DNA of 64,000 bases, taken from the IMG/VR virus record IMGVR_UViG_3300027804_000060; one strand, 5' to 3'. The notes below the pieces were generated by a model. The model saw only the letters and a list, made by a program, of their open reading frames with translations, was not told the origin of the DNA and made no database searches. Each line of letters begins with the position of its first letter. Within the stretch, counting starts at the first letter, position 1. Both the position numbers and the translations under genes were made by a program. Below are positions 1 through 64,000 of the stretch, one piece after another. Source of the DNA: an uncultured virus (IMG/VR IMGVR_UViG_3300027804_000060). Taxonomy: Duplodnaviria; Heunggongvirae; Uroviricota; Caudoviricetes.

Positions 1-225
1 AGATTTGGTTGGTGTGCCCACACGATACACGGCAACTTTGCTACCATCACCACGGGATTTGGTGTTGGTGTAAATTACATGACCTTCTTGACGAAGTTCA
101 TCAATACGTGCGGCAACGTTTTGGATGCCGAAACGAGCACGAGCCTGTGCGGTCGAAAGTGTGTTATATCCCTCTTTCTTGTTCAAGAAATTAAGGATAC
201 GGGTTTTTGCGGATAGTTTAGTCAA
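1..225 (-). CDS. Winged helix-turn-helix DNA-binding protein, 5' part (runs off the window start)
   Basis: Not in the ORF track; read manually. TTG start at 225 with AGGAG RBS at 233-237. Translates (M)TKLSAKTRILNFLNKKEGYNTLSTAQARARFGIQNVAARIDELRQEGHVIYTNTKSRGDGSKVAVYRVGTPTKS, open to position 1. The 'ARIDELRQEGHVI' pattern is typical of small phage wHTH proteins. Confidence 0.8.
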   Translation of the reverse strand, partial: MTKLSAKTRILNFLNKKEGYNTLSTAQARARFGIQNVAARIDELRQEGHVIYTNTKSRGDGSKVAVYRVGTPTKS

Positions 226-281
226 GATAAATCTCCTAATGACAAAGTTAAACAAAGTTCTTGCGTTCTGCAAGTATTCAC

Positions 282-310
282 ATTATACTATTACTTAGTG
301 TGTGTGTCAA
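282..310 (-). promoter_or_regulatory. Perfect sigma70 (early-type) promoter for the wHTH gene
   Basis: Minus strand reads TTGACA-cacacactaagtaatag (17 nt)-TATAAT. The -35 box overlaps the TGA stop of the endonuclease gene. Confidence 0.85.
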
Positions 311-999
311 CATATTTTGTGGTATATGTTTTTATCTGCCATTTTTTTGCTGGCAAATCCTTTCAATGAGTTTTGTCTTTTCCTTAAGGATTCTTCAGGA
401 ATAAAGTCCAACTCCTCATCAATAATTTTATTCAATAATTTCCATCCAATATCCAATTCTTTTTTGGCCTGGGTTTTACTTTCGTATTCTATACCAAAAA
501 TTATTACCGATTTTGATTGACCATTATATTTACCAGAACGAACATATTGTGGAAATATAATTTTACCATCTATCATTTTATATAGAGTTCTCCAACAAAC
601 ATTTAATTTTTCTCTTGCTTCACTTCTAGAAGCATAGGTAATACCATCAATAGTAACAGGTTTTCTTTTTTTAAGGTAAAAATTTTCAGTATGTTTATAT
701 CCAAACAATCCTTCTCCACCTAAAGTGCTATTATATCCTTTTTTTAGACTATTATATTCTTTTATAAAAAAAGGTTCCATCGTGTGTAAACAATGTTCTC
801 TATCTAAAGATTGATATATTACATTCCATTCAAAACCATCAAGTCCATATTTTCTTAAAGCATTATAGAATTTATATTTTTTATTGAAATTTGACGGAGA
901 TTTGTGTTCCCACATTCTTTGTGGCCAATTTGAATCAAATCCAATATATACTTTTCCGTTTATTTTATTTGTGGCTTTGTAGATAGAATAAATATTCAT
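307..999 (-). CDS. Free-standing GIY-YIG homing endonuclease (Seg-like) with two C-terminal NUMOD1/HTH-like DNA-binding repeats
   Basis: N-terminal SIYKATNKINGKVYIG, then R..EH, E.FFIKEYNS...GYNSTLGGEG. Duplicated module KPVTIDGITYASRSEAREKL / KSVIIFGIEYESKTQAKKEL. Very AT-rich. Confidence 0.9.
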   Translation of the reverse strand: MNIYSIYKATNKINGKVYIGFDSNWPQRMWEHKSPSNFNKKYKFYNALRKYGLDGFEWNVIYQSLDREHCLHTMEPFFIKEYNSLKKGYNSTLGGEGLFGYKHTENFYLKKRKPVTIDGITYASRSEAREKLNVCWRTLYKMIDGKIIFPQYVRSGKYNGQSKSVIIFGIEYESKTQAKKELDIGWKLLNKIIDEELDFIPEESLRKRQNSLKGFASKKMADKNIYHKIC

Positions 1000-1057
1000 G
1001 CTGGCATTCCTTTACAATGTTAGAGTAGGTAAGGACGGCAATCCTGTGACCTACACC

Positions 1058-1065
1058 TATTTATA
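1058..1065 (-). promoter_or_regulatory. T4-type late promoter (TATAAATA) for the homing endonuclease
   Basis: Exact TATAAATA on the minus strand ~60 nt upstream of the ATG at 999; gp55 is encoded in the window. Confidence 0.75.
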
Positions 1066-1068
1066 CCT

Positions 1069-2334
1069 TTATCTACCTACCTGTCCTAAATATTTTTCTT
1101 TAGTCTGGTTCCAATCCATGAATATCAAGTCATCATAGAACAAGGATTCATAAGATACATTGTTCTTTTTCTTCAACATTGATATACGACCTTTGGCATA
1201 TTTGGTTTTCCAAATATGTGCCAAGGTTTCTTCACTGGTATCAAATGATTTAACCAGTTGTTCATCACCAATTTCTTTCCTGAGATATTCATTGGTGTTG
1301 TTGTATAGAGGAGAGAAGTAAATTCCCCTCTGATGTTCGGTACGAATAAGTTCTTTTGGAATACCTAACTTACCATACGCAAAATTTAATGTGCGATTCT
1401 TGTGGTCACGCTTAAGTGGAAGTCCTTTTTGATTCTTAGCTTCCCACCATTCAAAATATTTACGGGTATAATTTTCTTTAACCCAATCATAAATCATTGC
1501 TCGAGTTTTACGTGACGGTTCAAAAGCAACCGAACCACTTGAGAAACCCATTTTGTTCCAGTGTTCAAGACCATCATACTGAGATAGGCCACCGGATTTA
1601 GTGTTGCCATAAAGGGAAGTAGTTGTAACTCCAACGAGAACATCTCCATATTGTCTTTTCCAATCATTTTGTACAGTATCAGCAAGGCACAATAGTGCCA
1701 ATAATTTACCACCCATATAATTAAAACCCAAAGGTTGCAAAGGAACAATTGTAGAACCAATTGCAGTATGATTAATCATACCCTGTTGTGTCTTAACATC
1801 TCTGGGCCAACCAATTGCGGTGTCTCTTGGAGTCAAGTCCAAGAAGTCGGACGATATACACATAACACCAAGATACTTGTCTGTAACTTCATCAACCACG
1901 GTGTAATATAGATTACGGCCAATGTTAGAATTATTCTTCATTGTAGAAGAAAAGGTGCGTACTGTATTCCAAGTTTCAGCCAAAGGTCCGTTAGACAAGA
2001 CTAATTTTGGTTTCAATTTTTCATAGTCATCCGGACCTTCTGGCATCCAAAAATTCTTCTTAACCTTTTCAACCAGTTTCTTTTGTGTAATGTCTACCAA
2101 CTGAACATCTTCTTCAAACAATGTACTGATTGTTCTAGTTGGATATTTCTCATGCACTTCTAACCACTTTTGATATAAGGTATACTCACGTACATCCATT
2201 TTTGATGCATATGTGAGGTCGTTAATCAATATATCTTTTAATTGCTCGGTATCAATATGTTCAAAACGATCAGGATCATTTAATACCTGCCATTTTTCCC
2301 ATTGAGCATCAACATAATCTATAGGTGTTGCCAT
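1069..2334 (-). CDS. DUF4338 / Druantia DruA-like domain protein
   Basis: 421 aa. Motifs GRNLYYTVVD...YLGVMCISS, VPLQPLGFNYMGGKLLALL, VTTTSLYG, SQYDGL..W..MGFSSGS match my recollection of DUF4338 proteins; not verified by HMM. Confidence 0.65.
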   Translation of the reverse strand: MATPIDYVDAQWEKWQVLNDPDRFEHIDTEQLKDILINDLTYASKMDVREYTLYQKWLEVHEKYPTRTISTLFEEDVQLVDITQKKLVEKVKKNFWMPEGPDDYEKLKPKLVLSNGPLAETWNTVRTFSSTMKNNSNIGRNLYYTVVDEVTDKYLGVMCISSDFLDLTPRDTAIGWPRDVKTQQGMINHTAIGSTIVPLQPLGFNYMGGKLLALLCLADTVQNDWKRQYGDVLVGVTTTSLYGNTKSGGLSQYDGLEHWNKMGFSSGSVAFEPSRKTRAMIYDWVKENYTRKYFEWWEAKNQKGLPLKRDHKNRTLNFAYGKLGIPKELIRTEHQRGIYFSPLYNNTNEYLRKEIGDEQLVKSFDTSEETLAHIWKTKYAKGRISMLKKKNNVSYESLFYDDLIFMDWNQTKEKYLGQVGR

Positions 2335-2933
2335 TAAGTTCTTGCTTGTAATTGTTTCATATTTTTAGGATTAAAATACTTGCGTCTAATTTTATCCAGT
2401 TTCTTCAGGCCAAATTGTAACGCAAGTGGTTTGACACGACTAGTATACACTAATCCATTCATGTGGTCAAGCTCATGGAGAAAACATCTTGCAGTTATAC
2501 CAGTAAATGTTTTGTTCCGTGTGATACCATTAAAGTCCTGGTATTCCACTTCCACTTCGGCAGGCCTGGTAATTCTCAAATTTAGGAAAGGGAAAGAAAG
2601 GCAACCTTCTTCCATGTGGGATTCACCTTTTGTGGAAACAATTTTAGGATTAAAGTATGCCACATATTCTTCAGCTGAACCCATGACAAATACACGATAT
2701 TCAAAACCACACTGATTGGCAGAAAGACCAATGCCGTTATACTTCTTACAGGTTTCTACCAGTGTGGATGCAAACTCATTGGCATTAATTGGTGCGGTTT
2801 CAAAATTAAATTCAGGCAACACCTTGTATAGTGCAGGATGATCCGGTGCAACCAAGTCGAAAGTTTCGACTGGTGTAGATTTAATCTCGGCCTGTTCGGC
2901 GGTGTTATATAAAACAATATCTTCTGTACTCAT
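2334..2933 (-). CDS. def: Peptide deformylase
   Basis: All three PDF motifs present: GIGLSANQ, EGCLS, HELDH. Confidence 0.95.
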   Translation of the reverse strand: MSTEDIVLYNTAEQAEIKSTPVETFDLVAPDHPALYKVLPEFNFETAPINANEFASTLVETCKKYNGIGLSANQCGFEYRVFVMGSAEEYVAYFNPKIVSTKGESHMEEGCLSFPFLNLRITRPAEVEVEYQDFNGITRNKTFTGITARCFLHELDHMNGLVYTSRVKPLALQFGLKKLDKIRRKYFNPKNMKQLQART

Positions 2934-2936
2934 AAT

Positions 2937-3704
2937 TTATCCTATGGTTGGTTTATCAAACAACTTTTTGTATAGTTCATCCACATCAACTACTTTAGAC
3001 CTAGAATCACACAACAAAACATTTTCATCGTACACTGGCCTAATAGCTAAACCATTGAACGACATTGTAGGCATTGCCTTCTTTATAAACAATAACATTT
3101 TTTCTTGGTATTGTTGATGAAATTTCCTTTGGCATAAGAAGGCTTTATTATTACCTATGGTAAATATTCTCCAATTTTTATAATTGTATTTCGACATTAT
3201 AAACTCACATACTGCACTGTTCACACCAGGATACTCCCAGTCATTGAAATCATCTACAGCAATAACACCATACTCTTTCATCTTATCTGCAAATAAAATC
3301 AAATCATTTAGTACCACAGGATGTTCATGGCAACCATCAATGTGTAAAAACTTTAACTGATCTTTGAAAATCAAATCATCTGGAAACAATGACATTGTAT
3401 CGGTTAATTTCCAAATCAGGTTTTCACCTTTACTAAACTTTTTAATATTTTTGTCGGCAATGACTCTTTGTTCTTCGGAAAAAATATCATACAGATAGAA
3501 ATTATCTTTGGTGTTTTTAAAATTACAAATATTAATGGCACTTCGGCCATTTGCAACACCAATCTCACAAATATCACCATCCAAATTGAATTGTACTTCT
3601 TGTAGTACACCATACATGAGAACAATATCGACTGGATAAAACCAACCTGGGACTTCTTTGTCTACTACATTTCTTTGGTGTGACAGATATTCATTGAAAT
3701 TCAT
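2937..3704 (-). CDS. Class I SAM-dependent methyltransferase (Methyltransf_24-like)
   Basis: Motifs ICEIGVANGRS, LYDIF, FLHIDGCH, GVIAVDDF...PGVNSAV. Confidence 0.8.
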   Translation of the reverse strand: MNFNEYLSHQRNVVDKEVPGWFYPVDIVLMYGVLQEVQFNLDGDICEIGVANGRSAINICNFKNTKDNFYLYDIFSEEQRVIADKNIKKFSKGENLIWKLTDTMSLFPDDLIFKDQLKFLHIDGCHEHPVVLNDLILFADKMKEYGVIAVDDFNDWEYPGVNSAVCEFIMSKYNYKNWRIFTIGNNKAFLCQRKFHQQYQEKMLLFIKKAMPTMSFNGLAIRPVYDENVLLCDSRSKVVDVDELYKKLFDKPTIG

Positions 3705-5419
3705 TTTGCAATCCTTGAAAAGTTTCCTTTTTTCTCAAACTTAATGACCGAACGGAACTTATCAAATAACTGGTCACCTTTGTGGGAAATAACAAACACA
3801 TTAGTATCTGTACCCATTTCATGTATCAACTTTAGAAATTCTTCTGTGCCTACTGTATCAAGGCTAGAATCAAACACTTCATCAAGTATCAACAAATTAG
3901 TATTGGTACTATTCTTTAGTTTGGCAATCTGTCGCCAAGTAAATAATAAGGCCAAGTCGATACGCATTTTTTCACCTTCGGAGAAATTGGCATAAGAGAA
4001 TTCATCACGGTGCCTACTCTTAATTGTTTCTTCAAAGTTTTCATTGATGTTGAAGTTAACAAAGAAGTCCATTGCAGACAAGTACTTGTTAATCAACTTA
4101 TTCATAATAGGTAGATATTGTTTAATGATCCGTGTCTTAATGCCACCATCTTTCAATAAACTACCTGCAAATTCATGGTAATGTTTTTCTATCAAAACAC
4201 TTTCATAGTTTGTTTTATACTCATTCAATGCGACATTCAACTCAATTAACTTCTGGTCACCGCCTTCCGTACCAGTCTGCTTGTTGGTCAACTCATCTAT
4301 CTCATTGTTTAATTTAGTGATGTAATTGCTTATTGCCGATATAGTAGAAGTGTGTTTAATAATTTCACCACTGTGTTCACTAATGTGTGTAATGATATCC
4401 GTAATAGATTTCATTTCAGTAGTTACTTTGTTTAACTCTTGTTCAATCTCAACCAAGCCAGTTTTTTGTGTGGTAATTTTTTGTGATTTTTCTTGTACCT
4501 GAGAATCTTTCCACTCAGGTGTAATTGATTGTTTACATGTTGGACAATCGTGGTTGGTTTCATAAAAGTCAATCTCTTTTTGATTTCGGTCAATATTAGT
4601 TTGTACTTTACCTTTGATTTGAAATAATCCTTTGGATTTTTTATCCAGTTTCTCTTTCTTATCACCAACCTTATTCTGTAGTACTGCAATATGTTTATTA
4701 ATCAATTGAATATCATTTTGCAGTTTGTCCATTTGCATCTTTGATTTATCAATTTCTTCCAATTTGCGTTTGATATCCGCATCATGGTTCTTTTTGTGTT
4801 CTTCAATGTTTTGTTTTTGTAATGTTATCTTTTCTTCCGTAAGAGAAATGGCATACTTAGATTTACTTAAATCATCTTTGATGGCCGAATTCTTCTCTTT
4901 GATAACATTGTTCATTGAAGAAAAGATTTGAATATCTAATAGGTCTTCAATGATTGCTCTGCGATCTGATGCTGATAACTGCATGAATGGAACAAAGGAT
5001 GCTGAACCAAGAATGACAACCTGCGTAAAAGACTTGTAATTTAATTTGAGAATATTATTCTCTAGTATCTCTTGATAGTCTTTTGCAGCTGCATCTTGGT
5101 TCAGCAATACATCATTCAGATAAATTTCAAATACGTTTGGTTTAATACCACGAACGACCTTGTATTTCTTTTGGCCAATATTGAAATGTACTTCAATAAC
5201 AGCTTCTTTATTGTTAACGGAATTTAGTAACTGTGGTTTGTTGATTTTACGAAAAGGTTTACCAAACAATCCAAAGCACAATGCATCCAAAATTGTGGAT
5301 TTACCTGCACCATTGTGGCCAATAATTAATGTATTATTAGACTTGGTAAAATCAATCTCAGTAAAATGAGCTCCAGTGGAAAGTAAATTCTTCCATTTAA
5401 TCTTTTGAAATAAAATCAT
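3701..5419 (-). CDS. gp46: Recombination endonuclease ATPase subunit gp46 (Rad50/SbcC-like)
   Basis: Walker A GHNGAGKST, zinc hook CPTC, signature FSEGEK, Walker B LLILDEVFD, ISH motif. Confidence 0.97.
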   Translation of the reverse strand: MILFQKIKWKNLLSTGAHFTEIDFTKSNNTLIIGHNGAGKSTILDALCFGLFGKPFRKINKPQLLNSVNNKEAVIEVHFNIGQKKYKVVRGIKPNVFEIYLNDVLLNQDAAAKDYQEILENNILKLNYKSFTQVVILGSASFVPFMQLSASDRRAIIEDLLDIQIFSSMNNVIKEKNSAIKDDLSKSKYAISLTEEKITLQKQNIEEHKKNHDADIKRKLEEIDKSKMQMDKLQNDIQLINKHIAVLQNKVGDKKEKLDKKSKGLFQIKGKVQTNIDRNQKEIDFYETNHDCPTCKQSITPEWKDSQVQEKSQKITTQKTGLVEIEQELNKVTTEMKSITDIITHISEHSGEIIKHTSTISAISNYITKLNNEIDELTNKQTGTEGGDQKLIELNVALNEYKTNYESVLIEKHYHEFAGSLLKDGGIKTRIIKQYLPIMNKLINKYLSAMDFFVNFNINENFEETIKSRHRDEFSYANFSEGEKMRIDLALLFTWRQIAKLKNSTNTNLLILDEVFDSSLDTVGTEEFLKLIHEMGTDTNVFVISHKGDQLFDKFRSVIKFEKKGNFSRIAK

Positions 5420-6483
5420 GCTTGTTCAGTATTCAATGCCTCTACGTAGAGTTCTTTCAATAATGTTTTTAACCGGTCGTTGTCGATACTTTCTTCTGTA
5501 ATGCCATCAACATACTTGTTTAATATGGTGAGTGTGTCTTCCGCTTCATCAACCACTTCATCACCACCTTCCAAGTCTGTAAAATCTTCAGCAATTGTAA
5601 TATCTGCTGGGTTCACATTATACAGGTTATTCATAAACTTGTCAAACAAATACGGATTGGTTTTGTTTATTACAACCACTTTGACATAAGTATTTGTATA
5701 TGGTTTGAAATCCATACCATCAAGTTCTTTAATGGTATTCACTTTGTCATCGTACATAATACGATGGAACATTTTGTTTGGGTTCTCTACGAATTCAAGT
5801 TGATGAGAATCCAAATCAAACAAATGAAAACCCCTAGCGTCATTGTAATCTTGCCAAGTAAGTTCGTATGGGTTCCCCAAATAGTGGATATCATTAGCAG
5901 AAGATTTGTGATGGTAATGACCACTAAAAGTGTGACTAAACTTCCTAAAAATTCCACGATCCAGTCCTCCTTCGGATGGCATACCACGATACATCGCAAA
6001 GCCTGCAATTTCAAAATGTCCCATACAGAATTTTGCATCTGTATCTTTTATCATCTTCATAGAATCATCATAATTCTCAGGGCAAATCCAGGGCATCATA
6101 CAGATTTTATGGGGACCAACATAGATTTCTGCCGGATGGTCAATAACATTTAATGAGATACCATATTCACCTAGAAGTAATTCTACCGAGTTTACATCAT
6201 TGGTATTCTTAAAGTATGTGTCGTGGTTACCGGCCAACATATGAACCTGTATACCCATCTCAAACAAAGGATCAAAGAACATTTCTTTGGTGCGTTTCAA
6301 AGAAAAGAAATTGATATACTTCCTTCTATCAAAGGTATCACCAAGAATCAATAGTGTCTCAATCTTTTCCTTTATCAGTGTCGGAAAGAATGTTTCTTCA
6401 TAAAACTTCTCATAGAAATCTAAGAAAAGGGTTGAGTCATTTCTCGCACCAAAATGCTGGTCAGTTATTATTGCTACTTTCAT
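5416..6483 (-). CDS. gp47: Recombination endonuclease nuclease subunit gp47 (Mre11/SbcD-like)
   Basis: Metallophosphoesterase motifs TDQHFG, LGDTFDRRK, GNHD, GHFE, SGHYH; adjacent to gp46. Confidence 0.97.
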   Translation of the reverse strand: MKVAIITDQHFGARNDSTLFLDFYEKFYEETFFPTLIKEKIETLLILGDTFDRRKYINFFSLKRTKEMFFDPLFEMGIQVHMLAGNHDTYFKNTNDVNSVELLLGEYGISLNVIDHPAEIYVGPHKICMMPWICPENYDDSMKMIKDTDAKFCMGHFEIAGFAMYRGMPSEGGLDRGIFRKFSHTFSGHYHHKSSANDIHYLGNPYELTWQDYNDARGFHLFDLDSHQLEFVENPNKMFHRIMYDDKVNTIKELDGMDFKPYTNTYVKVVVINKTNPYLFDKFMNNLYNVNPADITIAEDFTDLEGGDEVVDEAEDTLTILNKYVDGITEESIDNDRLKTLLKELYVEALNTEQA

Positions 6484-6896
6484 TTACTCTTTTCAATTTC
6501 CAATACTCTTTGCCGTAACTCAGTGGTCGAAAAACTGTGTTGGCGACTGTTAAAATAGACTGACATAGGTAATTGATAACCAGTGAACTGTTTATCCCTA
6601 TATTCTTCACCTATGATTCTAACATCTATTTGATATGAAGTCAATATGTCCATCAATTCTTTTTCAGTGGCATATGGTATAATTTCATCAACATACATAC
6701 AAGCCTTTACCTGTATGAATCTTTCCAAAACCGATTGTACTGGTTTATTTTTAATGCCAGGCCTATCAATCGTAGGATCAATCTGCAATCCAACAATCAA
6801 ATAGTCACACTGGGTTTTTGCCTCTTTTAGCATCATCACATGACCTGCATGGAAAAGGTCAAATGTGGAACATGTAAATCCTATTCTCATAATCAC
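6480..6896 (-). CDS. Cytidylyltransferase (TagD-like HxGH family)
   Basis: FDLFHAGH (HxGH), LIVGLQ.DP, NKPVQS..ER, C-terminal HSFSTTELR. True start may be the second Met (6890). Confidence 0.9.
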   Translation of the reverse strand: MIMRIGFTCSTFDLFHAGHVMMLKEAKTQCDYLIVGLQIDPTIDRPGIKNKPVQSVLERFIQVKACMYVDEIIPYATEKELMDILTSYQIDVRIIGEEYRDKQFTGYQLPMSVYFNSRQHSFSTTELRQRVLEIEKSK

Positions 6897-7438
6897 TCCT
6901 CAATAAATTTTTCAAGTCCTTTTGGTTTCTTTGCCGCATCTTTTTCGGCTTTCTTTGCCTTCTTAGAGTCCTCATAGTTACCAATAAATTCAGCAATATT
7001 ATCATACAGTTCAAACTGTCTACTTGAACCATCTTCACCTTCTAACATTTCAAACTCATCCAGAATACCATACATCTCTGTAGCTTTATACTTGACATAC
7101 AGTTGTTTCTTTTCCTTCTGTATGCGTCTTAGAAAGGCAAAGTAAATGATTTGTGTGAAGTATGCAAATGGGTTGGAAGACTTCGTTGGATCAAAGTTCT
7201 CAAAGTACATTAAACAATTCTCAATACCATCCGAAACCATCTCATCTCGGTATGTGTAGTTAATGAAGTTTGGTTTGTGTGACAGGCCTTCGGCAATTTT
7301 CATCCAACATTCACCAATGTAATTTGGAATGGTTGGTTTAGGTTTACCAGATTGTTCGGCTTCTACGCAACGAGCTTTGTAATCGACAAGTGCCTTTAGG
7401 AAATCTGGATTGTTTATATAATGTTTCTGTTTACTCAT
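6893..7438 (-). CDS. gp55: Late-transcription sigma factor gp55
   Basis: HYINNPDF...YIGEC..KIAEGLSHKPNFINYTYRDEMVSDGIENCL.Y..NFDP.KSSNPFAYFTQIIYFAFLRRIQKEKKQ; lies upstream of gp47/gp46. Confidence 0.95.
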   Translation of the reverse strand: MSKQKHYINNPDFLKALVDYKARCVEAEQSGKPKPTIPNYIGECWMKIAEGLSHKPNFINYTYRDEMVSDGIENCLMYFENFDPTKSSNPFAYFTQIIYFAFLRRIQKEKKQLYVKYKATEMYGILDEFEMLEGEDGSSRQFELYDNIAEFIGNYEDSKKAKKAEKDAAKKPKGLEKFIEE

Positions 7439-7460
7439 TCAAGTGTACCATAAAAAGTTG

Positions 7461-7489
7461 TTGACAAAGGGCTTGACATGTGTTAAAGT
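7461..7489 (+). promoter_or_regulatory. Putative sigma70 promoter oriented antisense to the surrounding genes
   Basis: TTGACA (7461-7466), 17-nt spacer, TAAAGT (7484-7489), with extended -10 TG at 7481-7482. A second TTGACA lies at 7473-7478. Confidence 0.5.
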
Positions 7490-7519
7490 CCACGGTGTAG
7501 CCCGGATGATATTAATATA

Positions 7520-7873
7520 TTAATGTATTAAGGAATTCTTTCTAGATTCCTTTTCCTCAAAAGCGGAGAGCACTTCATCTGTAAGTACCACTTCTCTTTC
7601 TTTTTTAGTTGATTCGTTTAGTTTTGTTGATGCATTCAGGTAATATTCTTCAAAGTCTTCGGTTGGATCCATCAAACACAAAATGGTTTCCATATCAATC
7701 TCAACCGTATTTTCTTTAATTACTGCCATAGGCAACCAACATTGTAACATCAAATTGCTGCCTCTTAATTCAAATAACATTGGATCAGTAATTGATATCA
7801 TATCATCTTTTGTATACTCACAGTCGCAGATTACATCTAGACCGTCTTTAAATCTTACTATTTTAATGGCCAT
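7520..7873 (-). CDS. Conserved hypothetical protein between uvsW and gp55
   Basis: 117 aa, overlaps the uvsW 3' end; IKIVRFKDGLDVIC N-terminus and position are typical of T4-like phages. Confidence 0.75.
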   Translation of the reverse strand: MAIKIVRFKDGLDVICDCEYTKDDMISITDPMLFELRGSNLMLQCWLPMAVIKENTVEIDMETILCLMDPTEDFEEYYLNASTKLNESTKKEREVVLTDEVLSAFEEKESRKNSLIH

Positions 7874-9359
7874 TTTTAAGTCCTATATTGTAAATTTTAA
7901 AAGTAAACTTCTCCTCATTATATATCTTTACTCTTTCGATGAAGTGTTGTAATGTGAAGTTTGTGTGTTTTTTGATTCTTAAATCATCCGATATATCATA
8001 AAGTGTGGCCATTTCTTTACCTTCATTCTGTCTCAGTCCACGACCAATTGATTGTAAATTTCTAATTCTTGATTTACTTGGGCTTGCAAATATGATGTTA
8101 TGTAAATTTCTAATGTTTGTACCAGTAGAAAAGGTACCAAAACTGGCCACAGTGATTGCATCGTTTTCTATTTCCATAATTTTTCTAACTTCTTCTCTGA
8201 CAACAGTGTCTACATCACCATCAATAAAATAAACACTACGACCATTTGCCTTCTGTTTAATCATTTCGTATAATGCACGACCATGTTTCTTCATCTGAAA
8301 AAGAACCAATGTATTTTTCTCCAAACTGATTGCCAAATTACGAATGAAACGATTTCTATTCTCAGACTCAATCAAATACTTCAACTCATCTGGATATGTT
8401 GCATCTTTCATTTCTTTGCATACTTCATCCGAATGTTTTAGTATCAGACATTTTATGTTGAATGCTGATAATTGATTCTTGTCAATCAACTCTTTAGTTG
8501 ATATGACCTTTTTCGTTGGTCCAAACAAACCTTCTAATACCAATTTGTGTGTTTTGGTGCCGTCTAATGTACCAGTAAGGCCAATTCTATATTTTGCATT
8601 GATACAAGATGTTAGTATTGATGTTAATGATTGTGCCTTGAATAGGTGTGCCTCATCACCAATTACATATTGGAATTGATGAAAGTATTCAGGTGGCAAC
8701 TTGTATAGTGACTGCCATGTGGAGATTGTTAAATTCTTATCCGTTAGCTTATCTTTACCTTGATAGATTCTGTGTACGTTTTCTTCCACATTAAATCCGT
8801 TAAAGGATGAATAATCTGCAAAGTCCGAATACAACTGTTCAACCAATGTTGTTGTTGGAACAATGATTAAACCTTTTAACTGTTGATACTGCAACAACTG
8901 TCTGAACAACAAGTATATGATAAGTGATTTGCCTGATGCAGTGGGAGATAATAGTAAAACTCTCCGTTTTTGCATGGCCTCAATAAATGCATTTTGTTGG
9001 TGTTCTCTTACACCAATTTGTTTACCTTGTGAATGTAGATTCAATATGTCAAAGAATTTTTGTGCATGATAGACTGAATATTCATCTTCAATAATGTCAT
9101 GTGAATATGCATACTCACGTTCTTCACAAAACTCTTTAAGATATGGAATCAAACCAAGATATAGTTGACTGCTCTGTAGATTGAATAGACGGATCTTACC
9201 GTCCCATATGCGATTCCGATAGGCTGGAACGAACTGATAACCAGGTACAAAGAATGTAAAGTACTCAGATAACTCCTTTGCGACATGCTTCTCACAGGTC
9301 ACTTTGGCGTATACTTCATCCTTCTTTGTGATTGTTAAATGGTCATTGTCCACCAACAA
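7863..9359 (-). CDS. uvsW: UvsW SF2 helicase
   Basis: WDGKIRLF, Walker A SPTASGKS, DEAH, GLTGT, QSIGRGLR. Exact start codon uncertain (TTG/GTG overlapping the uvsY end). Confidence 0.95.
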   Translation of the reverse strand: MLVDNDHLTITKKDEVYAKVTCEKHVAKELSEYFTFFVPGYQFVPAYRNRIWDGKIRLFNLQSSQLYLGLIPYLKEFCEEREYAYSHDIIEDEYSVYHAQKFFDILNLHSQGKQIGVREHQQNAFIEAMQKRRVLLLSPTASGKSLIIYLLFRQLLQYQQLKGLIIVPTTTLVEQLYSDFADYSSFNGFNVEENVHRIYQGKDKLTDKNLTISTWQSLYKLPPEYFHQFQYVIGDEAHLFKAQSLTSILTSCINAKYRIGLTGTLDGTKTHKLVLEGLFGPTKKVISTKELIDKNQLSAFNIKCLILKHSDEVCKEMKDATYPDELKYLIESENRNRFIRNLAISLEKNTLVLFQMKKHGRALYEMIKQKANGRSVYFIDGDVDTVVREEVRKIMEIENDAITVASFGTFSTGTNIRNLHNIIFASPSKSRIRNLQSIGRGLRQNEGKEMATLYDISDDLRIKKHTNFTLQHFIERVKIYNEEKFTFKIYNIGLKNGH

Positions 9360-9777
9360 ATTTCTCCCATGATATAAAGTCTCGGAGTTGCCATGTTCTT
9401 TGTTTCAATTCGGCCATAATAGATTCAACAACTGAAACGACTTCCTCATGGTAGACCTTTTTCTCCAATAATTTGATAAGGTCTTTATCTGCTTCCAAAT
9501 AGGTGTTAATATCAGACTTCAATGCAAACTGAAATGGTTCCCAACCATATTCATTCAATTCATCTTGTGACATTTTACCTGTAAAGTATTCCCATTTTAC
9601 CTTACGCATACGCAGGTAATCAAAGTGGGCTTTCTTTGATGCGATTTTATGTTTGGTGAGAATGCCAAGATACTTACTGTGATATACAGGTATCTTTAAC
9701 AGTTCTTTGCTAGGTTCGGTCTGGTCAATGACTGCATCCGATTCCCACATTTTTAGTATTTGTTCAAGTGTTTCCAT
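9343..9777 (-). CDS. uvsY: UvsY recombination mediator
   Basis: W..D..ID, L.IP..HSKYL, KWEYFTGK, LKSDINTYLEAD, R.WQLRD.I.W.KF..G; adjacent to uvsW. Confidence 0.9.
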   Translation of the reverse strand: METLEQILKMWESDAVIDQTEPSKELLKIPVYHSKYLGILTKHKIASKKAHFDYLRMRKVKWEYFTGKMSQDELNEYGWEPFQFALKSDINTYLEADKDLIKLLEKKVYHEEVVSVVESIMAELKQRTWQLRDFISWEKFVGGQ

Positions 9778-9805
9778 AGTTATTCATAATTGCCATAATC
9801 AAAAC

Positions 9806-9834
9806 ATTATATCACAAAAGTATTAAACTGTCAA
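9806..9834 (-). promoter_or_regulatory. Perfect sigma70 promoter (with extended -10) for the uvsY-uvsW unit
   Basis: Minus strand TTGACA-gtttaatacttttgtga (17 nt)-TATAAT. The -35 box lies inside the gp3 3' end. Confidence 0.85.
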
Positions 9835-10335
9835 GTATTTGTATGATTGATACCTGAATGTTGCGCTTGCGGTTATAATGGTGTCTGCGGATTGTGTAGT
9901 ATCAAATCTAAGTGCGCTAATAGTTAAAGGAAAAACATTTGTGAATTGTATTCTTAAAATTGGATTGTTTAATCCACTCAGTATACTTAATGTTGCATCA
10001 GAAAAATGTTTATTGTCTTGTAGTTCTTTACTACCATCACGCTTTTCAAAACCATCAGGATCAGCAATAGAAGTGAACCAATCATATATGTTTTTCCATG
10101 ACTGTAGTTCTTCATCTATTATAAATTCTATGTCCAATGGTTCATAGGTCAGTTTGGTGCCTGGTGAAAACATGTCCAAAAACGGAGTAGGCTTCATAAC
10201 TTCACCCAAAGAAACGCCCGGTAGATTAACCTGTTGGCAAAAATACTGTGTGGCCCTAATTCTATCGAATGTAAGTAAGAACTTAGTGGGTTGAAGTAAA
10301 TCGGTATTTTCTGGTGTTCTGGTTATTGCAGTCAT
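9823..10335 (-). CDS. gp3: Tail tube terminator / tail completion protein gp3
   Basis: N..LLQPTKF, YFCQQVNLPG.SLG, PG.KL.YEPL...FIIDEEL, FSDATL.IL...NNP, F.NVFP; position directly after gp23. Confidence 0.85.
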   Translation of the reverse strand: MTAITRTPENTDLLQPTKFLLTFDRIRATQYFCQQVNLPGVSLGEVMKPTPFLDMFSPGTKLTYEPLDIEFIIDEELQSWKNIYDWFTSIADPDGFEKRDGSKELQDNKHFSDATLSILSGLNNPILRIQFTNVFPLTISALRFDTTQSADTIITASATFRYQSYKYLTV

Positions 10336-10365
10336 GTTATTTCCTCTATGTACTATTTAGGAGCC

Positions 10366-10393
10366 AAAAAAAAGGGACCCGAAGGTCCCTTTT
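10366..10393 (-). terminator. Intrinsic terminator after gp23 (cUUCGg loop; T-tracts on both sides)
   Basis: Minus strand AAAAGGGACC-TTCG-GGTCCC-TTTTTTTT. Confidence 0.9.
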
Positions 10394-10421
10394 AAATGTC
10401 ACTCTATGGTGACTCTTTATC

Positions 10422-11771
10422 TTACATCAAGTTGCGAACTTGGAAGATACGGTAGTAAACGTTTGAACGAGCGTTCAATGCACCGTTGCCAGTGGTCAAA
10501 CCAGTTGCGAATGGGTTTGCAACCATGCCGTAACGAGTCTTGAATCCAATTTTTGGTTGGAATGTATACTGGTCAACTGCACGAACCATTTGTAGAGGAA
10601 CGTAAGGGCAGTAGAAAATACCTGCATCGTAAGGTGATGTACCTTTGTAACCAATGGTAACCAATTCTTGGTTCGATGTGTAACCACCGAAATAAGGATC
10701 AATGTACACTTTGATACGGCCATGCAACAAACCAGCAAATGTATTGCCTGTGTCATCAACTTGTAGGTCAGCAGATAGGTTAGGTGTGTATTGCAACACG
10801 CCAGCCATTGCCATTGCGGAAGCAACGTCAGATGATACAATCATCACGTTACCTTTGCCACGACGAGTTTGCTTAGCAATTACGTTAGCATCACGTTCAA
10901 TTTGGAAAATCAAACCTTTGAAACGTTCAACTGACCAACGACCGTTAGAGTCGGTGTCCAAGTCGAAAGAACCAGCAGTTGTAGTACCATACTGAGCACC
11001 TGCAACAGCGCATGTATAGATTGTACGGATAACTTCACGGTTGATTTCAGCAAGAATCTCAGTAGAAAGAATGTTGCTCAATTCTGTTTCAGCATCCAAA
11101 CCATGGATTGCCTTCAAGTCTTGTGCAAGTTCTAGTGAGTATTCAGCTTTCAATGCACGGCTTTGTGCAGTAACAGTAACTTTCTCAATTGAGAAAGCCA
11201 TTTGTTTGAAATTGCTATCTGTGTCAGCACCCAAAGCTTCTGCTGTAGCAGTAGACATACCAATACCAGTTGTAACAGCGTTAGCAGTTGCAAAGTTTGT
11301 CAATGGATTTCCATCGGTATCTTTAGATGTGTTACCACGGAAACCGTATAGGTTGTTTTCGGAACCAACACCAGAGAATTTGGTGTTTGCTTCGCCGTAG
11401 AATGCTTCGTTTGCATTTGAAGGTGAACCTGATTGTGCATCGTAACGAGCACGCATTGCAAAGATCAAGCCTGTTGGGCCTGTCATTGGCTGAACACCTG
11501 CAACATCATAAGCAATCAAGTTAGGTAATGCACGGCGAACCAAACTAATCAAGATTGGATCGTAGTTAGAAATGCCAGAACCTGTAACGTTTGTTGGAGC
11601 AGCAGATTGTGCTGTTTCATTCAATTGTGAATGAGCAGCTGCCATTTCACGTTGTTGGTTTTCCAAAACAAGTGCTGTAACAGCTTTCTTGTATGGGTCG
11701 GTAATGGATTGCAATCCTTCGTGCTCAAGCACAGGTGCCCATTTTTTTTGTAGTTCTTCGGTTAGATACAT
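10422..11771 (-). CDS. gp23: Major capsid protein gp23
   Basis: KWAPVL...LENQ, YDPILISLVRRALPNLIAYDVAGVQPMTGPTGLIFAMR, ALKAEYSLELAQDLKAIHGLDAETELSNILSTEILAEINRE, FQPKIGFKTRYG. Candidate gp21 cleavage site L-N-E. AAGGAG RBS. Confidence 0.98.
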   Translation of the reverse strand: MYLTEELQKKWAPVLEHEGLQSITDPYKKAVTALVLENQQREMAAAHSQLNETAQSAAPTNVTGSGISNYDPILISLVRRALPNLIAYDVAGVQPMTGPTGLIFAMRARYDAQSGSPSNANEAFYGEANTKFSGVGSENNLYGFRGNTSKDTDGNPLTNFATANAVTTGIGMSTATAEALGADTDSNFKQMAFSIEKVTVTAQSRALKAEYSLELAQDLKAIHGLDAETELSNILSTEILAEINREVIRTIYTCAVAGAQYGTTTAGSFDLDTDSNGRWSVERFKGLIFQIERDANVIAKQTRRGKGNVMIVSSDVASAMAMAGVLQYTPNLSADLQVDDTGNTFAGLLHGRIKVYIDPYFGGYTSNQELVTIGYKGTSPYDAGIFYCPYVPLQMVRAVDQYTFQPKIGFKTRYGMVANPFATGLTTGNGALNARSNVYYRIFQVRNLM

Positions 11772-11810
11772 TTAGTGTTCTCCTTATGAGTATCTTTTAT
11801 TGGTAAAGTT

Positions 11811-11818
11811 TATTTATT
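11811..11818 (-). promoter_or_regulatory. Late promoter (AATAAATA) for gp23
   Basis: One mismatch to TATAAATA, 40 nt upstream of the gp23 ATG, overlapping the gp22 stop. Confidence 0.65.
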
Positions 11819-13073
11819 TAGCCAATGATTTTGAGATGATTTGTGCGTATTGTGCAATTTCAGGATCAACAGATGCCGATGGCTTCTTGTCTTCCTCAAT
11901 TTCCACTGCTTCGTGCAATGCAGAGCTTTCAATCGCTTTAACTGGAGACTGGAAGTATGAATCTACCAATGTTTCCAATTTACGACCAAATTCTTCTTCT
12001 GTGGTAAACTCAACACTCTCTGCGAGTGATTTCAATTTTTCCACTTGAGTCTGCGTTAGGCCCTCACATACTGCATGTATAGCCTCTGATTTTTTATATT
12101 CGTTAATTTGTTTCTTCATTTGAACGGCAGTCTGAATCTGTTCGTTTAATGAATCTTCCAATTCTTCAACTTTGTCGGTCAATTCTTCAACAACGTTTAC
12201 TTTTTCTTCTGGAATGTCAATATAGTGTTCTTCGAACAATGACTTCATGCCACGAATGAAATCTTCAACGATTTCGGCACGTAGACCCTTTTCGATTGCC
12301 AATTGGTTTTCTTTGAACCATTCTTCTGACATGTAGTTAATGTAGTCATCCAATTTCTTAGATAAATCTTCTTTAACTTCTTCAACTGAAGCTTCGAATT
12401 CTTCGTACATTGCTTCTTCAACTTCTTCCAAAATGGCTTGTGAACGAGCAATAACGGCTGCTTCGAAAATTGTGGTTGCTTTTGTTTTGAATTCTTCGGA
12501 CAATTCTTCACCAGAAAGTAATGCACCAACATCTTGGTCCATCTGTTCTTTCATTTTTTGTTTCTTCATCATTTTCTTAATCATTGCTTTGTCTTCTCCA
12601 GCATCTTCGTGGCTTTCTTCAGCAACAACTTCTTTTTCTTCATCTTCTTCTGTTCCTTCAGCATAAGATTGGAATGTTGCACCTGGATTTGCTTGCATCA
12701 TTTGTGGTGCAAGTTTAGCCTTGATTCTGTCACGAATGGCAGAGTAGTCTGTTGCGGCTGCTTGAACAGCTTTGTGTTCAGCGCCTTGTGAATCGGCAGG
12801 ACCAGATAGTTTGCTGCCAGGTTGTGAACCGACAGGTGGTGTTGCGCCAGGAGGTGTAGCTGTTGGAACACCTTTGGTGTAATCACCAGTTTCGTCATCT
12901 TGTTTCTTGATCTCACCAGCAACTTCGCCAGCATCTTTCATGCCATAAGCAACAGATGTAGGTAGTTTAGATGAACCTTCTTTGTGGCCACGAGCTACAG
13001 AAGCTTCAAAGTTTTCCTTTGCGCCTTCTGTAAGAATTGATTTAGCGGCGTCTGTCAGATTAAATTTTCCCAT
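11814..13073 (-). CDS. gp22: Prohead core scaffolding protein gp22
   Basis: LSEEFKTKATTIFEAAV, LDDYINY..EEW..EN.LAIE.GLR.EI.EDF, LF.EHYIDIPEEK; acidic coiled coil between gp21 and gp23. Confidence 0.93.
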   Translation of the reverse strand: MGKFNLTDAAKSILTEGAKENFEASVARGHKEGSSKLPTSVAYGMKDAGEVAGEIKKQDDETGDYTKGVPTATPPGATPPVGSQPGSKLSGPADSQGAEHKAVQAAATDYSAIRDRIKAKLAPQMMQANPGATFQSYAEGTEEDEEKEVVAEESHEDAGEDKAMIKKMMKKQKMKEQMDQDVGALLSGEELSEEFKTKATTIFEAAVIARSQAILEEVEEAMYEEFEASVEEVKEDLSKKLDDYINYMSEEWFKENQLAIEKGLRAEIVEDFIRGMKSLFEEHYIDIPEEKVNVVEELTDKVEELEDSLNEQIQTAVQMKKQINEYKKSEAIHAVCEGLTQTQVEKLKSLAESVEFTTEEEFGRKLETLVDSYFQSPVKAIESSALHEAVEIEEDKKPSASVDPEIAQYAQIISKSLAK

Positions 13074-13102
13074 TTTGAGAATCTCCTTGATTTTATATTG
13101 GA

Positions 13103-13110
13103 TATTTATA
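13103..13110 (-). promoter_or_regulatory. Late promoter (TATAAATA) for gp22
   Basis: Exact consensus between the gp21 stop and the gp22 RBS (AAGGAG). Confidence 0.75.
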
Positions 13111-13111
13111 A

Positions 13112-13756
13112 TTAAAGTTTTTTGATGAAGTTTTCGAATATTTTTAAACTGACACGTTCAATGTCTTTACTAGAAGCTTGTTTGATTTCTCTCTTAGCTT
13201 CTTCGTAATGAACTTCAGTCCATATTCCACCCACCATCATCCACTCTTTACCTTCCATAATACCTTGTACAAAAGCACCAGGCGCAGAAGGGTCTGCTAC
13301 AATATCTGCCGCTGTGGCCAGATGAAAGTCATCTTGAACTATGTTAACACCATTGATAGCTTTAAGAGAACCCATACCACGGGAAGATACACCTAGTTGT
13401 CCTCCACCCTCGATAAGATTTCTTGCAATGTTGCCCATTGGCGTTTCAAGAATTTTAGCTTTGCCTATCCAATCAGTTCCTTCTTGGCGCAGACCCACAA
13501 TAATGTGAGACACACGGTCAAGATTGATAGATGGGGTGTCTGGATGACCCAGTTCACCAAAGGCACGATTTTTTTCTACAGATTCGGTTACATAACGGCC
13601 AACTTCTTTACGCATGGTTTCTTCTTTATACATGCGACCGTTTTTGTTAACTCTTTCAGAAACTAGAAATGGACCTTCAATGAAAAGAGTTCTCTTTCCA
13701 TCTTTTTCTTCCACCAAATAGTTTACTGATTCGGTAATTTCTTTAATAAGTTTCAT
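13112..13756 (-). CDS. gp21: Prohead protease gp21
   Basis: MKLIKE, NKNGRMY, RAFGELGHP, GVSSRGMGSL, ADIVADPSAPGAFV. Confidence 0.96.
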   Translation of the reverse strand: MKLIKEITESVNYLVEEKDGKRTLFIEGPFLVSERVNKNGRMYKEETMRKEVGRYVTESVEKNRAFGELGHPDTPSINLDRVSHIIVGLRQEGTDWIGKAKILETPMGNIARNLIEGGGQLGVSSRGMGSLKAINGVNIVQDDFHLATAADIVADPSAPGAFVQGIMEGKEWMMVGGIWTEVHYEEAKREIKQASSKDIERVSLKIFENFIKKL

Positions 13757-13764
13757 TTTGGTCC

Positions 13765-14316
13765 TTATGGTTTCATGCCGTAACTACCGTAATTAAAGGC
13801 AGCAGGATCGGTAAACTGTCCACGTTCATAGTGTGCGTTGTCTTTACGCAATTCCACAATTAAAGTGTAACTTGAATTTGCAACATAACCTCTTGTGCAA
13901 ATTCCAATGTCTCCGTTATTCCATGTTGTTGCGGTATTAGATACTGTTGGATTTTTAATGGTGATCCAATTTCCGTTGCCGTCATATTCTCCGTTACCTT
14001 GCAATATCATAATTGGAGTACCTGAATTTGCCAGCGTACTTCTAGTATTTGACCAATACAATTGCACATCACTAATACCACTGTCACTATCATACCATAA
14101 ACGATTTATTGTTAGACCATAGTAATATAGTGGTCCTGTGTTTGCAGTTGATGACAATAGATTTGCTCCTGAGTAATCTAAGGCACCATATAGAGTGTTT
14201 GCTTGGATTCTGGCCACATTGTTTTCTTGACCTGTACCATCAAATTCACCAGTAAGTTTGATGACTGCGTGTTGAGTATCATCTTTTAATACTTGATATG
14301 AAAATCTGTTTGCCAT
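13765..14316 (-). CDS. Hypothetical protein in the head module (probable virion or prohead protein)
   Basis: 183 aa beta-rich ORF between portal and protease, preceded by its own late promoter. Confidence 0.7.
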   Translation of the reverse strand: MANRFSYQVLKDDTQHAVIKLTGEFDGTGQENNVARIQANTLYGALDYSGANLLSSTANTGPLYYYGLTINRLWYDSDSGISDVQLYWSNTRSTLANSGTPIMILQGNGEYDGNGNWITIKNPTVSNTATTWNNGDIGICTRGYVANSSYTLIVELRKDNAHYERGQFTDPAAFNYGSYGMKP

Positions 14317-14343
14317 TTGTAATCCCTGTTATTGTTTGAATAA

Positions 14344-14351
14344 TATTTATA
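14344..14351 (-). promoter_or_regulatory. Late promoter (TATAAATA)
   Basis: Exact consensus ~28 nt upstream of the ATG at 14316. Confidence 0.75.
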
Positions 14352-14365
14352 CCAATATGACAAAA

Positions 14366-14557
14366 TTAAGCTGATGCTTGAATCGCTTCATCTTCAACAG
14401 CTGCTTCTGGTGGATTCATTATGTTTTGTGCAACCACTTGTTTGTGGGCTTCGATATGTGCCATCACTCTGTCTTGTAATGCAGAATACAAAGCATCACG
14501 CATTTCTTTTGCGTTGTCGTTTTCTGCATAGTCCAATATTTCTCTTGCTGTTGCCAT
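14366..14557 (-). CDS. Small prohead core protein (gp67-like by position)
   Basis: 63 aa helical ORF directly after the portal gene, AGGAG RBS. Confidence 0.6.
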   Translation of the reverse strand: MATAREILDYAENDNAKEMRDALYSALQDRVMAHIEAHKQVVAQNIMNPPEAAVEDEAIQASA

Positions 14558-14570
14558 GTTTATCTCCTAA

Positions 14571-16301
14571 TTATAATATACGTTTTAATCTAGTGAATGT
14601 GGTATCTTCTAAACTCAAATCACCTTTAACTGGTTTTGAACCACTAGAACTTTTTGCTTTTGAATCTCCTGATGATGAACCACCAGAACTTCCACCAGCT
14701 TGACCTTGGTCAGGCATCAATTTTGCCTGTTGTACCATCTGGTCAGTTTGAACTTGACCCATCATTTGTTGTTGTGCAACATCATTAGTTACCGCAACAG
14801 GCAAACCTAGACCCATTTCTTTCTCTTTGTCAATTTCTTTCTGCATTCCAACAATTTCATCATCCGTTAAACGTAATACATTTTGTTGAATCCATTTTTG
14901 TGAGAAATATCTACCTGTGTATGGATCAACTGCACTCAATAAAGATAATCTTTGGTTAATTAATTCTGCCTCTTTTAATTCAGCAAAATTATTATCTCTA
15001 ATAAAATTATAATGAATGTTTTCTTTGAACAAATCCCATTCTTCAGCAGTACAAATGCCTTTGAGTACACACTGTACACGAAGAACTTGGTCAAAAACAT
15101 CCGAAAATTTGTTGCGTAGTCTATCAACAAACTTAGAAAACTTTAATTCATCTCTAGTAATCTCTGAGGTGCGACCAAGAGAGAAACTTTGATTCGGTTC
15201 TAATCTAGAAACTGGTACACACAATGCACCATACAATTTCTTCTGGAAGTATTTAACATCTTCCAACTCACCTAGGTTTTGGCCACCAGGTAATGTGGTA
15301 ATCTCTGTGCCTTTACCACCTTCTCTACGTGGTAACCAAAAGTCTTCCATCATGGACATAAACTTGCGGTCATCACGGACTTCACCTGTGTTTGCATCAT
15401 AGACAAGTTTGTTCTTATACTTGACCATAATGTCACGGAGGTATTGTTCCGCTTTTAACTTAGGAAGATTGCCAACGTCAATATAAAAGATACGGCGCTC
15501 AGGAGCACGTGAAATCCTATAGATAACTGTTGCATCTTCAATCATCCTTAACTGGTTCAATGGCTTGATTGCCTTGTGTAGATATGACAACACAACTGCC
15601 CTACGTGAATCCATAAGGCCAGAAACCACCGAGATGATCGAATCTGTTGTGATGCGTGTACCGACTGGTCCAAAGTTTGAGGCTGATCCTGACACTACCT
15701 TGTCATTGTAGATGTAGTACTCATTCACAGGATTCATAATCTCTACACCTGTGCGTTCATCTTTTTGTTTCTTAATCTCACGGACTTTACGTAGTCTACG
15801 TGGATCAATATATCTTAATTCTTTAATACCCTGTTGTGGATTCTCACGGTCAATAATGATGTGATAATACATTCTACCATCAACATAGTAACGGCGGAAA
15901 ATATCTTGAGCCATGTTTTGATAATTAAACAAACGAAGAATGCTATTAAATTCTTCTTTGATGGCCTTCTTGATTTTATCTGGTTGTTTTAAATCGTCCA
16001 GAATAATTTCAGTAATTTTACCATCATCATCTTGTACAATAGCTTCATTAACTATATCATCTATCGCAGATTCAATTTCTGGTTGCATTGCCATTTCACG
16101 GTAACGAGAAATAAGTTCTACCTCATTTTTTGCAGTACCGTCTAGGTCAACATATGTACCGTAGTAAGCGGCAGATGTAATAGTTAATGCGCCATCATCC
16201 GTTGTAGGAGGCGCAAAAGATTGTTGAACAGTTTTTTCTTCCTCATCCTGTTGACGAGAAATTGTAAAACCGAACAGTGAGAATTTATTTGTATTTGCCA
16301 T
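14571..16301 (-). CDS. gp20: Portal protein gp20
   Basis: LISRYREMA..PEIESAIDDIVNEA, LSYLHKAIKPLNQLRMIEDA.VIYRISRAPERRIFYIDVGNLPK.KAEQYL, EDFWLPRREGGKGTEI.TLPGG; low-complexity Q/G/S tail. Confidence 0.98.
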   Translation of the reverse strand: MANTNKFSLFGFTISRQQDEEEKTVQQSFAPPTTDDGALTITSAAYYGTYVDLDGTAKNEVELISRYREMAMQPEIESAIDDIVNEAIVQDDDGKITEIILDDLKQPDKIKKAIKEEFNSILRLFNYQNMAQDIFRRYYVDGRMYYHIIIDRENPQQGIKELRYIDPRRLRKVREIKKQKDERTGVEIMNPVNEYYIYNDKVVSGSASNFGPVGTRITTDSIISVVSGLMDSRRAVVLSYLHKAIKPLNQLRMIEDATVIYRISRAPERRIFYIDVGNLPKLKAEQYLRDIMVKYKNKLVYDANTGEVRDDRKFMSMMEDFWLPRREGGKGTEITTLPGGQNLGELEDVKYFQKKLYGALCVPVSRLEPNQSFSLGRTSEITRDELKFSKFVDRLRNKFSDVFDQVLRVQCVLKGICTAEEWDLFKENIHYNFIRDNNFAELKEAELINQRLSLLSAVDPYTGRYFSQKWIQQNVLRLTDDEIVGMQKEIDKEKEMGLGLPVAVTNDVAQQQMMGQVQTDQMVQQAKLMPDQGQAGGSSGGSSSGDSKAKSSSGSKPVKGDLSLEDTTFTRLKRIL

Positions 16302-16324
16302 ATTTTGTGTGTAATTATAAAATC

Positions 16325-16353
16325 AAAAAAACATGGAGGGCACAAGGCCCTCC
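16325..16353 (-). terminator. Intrinsic terminator after gp19
   Basis: Minus strand GGAGGGC-CTTGT-GCCCTCC-ATG-TTTTTTT. Confidence 0.75.
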
Positions 16354-16360
16354 TCATATA

Positions 16361-16903
16361 TCAAGTTGTTGTATTTGTTTCCCAGAACTGGTAAGCAAAT
16401 GTACAAGTATATTCTTCAATCGCATCATTTGAACCCCAATCTAAATCAATTGGTGCCAAGTCGAGTGGGAACATACCAACAAAGTTGTATTTCTTTAGTT
16501 CGTTTCCAGTTTTGCCGTATTGTGTAACACTTGCATCTACAGAGTAACCTGTAGAAGTTGCTGCAGCACCAGAACGGACATTGGTTGCGTGGCTGTTTAT
16601 TGCGTTCATCCATGATTCTAAAGAATTTCGTATTGCGAAATCTTCATCGTTGATGATTGTCAATGTCCAGTCGGCGAAGGTTCTGTTTCCAGGAAACTTC
16701 ATTTCACGACCAAAGTAGAAAACTGGTACAGTACCAATTGTTGAACCTGGTAACTGTGCAGCTTTGGCCATGAAATTAACTTTCTGACCTGCTAATGCAC
16801 CGTTTTCGGCTAGTGTTGGGAAAACTAAAGAGACTGAGAACAGATTAGGACGGGCACCGTCACCAATCATGTTCGCTCTAAATTCTGCTACGTTGAATGC
16901 CAT
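16361..16903 (-). CDS. gp19: Tail tube protein gp19
   Basis: GARPNLF.V, KAAQLPGS.IG, GR..KFPG.RTF.DW..TIINDEDF.IR, FP.DL..IDL.W, IEEY..TFAYQFW. Confidence 0.96.
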   Translation of the reverse strand: MAFNVAEFRANMIGDGARPNLFSVSLVFPTLAENGALAGQKVNFMAKAAQLPGSTIGTVPVFYFGREMKFPGNRTFADWTLTIINDEDFAIRNSLESWMNAINSHATNVRSGAAATSTGYSVDASVTQYGKTGNELKKYNFVGMFPLDLAPIDLDWGSNDAIEEYTCTFAYQFWETNTTT

Positions 16904-16930
16904 TGTATTCTCCTATTGTCGTTTTATTTA

Positions 16931-18619
16931 TTAGGCTGCGCCAACAACTGTAGTGAAGTCAACACCAGTTCCAACAGCAACAAAATTCAACTGAATGTAG
17001 TTAATTGAACGAGCAGGTTTGATGTAGATATCACCAACAAATTGGTTGCTGTCAATTACTTGTGCTGTATTGTTTGTTGAATCGCAAACAACTTTGAAAT
17101 CTGTGATACCACGGCGACCTTGAATGTCACGCAAGAATGGAACTACTAAAGCAGTAAACTGAGCACGGGTGAATTCATCGTTCAATTCAAACAATGAATA
17201 TTTTGCTGCTTGTGCAATTGCTTTTTCCAGAACAATGAACAGTCTACGAACATTGATTCTATCAAATGCAGATGGTCTTGACAACAATGTTTTGTCACCA
17301 AACAACAATGTACCTTGGCCAGGTAAAGACACAACAGGGTTTACACCTTGTTTGTACAATGCATCACGATATGTTTTAGTTGGGTTCCATGCCAATTTAA
17401 CGCAGTTCTTAATAGCACCACGGTTTAGACCAGCAGGTGAGAACCATGGATCTCTTACTGTGTCGGTATTAACACACAAACCAGCAATGTCAGCATTCAA
17501 TGGCATCCAACGATATGTATTGTTGTATTTGTCTAGTTGATATTTCCAACCAGAATCCGCAACAACATATGAAGATGATCTTGATAGTGAACCTAACCAG
17601 TTTGTAATATTTGTGGATTCACTTCCACCTTGGTTAACAACATCAACATATCTTGGAGAAACAAATGCAACACAATCTGCTCTAGAAATTGCAACATTGT
17701 CGATTACATATTGTTGAACTGTAACGCTATGGTCACCAGTCAATACTAATGAAATGTCAACAGCTTCTTTGTTAACAAATAAGTCATATGCGGTCTGTAA
17801 ATTTCCATCTGTTGGTGGAGTAGTAACGCCATTTGATAGTGTTACTACTGCTATTGCTGCAGGATCAGCAAAAGTTTTACCAAACGCTGTTGTGCCCCAT
17901 GTTGCACTTGTTGTTGAATAATCAACTGGATCCATTACATAAACATATTTTGAGTTATTGAAAATAACTTGTTTATAGTAATTAGATGTACCATTTATTA
18001 CGGCATCTGATGCAGCAGAAACAAAACCATATGTTTCTAGAACTGTTCCTGCAACACCAGTAATATTACCTAATTTGTCAATAACAACAATGTGCATTTC
18101 ATCTGATACACCACTGACAGATGTTGCATATTCTGATGTGCCTGGTGCAGAAGTAAAATATGATCTATATGCCCAAGCTGAAAACAGACCACTAGTAGCA
18201 CAAACTTGAACTTCTAATGAATTTCCTAGTGTGCCTGGATATCTTGCAACGAAAGAACCATATGTGTTTGAATTGCCTGCCAACAAATATGTAGCTTCAT
18301 ATACATCTTCATTTTTAATTTGTACAGCCGTGCCGGTTCCATAAGCATTTCTTGCTGCTGTACCAACAGCTCTGACAACACTTAAACTGTTGCCGTAAGC
18401 CAAGAAATTGGAACAAGTGAAAAAAGATGTTGCTGTAGATGTGTCTGGTTTACCGAATGTGCTCGCAAGTGTTATTTCATCACCAATCAATTTTATTTTA
18501 TCTGCTGGACCCCATTGAAATGTTCCAGCAAATGCACCGGCCGTAGTTTGTACTGATGGAACGACTGTAGTTAGGTCGATCTCCGATACATTTACGCCTG
18601 GAGAGATTTGAAATGCCAT
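16931..18619 (-). CDS. gp18: Contractile tail sheath gp18
   Basis: SPGVNVSEIDLT, F.WGP, PWFSPAG.NRG, GDKTL...SAFDRINVRRLF, IYIKPARSINYIQLNFVA. Confidence 0.97.
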   Translation of the reverse strand: MAFQISPGVNVSEIDLTTVVPSVQTTAGAFAGTFQWGPADKIKLIGDEITLASTFGKPDTSTATSFFTCSNFLAYGNSLSVVRAVGTAARNAYGTGTAVQIKNEDVYEATYLLAGNSNTYGSFVARYPGTLGNSLEVQVCATSGLFSAWAYRSYFTSAPGTSEYATSVSGVSDEMHIVVIDKLGNITGVAGTVLETYGFVSAASDAVINGTSNYYKQVIFNNSKYVYVMDPVDYSTTSATWGTTAFGKTFADPAAIAVVTLSNGVTTPPTDGNLQTAYDLFVNKEAVDISLVLTGDHSVTVQQYVIDNVAISRADCVAFVSPRYVDVVNQGGSESTNITNWLGSLSRSSSYVVADSGWKYQLDKYNNTYRWMPLNADIAGLCVNTDTVRDPWFSPAGLNRGAIKNCVKLAWNPTKTYRDALYKQGVNPVVSLPGQGTLLFGDKTLLSRPSAFDRINVRRLFIVLEKAIAQAAKYSLFELNDEFTRAQFTALVVPFLRDIQGRRGITDFKVVCDSTNNTAQVIDSNQFVGDIYIKPARSINYIQLNFVAVGTGVDFTTVVGAA

Positions 18620-18667
18620 TTTATTCTCCTTGAATTATTATGTTCTTTTGGCAAAATACCATAAGTA

Positions 18668-18675
18668 TATTTATG
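18668..18675 (-). promoter_or_regulatory. Late promoter (CATAAATA) for gp18-gp19
   Basis: One mismatch to consensus in the gp17-gp18 intergenic region. Confidence 0.6.
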
Positions 18676-18686
18676 AAAGGCTGGAT

Positions 18687-20378
18687 TTACAACCTCTCCA
18701 TCATTTTTCTTGTGAAACTTGCATAGACTTCACCACCATCTGCAACTTCCCATATGTCACCACCCACTATTTCGAAATCGTGTTCTAAACCATCTTCAAT
18801 GATCGGTGCAGGTAGAACATCATCGTCCATCTGGTTCATACTTTCCAGTTGAATTTGTTTACGGATATCGTGGTTGACAATTTCTTTAAAGTACTGTTGA
18901 GTTGTTACCCATGAAAAGATAACCAAAGACATTACCATGTCATCATTTGCACCTTCTTCCGCAGAGAAAGAATTCTTTTGTTGAACAAAAGTTGTTAATT
19001 CTGAATAGGTGTCAAAGTCATTTATCAATAGTTTGTCACCCTCAATCAAAGTTTTTAGGTTGGAACAACCAATTGCCTTGACTTGTGGTGACATTTTCAA
19101 ACCCATTTGAATGCCTCTGGCAAAACCAGCCGACAATTGTTGAGGTTTCTTGTTGCCTGTAAATATTTTCCACAGATTCTCATATTCAAAGTCTGAGTGT
19201 AGTGAATCTGCCACTTGTGGATTGTTGTTAATTTCTACCAGAATATATGCATCGTTGTAATATCTGGCTGTATTGTAGATGACCGTAGGAAACAATATTG
19301 GTGTGATTGACGAACTCTTATATGTGGCCACCTGTTTATATGGTGTCTGTGAGATATCAATGACAGAAAATGCCGAACTGTCTAGGTTCTTACCTTCAGA
19401 TACATCGACCGTTATACAATATAGGTGGTCAGATTTAGATTCGTTTACACCTTCTTTGACTGGATGTTCATAGATTTTCAACAAATCGTGGTTCGCAACA
19501 GGGTCCACATAGACTAGTTGTTGTAATTTGTATCCAGAAACCAAAGTATTTGATGAACCCAAGAACTCTGTTTCAAACTCCTGTTTGAATTGTCTCTCAG
19601 AGGTGTTTCGGATGGTTTCTTCTTTCCATTTTTCATCACGACCTGGTACCATAGACCAATGAATTTCAAATGGCTTGTAGTCATTCTTCTTGTTGATTGA
19701 GTCCATCCATAGTTTGTAGAATAGATTCATACCGTTAGGTGTGGACACAATAATAATCTTTGTCTTTTTACCTGATGAAATTACAGGGTAAACAGAGTTG
19801 AAGAATTCTTCCGCAATATTGGTTGGAACGAAAGCAAATTCATCCAAGAATACAATGTTAAATGCACCACCACGAATGGCGGAACTTGATGTGGACGCAG
19901 CGATAATCTTGGAACCATTCTCTAGTTCTACATTACCTTTGTTCCAGGTAACAACACCTTGTTGCAACCACATAGGTAAGTTTTCGTATGCCAGTTGGTA
20001 CTTGGCTAAAATATCTCTTGCCAAAGAACCTTTGTTGGCCAAGACTGCACAGTTTTGTGTGTCTTTGAAGATTGTTTCCCATAACATATATGCAACTGTT
20101 GTGGTAGTTTTACCAACCTGCCGGGGGCACTTGGTGATAACGAAACGATTATTTGCAAAAAGTGTAATCATTTCCTCTTGGAAAGGCCACATTCCGAAGT
20201 TAATCAAACCCTCATCAACGTTAACAATCTTTACATAATTTTTTGCAAAATATATGGGATCTTTAGAACACTTGATATATTCATCAACCTGTTCTTGGGT
20301 ATATTCTACCTTGACGCCAGCTTTTTTAAGTAAAGGGTTATCCCGATATGCTTCACCAAATCTTAAATCACCACTCAT
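18687..20378 (-). CDS. gp17: Terminase large subunit gp17
   Basis: Walker A PRQVGKTT, Walker B IVFLDEFAF, STPNG, nuclease motifs VDVSEG..D.S and DDMVM; no intein seen. Confidence 0.97.
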   Translation of the reverse strand: MSGDLRFGEAYRDNPLLKKAGVKVEYTQEQVDEYIKCSKDPIYFAKNYVKIVNVDEGLINFGMWPFQEEMITLFANNRFVITKCPRQVGKTTTTVAYMLWETIFKDTQNCAVLANKGSLARDILAKYQLAYENLPMWLQQGVVTWNKGNVELENGSKIIAASTSSSAIRGGAFNIVFLDEFAFVPTNIAEEFFNSVYPVISSGKKTKIIIVSTPNGMNLFYKLWMDSINKKNDYKPFEIHWSMVPGRDEKWKEETIRNTSERQFKQEFETEFLGSSNTLVSGYKLQQLVYVDPVANHDLLKIYEHPVKEGVNESKSDHLYCITVDVSEGKNLDSSAFSVIDISQTPYKQVATYKSSSITPILFPTVIYNTARYYNDAYILVEINNNPQVADSLHSDFEYENLWKIFTGNKKPQQLSAGFARGIQMGLKMSPQVKAIGCSNLKTLIEGDKLLINDFDTYSELTTFVQQKNSFSAEEGANDDMVMSLVIFSWVTTQQYFKEIVNHDIRKQIQLESMNQMDDDVLPAPIIEDGLEHDFEIVGGDIWEVADGGEVYASFTRKMMERL

Positions 20379-20788
20379 TCTTTACCTTTAAGTAACTTAT
20401 TCAGTTCAGCGGTTGAACCGACAAAAATGGCTTTATCAATCTTGGTGTCACCTTCTTTTGGTTTACCATCCATTGTACGCATTTGTTTTTGTACCGCAAG
20501 TAGTTCTTTATTTGCATCCACCACATTTTTCAACAGTGTACCATACACCTCAAAGGCTCTAGGATGTTGGCCTGCTTTTGCAATGTTGAGTATTTCTTCC
20601 ATGGCTTCTTTACCCTGGTCAATAAGGTCTTGTAGATTATCTTTTGTTTGTTGATATGCATCTTCCAAATCATTCTTTAAATCTGGACCATCCTGAGATT
20701 TTGTAACCACCGGCAACAAAGGTTTTTCTTTTTGTTCTACCGGTGTTACATCAAATAATTTTTCCATGTTCTTGTCAAATGTATTCAT
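20375..20788 (-). CDS. gp16: Terminase small subunit gp16
   Basis: HPRAFEV...L.K...D.N..LL and FVGSTAEL.KLL; overlaps the gp17 start. Confidence 0.9.
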   Translation of the reverse strand: MNTFDKNMEKLFDVTPVEQKEKPLLPVVTKSQDGPDLKNDLEDAYQQTKDNLQDLIDQGKEAMEEILNIAKAGQHPRAFEVYGTLLKNVVDANKELLAVQKQMRTMDGKPKEGDTKIDKAIFVGSTAELNKLLKGKE

Positions 20789-20802
20789 AGTTTTTATATT
20801 AA

Positions 20803-22530
20803 TTATAACGCTGCAATTCTACTTTGAAAATCAGCAAAACTGGATGATGCAGCAACAATTACTTTCAAGTTTGCAAGAGGTAGTGCAGCTGCTCTTTGTG
20901 CTGTACCATTATTAAATATAACATTTCCAGTATTCACAATGTTTTTGCCACTCAAATCCAATGCTGTTGGGTCACCAGAAGATGGTACTATGATTTTACC
21001 ATTAGAATCAAATTGCCATTTTTGTTTAAATGGTGCCACAGATTTCTCATACAAACCACCAGGAGTTGAATAAACAATTACATTTGTTGTATATGTGTAA
21101 TCTGTATTCTCAGCAATCGTTACAGTTGTATTGCCGGTACCAACAGTTGTACTTGTTGCAGTGTTTGCTTCTGGTATACCAACATAAGTGAAATCACCCC
21201 AGGAACTACCATTTGCACCAAGGTATGTTCCAGATAGGGAACCATCTACAGGCAATTGATAAACTGTTGCAAATGTGTTTGATTTTCCTGATGGTTTAGA
21301 ATAACCAATACCAACAAGATAGTCACCTGAAACATCTAGTTGTCTATGGCCAAGTCTGATTGTTTGGTTTGCACTTGCAATTTCTAAAGACCTTGCCCAA
21401 ACTAATGCACCATTTGCATCAATTTTATATGTGATAAATGCTGTCTGGTTGTTTGCATCTGTCGTTGCACCATTCACATACAAATAATCATTCTTGTGTT
21501 TGATCCAATTGATTTTTGGTGTTGTGATACCAGTTATTGTTTTTTCCCATAACAATTCGTTATTGGATCTAAATTTATAGATGTTTGTATTTGATGCTGC
21601 ATACCAATTATTTGATGTGTCAGAAGTCAAACTTATAATTGTGTTTCCGTTTGTATCAACGTTGTTTGTCCAAATATAAACACCTTCTGTATCAAACTTG
21701 TGGACTTTTCCGTTTGCAGAACCAACCAAAACACCATTTTCATTTGGAAGAGCTAAACAACAAAATGCATTTGTGGATGCTGTTTGTGAGGTAAAGTAGG
21801 TAAACAATAGTTCACCTGTATTATCAAGGCCTGTTAATAGGTTGTGTTCACCAACAAAGTATGGGAATCCTTGGTCATCAACAGTAATGTCCACAGAACC
21901 CACTGCATCTTCTACCATCGAACTCCAAACATTTTGTCCAATAGAATTAAATTTGGTAACTAGAGTTGAAAAAGTATTTGGAAGATTTGTCAACAAATAG
22001 ATATTGTTGTTTGCATCAATATCTAAAGATTCAGAATAACTACCATATGAGGTGTTTGCTGGTACAGAACGGGTCCAGAATATTTCACCTGTTGTGTCAA
22101 ATTTTACAATTGTAGATTGTGGATAACCTGTGGTTTCATTTTGTGTTGTCAGTGCGACATAAATGTTATTGGCGGAATCGTATGCAACACTGTGACCATA
22201 TGTATTGGCTAACTGAGATGTTAACTGCCCATATAATAGACCCCAAACTTTTTTGTTGTGATGGTCATTACCAACTTCCACTTTTGTATTACTATACATT
22301 ATGGTATCGGTAAAACTGATATCACCCAAGAAAACAGAATTTGCTTTATTGAAAGCACCTTGTGCTAGTGCAGCATTGTTTGCTGATTGTGAATTTGCAG
22401 TATTAGAATTATTTGAAACATTGGTATACAACTCGGTAAAGTTGTCATTTGATTTGACAAATGCGGCTCTTAGTGTATCACCTTTACCATCATTTGCTCT
22501 AATACCAATATTGATTGTTTGTTTAGCCAT
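20803..22530 (-). CDS. Virion protein with gp9/gp10-like N-terminal anchor and beta-propeller repeats
   Basis: N-terminal INIGIRANDGKGDTLRAAFVKSNDNFTELY; repeated D..NNIY / .KF...G...W blades; helical C-terminus LKVIVAASSSFADFQSRIAAL. Confidence 0.7.
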   Translation of the reverse strand: MAKQTINIGIRANDGKGDTLRAAFVKSNDNFTELYTNVSNNSNTANSQSANNAALAQGAFNKANSVFLGDISFTDTIMYSNTKVEVGNDHHNKKVWGLLYGQLTSQLANTYGHSVAYDSANNIYVALTTQNETTGYPQSTIVKFDTTGEIFWTRSVPANTSYGSYSESLDIDANNNIYLLTNLPNTFSTLVTKFNSIGQNVWSSMVEDAVGSVDITVDDQGFPYFVGEHNLLTGLDNTGELLFTYFTSQTASTNAFCCLALPNENGVLVGSANGKVHKFDTEGVYIWTNNVDTNGNTIISLTSDTSNNWYAASNTNIYKFRSNNELLWEKTITGITTPKINWIKHKNDYLYVNGATTDANNQTAFITYKIDANGALVWARSLEIASANQTIRLGHRQLDVSGDYLVGIGYSKPSGKSNTFATVYQLPVDGSLSGTYLGANGSSWGDFTYVGIPEANTATSTTVGTGNTTVTIAENTDYTYTTNVIVYSTPGGLYEKSVAPFKQKWQFDSNGKIIVPSSGDPTALDLSGKNIVNTGNVIFNNGTAQRAAALPLANLKVIVAASSSFADFQSRIAAL

Positions 22531-22550
22531 TTGTTTCTCTCATTTGATGT

Positions 22551-23570
22551 TTATTGGTTTGCGGCCTTGTTAATTGTCAAGACTTCATTTAGTGTGTTAT
22601 CGGTCTTAGCGTCAACTTTATCAACAGTCATAAAGTCGATATCTGTAGAAACTCTACCAACAGCATCAACTTCAACAAATTTCAATGGGTTCAAATTGTA
22701 TGTGGTGAAGTTATAGTTTGCCAAAGTATTAACACCATATATAGGTTTATCGGACACAAAGTTTCCTGTTAGTGATTTTAATCTAAGTAGGTTATCTGTA
22801 AATTGAACAACAATTCCTGTTGCTGATGCATCATCTGATGTATATCCTTGATACACTTTCTCACCAACTTTGTATGTACCAAAACCAGAACTCAAATTCA
22901 ATCTGAATTCAACAACATCTTCTTCGGTAATTAAGTTGAACACTGAAACAAATGCACGATTGATGACACCAGTTTCTGCGGTTTTACCAAATACAAAGCC
23001 TTTGACTGTAAAGTTTAATGTCCAGATTATCATTCTGGTTTCATTTTCTCTACCACCCTCATAAAGAATTTCATGTGATGTTGAGTTTAAAATAATGGGC
23101 ACTTCTTTAACAATACCCATTTCAGGAATCAAATTCAATTTGATGGTGTAATCTGGTGTAAAGAATGGTAGTATGTGTTCAATTATTTGTGTACCATCCT
23201 CAATGTTTCTTACATAGATATACAAATTAAAATCAAAATTGTATGGTACTGGATTGTATTGTGCAATAACACCAGTTGCAACATTTGTTCCTGCGAAATT
23301 TTTAATGTTGGTGTTTTGTTTTCTACTTGAATCATAACTAAGACCGGCCATCTCAAACGACATTTTAGGTAAAGTTACTTGAACTTTTTTATCTAATTGA
23401 GGATCACTTTCAAGGCGCATAACATATCGTTCTTTTGATGCATAAACAATAGGCACAATAAATCTCTCAGATTCGGTTTCGTCTGTTTTGAATCTGTATA
23501 GTGTTATGTTGTCAAAAAGATTGCCAAATCCAACAACTAATTTTCTGATGACACGGTTGTATGTTGACAT
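22551..23570 (-). CDS. gp15: Tail sheath stabiliser gp15 (with C-terminal extension)
   Basis: IRK.VVGFGNLF.NI, VPI.YA.KE, LPKMSFEM, PVPYNFDF.L, QIIE.ILPFF.P, IIWTL.FT.KG. Confidence 0.93.
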   Translation of the reverse strand: MSTYNRVIRKLVVGFGNLFDNITLYRFKTDETESERFIVPIVYASKERYVMRLESDPQLDKKVQVTLPKMSFEMAGLSYDSSRKQNTNIKNFAGTNVATGVIAQYNPVPYNFDFNLYIYVRNIEDGTQIIEHILPFFTPDYTIKLNLIPEMGIVKEVPIILNSTSHEILYEGGRENETRMIIWTLNFTVKGFVFGKTAETGVINRAFVSVFNLITEEDVVEFRLNLSSGFGTYKVGEKVYQGYTSDDASATGIVVQFTDNLLRLKSLTGNFVSDKPIYGVNTLANYNFTTYNLNPLKFVEVDAVGRVSTDIDFMTVDKVDAKTDNTLNEVLTINKAANQ

Positions 23571-24451
23571 TATATTTTTCCAAACGGATTAGTTTCGGTG
23601 AAATCTATAATGTTATCGGCTTCATTGTCCAAATAATCATTGTCATAGGCTTCATTTCTTGTACTGTCTTTTAATGGATTGTATGATGATAGATAGTATT
23701 GAGCATTGCTTGTTGCACCAATGATTGCAACGTTATTGGCAAATTCACCAGCAACATTTGTTACTTTTAATATATCATCGACTGTGTTCCAGTCTTGTAC
23801 TATTGCAACCACAGATGCGTTTGCTTGTGTTCTGTCTGTAGATTGAAATACAATTTCCCTAGGTTGATATGTTCCAGTTCCTACACCAGTATTCAGGTCA
23901 ATGGTGTAACTTGATTGAATCATTACATCATCAATATCTTCTACACCAGTGTCGATAACTTCTTGTGAGTACTTGAATTTCTCTAGTTCCAATTCATAAA
24001 AATATGGAATCTTGCGGCCCAACATAAAAAAATCTTTGGTTTGATTGGTGAATTTAATTTCAAACAATTCACCAGTACCATTTAAGAATGGTACATAGAC
24101 CAAATCACCTTCACGGGGTCTAGTGAACAGGTCTTGCGGTACTCTTTGTGAGAATGAACGTTTTGATAGTATGATATTGATATTGTTTTTAATCTCAAGA
24201 CCAAATTTAGAAAAGAATTCTCTTTCACCACCGTATTCCATTGAACTCGATAGATAGAATTCAATTGGAAATGCTGAACTAAATTTCTTAATTGGATCTT
24301 CACCATACAGAATGTCTCTATCTTCCGCATTCTCAATAGGCAGGTAGTATGCGTCAAAACCCATAATCTTGATTGATTCAACAATCAAGTCTTCAATTAC
24401 CCTCTGCTCAGCAAGAGAGTTGTAGTTATTGAAGTAGACACTGGTTGCCAT
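23570..24451 (-). CDS. gp14: Neck protein gp14
   Basis: EQ..IEDLI.ESIKI.G, FSKFGLEI, RPREGDLVY.P, LFEIKF, C-terminal DFTETNPFG. Confidence 0.93.
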   Translation of the reverse strand: MATSVYFNNYNSLAEQRVIEDLIVESIKIMGFDAYYLPIENAEDRDILYGEDPIKKFSSAFPIEFYLSSSMEYGGEREFFSKFGLEIKNNINIILSKRSFSQRVPQDLFTRPREGDLVYVPFLNGTGELFEIKFTNQTKDFFMLGRKIPYFYELELEKFKYSQEVIDTGVEDIDDVMIQSSYTIDLNTGVGTGTYQPREIVFQSTDRTQANASVVAIVQDWNTVDDILKVTNVAGEFANNVAIIGATSNAQYYLSSYNPLKDSTRNEAYDNDYLDNEADNIIDFTETNPFGKI

Positions 24452-24452
24452 A

Positions 24453-25229
24453 TTAGTTCATCATAAATTCTAATGGTGCACCATATTTGTCACCAATTTC
24501 TGCATGTAGTGCATCAATTTCTGCTTTTGCTTCTTCATAAATCTTGTCGCCATTCAACATGACACCACCGGGCAATTGAATGCCACTAAACTTTTTAAGG
24601 TTGTTGCCCCATGAACGCTTGATAAGTGCCGTTGCATATTCTTTTAACCAACGGTCATTCCAGGCCTGTGTGTATACTTCTGGATCAATAACCGCATAAC
24701 ATTCTGCAATGACTGTGGTACCTACTGGTGCCTGTCCATGTCCCCAACCCCAATCAATGTACAATCTTTGCATATGTCTTTGGAATCTAATAGGAATTTC
24801 ACCAGAAAATAATTGTTCCAACATACGTAGATGTTGTAATGTCATCGTATAGTTGATGTATGATGCGGAGGTGAAGTCATACAACTCATTTAAACGTAGT
24901 TGATATCTCAAATCAAACATATTGACCTGAGATAGTGAATCGGAAATAGGAAATATTCTGGTTATACCAGCAATTTGTAGTACATTGTTTGATGAATCTC
25001 TGGCCTGAGCTATGTTTAAGTACTTATTATTAATATCTGTTTGGTCAATTTTTTTAATAAAATATACTTTTTGTAGGCCATCAAAATGGTAGTCCTGCCA
25101 ATATTGAAGTGCATCATCAATACGGTCTTCTACCTGGTCATCATCAACGTTAATTTCAATTACTGGAAACCCTAGTCTACGCAGGCAATAGTCTTTGAAT
25201 GCCGTTCTTGTTATGATTGTTTTTGCCAT
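24453..25229 (-). CDS. gp13: Neck protein gp13
   Basis: YCLRRLG.PVIEINVDDDQVEDRID.ALQY...YHFDG, WLKEYATALIK..WG.NL.KF.G.QLPGGV.LNG. Confidence 0.95.
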   Translation of the reverse strand: MAKTIITRTAFKDYCLRRLGFPVIEINVDDDQVEDRIDDALQYWQDYHFDGLQKVYFIKKIDQTDINNKYLNIAQARDSSNNVLQIAGITRIFPISDSLSQVNMFDLRYQLRLNELYDFTSASYINYTMTLQHLRMLEQLFSGEIPIRFQRHMQRLYIDWGWGHGQAPVGTTVIAECYAVIDPEVYTQAWNDRWLKEYATALIKRSWGNNLKKFSGIQLPGGVMLNGDKIYEEAKAEIDALHAEIGDKYGAPLEFMMN

Positions 25230-25247
25230 TATATCCCCCTATAGGGG

Positions 25248-25255
25248 TATTTATT
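25248..25255 (-). promoter_or_regulatory. Late promoter (AATAAATA) for gp13, followed by an RBS-containing hairpin
   Basis: Minus strand AATAAATA-CCCC-TATA-GGGG-GATATA-ATG. Confidence 0.65.
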
Positions 25256-25265
25256 CTTTATTTTA

Positions 25266-25625
25266 TTAGTCGAATGTTACTTCTATCCAAGAAAGAGTAC
25301 CTTCTTCCCATTCATAGTCCTTCGTGTCATCTGAAGGATAAGGAACAGGACTATCCCATTGACAAGTATCTCCATTCAGTGACCAACTTTCAAATGGTTT
25401 TGGTGGTATGAAAGCATCACGAACTGGATCATAAGTATAACCAATACCAGCAAAATTCTTTCTCAATGGTGTGCCACCCAATCTGTGTTGGCCAGCAAGT
25501 GTGTTGTAACTGGTTTGAACAAAACTACTTGGTTCTCCCCAAAGACCTGTATCAATCAAATCTTGTTCTATTGCTATTACTCTAGTAACAATATTGTTTT
25601 CATCCAATTGTGCAAAATGACTCAT
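25266..25625 (-). CDS. Fibre-associated hypothetical protein (HFAQ family), paralog 1
   Basis: 119 aa; QTSYN, LRKNFAGIG..YD..RDAFIPPKPF.SW; close paralog of 38490..38843. Confidence 0.8.
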   Translation of the reverse strand: MSHFAQLDENNIVTRVIAIEQDLIDTGLWGEPSSFVQTSYNTLAGQHRLGGTPLRKNFAGIGYTYDPVRDAFIPPKPFESWSLNGDTCQWDSPVPYPSDDTKDYEWEEGTLSWIEVTFD

Positions 25626-25635
25626 TATTTCCTCT

Positions 25636-26556
25636 TTAAATTGTCATGGTTCCTGAAGAAGTATAGGTGTAATATCTATATTCTCCAATTATAGTGTATG
25701 TTGGACTGCCTGTAGTACTAGATGCTGGTGGATAAGAATCTGGCCAAGCAACGATTACTACACCTTTACCACCATTGCCTCCAATACCTGTTGGAGAACC
25801 GCCTGATCCACCACCACCGCCACCACCCTTGTTTTCCGCACCTGGTTGTCCATCAGGTAATCCTGGTTGAAATCCACCAAGACCGCCAGCATTGCCGCTT
25901 GGATCACCGTCACCACCACCCGAGTAAACAGAGTTTGATAGAGAACCACCGCCACCACCGCCTGCATATCTAACACCATCAATCCAAGTTGCACCTACAC
26001 CACCATATCCGTTGTCGTATGTATCGGTACCACTGTCTCTACCTACTTGGCTTGCACCGCCACCGCCGGCACCTAATCGTGTAGCAGCCGATCCGCCACC
26101 ATTACCGCCGTTTTGACCTTGACCAGCAGTACCAGCACCACCGCCGGCACCTATTGGTGCATAGCTACCGCTTGCACCGCCACCAGAACCACCACCGTTA
26201 CCAGCTGTGCCACCACTTGATGCACCAGATGTACCGCCGCCGCCACCGCCAGTTGCTGTGACTGTTGATATGTTTGATCCAGCTAGTGAACTGTTGTTGC
26301 CATTTCCTGCCGTTGATGATCCGCCAGAAGGTGAACCTGTTCCGCCTGTTCCTACTGTTACTGTAAATGTGTGTCCCAATTGAGATGTTGTGTTACCTGC
26401 TACATAACCACCGGCACCTCCACCACCACCTCTACGTGTACCACCACCGCCACCGCCAGCTACAACTAGATATTCTACTTCATATAAATCAACAGTCGGC
26501 CTTGTGTATGTTATACCGCCTTCTATTGATATTCCTGGACCTATTCTAAAAACCAC
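25636..26556 (-). CDS. Glycine-rich adhesin-like protein (gp38-like polyglycine)
   Basis: VEYLVVAGGGGGG...GGGGAGG, many polyglycine runs, ends GGKGVVIV..P...YRYYTYTSSGT. Confidence 0.75.
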   Translation of the reverse strand: MVFRIGPGISIEGGITYTRPTVDLYEVEYLVVAGGGGGGTRRGGGGGAGGYVAGNTTSQLGHTFTVTVGTGGTGSPSGGSSTAGNGNNSSLAGSNISTVTATGGGGGGTSGASSGGTAGNGGGSGGGASGSYAPIGAGGGAGTAGQGQNGGNGGGSAATRLGAGGGGASQVGRDSGTDTYDNGYGGVGATWIDGVRYAGGGGGGSLSNSVYSGGGDGDPSGNAGGLGGFQPGLPDGQPGAENKGGGGGGGSGGSPTGIGGNGGKGVVIVAWPDSYPPASSTTGSPTYTIIGEYRYYTYTSSGTMTI

Positions 26557-26571
26557 TTTGTAATTCCTATA

Positions 26572-27459
26572 TTAAGCTAAGAGTGTACCTGATTGATTGA
26601 ATGTATAGTACTTATAACCACCAACGTTTGAGAATACCACACTTGCACCTGTATATCCTTGAGCGTCATCTTCAGTGTTTAAGAATCTCACAATTAAAAT
26701 ACCTCTACCACCGGTGCCCCCGACAGTTGGACCACCGCCGCCACCACCGCCGCCACCACCTAAATTGTCTGTACCGCCGCCACCATTACCTGTATTCAAT
26801 GTTTCGCCACCGCTACCACCGCCACCAGAGCCGCCGCCTGCGGCTCGAGAGTTACCGCCAGGGAAATAACCGCCACCGCCGCCACCGCCGCCATAAGTAG
26901 TGCCGTTTAACCATGCTAAACCATTGCCACCTGCACCTGCTGGTGAAGGTGTTGGAGTCGTGGCTGCTGTACCACCAACAGCACCTGCGCCACCGCCGCC
27001 ACCACCGCCACGGTTTGTACCAGCCGCACCATTTCCACCGTTATTACCTTGGCCAGCGATACCGCTGGCACCGGTGGATGCCTTGCCGCCACCGCCGCCT
27101 GAACCACCACTATTACCTGAGTTGCCGGTTGTAGCAGCTGTACCTGAACCGCCACCACCACCGCCAGAGGTTGATAGTGTTGTGAATCCTGCACCCGATA
27201 TACTAGAAGGATTGCCTGAACCACCTCTAAGGTTACTTGCACCACCACCAGAAGAACCACCAGCACCAACAGTTACTGTATATGTAACACCTCTAGTGAG
27301 AGTTTGACTTGTGTATGAGGTATAACCACCTGCACCTCCACCACCACCGTTTCGTCCACCGCCACCTGCGCCACCAGAAAGAACTAGTATATCTACAGTT
27401 AGAGGTCCACTCAAAGCGGCAACCGCATAACTATATGGGTTAAGTAGAAACCCCGACAT
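26572..27459 (-). CDS. Glycine-rich adhesin-like protein
   Basis: VDILVLSGGAGGG..., polyglycine runs, ends GGRGILIVRF...YKYYTFNQSGT; paralog of its neighbours. Confidence 0.75.
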   Translation of the reverse strand: MSGFLLNPYSYAVAALSGPLTVDILVLSGGAGGGGRNGGGGGAGGYTSYTSQTLTRGVTYTVTVGAGGSSGGGASNLRGGSGNPSSISGAGFTTLSTSGGGGGGSGTAATTGNSGNSGGSGGGGGKASTGASGIAGQGNNGGNGAAGTNRGGGGGGGAGAVGGTAATTPTPSPAGAGGNGLAWLNGTTYGGGGGGGGYFPGGNSRAAGGGSGGGGSGGETLNTGNGGGGTDNLGGGGGGGGGGPTVGGTGGRGILIVRFLNTEDDAQGYTGASVVFSNVGGYKYYTFNQSGTLLA

Positions 27460-28694
27460 TATGTTCTCCTATAATACAAAGTAACTTTTAGACCTTTTGC
27501 ACCAGTACCAGCAGTATCAATATCCATAGTTATTTCATCATCATCAGCAAAGGTTGTGGTTGAAAGCACGGCCGCCGTTGCAGCAGTTGTACTTGTTTTT
27601 TCATTAGCATCTATTGTTAATGTAGTACTAAAAATACTTGTACCATTTTTATTAATATCTACTGCGGGATTACCTGATGAACTCACAACAGACAATGAAG
27701 CTCTTGGAATTTGAGTCAAAGTCATGGCAAAAGGTGCTCTGAATGTAATTTTAGCCACACCTGTTGTGATTGAAGTTGTTTCATCACTCAATGCAATTGT
27801 CATATGAGTGTTTGGTTTCAGAGATGTTAACGCTGAACCGTCACCAATAAAAAAGTTTGAGGTAACATAATTTGCACCAGATATATTACCAGCACTTCCT
27901 GTTGTTCTAATGTTTGCAGTAATTATGTTACTTGTTGCATATATTGAAGTTGTATTTACTACAGCAGAATATACACCTTGTGTTGCAGCAATGTTACCTG
28001 TCACATTTGCCCATGTTGTGGAAACATTAACGATATTTACACCACCAACATTCATGTAAATATTTCCACCAGAGGTGGTCATACTTACATTACTTGTTCC
28101 ACTACTGATGTAAGGTGTGTTTGCATAAGTAGAAGCAGAATTGGCTGTTATGAATGCTGCATTGGCCTGTTCTCTTGCCCAAGTATCAGAACCACCTCCA
28201 CCACCTGAATTGGCTGCAGCAAAGGCTGCATTAGCATATAGACTGGCTGAATTTGCGGCTTCAAAAGCTGCATTGGCTTGAGTGAAAGAACCATTAGCAT
28301 ACAATCCAGCACTAGTAGCTTTTGTGTCCGCAGTATTTGCCGCAGTGAATGCTCCGTTGGCATACAATCCTGCTGAGTTTGCAGTATCATAAGAATTGTT
28401 TGCTTGTGTTCTTACCCATGTATCGGATGCATTATTGGCTGCATTGTATGCCGCATTGGCTTGAATGAATGCTCCATTGGCAAATAATGCTGCCGAGTTT
28501 GCAGTAATAAATCCTGCATTGGCTGTATCTCTGGCATATGTATCTGTACTAGAACCACCTCCACCAGTATTTGCTTGTGCAAATGCAGCATTAGCCTGTG
28601 CATATGCGGCATTAGCCTTTGCAAATGCAGAAGGTACCAAAGATGAAAAGTCTTTGGTTGAATCTAATCTTGATGGAGGTACTTGTGTTGACAT
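27459..28694 (-). CDS. Fibre shaft protein with AFxxANx heptad repeats and C-terminal beta-sandwich
   Basis: N-terminal MSTQVPPSRLD; heptads such as AFAKANA/AYAQANA/AFAQANT; C-terminal domain IALSDETTSITTG...GAKGLKVTLYY. Confidence 0.7.
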   Translation of the reverse strand: MSTQVPPSRLDSTKDFSSLVPSAFAKANAAYAQANAAFAQANTGGGGSSTDTYARDTANAGFITANSAALFANGAFIQANAAYNAANNASDTWVRTQANNSYDTANSAGLYANGAFTAANTADTKATSAGLYANGSFTQANAAFEAANSASLYANAAFAAANSGGGGGSDTWAREQANAAFITANSASTYANTPYISSGTSNVSMTTSGGNIYMNVGGVNIVNVSTTWANVTGNIAATQGVYSAVVNTTSIYATSNIITANIRTTGSAGNISGANYVTSNFFIGDGSALTSLKPNTHMTIALSDETTSITTGVAKITFRAPFAMTLTQIPRASLSVVSSSGNPAVDINKNGTSIFSTTLTIDANEKTSTTAATAAVLSTTTFADDDEITMDIDTAGTGAKGLKVTLYYRRT

Positions 28695-28714
28695 TAATTA
28701 TAGCCTTTTTACAC

Positions 28715-28722
28715 TATTTATT
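28715..28722 (-). promoter_or_regulatory. Late promoter (AATAAATA) heading the 27459-25266 unit
   Basis: Overlaps the stop of the 2031-aa gene, 20 nt upstream of the ATG at 28694. Confidence 0.55.
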
Positions 28723-31700
28723 TGATATCGTATGGGGCTGTTGGTACAGTTATGGTTCTTGCATAACCGTTTGTGATTCTCAAATCTGCAATGTAACCAA
28801 CTGTTCCATAATTGGCCAAACCGTTGTCTTTTGTTCCAATGTAAATAGGATTAGTTGTTGCGGTAGCGGTTTGTACGCCAGAAACTGTTGCTGTTCCACT
28901 TGCAACACCATTCACATAGAAAGTCATTGTTGTGCCACTACGAACCCAAGCCACATGTGTCCATTGATTCCATAAAATTGTTCCTGTACCATAATAATTT
29001 GTGCCATTAAAATATGCCATTCTCCATGAACCAGTTACTGGTGATGCTAGAGGACCTAAAGCAAAAGTCATTGCTGCTGCTGTTGCACCGGATTGTCTAG
29101 CGTCCCAAATAGCCCATGCTGTTGATAATGTGGTGTCTGTTGGATACACCCAACATTCAAATGTGAAGTCACCTGGGAAAATTTTAAGATTTGCTTGTTG
29201 TCTTATAGCAAGAAAATCTGTTTTGGTACCAAAATACACAGAATTAAATCTTGAGTTATTGCTGTTCGCAAAAGGTTCGAATGAGGTTATCTTTGCATCG
29301 CCTGCTTTTGTAATAGTAAATGCGTTGGTCGACCCATCAATAAATCTATTGTTATTGCAGATTAACAATTGTGTATTTGCAACTGCTGTCAGTGGGCTTG
29401 TAGGAACTGTAATCGTTGTACCGGAATATAAACCAGTACCTTTAATCAACCTCATATTTGAAATATAACCAGTGAAATAGTTTGCACCAGATGCACGACC
29501 ACCGACACCATAATTGGCCACTGGTGCTGCATAGTTTGTTGAGTCTGCTTGATTAACTACTCTAGTGCCATCGTAATATGCACTTGTAGTTCCAGAAGTT
29601 CTTGAAACTGCAACATGATGCCAAGTGTTTGTTGTTATACTTGCATCTGCCATAATTAAAGTGGCAGTGCCTCCATAAGGATCAAATGCTAATCCAGAAC
29701 TAGATGCACGCTTTAATATTCTAAGTGAGTTGTTTGTTTGTGATTCAAAAATATCAATTTCACCAGCTGGTATTGTTAATGCATTGAACCAGAATTCAAA
29801 TGTGAAGTCTCCTGTACCAAGGCCTAAGTTTGCTTGGTTTGCACCAAATGTTAAGTAATCTCCAGTACCATCAAAGTACGCACTGTATGTGTCATAGTAT
29901 GGTGAATTATTGGCCACCCGTCTTGCAGTACCAAAAGTTTCTATATTGTGGTTTCTTGTTGCATCTGCTGTTGATGGTCCTACTGTGCTTGCAAGCAACA
30001 ATACGGTGTTTGATGTTACTGGTAGTGGTTGGTTTGGAGGCACAAAAGCTCTGGTGTATGTGCATGAACCAACAACAAACCTTAAATTTGAAAGATAACC
30101 ATTTGTATAGTTTGAAGCTAAGTTAGATGAAACTCCAATAAACATACTACCAGAAGCAGAAGTCATTGCTTGTGAATCTGTTCTAGTTGATGAGACTGCT
30201 TCAACACCATTTGTAAATATTCTACACACATTACTACTATCTCTTGTCCAAGCATAATGATTCCATTGGCCAAGTTTACCTGGTATACCAGCAACCATCA
30301 TGGTATAAGTAGATGAACCGGTGCCCGCAATACCCCAATTTGGAGTAGTTCCACTAGCTAAATAAAACGCATAAGTTGGTCCACTACCACCGTAGGCCCA
30401 GTTTCTATTTGCGAAATGAACCTCTGTTGTGGCCGTAGTGTATGCCCATCCTTCAAGAGTGAATGGTGTACTTGCAGGTATATTAAAACTAGAATTGTAT
30501 GGTATTGTCAAGTAATCCGTTGTGCCGTCAAAGTAAATGCTGTTACCAAAAGTGTTTGCAGAATAATTTGATGCAGCACTAACAGTATCAGTAAATGGAT
30601 TTTGTATCACAGGCTTTGCGTCACCGTTGACTGTGATTGCAAATGCATTATTACTGGTATCAATAAATGATGTGGACTGGCATGTCAACAAACTGGTATT
30701 GGCAATTGCTGTAAGTGGTGTAGTTGATGGTGTGAATGCTGATGTATACACGCAAGTATTAGTAACTCTAAAGTTGGATATGTAACAATTAAAATTACTA
30801 TTTCCAATTTGCCATGTACCTTGAGTGTAAGTGGTAGCAGTTGTAGTAGATCCTTTATCAACACCATTCAACCAAATTGTCATTAAATTACTACTGTTTC
30901 TAGTGACTGCAATATGGTACCATGTTCCATTAGTCAAAGATGATAGTAATAATGTAGAATTGAATATGTTACCTGTACCGAATATGTTTGGAGTAATTCT
31001 AGTACCATCATTGTAAATATTAAATCCACCTGCACTATTTACACCAATAAAAGGATTAGCTGTAGGTGCGGCATTAAAATTAACCCAAAATTCAATGGTA
31101 AATGTACCGGCAAGAGTTGTCCAAGCATTTGAAGGTGCAGTCAAATAATCTCCAGTGCCATCAAAATAACCACTATAACTTGCAGGCGTTACTGTAACTG
31201 AACTGAATGGGCCGAATTTTGAAACTGACGATGTAGTATTAATAACTACTGTTGCATTTGATGTTGATTGGTCTTGTCCTGATGCAGAATTGAAACATAA
31301 TAATCTAGTGTTGGCTACTGATACCAATGGATTTATTGAAGGTGTAAATGTGCTGGTATATAATGCAGTACCATTCAAAATTCTAAAGTTTGAAACATAA
31401 CCAATGGTATTATAAGCTCCATCCCAACGATTGAGAAAATTCAAATAACCAAAAGTTAATGTACCAGTACCATAAGTATTTGAACCCAAACTTGTTCCAT
31501 TAATAAACATATAGACATTGCTGCCTGATCTAGTCATAGCCAAATGATTCCAAGTACCAGTCGTTTCGGTTTGTATATTTCTAGAAAATGTTAATACTGT
31601 ACCAATGTTTTCATTTTGTATTTTATCTGGATACCATATCAAATTTTGGTTTGAGTTGTTATTTGTACGACCATCAATAATAAAATTTTGGGACCCGTTC

Positions 31701-34700
31701 CAAGATTGAATATGAAACCACCCCTCAACAGTAAAATCACCAGTAAATGTCTGAGTTGTGGTTACTTGTGGTCTACCATTAACATATAAACTCCATGAAC
31801 TGCCAAATGGGCTGAATGTGCCTAAGTTTGAGTTTCCAAATCCTGAAACTATATTGTTTAAATTACTTTCATCAACTATTACTTTTGTATTTGAAGATAG
31901 GTTTGTTTGTGCTGTTAGTAATACTGTGTTGGCCACAGGTGTCGATGGTGCAAAAGAAGGAACGAATGCACTGGTGTATAATCCAGTACCATTAACAACT
32001 CTTACATTGGACAGATATCCAGTCATAGATGAATCTCGAGCCGCCGATGCCCCTACACTAATTCTGGTACCATTACCTCTAGAACCTGATAGTGTTCTTA
32101 CTGCGCCCGCTAAAGCGCCATTTATAAATGCATACATGTTAGTGCCAGTTCTTGAAAAGGCCACATGTGTCCAAGTATTGAGTACCATAGCAATTGTTGT
32201 ATATATGTATTCTGTTGCATCTCCGAAAATACCATATTTCAACTGCCCCGATGCATTTGTCAACAAAGCAAATCTACCAGATACTTCAGTGCCAAACGCA
32301 ACAAGCGGTTGATTTGCTATAGATGATGTTAAGTACACCCACATTTCTACAGTAAAATCCGCAGGTAAAATACCATTTGATGATTCTGCTCCTAAACAAT
32401 CCCCAGCACCATCAAAGTATGCTGAGCCTTCATTACCAACTAAAGTAACTGTTGATGTGTTTGCAAAAGGTCCGTTTCTTGATGGTCTTGCATCACCATT
32501 TGTGGTAATAGTAAATGCATTGGATGAGTTGTCGATTACTGTGTTTGCTTGTGCTGTTAACAAACTGGTATTGGCAATGGCTGTGAGTGGTGCTGTAGGT
32601 ACAGTAAAATTGCCAGTATATACTGCGGTTCCTTTAACAACACGAAGGTTAGAAATATATCCCGTTAATAAGTTTGCTCCGCTCAACCCAGCGCCAGATA
32701 ATACAGTTCCACTGGTAGAATAATTATTAGTGTCGGTATAAGTAGAACCTGTTTGTACACCGTTAAAAAACATTTTTGTGCTACCAGAAGCTCTACATAC
32801 AACAACGTGAACCCATTTATTTAAAAATGTATATGAACCACTGTTAATTGCAGCGGCGCCAGCAACATAATACTGCATTGTTGTGGCTGCGGTAAAATAT
32901 AAAACAGGGTGTAATGAGGTTGAGCTTGTTCGGTTATCAAATATAGTACCTGATGTACCTGCTGACATATAAACCCAAGCTTCTATAGTAAAATCACCTG
33001 TGCCAAATTGGAAAGCCGCATTACTAGGCACACTCAAATAATCCCCCGTGCCATCAAAATACATACTGTAATTATTTGCATCAGGCACAGTGACTGTTGT
33101 TGGTGTACCATTGAATGGGCTAAATGAATTAACTCTTGTATCACCACCCTTTACGATTGTAAAGTTATTATTTGAATTGTCAATCAGTCTATTAGATTGA
33201 CATGTTAACAAAGATGTGTTGGCCACATATGTTAGTGGTGCAGTTGATAAAGTTGTATTTGCGGTATATAATGCGGTGCCATTTACAAATCTAAGATTGG
33301 AAATATAACCGTTAAATGCAAATGATGTGCCGCTATTAAAACCAATGTATGTTGTGCCACCAGTTGTTAAAGAAGTTGCGTAAGTTTGTGTTGTACCTAC
33401 TTGCAATCCATTAATAAAGAAATATACAGATGATCCGTTGCGAGTAATTGCAATGTGGTTCCATGCTCCCAAAACAATTGATCCTGCGGTTACTCCCACA
33501 CCCCAAGAACCGCCTGGACCCATTAACCACTGCACAGTTTGATTGGCCAATACTTGAACACGAACAGCTCCATATCCCGAACTGCCAGTATCTGAAATGT
33601 TAAAAATTGTTTGTTGTGTTGCTGAACTGGTATTGATCCATGCTTCTACCGTAAAACTATTGGTAGCAATGTTGAAAGCCGAACTGGTCAATATGGACAA
33701 ATAATCTCCAGTACCATCAAATAAATTGCTGTAATATCCTTCTTTAAAAGGATGAAACTCATTTGACTTTGTATCTGCACTAACCACAATTTCATTATTA
33801 ATTGTACTTGCATCTGTGTTGAATGTATTTCCGTTTGGTGCAGTGCTTGCACTCATTAATAATGATGCATAATTCCAGAACGCATCACCTGGAAGGTTGA
33901 TTGTCCAGTTCAAATATAATGCCGCAGTTCTAGTTGTTGTATTTGCAGTTGCAGTTATGATTGATGTGTTACTTGCAACAACTGTTGGCGTACCAGAAAT
34001 TATACCTGTAGAGGTATTCATTGATAGACCAGTTGGCAATCCACTAGAAGTATACAGTACGCCATAACCGGCCGCAGAAGTTGCAACAGGTGTCACATTT
34101 GATATTGGTGAATTTTGTGATACAGAATATGATGTGTTGTTTGCTGGTGATGAAAATGAAACAACATCTGTATTAATTGTAAGTGAAAAAGAACGAACTG
34201 AGTCTTGATTATCCGCATCAGTCGCTCGTACAGTAAATGAATATGTTGTACTTGATCCATCCACAGGTGCAGTACCCGAAATTGTACCACCAGAACTTAG
34301 TGTTGAACCTGAAGGTAAAGAACCGGAAGCCAAAGCGTATGTAATCGGTGCATCACCGGTTGCAACAACAGTTGTGTTAATTGCAGTTGTTTCATATACA
34401 GAACCCAATGAACCAGCTGACGTTGTGAATGTTGGTACACCAGAGTACACCAAACCTGGTACAAGAATACCAGTACCACCGTTTGCATTGGTAACAAAAA
34501 CGGTATAACTACCAGAGCCTAATGCAGGAGAACTGAAGGTCAGACGTCCAGAATCCAGGAATGTTACTGCGCCTATCGTAGTAGACCCAACCAAAACGGT
34601 TGCACCTGGTGCGAAACCTGACCCGTACAGGACGATAGTTTGGCCGCCCGCTGTGTCTGCTGCGGTATCATTTGTGTCAACATAAGAGCCATCAGTTACC

Positions 34701-34813
34701 GCAAAACGGGTAACAGTAGGTACCAGGAAATTTTGTTGGTTAAAATGCTCACCAACTGTAATAAGTCCTGTTGAATCTTTTGCTCTTTTGCCTCTAACAC
34801 CGGCATTAAACAT
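28718..34813 (-). CDS. Giant adhesin: IPT/TIG plus Ig-like (He_PIG) domains plus about 8 LamG/concanavalin-A-like domains
   Basis: GGQTIVLYGSGF..GATV (TIG); GSLPSG / GLPTGLS.....G.ISGTP (He_PIG); eight modules opening with (Y)FDGTGDYL-like and containing FT.E.W, W.H.A..R, F.NG, GYISN.R. Confidence 0.85.
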   Translation of the reverse strand: MFNAGVRGKRAKDSTGLITVGEHFNQQNFLVPTVTRFAVTDGSYVDTNDTAADTAGGQTIVLYGSGFAPGATVLVGSTTIGAVTFLDSGRLTFSSPALGSGSYTVFVTNANGGTGILVPGLVYSGVPTFTTSAGSLGSVYETTAINTTVVATGDAPITYALASGSLPSGSTLSSGGTISGTAPVDGSSTTYSFTVRATDADNQDSVRSFSLTINTDVVSFSSPANNTSYSVSQNSPISNVTPVATSAAGYGVLYTSSGLPTGLSMNTSTGIISGTPTVVASNTSIITATANTTTRTAALYLNWTINLPGDAFWNYASLLMSASTAPNGNTFNTDASTINNEIVVSADTKSNEFHPFKEGYYSNLFDGTGDYLSILTSSAFNIATNSFTVEAWINTSSATQQTIFNISDTGSSGYGAVRVQVLANQTVQWLMGPGGSWGVGVTAGSIVLGAWNHIAITRNGSSVYFFINGLQVGTTQTYATSLTTGGTTYIGFNSGTSFAFNGYISNLRFVNGTALYTANTTLSTAPLTYVANTSLLTCQSNRLIDNSNNNFTIVKGGDTRVNSFSPFNGTPTTVTVPDANNYSMYFDGTGDYLSVPSNAAFQFGTGDFTIEAWVYMSAGTSGTIFDNRTSSTSLHPVLYFTAATTMQYYVAGAAAINSGSYTFLNKWVHVVVCRASGSTKMFFNGVQTGSTYTDTNNYSTSGTVLSGAGLSGANLLTGYISNLRVVKGTAVYTGNFTVPTAPLTAIANTSLLTAQANTVIDNSSNAFTITTNGDARPSRNGPFANTSTVTLVGNEGSAYFDGAGDCLGAESSNGILPADFTVEMWVYLTSSIANQPLVAFGTEVSGRFALLTNASGQLKYGIFGDATEYIYTTIAMVLNTWTHVAFSRTGTNMYAFINGALAGAVRTLSGSRGNGTRISVGASAARDSSMTGYLSNVRVVNGTGLYTSAFVPSFAPSTPVANTVLLTAQTNLSSNTKVIVDESNLNNIVSGFGNSNLGTFSPFGSSWSLYVNGRPQVTTTQTFTGDFTVEGWFHIQSWNGSQNFIIDGRTNNNSNQNLIWYPDKIQNENIGTVLTFSRNIQTETTGTWNHLAMTRSGSNVYMFINGTSLGSNTYGTGTLTFGYLNFLNRWDGAYNTIGYVSNFRILNGTALYTSTFTPSINPLVSVANTRLLCFNSASGQDQSTSNATVVINTTSSVSKFGPFSSVTVTPASYSGYFDGTGDYLTAPSNAWTTLAGTFTIEFWVNFNAAPTANPFIGVNSAGGFNIYNDGTRITPNIFGTGNIFNSTLLLSSLTNGTWYHIAVTRNSSNLMTIWLNGVDKGSTTTATTYTQGTWQIGNSNFNCYISNFRVTNTCVYTSAFTPSTTPLTAIANTSLLTCQSTSFIDTSNNAFAITVNGDAKPVIQNPFTDTVSAASNYSANTFGNSIYFDGTTDYLTIPYNSSFNIPASTPFTLEGWAYTTATTEVHFANRNWAYGGSGPTYAFYLASGTTPNWGIAGTGSSTYTMMVAGIPGKLGQWNHYAWTRDSSNVCRIFTNGVEAVSSTRTDSQAMTSASGSMFIGVSSNLASNYTNGYLSNLRFVVGSCTYTRAFVPPNQPLPVTSNTVLLLASTVGPSTADATRNHNIETFGTARRVANNSPYYDTYSAYFDGTGDYLTFGANQANLGLGTGDFTFEFWFNALTIPAGEIDIFESQTNNSLRILKRASSSGLAFDPYGGTATLIMADASITTNTWHHVAVSRTSGTTSAYYDGTRVVNQADSTNYAAPVANYGVGGRASGANYFTGYISNMRLIKGTGLYSGTTITVPTSPLTAVANTQLLICNNNRFIDGSTNAFTITKAGDAKITSFEPFANSNNSRFNSVYFGTKTDFLAIRQQANLKIFPGDFTFECWVYPTDTTLSTAWAIWDARQSGATAAAMTFALGPLASPVTGSWRMAYFNGTNYYGTGTILWNQWTHVAWVRSGTTMTFYVNGVASGTATVSGVQTATATTNPIYIGTKDNGLANYGTVGYIADLRITNGYARTITVPTAPYDIK

Positions 34814-35172
34814 TAACTGATCTCCTCAAACGAACACACGGCTTGTAATATACTGTTGGTACTGGCTGTTAATCTCAATTCATCACCTTCCAACAAATAA
34901 ATGGAAAGTGTTTTGTCAATGGCTGTGAAAGATGTATCTGCTGCAACTGAAATCGTGCTAACCAATTTGTATGCAGTCGCACTTCTAAACAAATCAACTG
35001 TTATATCTGCCGCACTAGTTGCATGAATATTGGAAATAATCAACGAATTGATTTTTAATATCTTACCACTGGACGAAGGATTGTTTGCAATCGAAGTTGC
35101 TGAGGTGGTAACTGCTTGTACCTGTGTATTTCCATTAATTGTTGTTAGTGCTGCTATGTTTGGGTTTGCCAT
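34813..35172 (-). CDS. Small beta-sandwich putative adaptor (MANPNI family)
   Basis: 119 aa; KINSLIISNI....ADITV, IYLLEGDEL, ends SFEEIS; translationally coupled to the LamG gene. Confidence 0.7.
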   Translation of the reverse strand: MANPNIAALTTINGNTQVQAVTTSATSIANNPSSSGKILKINSLIISNIHATSAADITVDLFRSATAYKLVSTISVAADTSFTAIDKTLSIYLLEGDELRLTASTNSILQAVCSFEEIS

Positions 35173-35181
35173 TTTAAATCC

Positions 35182-37221
35182 TTAGAATCCGAAAACAATT
35201 GACATTGCAATTGCCTTTGATAATGATGTGCCACCTGTATTTGCTTGTGTGAATGCTGCATTGGCCTGAATGAATGCAGCATTTGCGGTGTCTCTAGCAT
35301 ATGTATCCGAGCTAGCTCCACCCACATAAGAATTACCAGACAATGTAGTTACTTCAACATTAGCACCATTTTCAAATGTTGTGTCAAAGTATATTACATT
35401 ACCAGTTATTGTATATGTATCTCTCAGTTGAACAATACCATCAACAACTGCCGTCACAAAATCTTCACTCAAAGGTGACACACTCAAATTGAATGTTGAT
35501 GTTGATCCGTTTGCTACAAACTTATTTGTTTGAATAGTTATTGTGGTGTTACTTCCGCCACCGCCGCCAGTGTTAGCTGCTGCAAAGGCCGCATTGGCCT
35601 GAGCAAAGGCCGCATTAGCTTGATTAAACGCAAAACTGGAACTTGATCCAGAATTTGCAGCCGCAAATGCGGCATTGGCATATAGACTTGCAGAATTGGC
35701 TGCGTCAAAAGCGGAATTGGATTGTAAGAAAGCTCCATTAGCATATAGTGCTGTTGAGTTAGCCGCACCAAATGCAGAATTGGATTGTAAGAAAGCTGCG
35801 TTTGCCTGGTTGAAAGCAAAGGTAGAACTTGAACCAGAATTGGCTGCAACAAACGCCGCATTAGCATATAGACTTGCACTAGTGGCTTTACTATCAGCAG
35901 TATTAGCCGCTGCAAAAGCTCCGTTTGCATAGTTACCGGCTGAAAGTGCATTATCATTTGCCGTATTTGCTTGAGTAAATGCAATTGCTGTAGGCTGGTC
36001 AATTACAATATTTCCAACCATTCCAGAATGAATAGAGCATTGATATACATAAGTCGAACCAACGATATCATAAGGAACTTTCCAATATAAAGTTCCAGTA
36101 GTTTTTCCTTGAGCTGAAGATCCTGTGGTTAATGTTCCGTCTGTATCTACATGAATTAAACCTGTGTCGTAATTGGCTCCTCCTGATGACACTCGAATCA
36201 TAAATGGATGACCAGAAACATCAAGATCAAATGCTATTGTTTCACCAGCACGAATATAAATTGTTGGATTATTTCCTGAATATTGATCGACACTGTAATA
36301 CATGCCAGGAGTTGTAACCGCTAGCTTAGTGACAGCACTTGTATAATTTGAATTAGCTTGAGCAAATGCGCCGTTAGCATACACTGCACTAGAGTTGGCC
36401 GCACCAAAAGAACTATTTACATAAGGTAATAAATCTATACCTTTAACTGTTATTGTTGTTGATTTTAAGTTTGCATTAAGAGTTGCAATTTTAAATGAAG
36501 TGTCTGTAATAACAATGTTATTATTTCCACCAATTTCAGGTGTGTATTCCTCAAACAACTGCCATTCTTTGGTACCAGCATCCCGAATCAAACCTGTGTG
36601 TGCATTGGTGCCATTGTTGTAGTGCCCAGCAAATCCAATATCAAGTACATCACCTGAATAGTTTCCGGTACCCATGATGAACAGAGTATCATTAGCAACA
36701 ATCTGTGTGGCACTGGTGCTGAATGTGTTTCCTGTTATGGAAAGATTGCCTGTAATACTAACATCACCAGAAATTGTACCACCAGAAGAATTAAATTTCA
36801 GATTGGCTGTTGTAAATGCACCGTTAGCAAAACTGGCTGCTGAGTTGGCTGTTAAGAAAGCTGCATTTGCAAATGTTGCACCAGAGTTGGCTGCTACAAA
36901 TGCACCGTTGGCAAAATCAGCTGTTGTATTTTGTGATGTAAATGCCGCATTAGCAGTTACAAAAGCACCATTAGCAAATGTTGCACCTGAATTGGCTTTA
37001 TCATATGCATTATTAGCTTGTGTTCTTACCCATGGATCTGTGGCAGTATTTGCAGCATTATAGGCCGCATTGGCTCTATCAAATGCTGCGTTCGCCAAAG
37101 ATGTTATTACGTTAGCATCCGTACGCAACCTTGTCCATGTGCCATAAGTGTCACTGTAGGTATATGTTATACCGTTTACTGTGGCCGTTTGGCCGTTGGT
37201 TGGTGATATTGGAAATGCCAT
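35182..37221 (-). CDS. Fibre shaft protein with AFxxANx heptads, a cupredoxin-like domain, an Ig-like module and hydrophobic C-terminus KAIAMSIVFGF
   Basis: N-terminal MAFPISPTNGQ; DIGFAGHYNNG module; GHPF...YQCSIHSGMVG; ANGSTSTF...VVDGIVQ module. Confidence 0.75.
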   Translation of the reverse strand: MAFPISPTNGQTATVNGITYTYSDTYGTWTRLRTDANVITSLANAAFDRANAAYNAANTATDPWVRTQANNAYDKANSGATFANGAFVTANAAFTSQNTTADFANGAFVAANSGATFANAAFLTANSAASFANGAFTTANLKFNSSGGTISGDVSITGNLSITGNTFSTSATQIVANDTLFIMGTGNYSGDVLDIGFAGHYNNGTNAHTGLIRDAGTKEWQLFEEYTPEIGGNNNIVITDTSFKIATLNANLKSTTITVKGIDLLPYVNSSFGAANSSAVYANGAFAQANSNYTSAVTKLAVTTPGMYYSVDQYSGNNPTIYIRAGETIAFDLDVSGHPFMIRVSSGGANYDTGLIHVDTDGTLTTGSSAQGKTTGTLYWKVPYDIVGSTYVYQCSIHSGMVGNIVIDQPTAIAFTQANTANDNALSAGNYANGAFAAANTADSKATSASLYANAAFVAANSGSSSTFAFNQANAAFLQSNSAFGAANSTALYANGAFLQSNSAFDAANSASLYANAAFAAANSGSSSSFAFNQANAAFAQANAAFAAANTGGGGGSNTTITIQTNKFVANGSTSTFNLSVSPLSEDFVTAVVDGIVQLRDTYTITGNVIYFDTTFENGANVEVTTLSGNSYVGGASSDTYARDTANAAFIQANAAFTQANTGGTSLSKAIAMSIVFGF

Positions 37222-37223
37222 TT

Positions 37224-38153
37224 TTAATTAAATTTAATTGTTCCTGAACCTGTAAAGGTATATATTCTAAAACCAGATAGTATTGAATATGTAACTGTAC
37301 CTGTTGTTGTGGCTGCTGCGTAACCGGTTGGGTACTTGATGACTGCAATACCTGAACCACCGTTACCTGCATTAGTGCCGGCGGTGTTTTTCATACCACC
37401 ACCGCCACCGCCGGAATTTACTCCGCCATTCCCACCAACTGTATTTGTTCCATTCTGGCCGCCGTTTGAACCTCCTGTGCCTCCAGCTGTTGAACTTCCT
37501 CCTCCACCACCACCTGCACCACCGTTGCCCGCTGTGCCGGCGCCGCTGCTGCCGCCACCGCCACCCCCGCAATAATATGTTGCAGTGCCTGTTATGGAAT
37601 TTTGTAATCCAATACCACCTGAACCTGCCACTGTGGCGCTTACACTATTTCCACCAACAGCACCTGCGCCGCCACCGCCGGCACCTGCTAAAGCAGTGCC
37701 TGATATAAATGCATCACCTCCAGCATTTCCTTGACCTGTGATTGGTTCCCCGCCCAAGTGGTCTGTTGTGGAGCTACTAACTGCACCGCCACCTGAGGCG
37801 CCACTTCCTGGCCTTTTTGGATCTGTGTAACCTCCAATGCCCCATCCACCGCCATATGCATACAAAGAAAAACCAGTTGATGTGATTGAAGTGTCACCAC
37901 CTCGTTCTCCATTTGAAGAACTCGCACTGAAGACTCCTGCGGCGCCAGCACCACCGTTACCAACGATTACTGTATAGGTTACATTTTTTTTAAAAATAAA
38001 TGTGCTCTGATAATTATAACCACCAGCACCACCTCCTGCTGATCCACCTCCTCCACCTCCTCCAACCAGTAACATCTCAACTGTTATTAAATCACTACTT
38101 AAAGAAGTATTCTTAGTGGATAATGTACTGTTAGATAATTTTTTAATAGACAT
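37224..38153 (-). CDS. Glycine-rich adhesin-like protein
   Basis: VEMLLVGGGGGGG, polyglycine runs, ends GGSGIAVIKYP...FRIYTFTGSGTIKFN. Confidence 0.75.
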   Translation of the reverse strand: MSIKKLSNSTLSTKNTSLSSDLITVEMLLVGGGGGGGSAGGGAGGYNYQSTFIFKKNVTYTVIVGNGGAGAAGVFSASSSNGERGGDTSITSTGFSLYAYGGGWGIGGYTDPKRPGSGASGGGAVSSSTTDHLGGEPITGQGNAGGDAFISGTALAGAGGGGAGAVGGNSVSATVAGSGGIGLQNSITGTATYYCGGGGGGSSGAGTAGNGGAGGGGGGSSTAGGTGGSNGGQNGTNTVGGNGGVNSGGGGGGMKNTAGTNAGNGGSGIAVIKYPTGYAAATTTGTVTYSILSGFRIYTFTGSGTIKFN

Positions 38154-38154
38154 A

Positions 38155-38484
38155 TTATGTTATCTCACTACCATAAGCATGAAAACTTATTAATGCACTA
38201 CTTGCATTTACTGTGACAACATCAGTTGCTGCTAAAGTTAAACCAAGTGTCAATGATAACATATCATTTGCTGGTACAGGTGTGTCAAATGCCAAATAGT
38301 GTTGTGTAGCCAATGTTGCTCCTGCTGGACGAATAGCCACTTTAACTGTGCCACCAGTTGCAGACTGATTGCAAATAGAAAGTGTGGAAATAATTGTACT
38401 TGTTGCCGCAGGTACAGTATAAAGAGTTGTTGCTGTGTTTGCTGCTGGATTTGATTGACCTAAAACTTTGTATGCTGTTGCCAT
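38155..38484 (-). CDS. Small beta-sandwich putative adaptor (MATAYKVLGQ family)
   Basis: Start reassigned to the ATG at 38484 because the ORF-track start overlaps the upstream gene. TLYTVPA, ISTLSICN, ends YGSEIT. Confidence 0.75.
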   Translation of the reverse strand: MATAYKVLGQSNPAANTATTLYTVPAATSTIISTLSICNQSATGGTVKVAIRPAGATLATQHYLAFDTPVPANDMLSLTLGLTLAATDVVTVNASSALISFHAYGSEIT

Positions 38485-38489
38485 TTTTA

Positions 38490-38843
38490 TTATTCCGCCA
38501 TTTCTATCCAAGAAATTGTTTTTTCGTCCCAACCGTAAGATTTGCCGTCTGTTGGATATTCAGTCGGTGCTTCCCATTGGCATGTATTTTCATTTAACGT
38601 CCAACTGTCAAAAGGTTTTGGTGGTATGAACGCATCACGAACTGAATCATATATGAATCCTATACCAGCATAATTTTTTCTCAATGGTATTCCACCCAAT
38701 CGATGTACACCTCCAACTGTATTGTAACTTGTTTGTACGAAACTATTTGGATCACCAAAAAGTCCTGTGTCAATAACATCTTGTTCTATTACTAGAACTT
38801 GTTTTACAATATTGTTTTTATCTATTTGTGCAAAGTGTGTCAT
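38490..38843 (-). CDS. Fibre-associated hypothetical protein (HFAQ family), paralog 2
   Basis: 117 aa, aligns end to end with 25266..25625. Confidence 0.8.
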   Translation of the reverse strand: MTHFAQIDKNNIVKQVLVIEQDVIDTGLFGDPNSFVQTSYNTVGGVHRLGGIPLRKNYAGIGFIYDSVRDAFIPPKPFDSWTLNENTCQWEAPTEYPTDGKSYGWDEKTISWIEMAE

Positions 38844-38878
38844 TTTTATTCTGTAGTATCTTTTGCCATGTTTTTTCC

Positions 38879-39745
38879 TTATGCACCCATTAACAAGAAT
38901 GGACTAATTGTTTCTGTGGATGCACTGCTAGTTGTACCGTTTGAAATTGTTGGTGAAGTTATATCTACCCAATTATTGCTTGTGCCATCATTTATATATT
39001 CATAAAGAATATCTGTTGTAGTTAAATACCAATGGTCTCCAGGTTTTGGTGATGATGGCGCAGTAGACGATGCTGTATATATTGTAACTGTATTTGCTTT
39101 TGTAAATGATGCATTGGCTGTTGTAAAGGCACCATTAGCAAAGCTAGCTGCCGAATTAGCCTGTAAGAAAGATGCGTTAGCTGTATCTCTGGCATAAGTG
39201 TCAGCACCGCCACTTGTGTTTGCTGCTAAGTAAGCTGCATTAGCGTGAGCATATGCCGAATTGGCAAAACCAGCCGTAGTGTTTTGTGATGCATAGGATG
39301 CATTAGCAGTTATAAAAGCACTGTTAGCAAAGCTAGCTGCTGAGTTGGCTTTATCAAAGGCTGCATTGGCAAATGTTGCACCAGAATTGGCAGTAGTAAA
39401 AGCACCATTAGCAAATGATGAACCAGAATTTGCTGCAGCAAAGGCTCCATTGGCATACAAACCAGCACTTGTTGCTTTATCATCAGATGTGTTAGCTGCT
39501 AAGAAGGCAAGATTAGCATATAGACTTGCTGAGTTAGCCACACCAAAAGAAGAATTGGCCTGGATGAATGCTGCATTAGCCTGACTAAATGCAAACCCGG
39601 CACTTGAACCGGAGTTGGCCGCAGCAAAGGCTCCATTGGCATATAGTGATGCAGAATTGGCTGCATCAAAAGCAGAATTGGCTTTATTAAATGCACTACC
39701 ATTAGTGTCATCTATGATAAAGGGTTTTATTTTTAATAATGCCAT
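38879..39745 (-). CDS. Fibre shaft protein, almost entirely AFxxANx heptads, ending SPFLLMGA
   Basis: N-terminal MALLKIKPFIID; more than 20 heptads; APSSPKPGDHWY module near the C-terminus. Confidence 0.75.
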   Translation of the reverse strand: MALLKIKPFIIDDTNGSAFNKANSAFDAANSASLYANGAFAAANSGSSAGFAFSQANAAFIQANSSFGVANSASLYANLAFLAANTSDDKATSAGLYANGAFAAANSGSSFANGAFTTANSGATFANAAFDKANSAASFANSAFITANASYASQNTTAGFANSAYAHANAAYLAANTSGGADTYARDTANASFLQANSAASFANGAFTTANASFTKANTVTIYTASSTAPSSPKPGDHWYLTTTDILYEYINDGTSNNWVDITSPTISNGTTSSASTETISPFLLMGA

Positions 39746-39769
39746 TTTCTTTTTATTGTTTGTATTCTA

Positions 39770-39777
39770 TATTTAGT
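39770..39777 (-). promoter_or_regulatory. Late promoter variant (ACTAAATA)
   Basis: TAAATA core 24 nt upstream of the ATG at 39745. Confidence 0.55.
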
Positions 39778-39781
39778 TCGA

Positions 39782-42700
39782 TCATTTAACATCAAGTGCG
39801 GCCGCAGGTGGAGTAAACGCAGATGTATACCTTGCATAACCTTTTGTGATGCGAAGATCGTCTATATATCCTGTAATAGGAATTGTGGTATCTCTTCCTG
39901 CCCCTATTACAAGTTGATTTGTTTGATTATAGTTAGTACTCAGAGTTACGGAATATGCTTGTGTGCCATTAACAAAAAGTTTAGTGGTTGTACCTGATCT
40001 AGTAAATGCTATATGGGTCCAACTATTATTAGTTACTGCCACACTACCCCCATAGTTATTAACAGTGTCGCTAAATGCCCAATAACCAGTATCATTGATA
40101 ATAACCGACCACCCTGTATTGGCTGCGCCTTTACTAACAAATGCCCGCCAACTTGAGCCGCCAGTTACATAAGCCCAGAATTCAACAGTAAAATCCCCAG
40201 TTCCAAATTGCAAATTGACATTATTAGGAACAGTTAAATAATCTCCAGTACCATCAAAATACATACTAGCACTACCATATTTTTTAATACTTGTACTCAA
40301 TTGTGCATTACCCGCAGTCTCTAAGTTATTCATCATAGAATAATCTAATATTGCTGGTTTACTATCCAGTAACAATGTTGTATTTTTAATAGCAGTTAAT
40401 GGTGTGAGTGGAGGTACAAATGATGATGTGTAAAGTGCTTGACCTTTTAATACACGAAGGTTTGAAATGTAACCATTCATAAAATAATTTGCTGCTTGGC
40501 CGCCTATGATACCACCGGTTTCGGTTATGTTTGTGGTAAGTCCTGCTGTGGTATTATCAAGTATACCATTCAAAAACATTCTTACTGTACCACTTGATCT
40601 TGTCCATGCACAATGGTACCATTGCCCAGCAACCAGTGCCGTGCCTGAACTTTCTGTGCCAACCGTCGATGTTGTTATGTATAATTTATTTGATCCACCT
40701 AAACCAAATGCAAATCCAGCCGAACTAGTAGCAGTACCTGCAAACTGTCTATAACTTGCCCCAATGGTTGTTAAATAAACCCACAATTCAACAGTAAAGT
40801 CTCCTGTGCCAAACGTGTACGCCGTGGATCCAGTTGTGGCCAAATAATCCCCAGTACCATCAAAGTATGCAGAGCCACCGTGTACAACAGTATCATAACT
40901 TTGTAATGCACTTGTGGTGTAACCGAATGGGTTGTTCCTATTAGGTTTAGTGTCACCGGCCACAGTTATTGCAAATGCATTATTACTATTATCAATCATT
41001 GTAGTTGATTGACAGGTTAGTAAACTTGTGTTTGCAATTGCTGTTAGTGGTGTTGTGCTTGGTGTGAATGTAGAAGTATATAATGCAGTACCTTTGTTTA
41101 CATGAAGGTTAGAAATATAACCAAAATGATACCAACTGGCGCCTGCATCTCCACCTATATGTGATATTCCTGCAACATAATCTGTAGTGTTTCCTGCTGC
41201 GGTACTGACAAGCGCACCGTTCACAAACAATCTTAAATTTGTTCCTGATCTAGAAACAGCAATATGATACCAGGTTCCTACTACTGGCACAAAACTATAT
41301 ACAATTTGATTTGCTGATCGATTTGAAACTACTATAGAATTTGCGTTAAATGCACCACTATCCCAATATAAATTAAAAGATCCGGTTGTTTGCATATCAA
41401 TTATAGGCCTTGGTGCAGCAATCGATGACCAATTTACCCAGGCTTCTACTGTAAAATCGCCAGTGCCAAAAGCAAGATTGGCATTAGATGGCACAGACAA
41501 ATAATCTGTTGTACCATCAAAGAAATTACTATAACTTGTTGGTGTCACTGTGTAATTACCGAACGGACTGAATCTTTGAACTGAAGTGTCACCATTTCTT
41601 GTTATCACACTGTTTATTGGAGAATAATCAACAAATTGATTTGAGTTACAGGTCAACAAACTGGTGTTAGCAATTGCTGTTAGTGGTGTTGTGCTTGGCG
41701 TGAATGTGGTTGTATAAACTGCGGTACCTTTTACAACACGAACATTAGAGATGTAACCTGTAATATAACTAGCCGACCCTCTGTCTTTACCAACAAATAA
41801 AGAAGTGCTAACTCCATTAAACGACTGTGAACTAGTTCCAGAACCATTTGATACACCATTTAAATAATGAGTTATAGTTGAACCTGAACGAACTACTGCA
41901 ATATGATTCCATTGGTTTGCAGGTATTGTGTTAGTAGTAACTATTGCAACACCTCCTTGACCTTCAAATTGAAGTGTATTATTAGTAGCATTAAAATCTA
42001 AAAACCATCCTGCACTAATTGCTTGTGATGTGTTTGTATCAGCACAACCAACGATACCACCATAAGAACCATGTGCAGACCAATTTAACCAACATTCTAT
42101 AGTAAAATCTCCAGGAAAAGCGAATGCAGAATTATATGAAGTTGACAATGAATCTCCAGTGCCATCAAAGTAATTACTCCAATCATCACCATAAGGACTA
42201 AAAGTACCTTGTGTGGCATTACCATTTCTTGTGATAATGTTAGTAACACTACTACTGTCCAAGAACATACTGTTATTGTTTGGTTGGTTGTATTGGCATG
42301 TTAACAAACTGGTGTTAGCAATTGCAGTTAGTGGTGTGGTTGACGGAGTGAATGTTGTGGTGTATAGTGCAGTCTTTGTCAATCTCCAGTTAGAAATGTA
42401 TCCGTTAACATATTGGGCACTAGGTGCGTTAAGATATCCAATCCAGTTGTTTGTGCCAGTCATTAGAGTGGCACTACTTAATGTTTGCGTAGATCCTTGT
42501 TGTACACCATTTAAAAATACTCTGACACTGGTACCCGATTTAGATACTGCCATATGTTGCCAGGTATTCAATGTCAATGTGCCTAGGCCTGAACCAAGAT
42601 TAATGCTCCAAGTAGTTCCGTTGGTAGACATTAGTAGAGAAATTGCTCCAGAACTTTCATAACCGAATCGTATAGCGGCATAATAGGATGCATTAGCATC

Positions 42701-44824
42701 TATTACCGCAACTGGATTACCGTTTGCCACAAATGTTGTAGGATAAACCCACGCTTCAATAGTGAAATCACTACCTGCTGGTTGTAGTGATGCGTTTCCG
42801 GATGGTAGTGTTAGGTAATCCCCGTTACCATCAAAGTATGTACTGCCGTATGTACTGTAACTATTGTCGAGTACAAATGGATCAAATGAATTTACTGCTG
42901 TGTTACCAGACGTTGTAATAGCAAAATTATTACTTGAAGTGTCAATCAAACGAGCTGATTGCATTCCTAAAAATTGTGTACCGGATATAGCAGTTAATGG
43001 TGATGTTGGCGGTGTGAATATTGTTGTGCCGGTAGTCGTACTACTGGTTGAGTAGGCTGATACAATTGACCCTCGCACAACTCGCATATTAGAAATATAA
43101 CCAATGATGCCGCCGGCTTCGGTCGCTGTCCTCCAAGATGAGCCCCCTGATGGAAAATTATTTCCACCCGATCCTGAATATGCTCTTAGCACGCCATTAA
43201 CAAATATACGCATCGCCGAACCAGTTCTAGTGATACACAAATGTAACCACTGATTGGTTAATGATGATATACTATAACTTGTTATGGCGCCTGTACCGTT
43301 TCCACCAACTACTAATGTTCCACCACTTAAATAAATTTGAAATGATCCACCAACCCCTGTACTACTTTCAAATATTCTAGGATAATCACCACCCATTGTT
43401 GAAATATATACCCAACATTCCCATGTAAAATCTTCTGTACCAATGGGCCCAGCATTTCCACCAATTGTATATACATCACTAGTGCCATCAAAGTATGCAC
43501 TATAATAACCTGTTGTATATGGATTAAAGTAATTTGGTTTCGTGTCACCATTGACTGTTATTGCAAGTGCATTTGTACTTGCATCTGCATTGAACGGTAT
43601 TGATGGTGTTTCACCATTTAATAGAAGTACATTGTATGGCCAGTAAGTATCACCAGACACACTCACTACCCAATTAAATGTTCTTGTTGCAGTGCGACCT
43701 GTTGTGGCTGCTGTTGCTGTGATTAAACTGCCACTATTTCCTGTTACAGTTGGAGTGCCCACGATAGTTGCACCGCTGACACTTAATCCTGTCGGTAAAC
43801 TATTTGCAGTATATGTAATACTTTTACCTGCAGCACTAGAAGCATCCATATTGAAAGTTGTCATTGCAGAATTTTGTGCCAATGAAGTCACATATTGATC
43901 CGCAGGACTATTCCATGTAACAACATCTTGATTAACCACAAAACCAATATTTCTGGTTGCTGTTCTATTTGTTGTGGCTGCTGTTGCCGTCAATTGAGTG
44001 TAACTGGTACCTGTAACTGTTGGTGTACCTGAAATTGTATTGCCAGTTAATGTGATACCTGTTGGTAAACTATTCGCAGTATATGCAATATTTTTACCTG
44101 CAGCACTAGTTGAAATTAAAGATATCGAACTTATGGCTGAATGTTCATATACTGTAGTTGTCGAGTTGTCTGCTGGACTACTCCATGTAACCGAATCAGG
44201 ATTTATTGTTATACTAAATGCACGGTCCGTATCTTGATTTTGTCCGTCAGTTGCACGAATGGTAAAACTATATGTTGTTGGGCTGTCTGTGGCCTGTGAA
44301 GTTCCAGATATCAATCCGGTTGATGTATTCAAAGAACTTCCTGGTGGTAATGTACCCGATAACAAACTATAGGTAACTGAAACATCAGCTGCAGCGTCCA
44401 CTACAGATGCTACAGGAGCGGTCTCATAAACTGTTGCAAGACTTCCTGCAGCTGTTGTCCATGCTGGTGTGCCACTATAACTAATGCCAGGAACTGCAAT
44501 CGCCGTACCACCATCTGTGTTCACAACATAAAGTGTGTATGTTCCCGAAGATTGTGCAGGTGCAGTGAACGTCAAACTTGTAGGACTCACAACACTCACA
44601 ACACTTGCTGGTGTACCATTAACAATAACAGAGGCACCTGTATTAAATCCAGTTCCAGATATTGAAATCGTTTGATTGCCACCAGTATTTGCGGCAGTAT
44701 CATCTCCAGGATAAGTAATCGTTGTAATTTTTGGAACAGAAGAAACTCCTGTTGTAGACAGTACTGTACTTACAACATTGGATAAAGCATTTGCTTTTAG
44801 GTTTGTTAGATTTGTTGTTGCCAT
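39782..44824 (-). CDS. Giant adhesin: IPT/TIG plus three Ig-like (He_PIG) domains plus about 6 LamG domains
   Basis: Start reassigned to MATTNL at 44824 (TAATG overlap with the upstream stop). Paralog of 28718..34813, with six YFDG..D-opened modules. Confidence 0.85.
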   Translation of the reverse strand: MATTNLTNLKANALSNVVSTVLSTTGVSSVPKITTITYPGDDTAANTGGNQTISISGTGFNTGASVIVNGTPASVVSVVSPTSLTFTAPAQSSGTYTLYVVNTDGGTAIAVPGISYSGTPAWTTAAGSLATVYETAPVASVVDAAADVSVTYSLLSGTLPPGSSLNTSTGLISGTSQATDSPTTYSFTIRATDGQNQDTDRAFSITINPDSVTWSSPADNSTTTVYEHSAISSISLISTSAAGKNIAYTANSLPTGITLTGNTISGTPTVTGTSYTQLTATAATTNRTATRNIGFVVNQDVVTWNSPADQYVTSLAQNSAMTTFNMDASSAAGKSITYTANSLPTGLSVSGATIVGTPTVTGNSGSLITATAATTGRTATRTFNWVVSVSGDTYWPYNVLLLNGETPSIPFNADASTNALAITVNGDTKPNYFNPYTTGYYSAYFDGTSDVYTIGGNAGPIGTEDFTWECWVYISTMGGDYPRIFESSTGVGGSFQIYLSGGTLVVGGNGTGAITSYSISSLTNQWLHLCITRTGSAMRIFVNGVLRAYSGSGGNNFPSGGSSWRTATEAGGIIGYISNMRVVRGSIVSAYSTSSTTTGTTIFTPPTSPLTAISGTQFLGMQSARLIDTSSNNFAITTSGNTAVNSFDPFVLDNSYSTYGSTYFDGNGDYLTLPSGNASLQPAGSDFTIEAWVYPTTFVANGNPVAVIDANASYYAAIRFGYESSGAISLLMSTNGTTWSINLGSGLGTLTLNTWQHMAVSKSGTSVRVFLNGVQQGSTQTLSSATLMTGTNNWIGYLNAPSAQYVNGYISNWRLTKTALYTTTFTPSTTPLTAIANTSLLTCQYNQPNNNSMFLDSSSVTNIITRNGNATQGTFSPYGDDWSNYFDGTGDSLSTSYNSAFAFPGDFTIECWLNWSAHGSYGGIVGCADTNTSQAISAGWFLDFNATNNTLQFEGQGGVAIVTTNTIPANQWNHIAVVRSGSTITHYLNGVSNGSGTSSQSFNGVSTSLFVGKDRGSASYITGYISNVRVVKGTAVYTTTFTPSTTPLTAIANTSLLTCNSNQFVDYSPINSVITRNGDTSVQRFSPFGNYTVTPTSYSNFFDGTTDYLSVPSNANLAFGTGDFTVEAWVNWSSIAAPRPIIDMQTTGSFNLYWDSGAFNANSIVVSNRSANQIVYSFVPVVGTWYHIAVSRSGTNLRLFVNGALVSTAAGNTTDYVAGISHIGGDAGASWYHFGYISNLHVNKGTALYTSTFTPSTTPLTAIANTSLLTCQSTTMIDNSNNAFAITVAGDTKPNRNNPFGYTTSALQSYDTVVHGGSAYFDGTGDYLATTGSTAYTFGTGDFTVELWVYLTTIGASYRQFAGTATSSAGFAFGLGGSNKLYITTSTVGTESSGTALVAGQWYHCAWTRSSGTVRMFLNGILDNTTAGLTTNITETGGIIGGQAANYFMNGYISNLRVLKGQALYTSSFVPPLTPLTAIKNTTLLLDSKPAILDYSMMNNLETAGNAQLSTSIKKYGSASMYFDGTGDYLTVPNNVNLQFGTGDFTVEFWAYVTGGSSWRAFVSKGAANTGWSVIINDTGYWAFSDTVNNYGGSVAVTNNSWTHIAFTRSGTTTKLFVNGTQAYSVTLSTNYNQTNQLVIGAGRDTTIPITGYIDDLRITKGYARYTSAFTPPAAALDVK

Positions 44825-45618
44825 TATAACTCCAATACTTTCCATCCATATGTGCTATTACTGTATACTAAACCAAAACTACTTTGGTCTACGTTAACTA
44901 TTAAATCGTTTGTATTGCCTTGTATTTTGTGTGAATTTCTATTAATGGTTAAATTATTTGCACTAAATGTTCCGGCCAAATCATTGAGTCTGATAGTGTC
45001 TCCTAAAGTTGCACTTACGGGTAAAGTCATTGTTAATGGACCACCCATAGTATTTACAAAGTAACCAGAACTGACAGTCATTGTAGTGTTTGCATTTGCA
45101 ATATACCATGTGATTGATGAACCAGCACCACCAGCACCAGTCAATGTGGTTACTTCAATATATGATGTGCTCGGTGGATTTGAATCAAAAGTTAATAAGT
45201 TCCCAGTTAAACTATATGAAGCTTTAGGTTGCAAGACACCCTGTACAGCAACAAAAGTTATATTAGCACTTGTTGGTGTGGTTGATAATGTGAAAGCTGA
45301 CGTTGAACCGTCACCAGTAAACACATCAACATATCCTGTTAATGCTCCTCCACCACCTCCAGTATTTGCTGCAGCAAATGCCGCATTGGCTCTATCGAAA
45401 GCTCCGTTAGCATATAGACTTGATGAATTAGCAGCACCAAACGCAGAGTTTGATTGTAAGAAAGCACCGTTGGCCAGTGCCGCTGCAGTATTTGCTCCTA
45501 TAAAAGCACCATTGGCAAACAACGATGCTGAGTTGGCGGTTACAAATGCACCATTGGCAAATGAACCGGCTACCCTTACATCTTTATTTGATTGGTTGCC
45601 AATATAAGTAAATTGCAT
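44824..45618 (-). CDS. Fibre connector: heptads, Ig-like module and a gp34-like C-terminal domain
   Basis: N-terminal YIGNQ; ANGAF heptads; GDGSTSAF...VAVQGVLQ; YFVNT.GG.LT.TLP..ATLGDTI...D..GTF..NNLTI.RN. Confidence 0.65.
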   Translation of the reverse strand: MQFTYIGNQSNKDVRVAGSFANGAFVTANSASLFANGAFIGANTAAALANGAFLQSNSAFGAANSSSLYANGAFDRANAAFAAANTGGGGGALTGYVDVFTGDGSTSAFTLSTTPTSANITFVAVQGVLQPKASYSLTGNLLTFDSNPPSTSYIEVTTLTGAGGAGSSITWYIANANTTMTVSSGYFVNTMGGPLTMTLPVSATLGDTIRLNDLAGTFSANNLTINRNSHKIQGNTNDLIVNVDQSSFGLVYSNSTYGWKVLEL

Positions 45619-45619
45619 A

Positions 45620-45946
45620 TTATGTTATTTCTAATAAACTTACAATAACATCTGCTGCTGATGCGTTACTGGTTGAAACTTTAAGTATATCATTGGCTTC
45701 TAATACCAATTTTTGTTCACCACCGATGGTGATTAAAGAATTACCTGGATCGATTGTAGCCATCTTAACCATATAATAATCCGAACCACCAGATGTTACT
45801 ATAACATTTGCAGTTATCGCAGTGTTCAATATGTTTGCAATAGTCATACCAATAATTGTGGTAGATACACCTGTACCGGCAGTGTATACGGTTGTGGGTG
45901 AAGTTCCGACTGCTGCTTGTAGTTGATTTTTGAAAGTATTTGCCAT
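45620..45946 (-). CDS. Small beta-sandwich putative adaptor (MANTFKN family)
   Basis: 108 aa; TVYTA, IIGMTIANI, KLVLEANDILKV, ends SLLEIT. Confidence 0.75.
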   Translation of the reverse strand: MANTFKNQLQAAVGTSPTTVYTAGTGVSTTIIGMTIANILNTAITANVIVTSGGSDYYMVKMATIDPGNSLITIGGEQKLVLEANDILKVSTSNASAADVIVSLLEIT

Positions 45947-45964
45947 TTAAATTTCCTTATACTC

Positions 45965-45972
45965 TATTTATT
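45965..45972 (-). promoter_or_regulatory. Late promoter (AATAAATA)
   Basis: Upstream of the AAGGA RBS and ATG at 45946. Confidence 0.6.
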
Positions 45973-45975
45973 TTA

Positions 45976-46413
45976 TCAACTAAATGCGATAGTGAAAGCA
46001 ACAATATCTGCGTTTACATCAAGTGCAGTTGTACCTGTATTTGCTTTCTCAAAAGCTGCATTGGCATGAATGAAGGCCGCATTAGCTCTATCAAATGCAG
46101 GTCCAGGATCACTGCCGCCAGCAACTGATGCATTGATTGTGATTGTTTTTGTGGTTGTATTGGTGCTGATGGTTACATTATTACCAGCAGCGAAAGACAG
46201 TGTGTCTGAACCACTTGTGGCTAATATTAAGGAACTATTAGCATTGATTGTGTCAAAAGAAAATTGGTTGGAAATGTATGATGTTCCACCAAGACTGTTT
46301 TTGTAATACAGTTTACCATCGGCATAGTTAAGCGCCAACTCACCATTAGCTAGGCCTGTTGGTGTGTTTCCTGTAACGCCTGATTTTTTTAACCGTATTG
46401 CTGTATTTGACAT
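45976..46413 (-). CDS. Short fibre linker with IxLKxS...GELA N-terminal domain and hydrophobic C-terminus IVAFTIAFS
   Basis: MSNTAIRLKKSG..G.TP..L.NGELALNYADGKLYYKN, followed by a few heptads. Confidence 0.7.
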   Translation of the reverse strand: MSNTAIRLKKSGVTGNTPTGLANGELALNYADGKLYYKNSLGGTSYISNQFSFDTINANSSLILATSGSDTLSFAAGNNVTISTNTTTKTITINASVAGGSDPGPAFDRANAAFIHANAAFEKANTGTTALDVNADIVAFTIAFS

Positions 46414-46417
46414 TTAC

Positions 46418-47173
46418 TTAGAACGTTCCGCCATCCTTGATTGGGCCATCAGTACCAATTAAACCGGTTAGGGTTGTTGGTACCACTTCTTTATTTAGCT
46501 CATCAATTTTTTTTCTTTTGGCAGGAGGTAGTTGCAAGTAATCAATTTTAGCAATTAATTCATCTATCTTATTGTTATATTCACTTTTTTCAGTTTCGTG
46601 TTTCCGAATCAAATTGTTAACAGCATCTTCATTTTGTTTTAATAATGCCGCAACAGTCTTTTCATTCTGTTCCGTTAATGCATTAATTTTTCCATTATTT
46701 TCAGATGCAAGAGAGTTGATTCTATTTTCAAGTTCTGAACGAACCCTATTAGTTTCTTCTCTTGCTCTAACCAATTCACCTTTAAATGTTTCCACATGCC
46801 CAGCTTGATTCTTAACACTATCATAGTCACGAAATTTAGTAATCAATTCATCAATTTCGGTTTGATGTTTACTTTTCAATTCGTTAACATCGTTACCTAA
46901 TTTTGTTACAAGTTTTTCACTTTCAGATAATTTATTTTCCAATTCTTGAACAGCCTTACTTTGATTTGATTCGCCGTTTTGTTTCAATTCTTGAATCGTT
47001 TGTTGCAACTCAAGATTTGATTTTGCTAACGCATCAATCTTTTCCGACTGTTCTTTCACAACATCATCAGTTATTTTCGCATTCGCTTGCATTGAGATAT
47101 TTCGAATAACACAATCTGTCATTGTGCTTGTCAAGGTCTCAACATAATAATTTAAATACTTCTCATTTGCCAT
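46418..47173 (-). CDS. Charged coiled-coil protein ending DGGTF
   Basis: 251 aa, E/K/N-rich heptads, AGGAG RBS. Confidence 0.75.
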   Translation of the reverse strand: MANEKYLNYYVETLTSTMTDCVIRNISMQANAKITDDVVKEQSEKIDALAKSNLELQQTIQELKQNGESNQSKAVQELENKLSESEKLVTKLGNDVNELKSKHQTEIDELITKFRDYDSVKNQAGHVETFKGELVRAREETNRVRSELENRINSLASENNGKINALTEQNEKTVAALLKQNEDAVNNLIRKHETEKSEYNNKIDELIAKIDYLQLPPAKRKKIDELNKEVVPTTLTGLIGTDGPIKDGGTF

Positions 47174-47218
47174 TTCAAACTCCTATCATAAAAAAATCTA
47201 TTACATTATATAGTCAGC

Positions 47219-49147
47219 TTAGAATTGTCCTCCGTCTATTGCTGATGACCACACTGGTACACCTGCATCTGTGACTGTAAGAATTTGATTAGACCATGTT
47301 TGATCTGCTGAACCGGATGCAGATGTAACAGCCAATGCATTTGTTCCATCGCCGTATACGATACCTTTTGCGGTGAATGTTGCGGCACCTGTACCACCTT
47401 GAGCAACAGTCAAACCAGAAATGTCTGCCGCAGTTGCTGCTGTTACACGACCATAAGCATCAACAGTCAATGAAGTGATTGTTTTTGCAGCACCCAATGT
47501 GCCTGTTAATGAATAACCAGCATTAGCAATAGACTGAATTGCACCAGAGCCATTACCAATCAACATTAGGCCACTAGTGAATGTATTTACACCAGTACCG
47601 CCTTGTGTAACAGTTAGACCAGAAATGTCTGCTGCTGTTGCAGCACTTACACGACCATAGTCATCTACAGTCAATGATGTAATTGTCTTAGATGCACTTA
47701 ATGAACCAGTCAGTGTATAGGTAACGTTTGCAAGTTCTACTAGAGCATCTGTACCATTACCAATAACAACTTTACCTGAAGCAAAAGTAGATTTACCTGT
47801 ACCACCTTGACCGACTGTTAGACCAGCAATTTGATTGAATGTGGCCGCAGTGAATCTACCATATGCATCTACTGTTACTGATGTAATGGTATTGTTTTGT
47901 GTACCTGTTGTTGGTCCACTTTGCGTTGCAACGAATGAACTGTTAGCAAGTACTTTTAGTGAATCTGTGCCATCACCAATAACAATACCACCAGCAGTGA
48001 ATGAACTTGCACCAGTACCACCGTTAGGTACTGTTAAGTCATCAGTTAGTGTTAGTGATTTAAGTGTTGTTGCACCAGCAACATTCAAGGTACCAACTTG
48101 TAATACTGCTGCATTTGCCCATTGTGAAATCAAATTAGATTTCAAGTTTGCTTGGCGGAAGCTTCCATCTGCAACGTTGATAACGTTACCTGTTGGTTCT
48201 ACGTTGTAATTGTCAAACAAATAGAAGAAACCATCACCAGCATGACGCATCAAACCTGCATGGCGGTCTGCACCATTGTTGTAGTGGCCGTAGAAACCAA
48301 TATCGACTGCATCTGATGCATTGTTTTTACCAAGTGCAATCAACGAGTCTTCGACAGTAAGTGTTTCAACGTTGTATGTTGTTGATGTGCCTAAGATGGA
48401 TAAGTTACCACTGATGATAATATCACCATCAATTGTTTGTCTTAAATTAGGTGTATTTGCACGAACAACCGTGTTATCAACATCGACAGTTACTTGATTG
48501 TTTGTTACAGTTGTTGTAAGACCTGCACCACCAGAAATTGTAAATGTGTCGGTTGCCAGATTAACAACATCGTTTGTACCAGAATCAGCTGCAACAGTCA
48601 ATGCAGTTGAGATTGTTGACGAATTGGCAATCGTCATAACACGGCCGTTTGCAGCTACCTGGATGATAGGTATAACTGTTGAACCACCGTAGAAACCAGG
48701 AGTAAGACCAGAAATTGAATTTAGTGCAGCACTTAATGTTGCATTTGCAGTACCAACATATAGCTGTGGAGTTGCAGTAATGTCACCACCAGTAACTTCA
48801 ATATATCTATGTGTTTGGAATTGTGTTGCAGTGTTTGCGTTACCTGAGAATTCAGTTGTACTTAATGTACCACCGTTAGAGAAACTAAGACTTCTAACGT
48901 TTGCGTGGCCAACAAAAATGTTACCAGTTTCACTACGTTGAACAAGTGTGCCTCCAGTATTTGAACTGGTTGCAGCATCAATTGTTGATGTGTAGTATTG
49001 TCCACCAATATTAACAACACCTGTACCAGCAGGTGAACCAATAAACATGGTATTGGATTGATATGAATAAGCTAATTCACCCGCTTGTAGATTGGCTGGT
49101 ACGCCTGTGGTAAGGGAACGTTTAATTCTTAGTGCTGTATTTGCCAT
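47219..49147 (-). CDS. Tail-fibre-like protein: GELAY N-terminal domain, TVDxYGR and V.QGGTG repeats, C-terminal DGGQF
   Basis: Repeats ITSLTVDAYGRVTAA and GLTV.QGGTG; VEDSLIALG...DIGFYGHYNNG module. Confidence 0.75.
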   Translation of the reverse strand: MANTALRIKRSLTTGVPANLQAGELAYSYQSNTMFIGSPAGTGVVNIGGQYYTSTIDAATSSNTGGTLVQRSETGNIFVGHANVRSLSFSNGGTLSTTEFSGNANTATQFQTHRYIEVTGGDITATPQLYVGTANATLSAALNSISGLTPGFYGGSTVIPIIQVAANGRVMTIANSSTISTALTVAADSGTNDVVNLATDTFTISGGAGLTTTVTNNQVTVDVDNTVVRANTPNLRQTIDGDIIISGNLSILGTSTTYNVETLTVEDSLIALGKNNASDAVDIGFYGHYNNGADRHAGLMRHAGDGFFYLFDNYNVEPTGNVINVADGSFRQANLKSNLISQWANAAVLQVGTLNVAGATTLKSLTLTDDLTVPNGGTGASSFTAGGIVIGDGTDSLKVLANSSFVATQSGPTTGTQNNTITSVTVDAYGRFTAATFNQIAGLTVGQGGTGKSTFASGKVVIGNGTDALVELANVTYTLTGSLSASKTITSLTVDDYGRVSAATAADISGLTVTQGGTGVNTFTSGLMLIGNGSGAIQSIANAGYSLTGTLGAAKTITSLTVDAYGRVTAATAADISGLTVAQGGTGAATFTAKGIVYGDGTNALAVTSASGSADQTWSNQILTVTDAGVPVWSSAIDGGQF

Positions 49148-49189
49148 TATTATTATCCTTGTTGTTAGTTGGATTTAAATCCTATGATC

Positions 49190-49197
49190 TATTTATT
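49190..49197 (-). promoter_or_regulatory. Late promoter (AATAAATA)
   Basis: Overlaps the stop of the 78-aa gene, upstream of the ATG at 49147. Confidence 0.55.
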
Positions 49198-49432
49198 AAA
49201 ATGTGCCACCGTCAAAATCACTAATTGTATTTAAAATAGTATTACTGATATATTCTGATCCACCAATGCTAATGATATTGTTGGTCCACAATTGACTTTG
49301 CACATTTAATGTGGAACTACCAATAAAAAGTGTATTTGAAAGGAAAGAGTAAGCTAATTCTCCGTCTGCTAGATTGCCAGGTGCCGTGTTTGCATATGAA
49401 CGGAGAATCTGTATTGTTGTATTAGATGCCAT
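49196..49432 (-). CDS. Minimal linker protein: GELAY domain plus DGGTF tail
   Basis: 78 aa, IQILRS...P..L.DGELAYSF.SNTLFIGS...FDGGTF; matches only the two ends of the 642-aa neighbour. Confidence 0.75.
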   Translation of the reverse strand: MASNTTIQILRSYANTAPGNLADGELAYSFLSNTLFIGSSTLNVQSQLWTNNIISIGGSEYISNTILNTISDFDGGTF

Positions 49433-49966
49433 TTAGAAGAACCCTGAATCAGCACCCTGGAAAGCCAAATAAGTTACTGAATTTGCTACTGCGGCCTGAA
49501 TTGCTGCTTCTGAAATTACACCACCAACAGTTTGAACAGGCGCAAAACCACCAACCGGCGATACCACAATCGCAATCGGATTAGGATTTGCTGTTGTTGG
49601 TGCAGCTGCAAATGAAATTGCACCAGTTGTTGCTTCAGCTTTGATCTGTGTTCCGTCCAAGTCAATTGTGTTACCACTTAGATATAGACTTCTGAATTTT
49701 TGTGTTCTACTACCAAGGTCAAATGTTCTTGAAGTTGTTGGTAATAGATTTCCGTGTACAGGAGTGTCGGTACCAAGGCCTCTGGCAGAAAATGTTTTGG
49801 TTTGTGAGTTATAGACAATTACATCACCAGTGTTTGCGCCTTCCAAAGAAAGGTCAGTCAAACTCCTAAGTGTCTTTGTACCATAGGAAAGTGTTTGTAC
49901 CTTAGTTTTTTGGCCCTCAACTCTAACTTTTACGGTTGCAGGTTGTCTGACAGTTACCGTTGGCAT
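49433..49966 (-). CDS. Fibre-associated protein ending ADSGFF
   Basis: LRSLTDLS...ANTGDVIVYN; GNLLP....FDLGS....FRSLYLSGNTI fibre module. Confidence 0.65.
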   Translation of the reverse strand: MPTVTVRQPATVKVRVEGQKTKVQTLSYGTKTLRSLTDLSLEGANTGDVIVYNSQTKTFSARGLGTDTPVHGNLLPTTSRTFDLGSRTQKFRSLYLSGNTIDLDGTQIKAEATTGAISFAAAPTTANPNPIAIVVSPVGGFAPVQTVGGVISEAAIQAAVANSVTYLAFQGADSGFF

Positions 49967-49975
49967 ATTATTCCT

Positions 49976-50317
49976 TTAAAATACTGTAACTTGGGGTAAA
50001 ACGTTCACAACTCCCTCTAAAACCCGTATGACTGTGTTTGAAGAATCTTTGATAATCACATCATACACATAACGACCAGCAGAAATATTTGCCGTATTTG
50101 CATACGGTAAAGATAATATTATAATACCTTCCGTTGGATCATTAACTGTTATTACAAAATTTGCGGTTGTGCTACTAGAATAGTATGACTTTTTCATGGC
50201 AGCTTTTACTTGGCTACCAGTTAGGGTAAAAGGTGAACCATCAGCTTGATCCAATGTAATGGATGTACTAAAGTTTGAACCTTGTTCTAGAAATAATTCT
50301 TGGTAACCAGCTGGCAT
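49976..50317 (-). CDS. Small Ig-like virion protein (BppU-N-like putative fibre anchor)
   Basis: L.LEQGS.F...I.L....G.PF.LTG.....MKKSY.S, G.I.LSL....TA.I.AGRYVYDV.I......RVLEG...V.P.VT. Confidence 0.65.
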   Translation of the reverse strand: MPAGYQELFLEQGSNFSTSITLDQADGSPFTLTGSQVKAAMKKSYYSSSTTANFVITVNDPTEGIIILSLPYANTANISAGRYVYDVIIKDSSNTVIRVLEGVVNVLPQVTVF

Positions 50318-50337
50318 TGTTTAACCCCTTTTGGAGG

Positions 50338-50345
50338 TATTTATA
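50338..50345 (-). promoter_or_regulatory. Late promoter (TATAAATA) heading the anchor and linker genes
   Basis: Exact consensus followed by CCTCC-AAAA-GGGGT-TAAACA-ATG. Confidence 0.75.
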
Positions 50346-50441
50346 CTCAAAGGAAATGGTAAAAAGTAAATTCGCTTTTTGGACTTTTGGATCTGTCGGA
50401 GAAAATTCTCGGGCCGGAACGCAAAAATTCGAAATTTGTTG

Positions 50442-51674
50442 TTAAATATTATTTTTCAATTCTTTTACTTCTGCACGTAATTCTTTAATACCTTCAATTA
50501 ATAATGGAATTAACTTTTCGTAACGTACTGTTAAGTATTTCTCATCAATTGGTGCAGGCACAACAACTCCACAGTCCGGTAATTGTTTTTGAACCTGTTG
50601 TGCAGATATACCAATTTGACGATGTTTTGTATACCCTAATGATTCTGCTAATTCATTTTCTTCATAGTAGAAACCACTTAATTGTTCAATTTTATCTAGT
50701 GCATTTTCAATGTCACCAAGTTTAGTTTTCAATCTGTCATCAGAATAATATGCAGTAATGTTATTAGTTGCACGAATTTCACCCCCGGTACCAGTGGCTG
50801 CAGTACCAATACCTAATGAATTAAATTGAGGATTTGAACTAGTATCAATACCTTGGGGTGGTGAGTAGATGGCGGGGATGACGGGCCTTCCACTCAAATC
50901 TCCGTATGCTCCGCTTGTTGCAACAGTCGCTAATCCCGAAACTGAACCAGCAGCAATTGCAATATTCGTTGCAACTACAGAAGTAACTCTACCTTTTGAA
51001 TCTACCGCAATTTTTGGAACTACTGAAGCTGTTCCAAATGTACCAGTACTAGTACCAGCATTACTTAATCTGGCATCTGGTAATGTACCCGAACTAATAT
51101 TACCAGCATTTGTTGTGTCTGTGGTTGCTGAGGCTGCAAATGTTGGATAACTTGTGATTTGAGAAGTTGCAATTTGTATTGCAACATTTGATGCACCAGT
51201 AATTCTTCCTTTTGAGTCCACTATAACTTGACTAACACTTGAAGCGGTACCATGTGTGGCTGCAACAACACCAGTATCTGATAATCTTGCGTTTGGTAAA
51301 GTACCTGAACTGATGTTACCAGCATTTGTAGTATCTGTGGTTGCCGATGATGCTAATCCTGAAACTGCACTGGAAGCAATTGCGATTGCAATATTGGCCA
51401 CTCCAGTGGCTCTACCTTTTGCATCCACTATAATTCTTGGAACAATACTTGCACTTCCATATGAACCTGCTGCAGCACCAGTATCAGGCAATCTCGCATC
51501 AGCCAGTGTGCCACTAGTAATTTGAGATGTAGCTATACCAATAGTAGTATTGGTGACACCAGTAATTCTACCTTGTGGATCAACAACTATAACTGGTATT
51601 GCGGCACCAGTACCGTGTGTGGCTGCTACAACATCCGTATTTTCTAGAACTGACGGCGTAATCTTTGTTGTCAT
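50442..51674 (-). CDS. Tail fibre with C-terminal intramolecular chaperone / auto-cleavage (peptidase S74) domain
   Basis: YYSDDRLKTK..IENALDKI..L.G.YY, G.SAQ.V, VRYEKLIPLLIEGIKEL; internal repeats VD.KGR.T and SGTLP.ARL; N-terminal MTTKITPSVLE. Confidence 0.85.
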   Translation of the reverse strand: MTTKITPSVLENTDVVAATHGTGAAIPVIVVDPQGRITGVTNTTIGIATSQITSGTLADARLPDTGAAAGSYGSASIVPRIIVDAKGRATGVANIAIAIASSAVSGLASSATTDTTNAGNISSGTLPNARLSDTGVVAATHGTASSVSQVIVDSKGRITGASNVAIQIATSQITSYPTFAASATTDTTNAGNISSGTLPDARLSNAGTSTGTFGTASVVPKIAVDSKGRVTSVVATNIAIAAGSVSGLATVATSGAYGDLSGRPVIPAIYSPPQGIDTSSNPQFNSLGIGTAATGTGGEIRATNNITAYYSDDRLKTKLGDIENALDKIEQLSGFYYEENELAESLGYTKHRQIGISAQQVQKQLPDCGVVVPAPIDEKYLTVRYEKLIPLLIEGIKELRAEVKELKNNI

Positions 51675-51692
51675 TTATTTTGCCTTTTTATT

Positions 51693-51998
51693 TCATGCAT
51701 TTTTGTTTTCATCCAATACATTTTCATAAAAATGTACATTTTCATTGGATTCAAAATTTATTTTTTGAGGATTAAATTTGTCAATTATTTGTTGATATAA
51801 AGGATGACTTGGTTCGACATTAATGATTTGAATAACGTCATTCGGTGTTATATTTTTTCCTTTTTCAAATTCATCCACAACAATACGATCTTCAGGCAAA
51901 ACGTTTGCTTTAACATAGGCTCGTATAGTGTTATGTGGAAATTTGGAAGTATGTTGAATATATTCTACTTGTAAAATTTTATTGATTGAAAGTGTCAT
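51693..51998 (-). CDS. Hypothetical protein (possible fibre assembly chaperone)
   Basis: 101 aa, AT-rich, GGAG RBS, directly downstream of the long fibre gene; function inferred only from position. Confidence 0.6.
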   Translation of the reverse strand: MTLSINKILQVEYIQHTSKFPHNTIRAYVKANVLPEDRIVVDEFEKGKNITPNDVIQIINVEPSHPLYQQIIDKFNPQKINFESNENVHFYENVLDENKNA

Positions 51999-52030
51999 TT
52001 ATTTTGCTCCATTAAAAATTAAGTTTCAAC

Positions 52031-55000
52031 TTATGTACCAACTTTATATGCCATAAATCTTACATGGCCTCCAGCATACCAATATCCTGTGGGCCCGCCG
52101 TTAGCATATGCTCTCCACTCATTAGCAACGTCAGGTGCTAATCTATAAACATGTTTATTTGTGGCGCTTGGAATAGTTCCATCATTTCTCCAGCCAAGAA
52201 CACTATCCGCATAATGTGCTCTACTGGTAGCTAACCCAGACGTTTCCCACCAATGCGTACCTGGTCTAAAATAATCATTTCCAAATTTCATTGTAACTCT
52301 GACGTTATTACCTGCGGCCAGATAATATGGTGTTTTTTGGCGACCTAACGCCGCCAAAGTGGTGTCCTCGTTAGACCAATGAAAATAACCATAAGGTCCG
52401 TATGTTTGAAATGGTCTTGCTGCAACATAGACATTACCGTCAGCTGGCATATAATTAACCGTATCATAATTTTGTGTTGTTAATTTAATTAATCTCCAAA
52501 TACCATCAACAAGAACTTCGACAACCAACCATAGATAAGTGGTACCGCTTGCCCACATACTGGAATTTAATCTTTGTCCTCGATAGAACATATCTGGTTC
52601 TGTTATGTTCCACCAACCTGCGCTAGGAATATTTAAATATTGAACCGTACTCCAACCACTACCAACCCAACCTGGACCAGTATATGTACTAGTATAAGTA
52701 ACACCACCAACTGATCCCATTCCAAACATTTCTTGATAAGTAAAGTATGCTGTGCCTTGAGTAACATTTGATGCTGAACCAGCAGTTGTGGCGTATCCAG
52801 CATTTCCAGCACTTGATGCATATCCAGCATTTCCAGCATATCCAGCACTTCCAGCATAAGTGGCATTTCCAGCACTTCCAGCATAACCAACACTCAACGA
52901 TCCGGTTTGATATGAACGCAAGTAACTATCACTACCGTTTGTACCCCAAACTCTTGGTGGGTTGCTAGCATTATTTTCGTCACCATTACTTGAATTAATG
53001 TAACCGGTTTTTAAATAACCGCTTGCATCAGTTCTTACAATTTTGTTTGCTTCATTGTTTCTATCTGCATGTACATTTAATCCAGCAACAGTTGTTGAAT
53101 TTCCAGCACTTGTAGCATAACCTGCATTTGTAGCAGAACCAGCACTTGTAGCATAAGAAACAGACTGTGAACCAATGTTGGTGCTGTTGATATATGTTAC
53201 CCAGCCACCATAATTACCAGCTTGTATATTTCTGGTTCTAAGTAAATTAGCATTGTCTTCCCAACCCCATGCAACCTGAACACCCCACAAATTAGATGCA
53301 TTGGTGTGACGCATGTTCTGTTGGAACCACCAACTTCCACCTGGACCACCAGTTGAGCTTCCTGATGAAGTATCACCACGAAGAACTGTACTTCCGGCCG
53401 GAGCGTGTGAGAAATCGGTATTCCAATTGGAATTGAAACCCATTGTTACGTTATTTGCATAAGTAGAATTCGTAGCAAATGCAGAAGTGATATTCCAATT
53501 TCCAGAAGCACCAGTGCCTGTTAATGTTGGTGCATACGAATTATAGTTACCAGAATCTAGTATAACATAAGAAGCGCCACCTCGACTCCATCCACCAGTT
53601 CTTAATTGGTTATCGGTACCAAGTCCAAAATTAATTGCATATACGCCAGGTCTGTGAAAAGACATGGCCGCAGCACCATTGCCTTGTGATTGAACTTGTG
53701 GTCCTAAATGGCCAACATAAGAAACATCTTGGCCAGACACAGTATAACCTAAATCTCCAGCAGTACTAATAAGATTATTAGCACTATCAGCAATTCCGTT
53801 AATATTCACACCTGTCAGTCTTTGGAATCCAGTTGCACGATTCAATGCAATAGAAGTTGTACCAATAAAGTGTGATGAATTGCCTAGTATAGTACTTGAA
53901 ATTGTACCACCAGATAATTTATCTGCATTTAATGATGTTAACCAAGTAGGATTTGCATAACTTCCTGTCGAATACAATCCATTTGTTACTGTACCTGCAT
54001 TACCGGTTATACTGTGTGAGAATGTCCAACTAGAATTTGCTAAATCGTGTACATATTGTCCAGTTGCGAATGAAGTATTTGCGGTTGCTTTGTTTATTGT
54101 TTGACCAATAACTTGACCAGAAAATGTGCCGCCAGTCTTTGGCATTTTACCAGATTCTAAACCATCAATTGCAGACTGAATAGTGCCTGCTGTAAGTGCT
54201 CCTGTTGCTGGACCATATACAATGTTATTTGCAAAATATTCATATACTGCATAACCATCTACTTCGACCAATATTTTATCATTAACAACTGGTGCAACAG
54301 TCATTGTTACTCTAGATGTACCAGAATTTAAAGTATATTCAGATTCTAATTGACGAACACCGTTAATATACACCCTAACCTGGTTGGCTTGACTGAATGT
54401 TGGTGTTGCATATATTGTTGTTGTACCATCACCAGTATAAGACAATCTATTAGATGTAATTCTAGTACCAGGTTGAGTGCCTGCACCTCCTGCACCAGCA
54501 GCAGTCCAGTAGAAGTTACCTGATCCACCAGTTGCAAGTACGTAACCTGAAGTTCCACTTGCTGTGCCTGTAGCAGCTGCAACCAATGTGTTGAAAGCTG
54601 ATGAAGCTGATGTTGAACCAGTGCCACCAGATGAAGTTGATAGTGGAGTTCCTGTTAGTGTTAAACCTGTAAATGACGGACTTGCGGTTGTTTGCAAATC
54701 TTGTGATGTACTAATTGCCAATGTGTTTGCAGTAACTGAATGTATTGCAATGCCGTTATTAGATGTTAAGGTTAATGATGCACTTGTTGGTGATATTGAA
54801 CCTCTTGTTCCTTTAATCTCAGCAGTTGCAGCATTAGCTTTACCGAAAGCCGCATTAGCCTGTGCAAACGCAGGCGCAATTTGTGGAGCAACGTTGTTGG
54901 CCGAAGCAAAAGCAGAATTGGCATAAGATGATGCTGAGTTGGCAGCACCAAATGCACTATTGGCATAAATTGAAACGGAGTTTGCATCACGGAATGCACC

Positions 55001-56926
55001 ATTTGCATACAATGATGCGGAATCTGAACGACTTTTTAACCAAGTATTTGCTGCTGTTATATTATCATTTAGTGTTTTTGCAGCAGTCAGTGATGCAGCT
55101 TTAGTTCCATCAGTAGTTGATATTGAATCACTAATTTGTTGTTCGGTAATAATTCTGTAGTATGAAGATGATTCAAAACTATCTACATCATTAATATCAA
55201 AATAATTTCCTGTTTCATTCCAACGAATAGATGCATTTGATGCAACACCATTTGCTACACCATTAGCTGTTCTGAAAGTGCTAAATTTTGATGTTTGATT
55301 TGGTGTTCCTTGACTTATTATAAATTCATTTGAATTAAATACTGTTCTTCCATTAAGTGTGAAATTACCAGCAATACTTAAACCACCTTCACCGACTTGT
55401 AGGTTGTGAACTCTCGCTTCAGCACTTTCAGCATCAATTAAATTGGAAATGCGTACATTTGGTGTCCAAACATCAGTATTTGCTCTTATTGTGTTTGCTC
55501 TTACTGTGTCGGTTGCCCAAACATTTACTGTATTAACACGGGAATTTGCTTGTAATATATTGGTAAACGTTGTACCAGTAACCGACATTGTTCTGGTATT
55601 AGCTGAACTATTAGCTTGTAGAACATCTGTAAATGTGGTACCAGTAACCGACATTGTTCTGGTATTAGCTGAACTATTAGCTTGTAACACATCCGTGAAT
55701 GTAGTACCAGTAACTGAAGCAGTTGTTGTATTCGTTGATACGTTAGCTTGCACAACATTGGCATACATTGTCCAAACTACGTATGCATTAGATGTATTGG
55801 ATGATGTATTAGCTTGTAACACATTAGTAAAAGAAGTTCCTGTTACTGATAATGTTGTAGTATTTGCTGATGTATTTGCTTGCAATTCATTCGTGTGTGT
55901 GGTGCCAGATACAAAAGCTGTTGCAGTTGTTGTAAATGTATTTGCTTGCAATACATCTGTAAATGTGGTACCAGTGACAGAAGCTGTTGTTGTATTGGTT
56001 GACACATTAGCTTGCACAACATTTGCATATAGTGTGTGCATAACCGATGCATTAGATGTATTGGTTGATGAGTTGGCTTGCACTACATTTGCATATAGTG
56101 TGTGCATAACCGATGCATTGGAAGTGTTGGATGATGTATTGGCTTGTAATACATGTGTAAATGTGGTACCAGTAACAGAAGCTGTTGCTGTATTTGTAGA
56201 TATGTTTGCCTGTACTACATTTGCCCACAAGGTATGTATAACGGATGCATTGGCTGTATTGGTAGATGTGTTTGCTTGTAACACATTTACCCAAGCTGTG
56301 CCACTTACACCAACAGATGTTGTAGTAACATGTGTATTGGCCTGAATAGTTGCAGTAAGAATACTTGTGTTTGCTTGCACATCATTAGTAAACACTTTGT
56401 TGTTTGCAGAAAGTGTACCTGTCAATACACTGGTATTTGATTGTATTCTGTTGGTATACAGTGTGTTGAAAATTGAAGCATTAGAAGTGTTGACAGAATT
56501 GTTTGACTGCAATGTTTCTGTAAATGTTCCACCTACTACAGAAATGCTTCCACCAAATCGTGAATTGTTTGCAACTCTTAGTGCTGTGTCTGATCCTAAA
56601 ACGTTTAATACATTACCAACATTGGCTGTTCCTGTTGTTGCAAGACTTAGATTTCCATTTGAAAAGTAACCTTGCCCTTCCACATTCAAATTGTTTTGAA
56701 TGATTGCAGAAGAACCAATACCTTGCACTGAAAATGTCTTTTGAACAATAACATTTCCGTTTGATTGTAATGCTGTCTGTGAATTTTCTGAAAGGAATAA
56801 TGTTCCAGAATCTTTGACATAATTTTCTTTGGCAAGAATGTTGTTTTCGGTAACCAGATTGTTGGTCGCAACCATCCAATCACCAAATGTATTGGCATAA
56901 CTTAATGAGGATACTGTATTAGCCAT
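52031..56926 (-). CDS. Long tail fibre protein
   Basis: N-terminal ANTFGDWMVATNNL anchor; 22-aa tandem repeats; heptads; Ig-like module; A.SAG.A repeats; aromatic-rich C-terminal putative receptor-binding domain. Confidence 0.8.
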   Translation of the reverse strand: MANTVSSLSYANTFGDWMVATNNLVTENNILAKENYVKDSGTLFLSENSQTALQSNGNVIVQKTFSVQGIGSSAIIQNNLNVEGQGYFSNGNLSLATTGTANVGNVLNVLGSDTALRVANNSRFGGSISVVGGTFTETLQSNNSVNTSNASIFNTLYTNRIQSNTSVLTGTLSANNKVFTNDVQANTSILTATIQANTHVTTTSVGVSGTAWVNVLQANTSTNTANASVIHTLWANVVQANISTNTATASVTGTTFTHVLQANTSSNTSNASVMHTLYANVVQANSSTNTSNASVMHTLYANVVQANVSTNTTTASVTGTTFTDVLQANTFTTTATAFVSGTTHTNELQANTSANTTTLSVTGTSFTNVLQANTSSNTSNAYVVWTMYANVVQANVSTNTTTASVTGTTFTDVLQANSSANTRTMSVTGTTFTDVLQANSSANTRTMSVTGTTFTNILQANSRVNTVNVWATDTVRANTIRANTDVWTPNVRISNLIDAESAEARVHNLQVGEGGLSIAGNFTLNGRTVFNSNEFIISQGTPNQTSKFSTFRTANGVANGVASNASIRWNETGNYFDINDVDSFESSSYYRIITEQQISDSISTTDGTKAASLTAAKTLNDNITAANTWLKSRSDSASLYANGAFRDANSVSIYANSAFGAANSASSYANSAFASANNVAPQIAPAFAQANAAFGKANAATAEIKGTRGSISPTSASLTLTSNNGIAIHSVTANTLAISTSQDLQTTASPSFTGLTLTGTPLSTSSGGTGSTSASSAFNTLVAAATGTASGTSGYVLATGGSGNFYWTAAGAGGAGTQPGTRITSNRLSYTGDGTTTIYATPTFSQANQVRVYINGVRQLESEYTLNSGTSRVTMTVAPVVNDKILVEVDGYAVYEYFANNIVYGPATGALTAGTIQSAIDGLESGKMPKTGGTFSGQVIGQTINKATANTSFATGQYVHDLANSSWTFSHSITGNAGTVTNGLYSTGSYANPTWLTSLNADKLSGGTISSTILGNSSHFIGTTSIALNRATGFQRLTGVNINGIADSANNLISTAGDLGYTVSGQDVSYVGHLGPQVQSQGNGAAAMSFHRPGVYAINFGLGTDNQLRTGGWSRGGASYVILDSGNYNSYAPTLTGTGASGNWNITSAFATNSTYANNVTMGFNSNWNTDFSHAPAGSTVLRGDTSSGSSTGGPGGSWWFQQNMRHTNASNLWGVQVAWGWEDNANLLRTRNIQAGNYGGWVTYINSTNIGSQSVSYATSAGSATNAGYATSAGNSTTVAGLNVHADRNNEANKIVRTDASGYLKTGYINSSNGDENNASNPPRVWGTNGSDSYLRSYQTGSLSVGYAGSAGNATYAGSAGYAGNAGYASSAGNAGYATTAGSASNVTQGTAYFTYQEMFGMGSVGGVTYTSTYTGPGWVGSGWSTVQYLNIPSAGWWNITEPDMFYRGQRLNSSMWASGTTYLWLVVEVLVDGIWRLIKLTTQNYDTVNYMPADGNVYVAARPFQTYGPYGYFHWSNEDTTLAALGRQKTPYYLAAGNNVRVTMKFGNDYFRPGTHWWETSGLATSRAHYADSVLGWRNDGTIPSATNKHVYRLAPDVANEWRAYANGGPTGYWYAGGHVRFMAYKVGT
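52780..52890. repeat. Degenerate 9-nt tandem repeat (ccagcaNNt) encoding (Y/S/N)AG units
   Basis: Protein YAGSAGNATYAGSAGYAGNAGYASSAGNAGYATTAGSA; boundaries approximate. Confidence 0.7.
55490..56350. repeat. 66-nt (22-aa) tandem repeat array in the long fibre gene
   Basis: Units like VLQANTSTNTTTASVTGTTFTD. A 49-nt exact match at 55572 and 55638 and a 35-nt exact match at 56019 and 56085 are both 66 nt apart. Boundaries approximate. Confidence 0.85.
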
Positions 56927-56927
56927 T

Positions 56928-57146
56928 TTAACCTTTTTCTAATAGTTTTAATAACAAACTTTTTATTTCCGTTATATCTTCCCTGAGCACTTTGACCTCA
57001 GACTTAACATTATTTATTTCTTCTTTTTGAGACTCTAGTGCTCGGCGTTTATTTAAATATTCATCCAAACCATTTTTATCTTGGTTTATAATTGCACCAC
57101 TTCTGGTATCTCTAACAAGTTTTGTACCTTCAACTCTCAAATACAT
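56928..57146 (-). CDS. Small conserved hypothetical protein
   Basis: LRVEG..LVRD..SGAIIN.D...Y...R, C-terminal coil EIKSLLLKLL; typical follower of the VrlC-like gene. Confidence 0.8.
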   Translation of the reverse strand: MYLRVEGTKLVRDTRSGAIINQDKNGLDEYLNKRRALESQKEEINNVKSEVKVLREDITEIKSLLLKLLEKG

Positions 57147-57148
57147 AA

Positions 57149-60100
57149 TTAACCAATCGAACTATTGATATTTGAAGGTAGTGCAATACATCTCATGTCT
57201 GTCAAATGAGGTACAATAGTTGTATCTGTAGTCAACAAAACAATTTTGATTGCAAACTGATTGAATGAGTTATATGTTTGGCCATTTGTTGATGTATAAG
57301 AAACATAACCTTGTTCTGTACCTAAACTTCCTGGTGCAAAAGTATATTCATGCAAATCACCTCTGAATTTAGAATACAATGTGTTAGAATTCTTTGTTTT
57401 GGTCATTAGGATCCAAGAACCATCAGCAAACGATTGTGTATCATTTCTATTCAAAATCTTGTAGTACACTTGTATATCTGTTTTTGCGGGACGATATGCA
57501 GACAAATAGACATTCAAATCTCCAGAATCAAAACCTGCTTCTAACACAACCTTCTTGGTTATATATCTTGTTGCTGCAGGACCACCATTCTTGGAAGTTT
57601 CACCTGTAATGATTGCAGATGCACCTGCCGCAGAACCACCAGAAACATCAATTGAAACAGTTGGTGTTTCTATGTATCCTGAACCTGGTGTTGTTAGATA
57701 GATTGAAGTAATTTTACCAGCTTCAATCACAGGTGATGCATAAGCTTGTACTGCATTTGCACCTGTTGGTGCAGAAATAGAAACTGTTGTATTGCCTGTT
57801 GCATAACTGCTTCCTTGAGAAACAATAGATATCAAACTATTTGACAATTCACAATTGTTTATGTTGTATTGAACTGTAAATACAGTAGTACCAGCATCAG
57901 AAATGACTGGAGAAACTGCATTATCTTGTGATGATAACTGGCCGTACAATGAGAAAGATGTTTCCGAATTGGCAACCAAAACTCTTTGTCGTTGATTATC
58001 ATCCAAATAAATGTGTTCATACATTGTTGTACCAAATTTACCTGGATTTATTGCAACTTGGCCAGCAGATGTACCACCTTGCAGTGTTGCATCATAGGTA
58101 TAGTTGATTGAGGTTGATGATGGAACAAAATCGGTTGTTGATATATTAAAAGCATCCACTAATATATTAGAATTTGATGTTGTTGATATCAAATCTGTCA
58201 TTGTGTTTGCATTTTTATAGAAATCAATTTCAGAATCAACCAAAGTTCTTTGTGGTAACTTTTTAGGTATAACCATTCTAATTGATGGTGTAACAGCAGT
58301 GTTAAACACACAACGATCAATTGTAAACATCACAGATTGATTTTGGTCAGCTTCCCATGTCTGAGAATTTTGTGATATAAACATACCACCAACATAGTGT
58401 GCAGCTGATATTTTTGTAATTGAACTTGGATATGGATCAGTTGATAGATTTTTTACTGTTGATGGTAATGCATCTTCATTGTTTGATGCTGTCCACAATG
58501 TGTACTCATTAGACAAAGATTTAACAATAAATGCATATAATACACCAGATTGAATATACACTGGAGAAGTAAAGGTAAATTCAGTGTATGTAGTTGAATC
58601 TAAATGCTGCGGAGTTGAAGAAACTTTAACTTTAGTTGGATCCAAAGTAACCACTGAATGGTCCAATGTTACTCCATTCGGATAACCATTTAATGTACCA
58701 ACAATTGAAAGTGTTATTGGTGAACCATCATTTGTTGATGTTGGTTTTGATGCAAAGAACACTCTGATTGATGACAAGAATGCACCGTTTGGAAAGTTTG
58801 TTGGATCAATCTGGAAAGTTTGAGCAACCGGATCTCCTGTTGCTGGTGGTGGAACAGGTAAATCTGTTACAATCCTTCTTGATTGAACTTCTGATGTGTT
58901 GGTTGTATAAGAAGAATCTTTATACAATGTTTGTTTGAAAGTATCTTTTGCCCCAGATGGTGATGCACCAAAATCAATAGTTTGTCTATTGATTTGCAAA
59001 CCTTCCGCATAGAAAGTACCTTCAGCATATGTTGTTACTGTGCCAACATTGTTATTGATACGATTGTCTAAACGGAAGACTTTTTGGCCGGTGTGGAAAG
59101 TATTTGCTGGTACAGTGAACACACCAAAGAAATCACCACGTTCATTGGATTCAATCGAACCTGTAGCTGAACCAATAGAATATGTTTCTTTATCTGGTAA
59201 TCCAACAACTGAAGCTACTACTATAGGTGTTGCAAGTGTTGCAACTTTTGTTGATCCAACATAATCTGAAATCACAGCTGACTGGCCAGCACCTGTACCA
59301 GATGTTATATAAATCGTTAAACCATTGTAAAAATCATTTACACTTGATGCTAGTGGTGATAATTGTATTGATGTAGTAGATGTTGAATCTTTTAATGTAC
59401 CACTGTAGTGTTCACTAGAGTTGCTAAATTGTGTTGCAACAACACTACCAGAAGCAGTAGAAGATTGATAAACACCTGATGCATTGAAGAATCCATTTTG
59501 TAAAGCTAAACCATTATTGTATGTGGTTGTCTTAAAGTCATTTGAAACATATAAACGAATCTTGGTTGTATCTGTGTAGTTGTACACACCTTCAACTTTA
59601 CCTGTAGGTGTGAATGTACCAGCTGAATAGTAACCAATAATGTCGCCAGCTTTAAATGTGCCAGTCACGGATGCAACTTCAATTGTATTCAATCTACGAA
59701 CATAAGAATCAACACTTACATTATCAAAGAAAGCATATAACTTGGTTTTAATTAACAGGTTAGAAGCTTTAATCATAATCTGCTGTGGTTTGATCCACGG
59801 CAAAATACTAATATCATTTATGTAACCATTATTCAATGAATAGGTGTTATCTATTTTGTTGTATGGTCCAAGTAAATTAGTTTGTTGTTCTTTAAACTTT
59901 GTCAGGTAAGTTGAAGAAAGTGTGGAATTTTGTATTGATGTTTGTTGTAAACCGGTTGATCCACCTGTCCAACCAACACTATTAGATACTGTTGCCCAGG
60001 GGCTAGATGTTTGTGACTGTAAACTTGTTGCTGATGTTCCGGGAACTGTTTGCCAATCACCAAAAGATAATGTGTTGTTTACATTACCTCTTTGATATAT

Positions 60101-63100
60101 TTGCAAACTAGGATCAACAACCAACAAAGCGGGTGAATATGTTGTATCAACCCAATTGTCCATGTTTGGAGACAACGACAAGCTACCTTTTGAAAAAGGT
60201 GTATTGAATGGGTTCACATTGGTTGTTCTGCTTGCCAATTTTTGTGATACTATAATGCTTGTGGTATATGGCAATGTGAAATAATTCACTGAACCATCTC
60301 GACTAACATTAAAATTCAACGCAGAAATTGATGATGATGTTGGTGAATTCATGTTATACACCATGGCCAAATTCTTCAATGGGAAATTTTTAACATCTTG
60401 GCCAGCCGTTAACTGTCTGGTTCTTCTATTAATGTTTGCATTGAAATCAGTAACACCAGAGTCTGAAGCAGAAAAACTTGAGAAATCATCTACCATAATA
60501 CCATTTTTGAATCTATTTAATCCGTATGCATCAGAGATTTGCAATGAGTTTGCATTTTGTTCCAATGAATTCAAAGAAGTATAGTATTCAACACGGTTAA
60601 TTCTTGTGTCAAGGCCAGCAATGTCAGCCATTGTGTAACGGCGGTGTTGCACTTTTTCTATAGACAAATCTGGTAATTTACCAACAGGTGACTCGGTTGT
60701 TACATATCCGGTATATGGATTGTGTGTAATGTTGGCTATTGTTAATGAGGAATCTGGCTCATTAGGTAGAATAGGGTTGATTGAAGGAGAACCCTCAACT
60801 ATTTGTAGACTTCTATCTTTGGTTAAAACTAATTTATCTTTACGACCAAGATAATGTTCATAGTCACAAATAAAACTTGTTGAATCTACAGGCAATAAAA
60901 TTCCAACTCTTGTGTCTGATGGATTAGAGTAACGGAAAACAAAATCTGTTTGAGCATTTTGACGGGATGGTCTAAAATCCAAACAATCTCTCAACGAATA
61001 TGTTGTTCCATTTTTACTTGTGTAATCTGGAATTTCTCTATAATTTTCTGGTGAATCTGAACTGGTGTAAGATGTTTGACTGAAATAACCATCACCACCA
61101 GAATGCTTGTAGTAATCAAGGTACACAAGTAAATTGCCTGCTGGTTTAGGTGCACCAGGTTTTAATGTAATTGATGCATGGTCATAATAACCATCTCTTT
61201 GGCCATTATCGAAAACATAATTATTTGTAACATCATATGTTGAATTATTATACATTGTTGTTAATGGCAATGTACCTGAAGCTTTTGTATCAATGATTTT
61301 CACAATTCGTTTCACATCAGATAGATACAATGATTGTTTTGTTCCAGGAGCAACAACACCTGCGGCTTGTATGTAAACTTGGCCACTAGAACTTACACCA
61401 TCGTCAACAAATGTGTAGGTGTTAACTTGTGTTCCATTGGTTACAACTGTTGCATTGGCCGCAGTAACTAAATTTTTAATTTTTAAGACAAAACCAGAAT
61501 CGGTTGCAACAGGCACATCAACTTTAAATATGATTGTTGCTGTAAATGCGGTCAAATCTGCTGTTGTGGTTGTCAATGTTGCAACAGATAAATCACCATT
61601 CATTGAAATGGCTCTAGGAGATACTGACCAATTAACAATATCACCAGCTGCAAACTTTGAATTTGATTGGGCATTCGTCACAATAATTGTGAAGTTTTCT
61701 CTGACCAAATCTGTGCTCAAAGCCTGGCCTGCTGTACCTATATGTGAAATTTTATCATTGTAACTTGAAAGGTCCACAGTTGCAGACAGTGTACTACCAG
61801 CAACACCAAAAGGTACACCTCTAATTTCAATAAAAGATGTGTAGATTGCATCGGTAATATCAGAGACAAATGGTAAACCTATTGGAAACAATAGTTCTGG
61901 TTTATTTGGATTTTCAAAAATTGCATCACCAGAAGCTATACCATTTTGTTTTCCAGTATCATCTATTTTTGCACTACCATATACAGTATAGTTACTGTTG
62001 TTAACTTGCAACATAGATTCCGCATCAGCGGTATTAAAATTCATCACAAAAGTGGATGTATTGTCTGGTGTTACACTCCAAGACCTATTCACAGTTGCAG
62101 TTCTTGTTGAACCTACGTATGCAGTAATTGTTCTTGTTTCACCTGCATTTGTTCCTGATGTAATTGAAATGTCAACACCAACATAAGCATCATTAAATGA
62201 AGATGTTTGGCCATTTGTTCCTGGTAGAACTACTGTGGTTGAACTTGCTGAAACAAGTGTGCCTGTTAAAGCCTGGTTCTGCAAGTCATATACCATTGCC
62301 TTGAAAATATGTGTATTTGCATTGGCTGTTGGCGCACTCTGATAATCTAAACCACGAATGTAACCTCTGGCCACCAATGTGGAATTGTAAGTTGTTGTAT
62401 TGGCTGTATGTACATTATCAGTTGAAACACAATGAAAGTCTATTGTGTTTGCTGTTGTTACTTCAAATGTTTTTGAGTTGGCGCCATGCACATTTGATAC
62501 AATAAAATAACTACCATAGTTAATAACTGTTGTGTCATTATTTTTTAAAGATGTTGCCCTTGCACGGTTGGAAGATATATTAACAGGTGAAGGATTCTCT
62601 ACACGATAACCATGCACATATGCAAGGCCTTTACCCACACCCATTATGTACTTGTCCTCATCATCCGGATCAACTTTTGGTGTTATACTGAAATCGTTTA
62701 CAATGTAATCACCATTGGTTTCGTAGTCACGCTTTGCAAAGTAATCATCAATGGCCGCATAAACTGATCCATCAACCATTTTGAAAACATTACCATCTTC
62801 AACACGAAGTAACTCAATGAAAAATTGGTCATCACCAAAGTACAATGGTTTTGTTGTTAGTTCAAGACTAATAACATATCTGTCTGCACCAGGTGCTTGG
62901 TAGTTTGATGCACCGACCGCAGGATCCAACAATGACGCATCGTTTGCATAGTCATAGATTGTTTCGGTAATTTCCAAACCAACCCGTCTGGATGGTGTGT
63001 TGTCATACTTACTTAAAATGATTGTTACTGGTTCAATTTGTACAAAGTTACCGAGAACATAGAAAACACCTTTGGCAATCGAAACAACAGAAGACTCACC

Positions 63101-63574
63101 GGTTGAATTGTTTGTTACTGCTTGGCAAGCTTTATTTGAATTCACATCATAGATAATATCGTTGTCAGTGAATCGTGTACCTGATTTGTATACGACAACC
63201 AATGTTGGTGGATCACCTTCACCTGCGGTACCTGTTGATTGTGCTACAGCAACAACTTTAGCTCTAATTGTTCCTGTTGCATTAGTTAACAATAAACCAC
63301 TGAAATCGGAAATATCAATTGTTGCACCATTATATGTGGTTTGTAATTTGATGTAGTAACAATTGAAATTCGTGGTAATTTGGCCACCAGTTACGGGAGA
63401 ATTTTCTTTGAATATGTTATTGGCAAACTTAGTAATCTGATCCTGTAGGATTGTTTGTGCCTGTGTTAATTCTCTGGCCTGTACTGCCTTACCTGGTTTG
63501 AATAAGATTCGATGAAAGTTTTTTGTATCATCGAAATCATCATAGTAAGGATCAACGTTAAAATTTAGAGCCAT
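57149..63574 (-). CDS. Giant virion structural protein (DUF4815 / VrlC-like)
   Basis: NFNVDPYYDDFD..KNFHRILFKPG.AVQARELTQAQTILQ.Q, APGADRY, RRYTM.DI..L..RI..VEYYTSL..LE, RFKNG.MVD.F, DPVAQTF, ends DMRCIAL. Confidence 0.85.
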   Translation of the reverse strand: MALNFNVDPYYDDFDDTKNFHRILFKPGKAVQARELTQAQTILQDQITKFANNIFKENSPVTGGQITTNFNCYYIKLQTTYNGATIDISDFSGLLLTNATGTIRAKVVAVAQSTGTAGEGDPPTLVVVYKSGTRFTDNDIIYDVNSNKACQAVTNNSTGESSVVSIAKGVFYVLGNFVQIEPVTIILSKYDNTPSRRVGLEITETIYDYANDASLLDPAVGASNYQAPGADRYVISLELTTKPLYFGDDQFFIELLRVEDGNVFKMVDGSVYAAIDDYFAKRDYETNGDYIVNDFSITPKVDPDDEDKYIMGVGKGLAYVHGYRVENPSPVNISSNRARATSLKNNDTTVINYGSYFIVSNVHGANSKTFEVTTANTIDFHCVSTDNVHTANTTTYNSTLVARGYIRGLDYQSAPTANANTHIFKAMVYDLQNQALTGTLVSASSTTVVLPGTNGQTSSFNDAYVGVDISITSGTNAGETRTITAYVGSTRTATVNRSWSVTPDNTSTFVMNFNTADAESMLQVNNSNYTVYGSAKIDDTGKQNGIASGDAIFENPNKPELLFPIGLPFVSDITDAIYTSFIEIRGVPFGVAGSTLSATVDLSSYNDKISHIGTAGQALSTDLVRENFTIIVTNAQSNSKFAAGDIVNWSVSPRAISMNGDLSVATLTTTTADLTAFTATIIFKVDVPVATDSGFVLKIKNLVTAANATVVTNGTQVNTYTFVDDGVSSSGQVYIQAAGVVAPGTKQSLYLSDVKRIVKIIDTKASGTLPLTTMYNNSTYDVTNNYVFDNGQRDGYYDHASITLKPGAPKPAGNLLVYLDYYKHSGGDGYFSQTSYTSSDSPENYREIPDYTSKNGTTYSLRDCLDFRPSRQNAQTDFVFRYSNPSDTRVGILLPVDSTSFICDYEHYLGRKDKLVLTKDRSLQIVEGSPSINPILPNEPDSSLTIANITHNPYTGYVTTESPVGKLPDLSIEKVQHRRYTMADIAGLDTRINRVEYYTSLNSLEQNANSLQISDAYGLNRFKNGIMVDDFSSFSASDSGVTDFNANINRRTRQLTAGQDVKNFPLKNLAMVYNMNSPTSSSISALNFNVSRDGSVNYFTLPYTTSIIVSQKLASRTTNVNPFNTPFSKGSLSLSPNMDNWVDTTYSPALLVVDPSLQIYQRGNVNNTLSFGDWQTVPGTSATSLQSQTSSPWATVSNSVGWTGGSTGLQQTSIQNSTLSSTYLTKFKEQQTNLLGPYNKIDNTYSLNNGYINDISILPWIKPQQIMIKASNLLIKTKLYAFFDNVSVDSYVRRLNTIEVASVTGTFKAGDIIGYYSAGTFTPTGKVEGVYNYTDTTKIRLYVSNDFKTTTYNNGLALQNGFFNASGVYQSSTASGSVVATQFSNSSEHYSGTLKDSTSTTSIQLSPLASSVNDFYNGLTIYITSGTGAGQSAVISDYVGSTKVATLATPIVVASVVGLPDKETYSIGSATGSIESNERGDFFGVFTVPANTFHTGQKVFRLDNRINNNVGTVTTYAEGTFYAEGLQINRQTIDFGASPSGAKDTFKQTLYKDSSYTTNTSEVQSRRIVTDLPVPPPATGDPVAQTFQIDPTNFPNGAFLSSIRVFFASKPTSTNDGSPITLSIVGTLNGYPNGVTLDHSVVTLDPTKVKVSSTPQHLDSTTYTEFTFTSPVYIQSGVLYAFIVKSLSNEYTLWTASNNEDALPSTVKNLSTDPYPSSITKISAAHYVGGMFISQNSQTWEADQNQSVMFTIDRCVFNTAVTPSIRMVIPKKLPQRTLVDSEIDFYKNANTMTDLISTTSNSNILVDAFNISTTDFVPSSTSINYTYDATLQGGTSAGQVAINPGKFGTTMYEHIYLDDNQRQRVLVANSETSFSLYGQLSSQDNAVSPVISDAGTTVFTVQYNINNCELSNSLISIVSQGSSYATGNTTVSISAPTGANAVQAYASPVIEAGKITSIYLTTPGSGYIETPTVSIDVSGGSAAGASAIITGETSKNGGPAATRYITKKVVLEAGFDSGDLNVYLSAYRPAKTDIQVYYKILNRNDTQSFADGSWILMTKTKNSNTLYSKFRGDLHEYTFAPGSLGTEQGYVSYTSTNGQTYNSFNQFAIKIVLLTTDTTIVPHLTDMRCIALPSNINSSIG

Positions 63575-63583
63575 TTTTTTCCC

Positions 63584-64000
63584 TTAGAAACCTAATACAA
63601 ATTTGAGTTGTTCTATTCCGTCATCACTTCTTTGAACACTTGATCTATTTTCAATATATGCCAAATATCCAGAATGTATTGCAAAATTTGGAAGACTATA
63701 CGACAATACAGTTCTTGTTGATGTGGTTGTTTGACCAAAAATAGGACTATTAATTACTGGAACACCTTTTGTATTTATTAGCTTTATTAGATTGGTAGAA
63801 AGATTGAAGTATAAAACTGTTGCAGTAAATGTTGGATTGTTAATTGGACCCTGATAAACAATCTCATCCATTTGGAATCCAATGTCTGAACCTGCCGCCA
63901 CAACGATATCTGTTGTTGTACTATATGCAACACCATTTGCATATACAGGGTTATACTGTTTGGTTGTTGGATTAATTATGATGCCTAGTTGGTGGAAATC
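63584..64000 (-). CDS. gp8: Baseplate wedge subunit gp8, 3' part (starts beyond the window end)
   Basis: Frame open to 64000 (DFHQLGIIINP...); C-terminal SG...YIENR..V.RS.D..E..K.VL.F is characteristic of gp8. Confidence 0.8.
   Translation of the reverse strand, partial: DFHQLGIIINPTTKQYNPVYANGVAYSTTTDIVVAAGSDIGFQMDEIVYQGPINNPTFTATVLYFNLSTNLIKLINTKGVPVINSPIFGQTTTSTRTVLSYSLPNFAIHSGYLAYIENRSSVQRSDDGIEQLKFVLGF

Follow-up and report, generated by a model that had tools for sequence, protein, structure and literature searches.

Candidate multi-piece tail fibres predicted to be joined by a T4-type junction and a three-part adaptor joint in an aquatic myophage locus

Organization of the fibre locus

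The ORF list of the 64-kb window (the whole stretch of DNA analysed here) contained 23 tightly packed ORFs at positions 25266-56926, all on the minus strand. The initial annotation had counted about 23 fibre-like genes in this region, and the 23 co-oriented ORFs, together with the presence of every motif that it listed, bear out that count. The block is flanked by a giant DUF4815 baseplate gene (57149-63574) and by the neck genes gp13 and gp14 (24453-25229 and 23570-24451), and, as part of the explanation preferred overall, it probably encodes the tail fibres of an aquatic, T4-like myophage. No DNA-level match to the fibre region was found in the phage collection.

In transcription order, the block opens with a 1631-aa fibre protein (52031..56926), which belongs to a conserved core upstream of the chain of fibre pieces and was outside the chain drawn in the initial annotation. 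It had no match in Pfam or PHROG, and 40-48% identity was kept in four relatives (G002, G003, G004 and G006). It is followed by a 101-aa protein (51693..51998) that matched no Pfam or PHROG family and had no match in the four relatives compared, and by a 410-aa fibre (50442..51674) that matched tail-fibre PHROGs and whose C-terminal domain is an intramolecular chaperone of the Peptidase_S74 type (PF13884, E 3e-10, 40.7 bits against a cut-off of 22); in relatives the C-terminus differs. A T4-type late promoter box, TATAAATA (50338..50345, minus strand), lies 21-28 nt upstream of the next gene, that of the 'anchor', and is the only exact match within the fibre region; the four matches across the whole window are not above chance, four having been reached by 83/100 shuffles.

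The anchor (49976..50317) is a 113-aa beta-sandwich protein resembling LtfC (p132) of T5/DT57C, with homologues in 116 phage records, mostly from T4-like cyanophages. A match to phrog_3304 (E 5e-19) and weak PDB matches to p132 (E 0.14-0.23) point to a relative; the Pfam matches to LtfC (E 0.0036; 18.3 bits against a gathering score of 27) and BppU_N (E 9e-4) both lay below cut-off. In both systems a small beta-sandwich protein is encoded beside the first fibre piece, whilst the host virion here has a contractile T4-like tail and theirs a siphovirus tube. The solved DT57C structure, in which strands contributed by the fibre terminus (the LtfA N-terminus) join the sheets of the LtfC collar, is a precedent for the docking of a peptide to a sandwich. 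The first fibre segment beside the present anchor (177 aa, 49433..49966) is 74-90% conserved in four relatives, where the ends are DSGFF, DAGFF or DMGFF; similarity between this protein and LtfA was not detected.

A T4 gp36-gp37-type joint used in series

Two kinds of joint recur in the locus, the first consisting of a C-terminal D-G/S-G-x-F 'plug' on one protein and, at the start of the protein encoded next, a GELA (Mtd_N-like) domain as its 'socket'. The plugs of the window are DSGFF, DGGTF, DGGQF and DGGTF, carried respectively by the 177-aa first segment (plug 1), a 78-aa linker with a GELA N-domain (49196..49432; plug 2), a 642-aa segment with a GELA N-domain (47219..49147; plug 3) and a 251-aa coiled-coil segment (46418..47173; plug 4), the conserved N-terminus of which represents a second socket type. 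The GELA domain is present in three window proteins (49196, 47219 and 45976). The last of these, a 145-aa converter (45976..46413), had been described as a further GELA/DGGxF linker; it does start with GELA, but ends in a class-A hydrophobic tail rather than in DGGxF.

Across 882 unique gene junctions from related loci, 125/130 GELA-starting genes were preceded by an end of the form [DN][GSAMC]G.F(.) and all 38 of 38 coil-type genes followed a DxGxF-type end, as compared with 16/714 other junctions (Fisher p 3e-151, the junctions being drawn from related contigs and phylogenetically non-independent). The pairing of motif and partner that had been read from this one genome was thus found far above chance across related genomes. 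All 228 GELA profile matches began within the first 10 residues, and the arrangement of the coil segment (46418) is kept in relatives.

A GELA profile built on window sequences together with those of related loci was compared with five T4 fibre proteins and matched gp37 residues 6-45 (27 bits, E 2.3e-10), and T4 gp36, encoded just upstream of gp37, has the C-terminus DFGYY, which is of the D-x-G-x-aromatic type. According to the available part of a T4 review (PMC3004832), the gp36 trimer binds gp37 at its N-terminal region; a peptide-level rule for that joint was not found there. Because the profile matches the gp37 N-terminus and gp36 ends in DFGYY, the DGGxF/GELA pair is, by homology, the T4 gp36-gp37 joint used in series, with binding predicted for the pieces encoded here. 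Pfam Mtd_N (PF18454) gave weak matches in 8/25 GELA domains, at E values of 1 or below (the best being 0.0028), and none in the first GELA member of the window.

In this joint the D-G/S-G-x-F end of one piece would meet the GELA domain or the coiled-coil N-terminus of the next, and four such meetings would give a linear chain of LtfC-like anchor, 49433, 49196, 47219, 46418 and 45976. Gene order follows assembly order here as in the T4 distal half-fibre. T4, however, uses the joint once, whereas the window has three in series and one onto a coiled coil with a different N-terminus, and its pieces include very small ones (78 aa) with little beyond socket and plug.

A three-part joint of tail, adaptor and N-peptide

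The second joint comprises a hydrophobic C-terminal tail, a separate jelly-roll adaptor of 108-134 aa and a class-matched N-peptide on the next protein. It is proposed that a shaft tail of roughly 10 residues, a free-standing jelly-roll (probably a trimeric ring) and the N-peptide of the following protein come together. Each of the three classes A, B and C is marked by a tail motif and an N-peptide motif of its own, and a full set of each is present in the window.

A total of 175 unique triplets were found, of which 22 were class A, 81 class B, 67 class C and five unclassed. In leave-one-out assignment, 88/101 tails pointed to the correct adaptor class (mean of 42 and maximum of 55 with shuffled labels), as did 103/117 N-peptides (mean of 47 and maximum of 57). 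These counts stem from related phages rather than independent events, and neighbouring genes inherited together could account for much of the class association. The mean hydropathy of the last nine residues exceeded 1.5 in 58/65 proteins upstream of adaptors versus 77/765 others. The upstream members of the triplets measure 48-1417 aa, with constant termini and varying bodies, and the tips were Gly-rich in 29/70 class-B and 21/48 class-C cases; the adaptor stop overlaps the tip start by one base in 14/18 class-B pairs. Triplets were also found in cultured pelagiphages (HTVC010P), HMO-2011, S-TIM5 and Melnitz.

Within the window, every class has a single tail, a single adaptor and a single N-peptide. 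For class A, these are the tail of the 45976 converter (17.0 bits; 99th percentile 11.0), a 108-aa adaptor (45620..45946) and the N-peptide of a 264-aa connector (44824..45618; 20.4 bits). Class B comprises a 288-aa shaft of AN.AF repeats with a conserved 'free' N-terminus (38879..39745; tail 24.1 bits), a 109-aa adaptor (38155..38484), for which the ATG at 38484, rather than the TTG at 38532, is the most likely start, and a 309-aa Gly-rich tip (37224..38153; N-peptide 20.7 bits). Shaft and adaptor are both present as the initial annotation had paired them, but a phrog_7759 gene (38490..38843) lies between the two. In class C, a 679-aa shaft (35182..37221; phrog_677, E 4e-21; tail 19.7 bits) is followed by a 119-aa adaptor (34813..35172), the stop of which overlaps the next start by one base, and by a 2031-aa adhesin with eight LamG domains (28718..34813), whose class-C-like N-peptide scored 11.4 bits, between the 95th (8.4) and 99th (21.7) percentiles.

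The suggestion of several orthogonal codes was supported in that class-specific pairings are kept while shaft and tip bodies swap, but not in full: one relative (G003) has three class-B adaptors in its genome, and the classes are therefore not always orthogonal within a virion. Similarly, cultured Melnitz encodes three class-A tails and two adaptor genes, one tail-bearing protein having no adaptor gene directly after it, which indicates that pairing is not strictly from one gene to the next. Fibre parts appear to clip together via matching end-peptides and small connector proteins, by a putative rule of assembly that is widespread. The complete code had been put forward as undescribed; within the literature searched this holds for the three-part tail/adaptor/N-peptide joint, but not for the DGGxF/GELA pair, a junction already known from T4 gp36-gp37.

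Distal pieces and phrog_7759 proteins

The distal pieces would act as receptor-binding heads of two sorts, namely polyglycine-II Gly-rich heads like that of Pam3 gp24 and multi-LamG proteins. Pfam Gly_rich_2 (cut-off 24.3) was matched by the class-B tip 37224 (62.8 bits) and by two further tips of 295 aa (26572..27459; 44.6 bits) and 306 aa (25636..26556, GTG start; 52.4 bits), which follow a 411-aa shaft (27459..28694) with a conserved 'free' N-terminus and neither tail nor adaptor. Laminin_G_3 was found above cut-off in eight stretches of the 28718 adhesin (E 1e-125) and in six of a 1687-aa adhesin (39782..44845; E 4e-107) that also has He_PIG Ig-like domains. The annotated start of this 6-LamG protein overlaps the connector gene, and a later ATG (eighth codon, ~44824) is likely to be the start.

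The AF2 model of tip 37224 had a pLDDT of 87.6, with residues 1-17 below 50, and its fold matches included the Bxb1 tail tip (9D93_Qa, Z 13.5) and the Pam3 fibre (7YPX_A), the latter over gp24 residues 47-280 (Z 12.0, rmsd 3.5, 172 residues, 26% identity); S16 gp38 was not among its best 50 fold matches. In the available part of the Pam3 paper (PMC9608196, section 3.2), the Gly-rich head of gp24 is proposed to be the receptor-binding part, and S16 gp38 is said to cap gp37 non-covalently through a hydrophobic platform. In its model, tip 37224 shares with Pam3 gp24 (PDB 7YPX) a head built as a polyglycine-II lattice. Whereas gp24 docks to the baseplate via its own long helical domain, the tip has instead an N-peptide of ~17 residues, disordered in the model, and a separately encoded jelly-roll adaptor.

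The phrog_7759 protein within the class-B module (117 aa, E 5e-37) has a second copy of 119 aa (25266..25625) directly after the last Gly-rich tip. Homologues follow Gly-rich ORFs at 28/36 unique junctions, and these proteins are candidate chaperones for Gly-rich tips.

Adaptor proteins and their possible role

The three window adaptors (45620-45946, 38155-38484 and 34813-35172) are paralogues with 25-31% identity; they have at least 7960 relatives and no Pfam family. Adaptor 45620 was modelled by AF2 as a confident, complete jelly-roll of nine strands (pLDDT 90.8), the PDB fold matches of which were generic jelly-rolls (Z up to 9.9), with nucleoplasmin-like, phage cement and Ena pilus subunits at Z 8.9-9.9 as against 7.0-7.9 for TNF-family/C1q chains. 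It is possible that peptides dock on the adaptor via edge augmentation or axial insertion. Strict donor-strand complementation of the chaperone-usher type is not indicated, because the modelled adaptor is a complete nine-strand sandwich with no strand missing.

Natural fusions of the adaptor were also observed. In 10/65 longer matches it was fused N-terminally to Gly_rich_2 and/or LamG proteins, and the former N-peptide was still present in three adaptor-tip fusion sequences inspected. Another fusion has two adaptor domains at the end of a 953-aa shaft, and adaptor domains also occur in tandem copies and with inserted domains. The C-terminal domain of shaft 27459 shows no likeness to adaptors. 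Cultured homologues were annotated 'virion structural protein' by their depositors, a label for which the CRP-9 paper offers no mass spectrometry.

These fusions bear on whether the adaptors are instead fibre-assembly chaperones, which would bind the hydrophobic tail, aid shaft trimerisation and then be released, with the tips attaching otherwise. The adaptor gene does lie directly after a fibre gene, as with many fibre chaperones, and exposed hydrophobic tails are typical chaperone clients. Moreover, Pam3 gp25, described in the available part of PMC9608196, is encoded after the fibre gene, contains a beta-sandwich domain and binds the fibre in a 3:3 complex, from which its release ahead of maturation has been proposed. 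We nevertheless regard such a role as improbable, in that adaptor domains are covalently fused to shafts and tips, in tandem and with inserted domains, the N-peptide of the next gene co-varies with adaptor class (the 103/117 above), the depositors label the cultured homologues as structural, and phrog_7759 is the better chaperone candidate for Gly-rich tips.

The connector and a split shaft

The connector consists of its class-A N-peptide, short shaft repeats, a DUF4183-like region and a C-terminal XD1-like domain. Its residues 162-261 matched residues 75-174 of CBA120 TSP4 (7REJ; E 1.3e-12), which fall in the XD1 domain according to the available part of the TSP4 paper (PMC8825819). There, XD1 domains are reported from the branching hubs CBA120 TSP4 and T4 gp10 and XD1 is described as a spacer, whilst XD2/XD3 are small trimeric jelly-roll modules and known docking surfaces for partner trimers. 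The connector lacks XD2/XD3, in that the match stops at TSP4 residue 174 and the protein ends 3 residues after the matched stretch. A jelly-roll as docking surface is the role proposed for the adaptors here too, although XD2/XD3 are covalent hub domains of about 60 aligned residues each and the adaptors are free-standing at 108-134 aa; a sequence relation between the two was not detected.

In a close relative with a 100% identical class-A adaptor, one 680-aa protein unites the connector N-terminus (63% over 87 residues) with all of shaft 38879 (75.5% identity over 286 columns to residues 418-680), and the window counterpart therefore appears to be split by an XD1-plus-LamG cassette. This fusion, in one close relative, hints at one link between the modules.

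One long chain and three shorter fibres

The fibres would consist of numerous trimeric pieces, each with its own gene, that most likely attach end to end and non-covalently through the two recurrent joints, and we consider such multi-piece fibres the best explanation and a probable one. It draws on what was observed, namely the conserved patterns, the folds, the fusions found in nature and the homology with the junction of T4; the physical binding, stoichiometry and specificity of the joints are what we infer. Most likely, the locus gives one long chain and three shorter shaft-adaptor-tip fibres.

The initial annotation had united all pieces into a single branched appendage of five or more tips, with a gene order that would mirror the topology of the tree. 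The block is indeed a single tight co-oriented run, with the only exact late-promoter box of the fibre region preceding the anchor, and XD1 is found in the branching hubs TSP4 and gp10; the 680-aa protein joins connector and shaft 38879, and in relatives the protein after adaptor A continues into a second tail, adaptor and tip. The joints themselves, however, are balanced: the window has four DxGxF plugs for four sockets and a single set of tail, adaptor and N-peptide per class, a 1:1 ratio that fits linear chains and not branch points and leaves no joint free to take a branch. Shafts 38879, 35182 and 27459 begin with sequences from conserved families of 'module start' type (11 unique, all N-terminal), for which no partner socket was found. 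The connector has the XD1 spacer only, without the docking XD2/XD3, and the N-terminus of the 6-LamG protein scored 11.4 bits as a class-B peptide, below the 95th percentile of 13.7. The Melnitz tail-bearing protein without a following adaptor gene breaks collinearity, as does the phrog_7759 gene that interrupts one module. Neither the single five-tipped tree nor the mirroring of its topology by gene order was supported, and we judge that arrangement quite unlikely.

A narrower kind of branching, which we advance tentatively and consider possible rather than probable, is that a fibre wiring code legible from sequence is common to aquatic phages of different morphotypes, and that in the present phage it builds a compound appendage, a LamG adhesin cassette having been spliced into a once-continuous shaft at the XD1 connector to create a true branch. 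Of the four parts of such a code, one would be the plug and socket of gp36-gp37 type and the other three the tail/jelly-roll/N-peptide classes, each excluding the others; if true, a genome sequence would suffice to tell the order of pieces and which tip goes with which shaft. The principle resembles that of KP32-type Klebsiella podophages with dual RBPs, in which, according to the available part of PMC13352976, a conserved docking peptide of one RBP docks on the branching domain of another; domains and peptides differ, and theirs is a system of two proteins with no intervening adaptor, as opposed to chains of up to about nine here.

A further reading, in which conserved termini and adaptor genes serve chiefly as linkers for recombination that swaps shaft and tip modules, with no specific docking, would suit the constant junction cassette (tail, adaptor and N-peptide) between highly mosaic shaft and tip bodies and the recent cassette exchange seen in the 680-aa protein versus the split arrangement, but is very unlikely given conservation at the protein level in very distant phages (adaptor identity only 25-50%, no DNA-level match), the well-folded domain modelled for the adaptor and the physical junction formed by the homologous T4 joint. 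A linker role and a docking role are compatible with each other.

Locus and gene content

The window derives from the genome of a T4-like myophage. All of its genes lie on the minus strand, with the neck genes gp13/gp14 and the usual T4-type structural genes downstream of the fibre block (25266-56926) and a gene for a 2141-aa DUF4815 baseplate protein upstream of it. The neck-gene DNA gave weak matches only, to cyanomyophages of fresh and marine waters and to one pelagimyophage, and a search of the phage collection returned no DNA-level match of the fibre block. The 23 fibre-block genes claimed in the initial annotation were recounted as 23 tightly packed ORFs, and every motif that it listed was present in the window, with four small corrections needed. 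The product of 45976-46413, previously described as DGGxF-ending, was found to end instead in a hydrophobic tail. A phrog_7759 gene (38490-38843), missing from the initial annotation, intervenes between shaft 38879 and adaptor 38155, the start of the latter being most likely at 38484, and shaft 27459 lacks both tail and adaptor.

The sole exact match to the T4-type late promoter box TATAAATA in the fibre region was located at 50338-50345, 21-28 nt before the anchor gene, ruling out here an arrangement of one late promoter per cassette. Each of the three further copies in the window (1058, 13103 and 14344) likewise precedes a minus-strand gene, the total of four being not above chance. The G+C content at 26000-28000 rises to as much as 0.48, relative to about 0.35-0.40 elsewhere in the window, which is not a sign of foreign DNA since the rise coincides with two Gly-rich genes (GGN codons). 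The fibre encoded at 50442-51674 carries a C-terminal Peptidase_S74 intramolecular chaperone domain, and its homologues in four compared relatives are shorter (322-330 aa) with a different C-terminal end.

A serially used junction of the T4 gp36-gp37 kind

The first joint pairs a C-terminal DxGxF end (the plug) with a GELA (Mtd_N-like) domain or coil N-terminus of the next protein (the socket). ORFs were called in 160 related loci from viral contigs and a GELA-domain profile was built, all 228 matches of which begin no more than 10 residues from the protein start. Junctions were deduplicated on the final 25 residues of one protein and the initial 40 of the next, leaving 882 unique ones. An end of the type [DN][GSAMC]G.F, with at most one extra residue, was found upstream of 125 of the 130 GELA-starting genes and of all 38 coiled-coil-type genes, compared with 16 of the remaining 714 junctions (Fisher p 3e-151, which overstates independence because the loci are relatives). 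The five GELA exceptions include two in which the upstream coil ends in D-D-F.

The GELA profile matches residues 6-45 of T4 gp37 (27 bits, E 2.3e-10), the C-terminus of T4 gp36 is DFGYY, and a T4 tail review (PMC3004832) describes gp36 trimers as binding gp37 at its N-terminal region; the first joint is therefore a known kind of junction, used serially here. If its members bind as the pattern suggests, the DGGxF/GELA rule would provide a concrete sequence basis for this long-known T4 junction. Pfam Mtd_N was matched weakly by 8 of 25 GELA domains (best E 0.0028). The only PDB matches of GELA, to designed 'Cake' repeat proteins, had per-domain E values >400 and were rejected as spurious.

Four plugs (49433, 49196, 47219 and 46418) and four sockets (GELA domains in 49196, 47219 and 45976, and the coil N-terminus of 46418) were identified in the window, which therefore would assemble as one linear chain. 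The start of this chain is preceded by a 113-aa beta-sandwich, the anchor (phrog_3304, E 5e-19), which by sequence appears related to the T5/DT57C collar protein LtfC, with a Pfam score below the cut-off and weak PDB matches to p132. In DT57C, the fibre terminus donates strands to the LtfC sheets and is thereby held, according to the relevant part of PMC10713586.

A three-part joint with class-specific termini

The second joint consists of a hydrophobic C-terminal tail, a separate jelly-roll adaptor and the N-peptide of the next protein. Amongst the first 65 unique junctions, a hydrophobic tail of ~10 residues ends almost every protein upstream of an adaptor, with a mean hydropathy of the last nine residues >1.5 in 58 of 65 such proteins versus 77 of 765 others. 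The addition of 160 further loci yielded 175 unique triplets, assigned to classes A (22), B (81) and C (67), with five unclassed, and each adaptor class was found to pair with a distinct tail motif and a distinct N-terminal motif in the next protein. Under leave-one-out prediction, 88 of 101 unique tails pointed to the correct adaptor class, where 20 shuffles of the labels gave a mean of 42 and a maximum of 55, and the N-peptide did so in 103 of 117 cases (shuffled labels: mean 47, maximum 57). The protein bodies vary whilst the termini remain constant: adaptor-upstream proteins range from 48 to 1417 aa, amongst them 63-64-aa proteins with an N-terminal element, a tail and little else, and tips within one class may be Gly-rich, LamG or other. 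The sequence patterns, the folds, the natural fusions and the homology to the T4 joint are observed; binding, its stoichiometry and its class specificity we infer.

A class-matrix scan of the window revealed one strong tail per class, in 45976 (class A, 17.0 bits), shaft 38879 (class B, 24.1 bits) and shaft 35182 (class C, 19.7 bits), and likewise one N-peptide per class, in connector 44824 (class A, 20.4 bits), Gly-rich tip 37224 (class B, 20.7 bits) and the 8-LamG adhesin 28718 (class C, 11.4 bits, the weakest of the three). A class-B N-peptide on the 6-LamG adhesin (39782) was rejected, its 11.4 bits falling below the 95th percentile of 13.7. A hairpin-like P-x-x-G...Y-x-Y...W motif was seen just upstream of class-B and class-C tails in many shafts (in the window, in the C-terminal part of 38879-39745), and a similar motif occurs at the start of 'MAFP' family shaft N-termini (35182-37221).

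Other forms of docking between a conserved peptide and a dedicated domain are known from T4, DT57C, CBA120 and KP32-type phages. Keyword searches of open-access papers, mostly judged from their listings, returned no description of the three-part joint, and the phiRIO-1 paper discusses multi-gene fibres without reference to this adaptor.

The adaptor family

The three window adaptors (A, 45620; B, 38155; C, 34813) are paralogues with 25-31% identity. A model derived from an alignment of 51 relatives is a confident nine-strand jelly-roll (pLDDT 90.8), the structural matches of which are generic small jelly-rolls: the best was nucleoplasmin-like (Z 9.9), followed by a trimeric phage cement protein (Z 9.8), Bacillus Ena pilus subunits (Z 8.9-9.4) and the TNF/C1q family (Z 7.0-7.9). 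Foldseek gave no match for the model at E 0.001 or better, and the adaptor profile had no relative below E 0.25 amongst PDB sequences. The family comprises at least 7960 clusters at 90% identity (7960 of 8000 scored candidates at E 0.001 or better); none of the adaptor relatives had a Pfam domain and almost all were annotated as 'hypothetical'. This huge and unannotated family follows a pairing rule that is open to direct test. For shaft 27459, the idea that its C-terminal domain is a fused adaptor was rejected (hhalign probability 0.2%).

Several observations suggest that the adaptor is a structural link, namely its fusions, its occurrence in cultured phages, gene overlap and a disordered N-peptide. 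Gly_rich_2 (Pfam) was found fused to the adaptor in 10 of 65 longer relatives, four of which also carry LamG; the adaptor is N-terminal in the fusions inspected, and the former tip N-peptide is visible at the seam in three. In one related genome (G004), a 953-aa shaft terminates in two tandem adaptor domains. Triplets were also identified in Pelagibacter podophage HTVC010P (gp23, gp24, then gp27 three genes on), Puniceispirillum phage HMO-2011 (gp43, gp42, gp41), cyanomyophage S-TIM5 (gp131, gp130, gp129) and Methylophilales myophage Melnitz (gp168-170 and gp173-175), carriers that span different morphotypes. Several cultured-phage adaptors are labelled 'virion structural protein' by their depositors; a proteomic basis for this label was sought in the CRP-9 paper, which contains no proteomics. 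In 14 of 18 class-B pairs, the adaptor stop and the tip start share a single base, and an adaptor stop/tip start overlap is present in the window at 34813. The first 17 residues of the modelled Gly-rich tip (37224-38153) have pLDDT <50, predicted disorder as expected of a peptide that would fold only on its partner.

Further forms of the adaptor (P0139, P0141, P0143, P0152, P0142 and P0121) include tandem pairs, a jelly-roll interrupted after its first strand by a domain of ~250 aa, and an adaptor fused to RCC1 and He_PIG-like repeats; the jelly-roll itself may be surface-exposed, carrying binding domains. At one locus (L203, ORFs 3-6), consecutive adaptor-family genes of 131, 110 and 123 aa are flanked by a class-C-tailed shaft and a Gly-rich tip whose N-peptide is of class C, and this trio may represent stacked rings or a hetero-oligomer.

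In the most abundant phages of oceans and lakes, host range is set by fibres that are unreadable from sequence today, their genes being mostly annotated as 'hypothetical'. Should the joints bind as proposed, the termini alone would reveal which pieces connect, and long unannotated runs of fibre genes could be turned into explicit assembly diagrams. The junction cassette is the exact site of natural module swapping; the joints would hence explain the exchange of receptor-binding tips among these phages and offer defined splice points for tip swaps between laboratory phages.

Tips, connector and phrog_7759

The Gly-rich window proteins pass Pfam Gly_rich_2, and structural matches of the 37224-38153 model (pLDDT 87.6) include the tail tip of Bxb1 (Z 13.5, rmsd 3.2, 169 residues at 37% identity), the fibre of Pam3 (Z 12.0, rmsd 3.5, 172 residues) and polyglycine-II bundles, amongst them springtail antifreeze and the ALK Gly-rich domain. 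In the part of the Pam3 paper that treats the fibre (PMC9608196), this head is described as the receptor-binding part and is likened to S16 gp38, which is attached to gp37 via a hydrophobic platform. The analogy with gp38 drawn in the initial annotation is therefore apt, and its LamG counts of 6 and 8 were confirmed.

The last ~100 residues of the connector (44824-45618) match residues 75-174 of CBA120 TSP4 (E 1.3e-12), which, in the pertinent section of the TSP4 paper (PMC8825819), belong to the spacer domain XD1, partner trimers docking on the small jelly-roll domains XD2/XD3. The connector shares XD1, but lacks XD2/XD3.

No informative PDB sequence match was obtained for the Gly-rich tip, the 642-aa fibre or the phrog_7759 protein, and Pfam (E up to 5) gave nothing for the phrog_7759 protein or the shafts. 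Two copies of phrog_7759 (~118 aa) are present in the window, at 38490-38843 and 25266-25625. Across related loci, the gene immediately before a phrog_7759 homologue is a Gly-rich ORF (G >=25%) in 28 of 36 unique junctions, whereas such ORFs make up 140 of 2122 in the background, and by analogy with Pam3 gp25 the protein may be a chaperone for Gly-rich tips.

Probably several chains rather than one tree

The fibre genes had been read as a single branching appendage, with gene order mirroring its topology. Four relatives, two of them complete genomes, share a common core from the baseplate giant to adaptor A and diverge thereafter, the protein after adaptor A being in these relatives a long shaft that carries a tail of class B or C and precedes an adaptor and a tip. 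The relatives have two to six adaptor matches in all, none being found in G005. Further modules always open with shafts whose N-termini belong to conserved families, one of which has 11 unique members, all N-terminal, and no partner was found for these N-termini. The conserved N-termini of these shafts, together with the equal numbers (1:1) of plugs and sockets that the window holds, argue for several fibres, each a chain, and leave the single collinear tree unsupported. The occurrence of the 'free' shaft N-terminal motif inside long shafts was unsupported, in that a regular expression found none and the profile gave 11 N-terminal and 2 internal matches (domain E >1).

A real branch is conceivable at one point, where one result favours a link. 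A close relative (L001/L121/L254, one contig), the adaptor A of which is 100% identical to that of the window, encodes a 680-aa protein whose beginning resembles the connector (63% over 87 residues) and whose end corresponds to shaft 38879 (75.5% over 286 columns), with no 6-LamG gene at the corresponding place. Since connector N-terminus and shaft are one protein there, it seems that an XD1-plus-6-LamG cassette split a once-continuous shaft in the window (44824-45618 / 38879-39745). Shaft 38879 may still be seated on the connector, in which case a true branch would exist there.

The proposal that gene order equals topology does not hold throughout, as exceptions to collinearity were encountered in Melnitz, in which gp188 has a tail and yet is followed by a neck gene, in G003, a relative with three class-B adaptors, and in one contig with three consecutive adaptor genes. 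Melnitz gp188 is a 71-aa protein (L173, 23471-23686) with a class-A tail at its end. In total, this phage has two adaptor genes of class A for three tails of that class, together with four N-termini of the M-x-Y/F-I/L-G type, such that its adaptors may be shared, or its pairing may be non-collinear.
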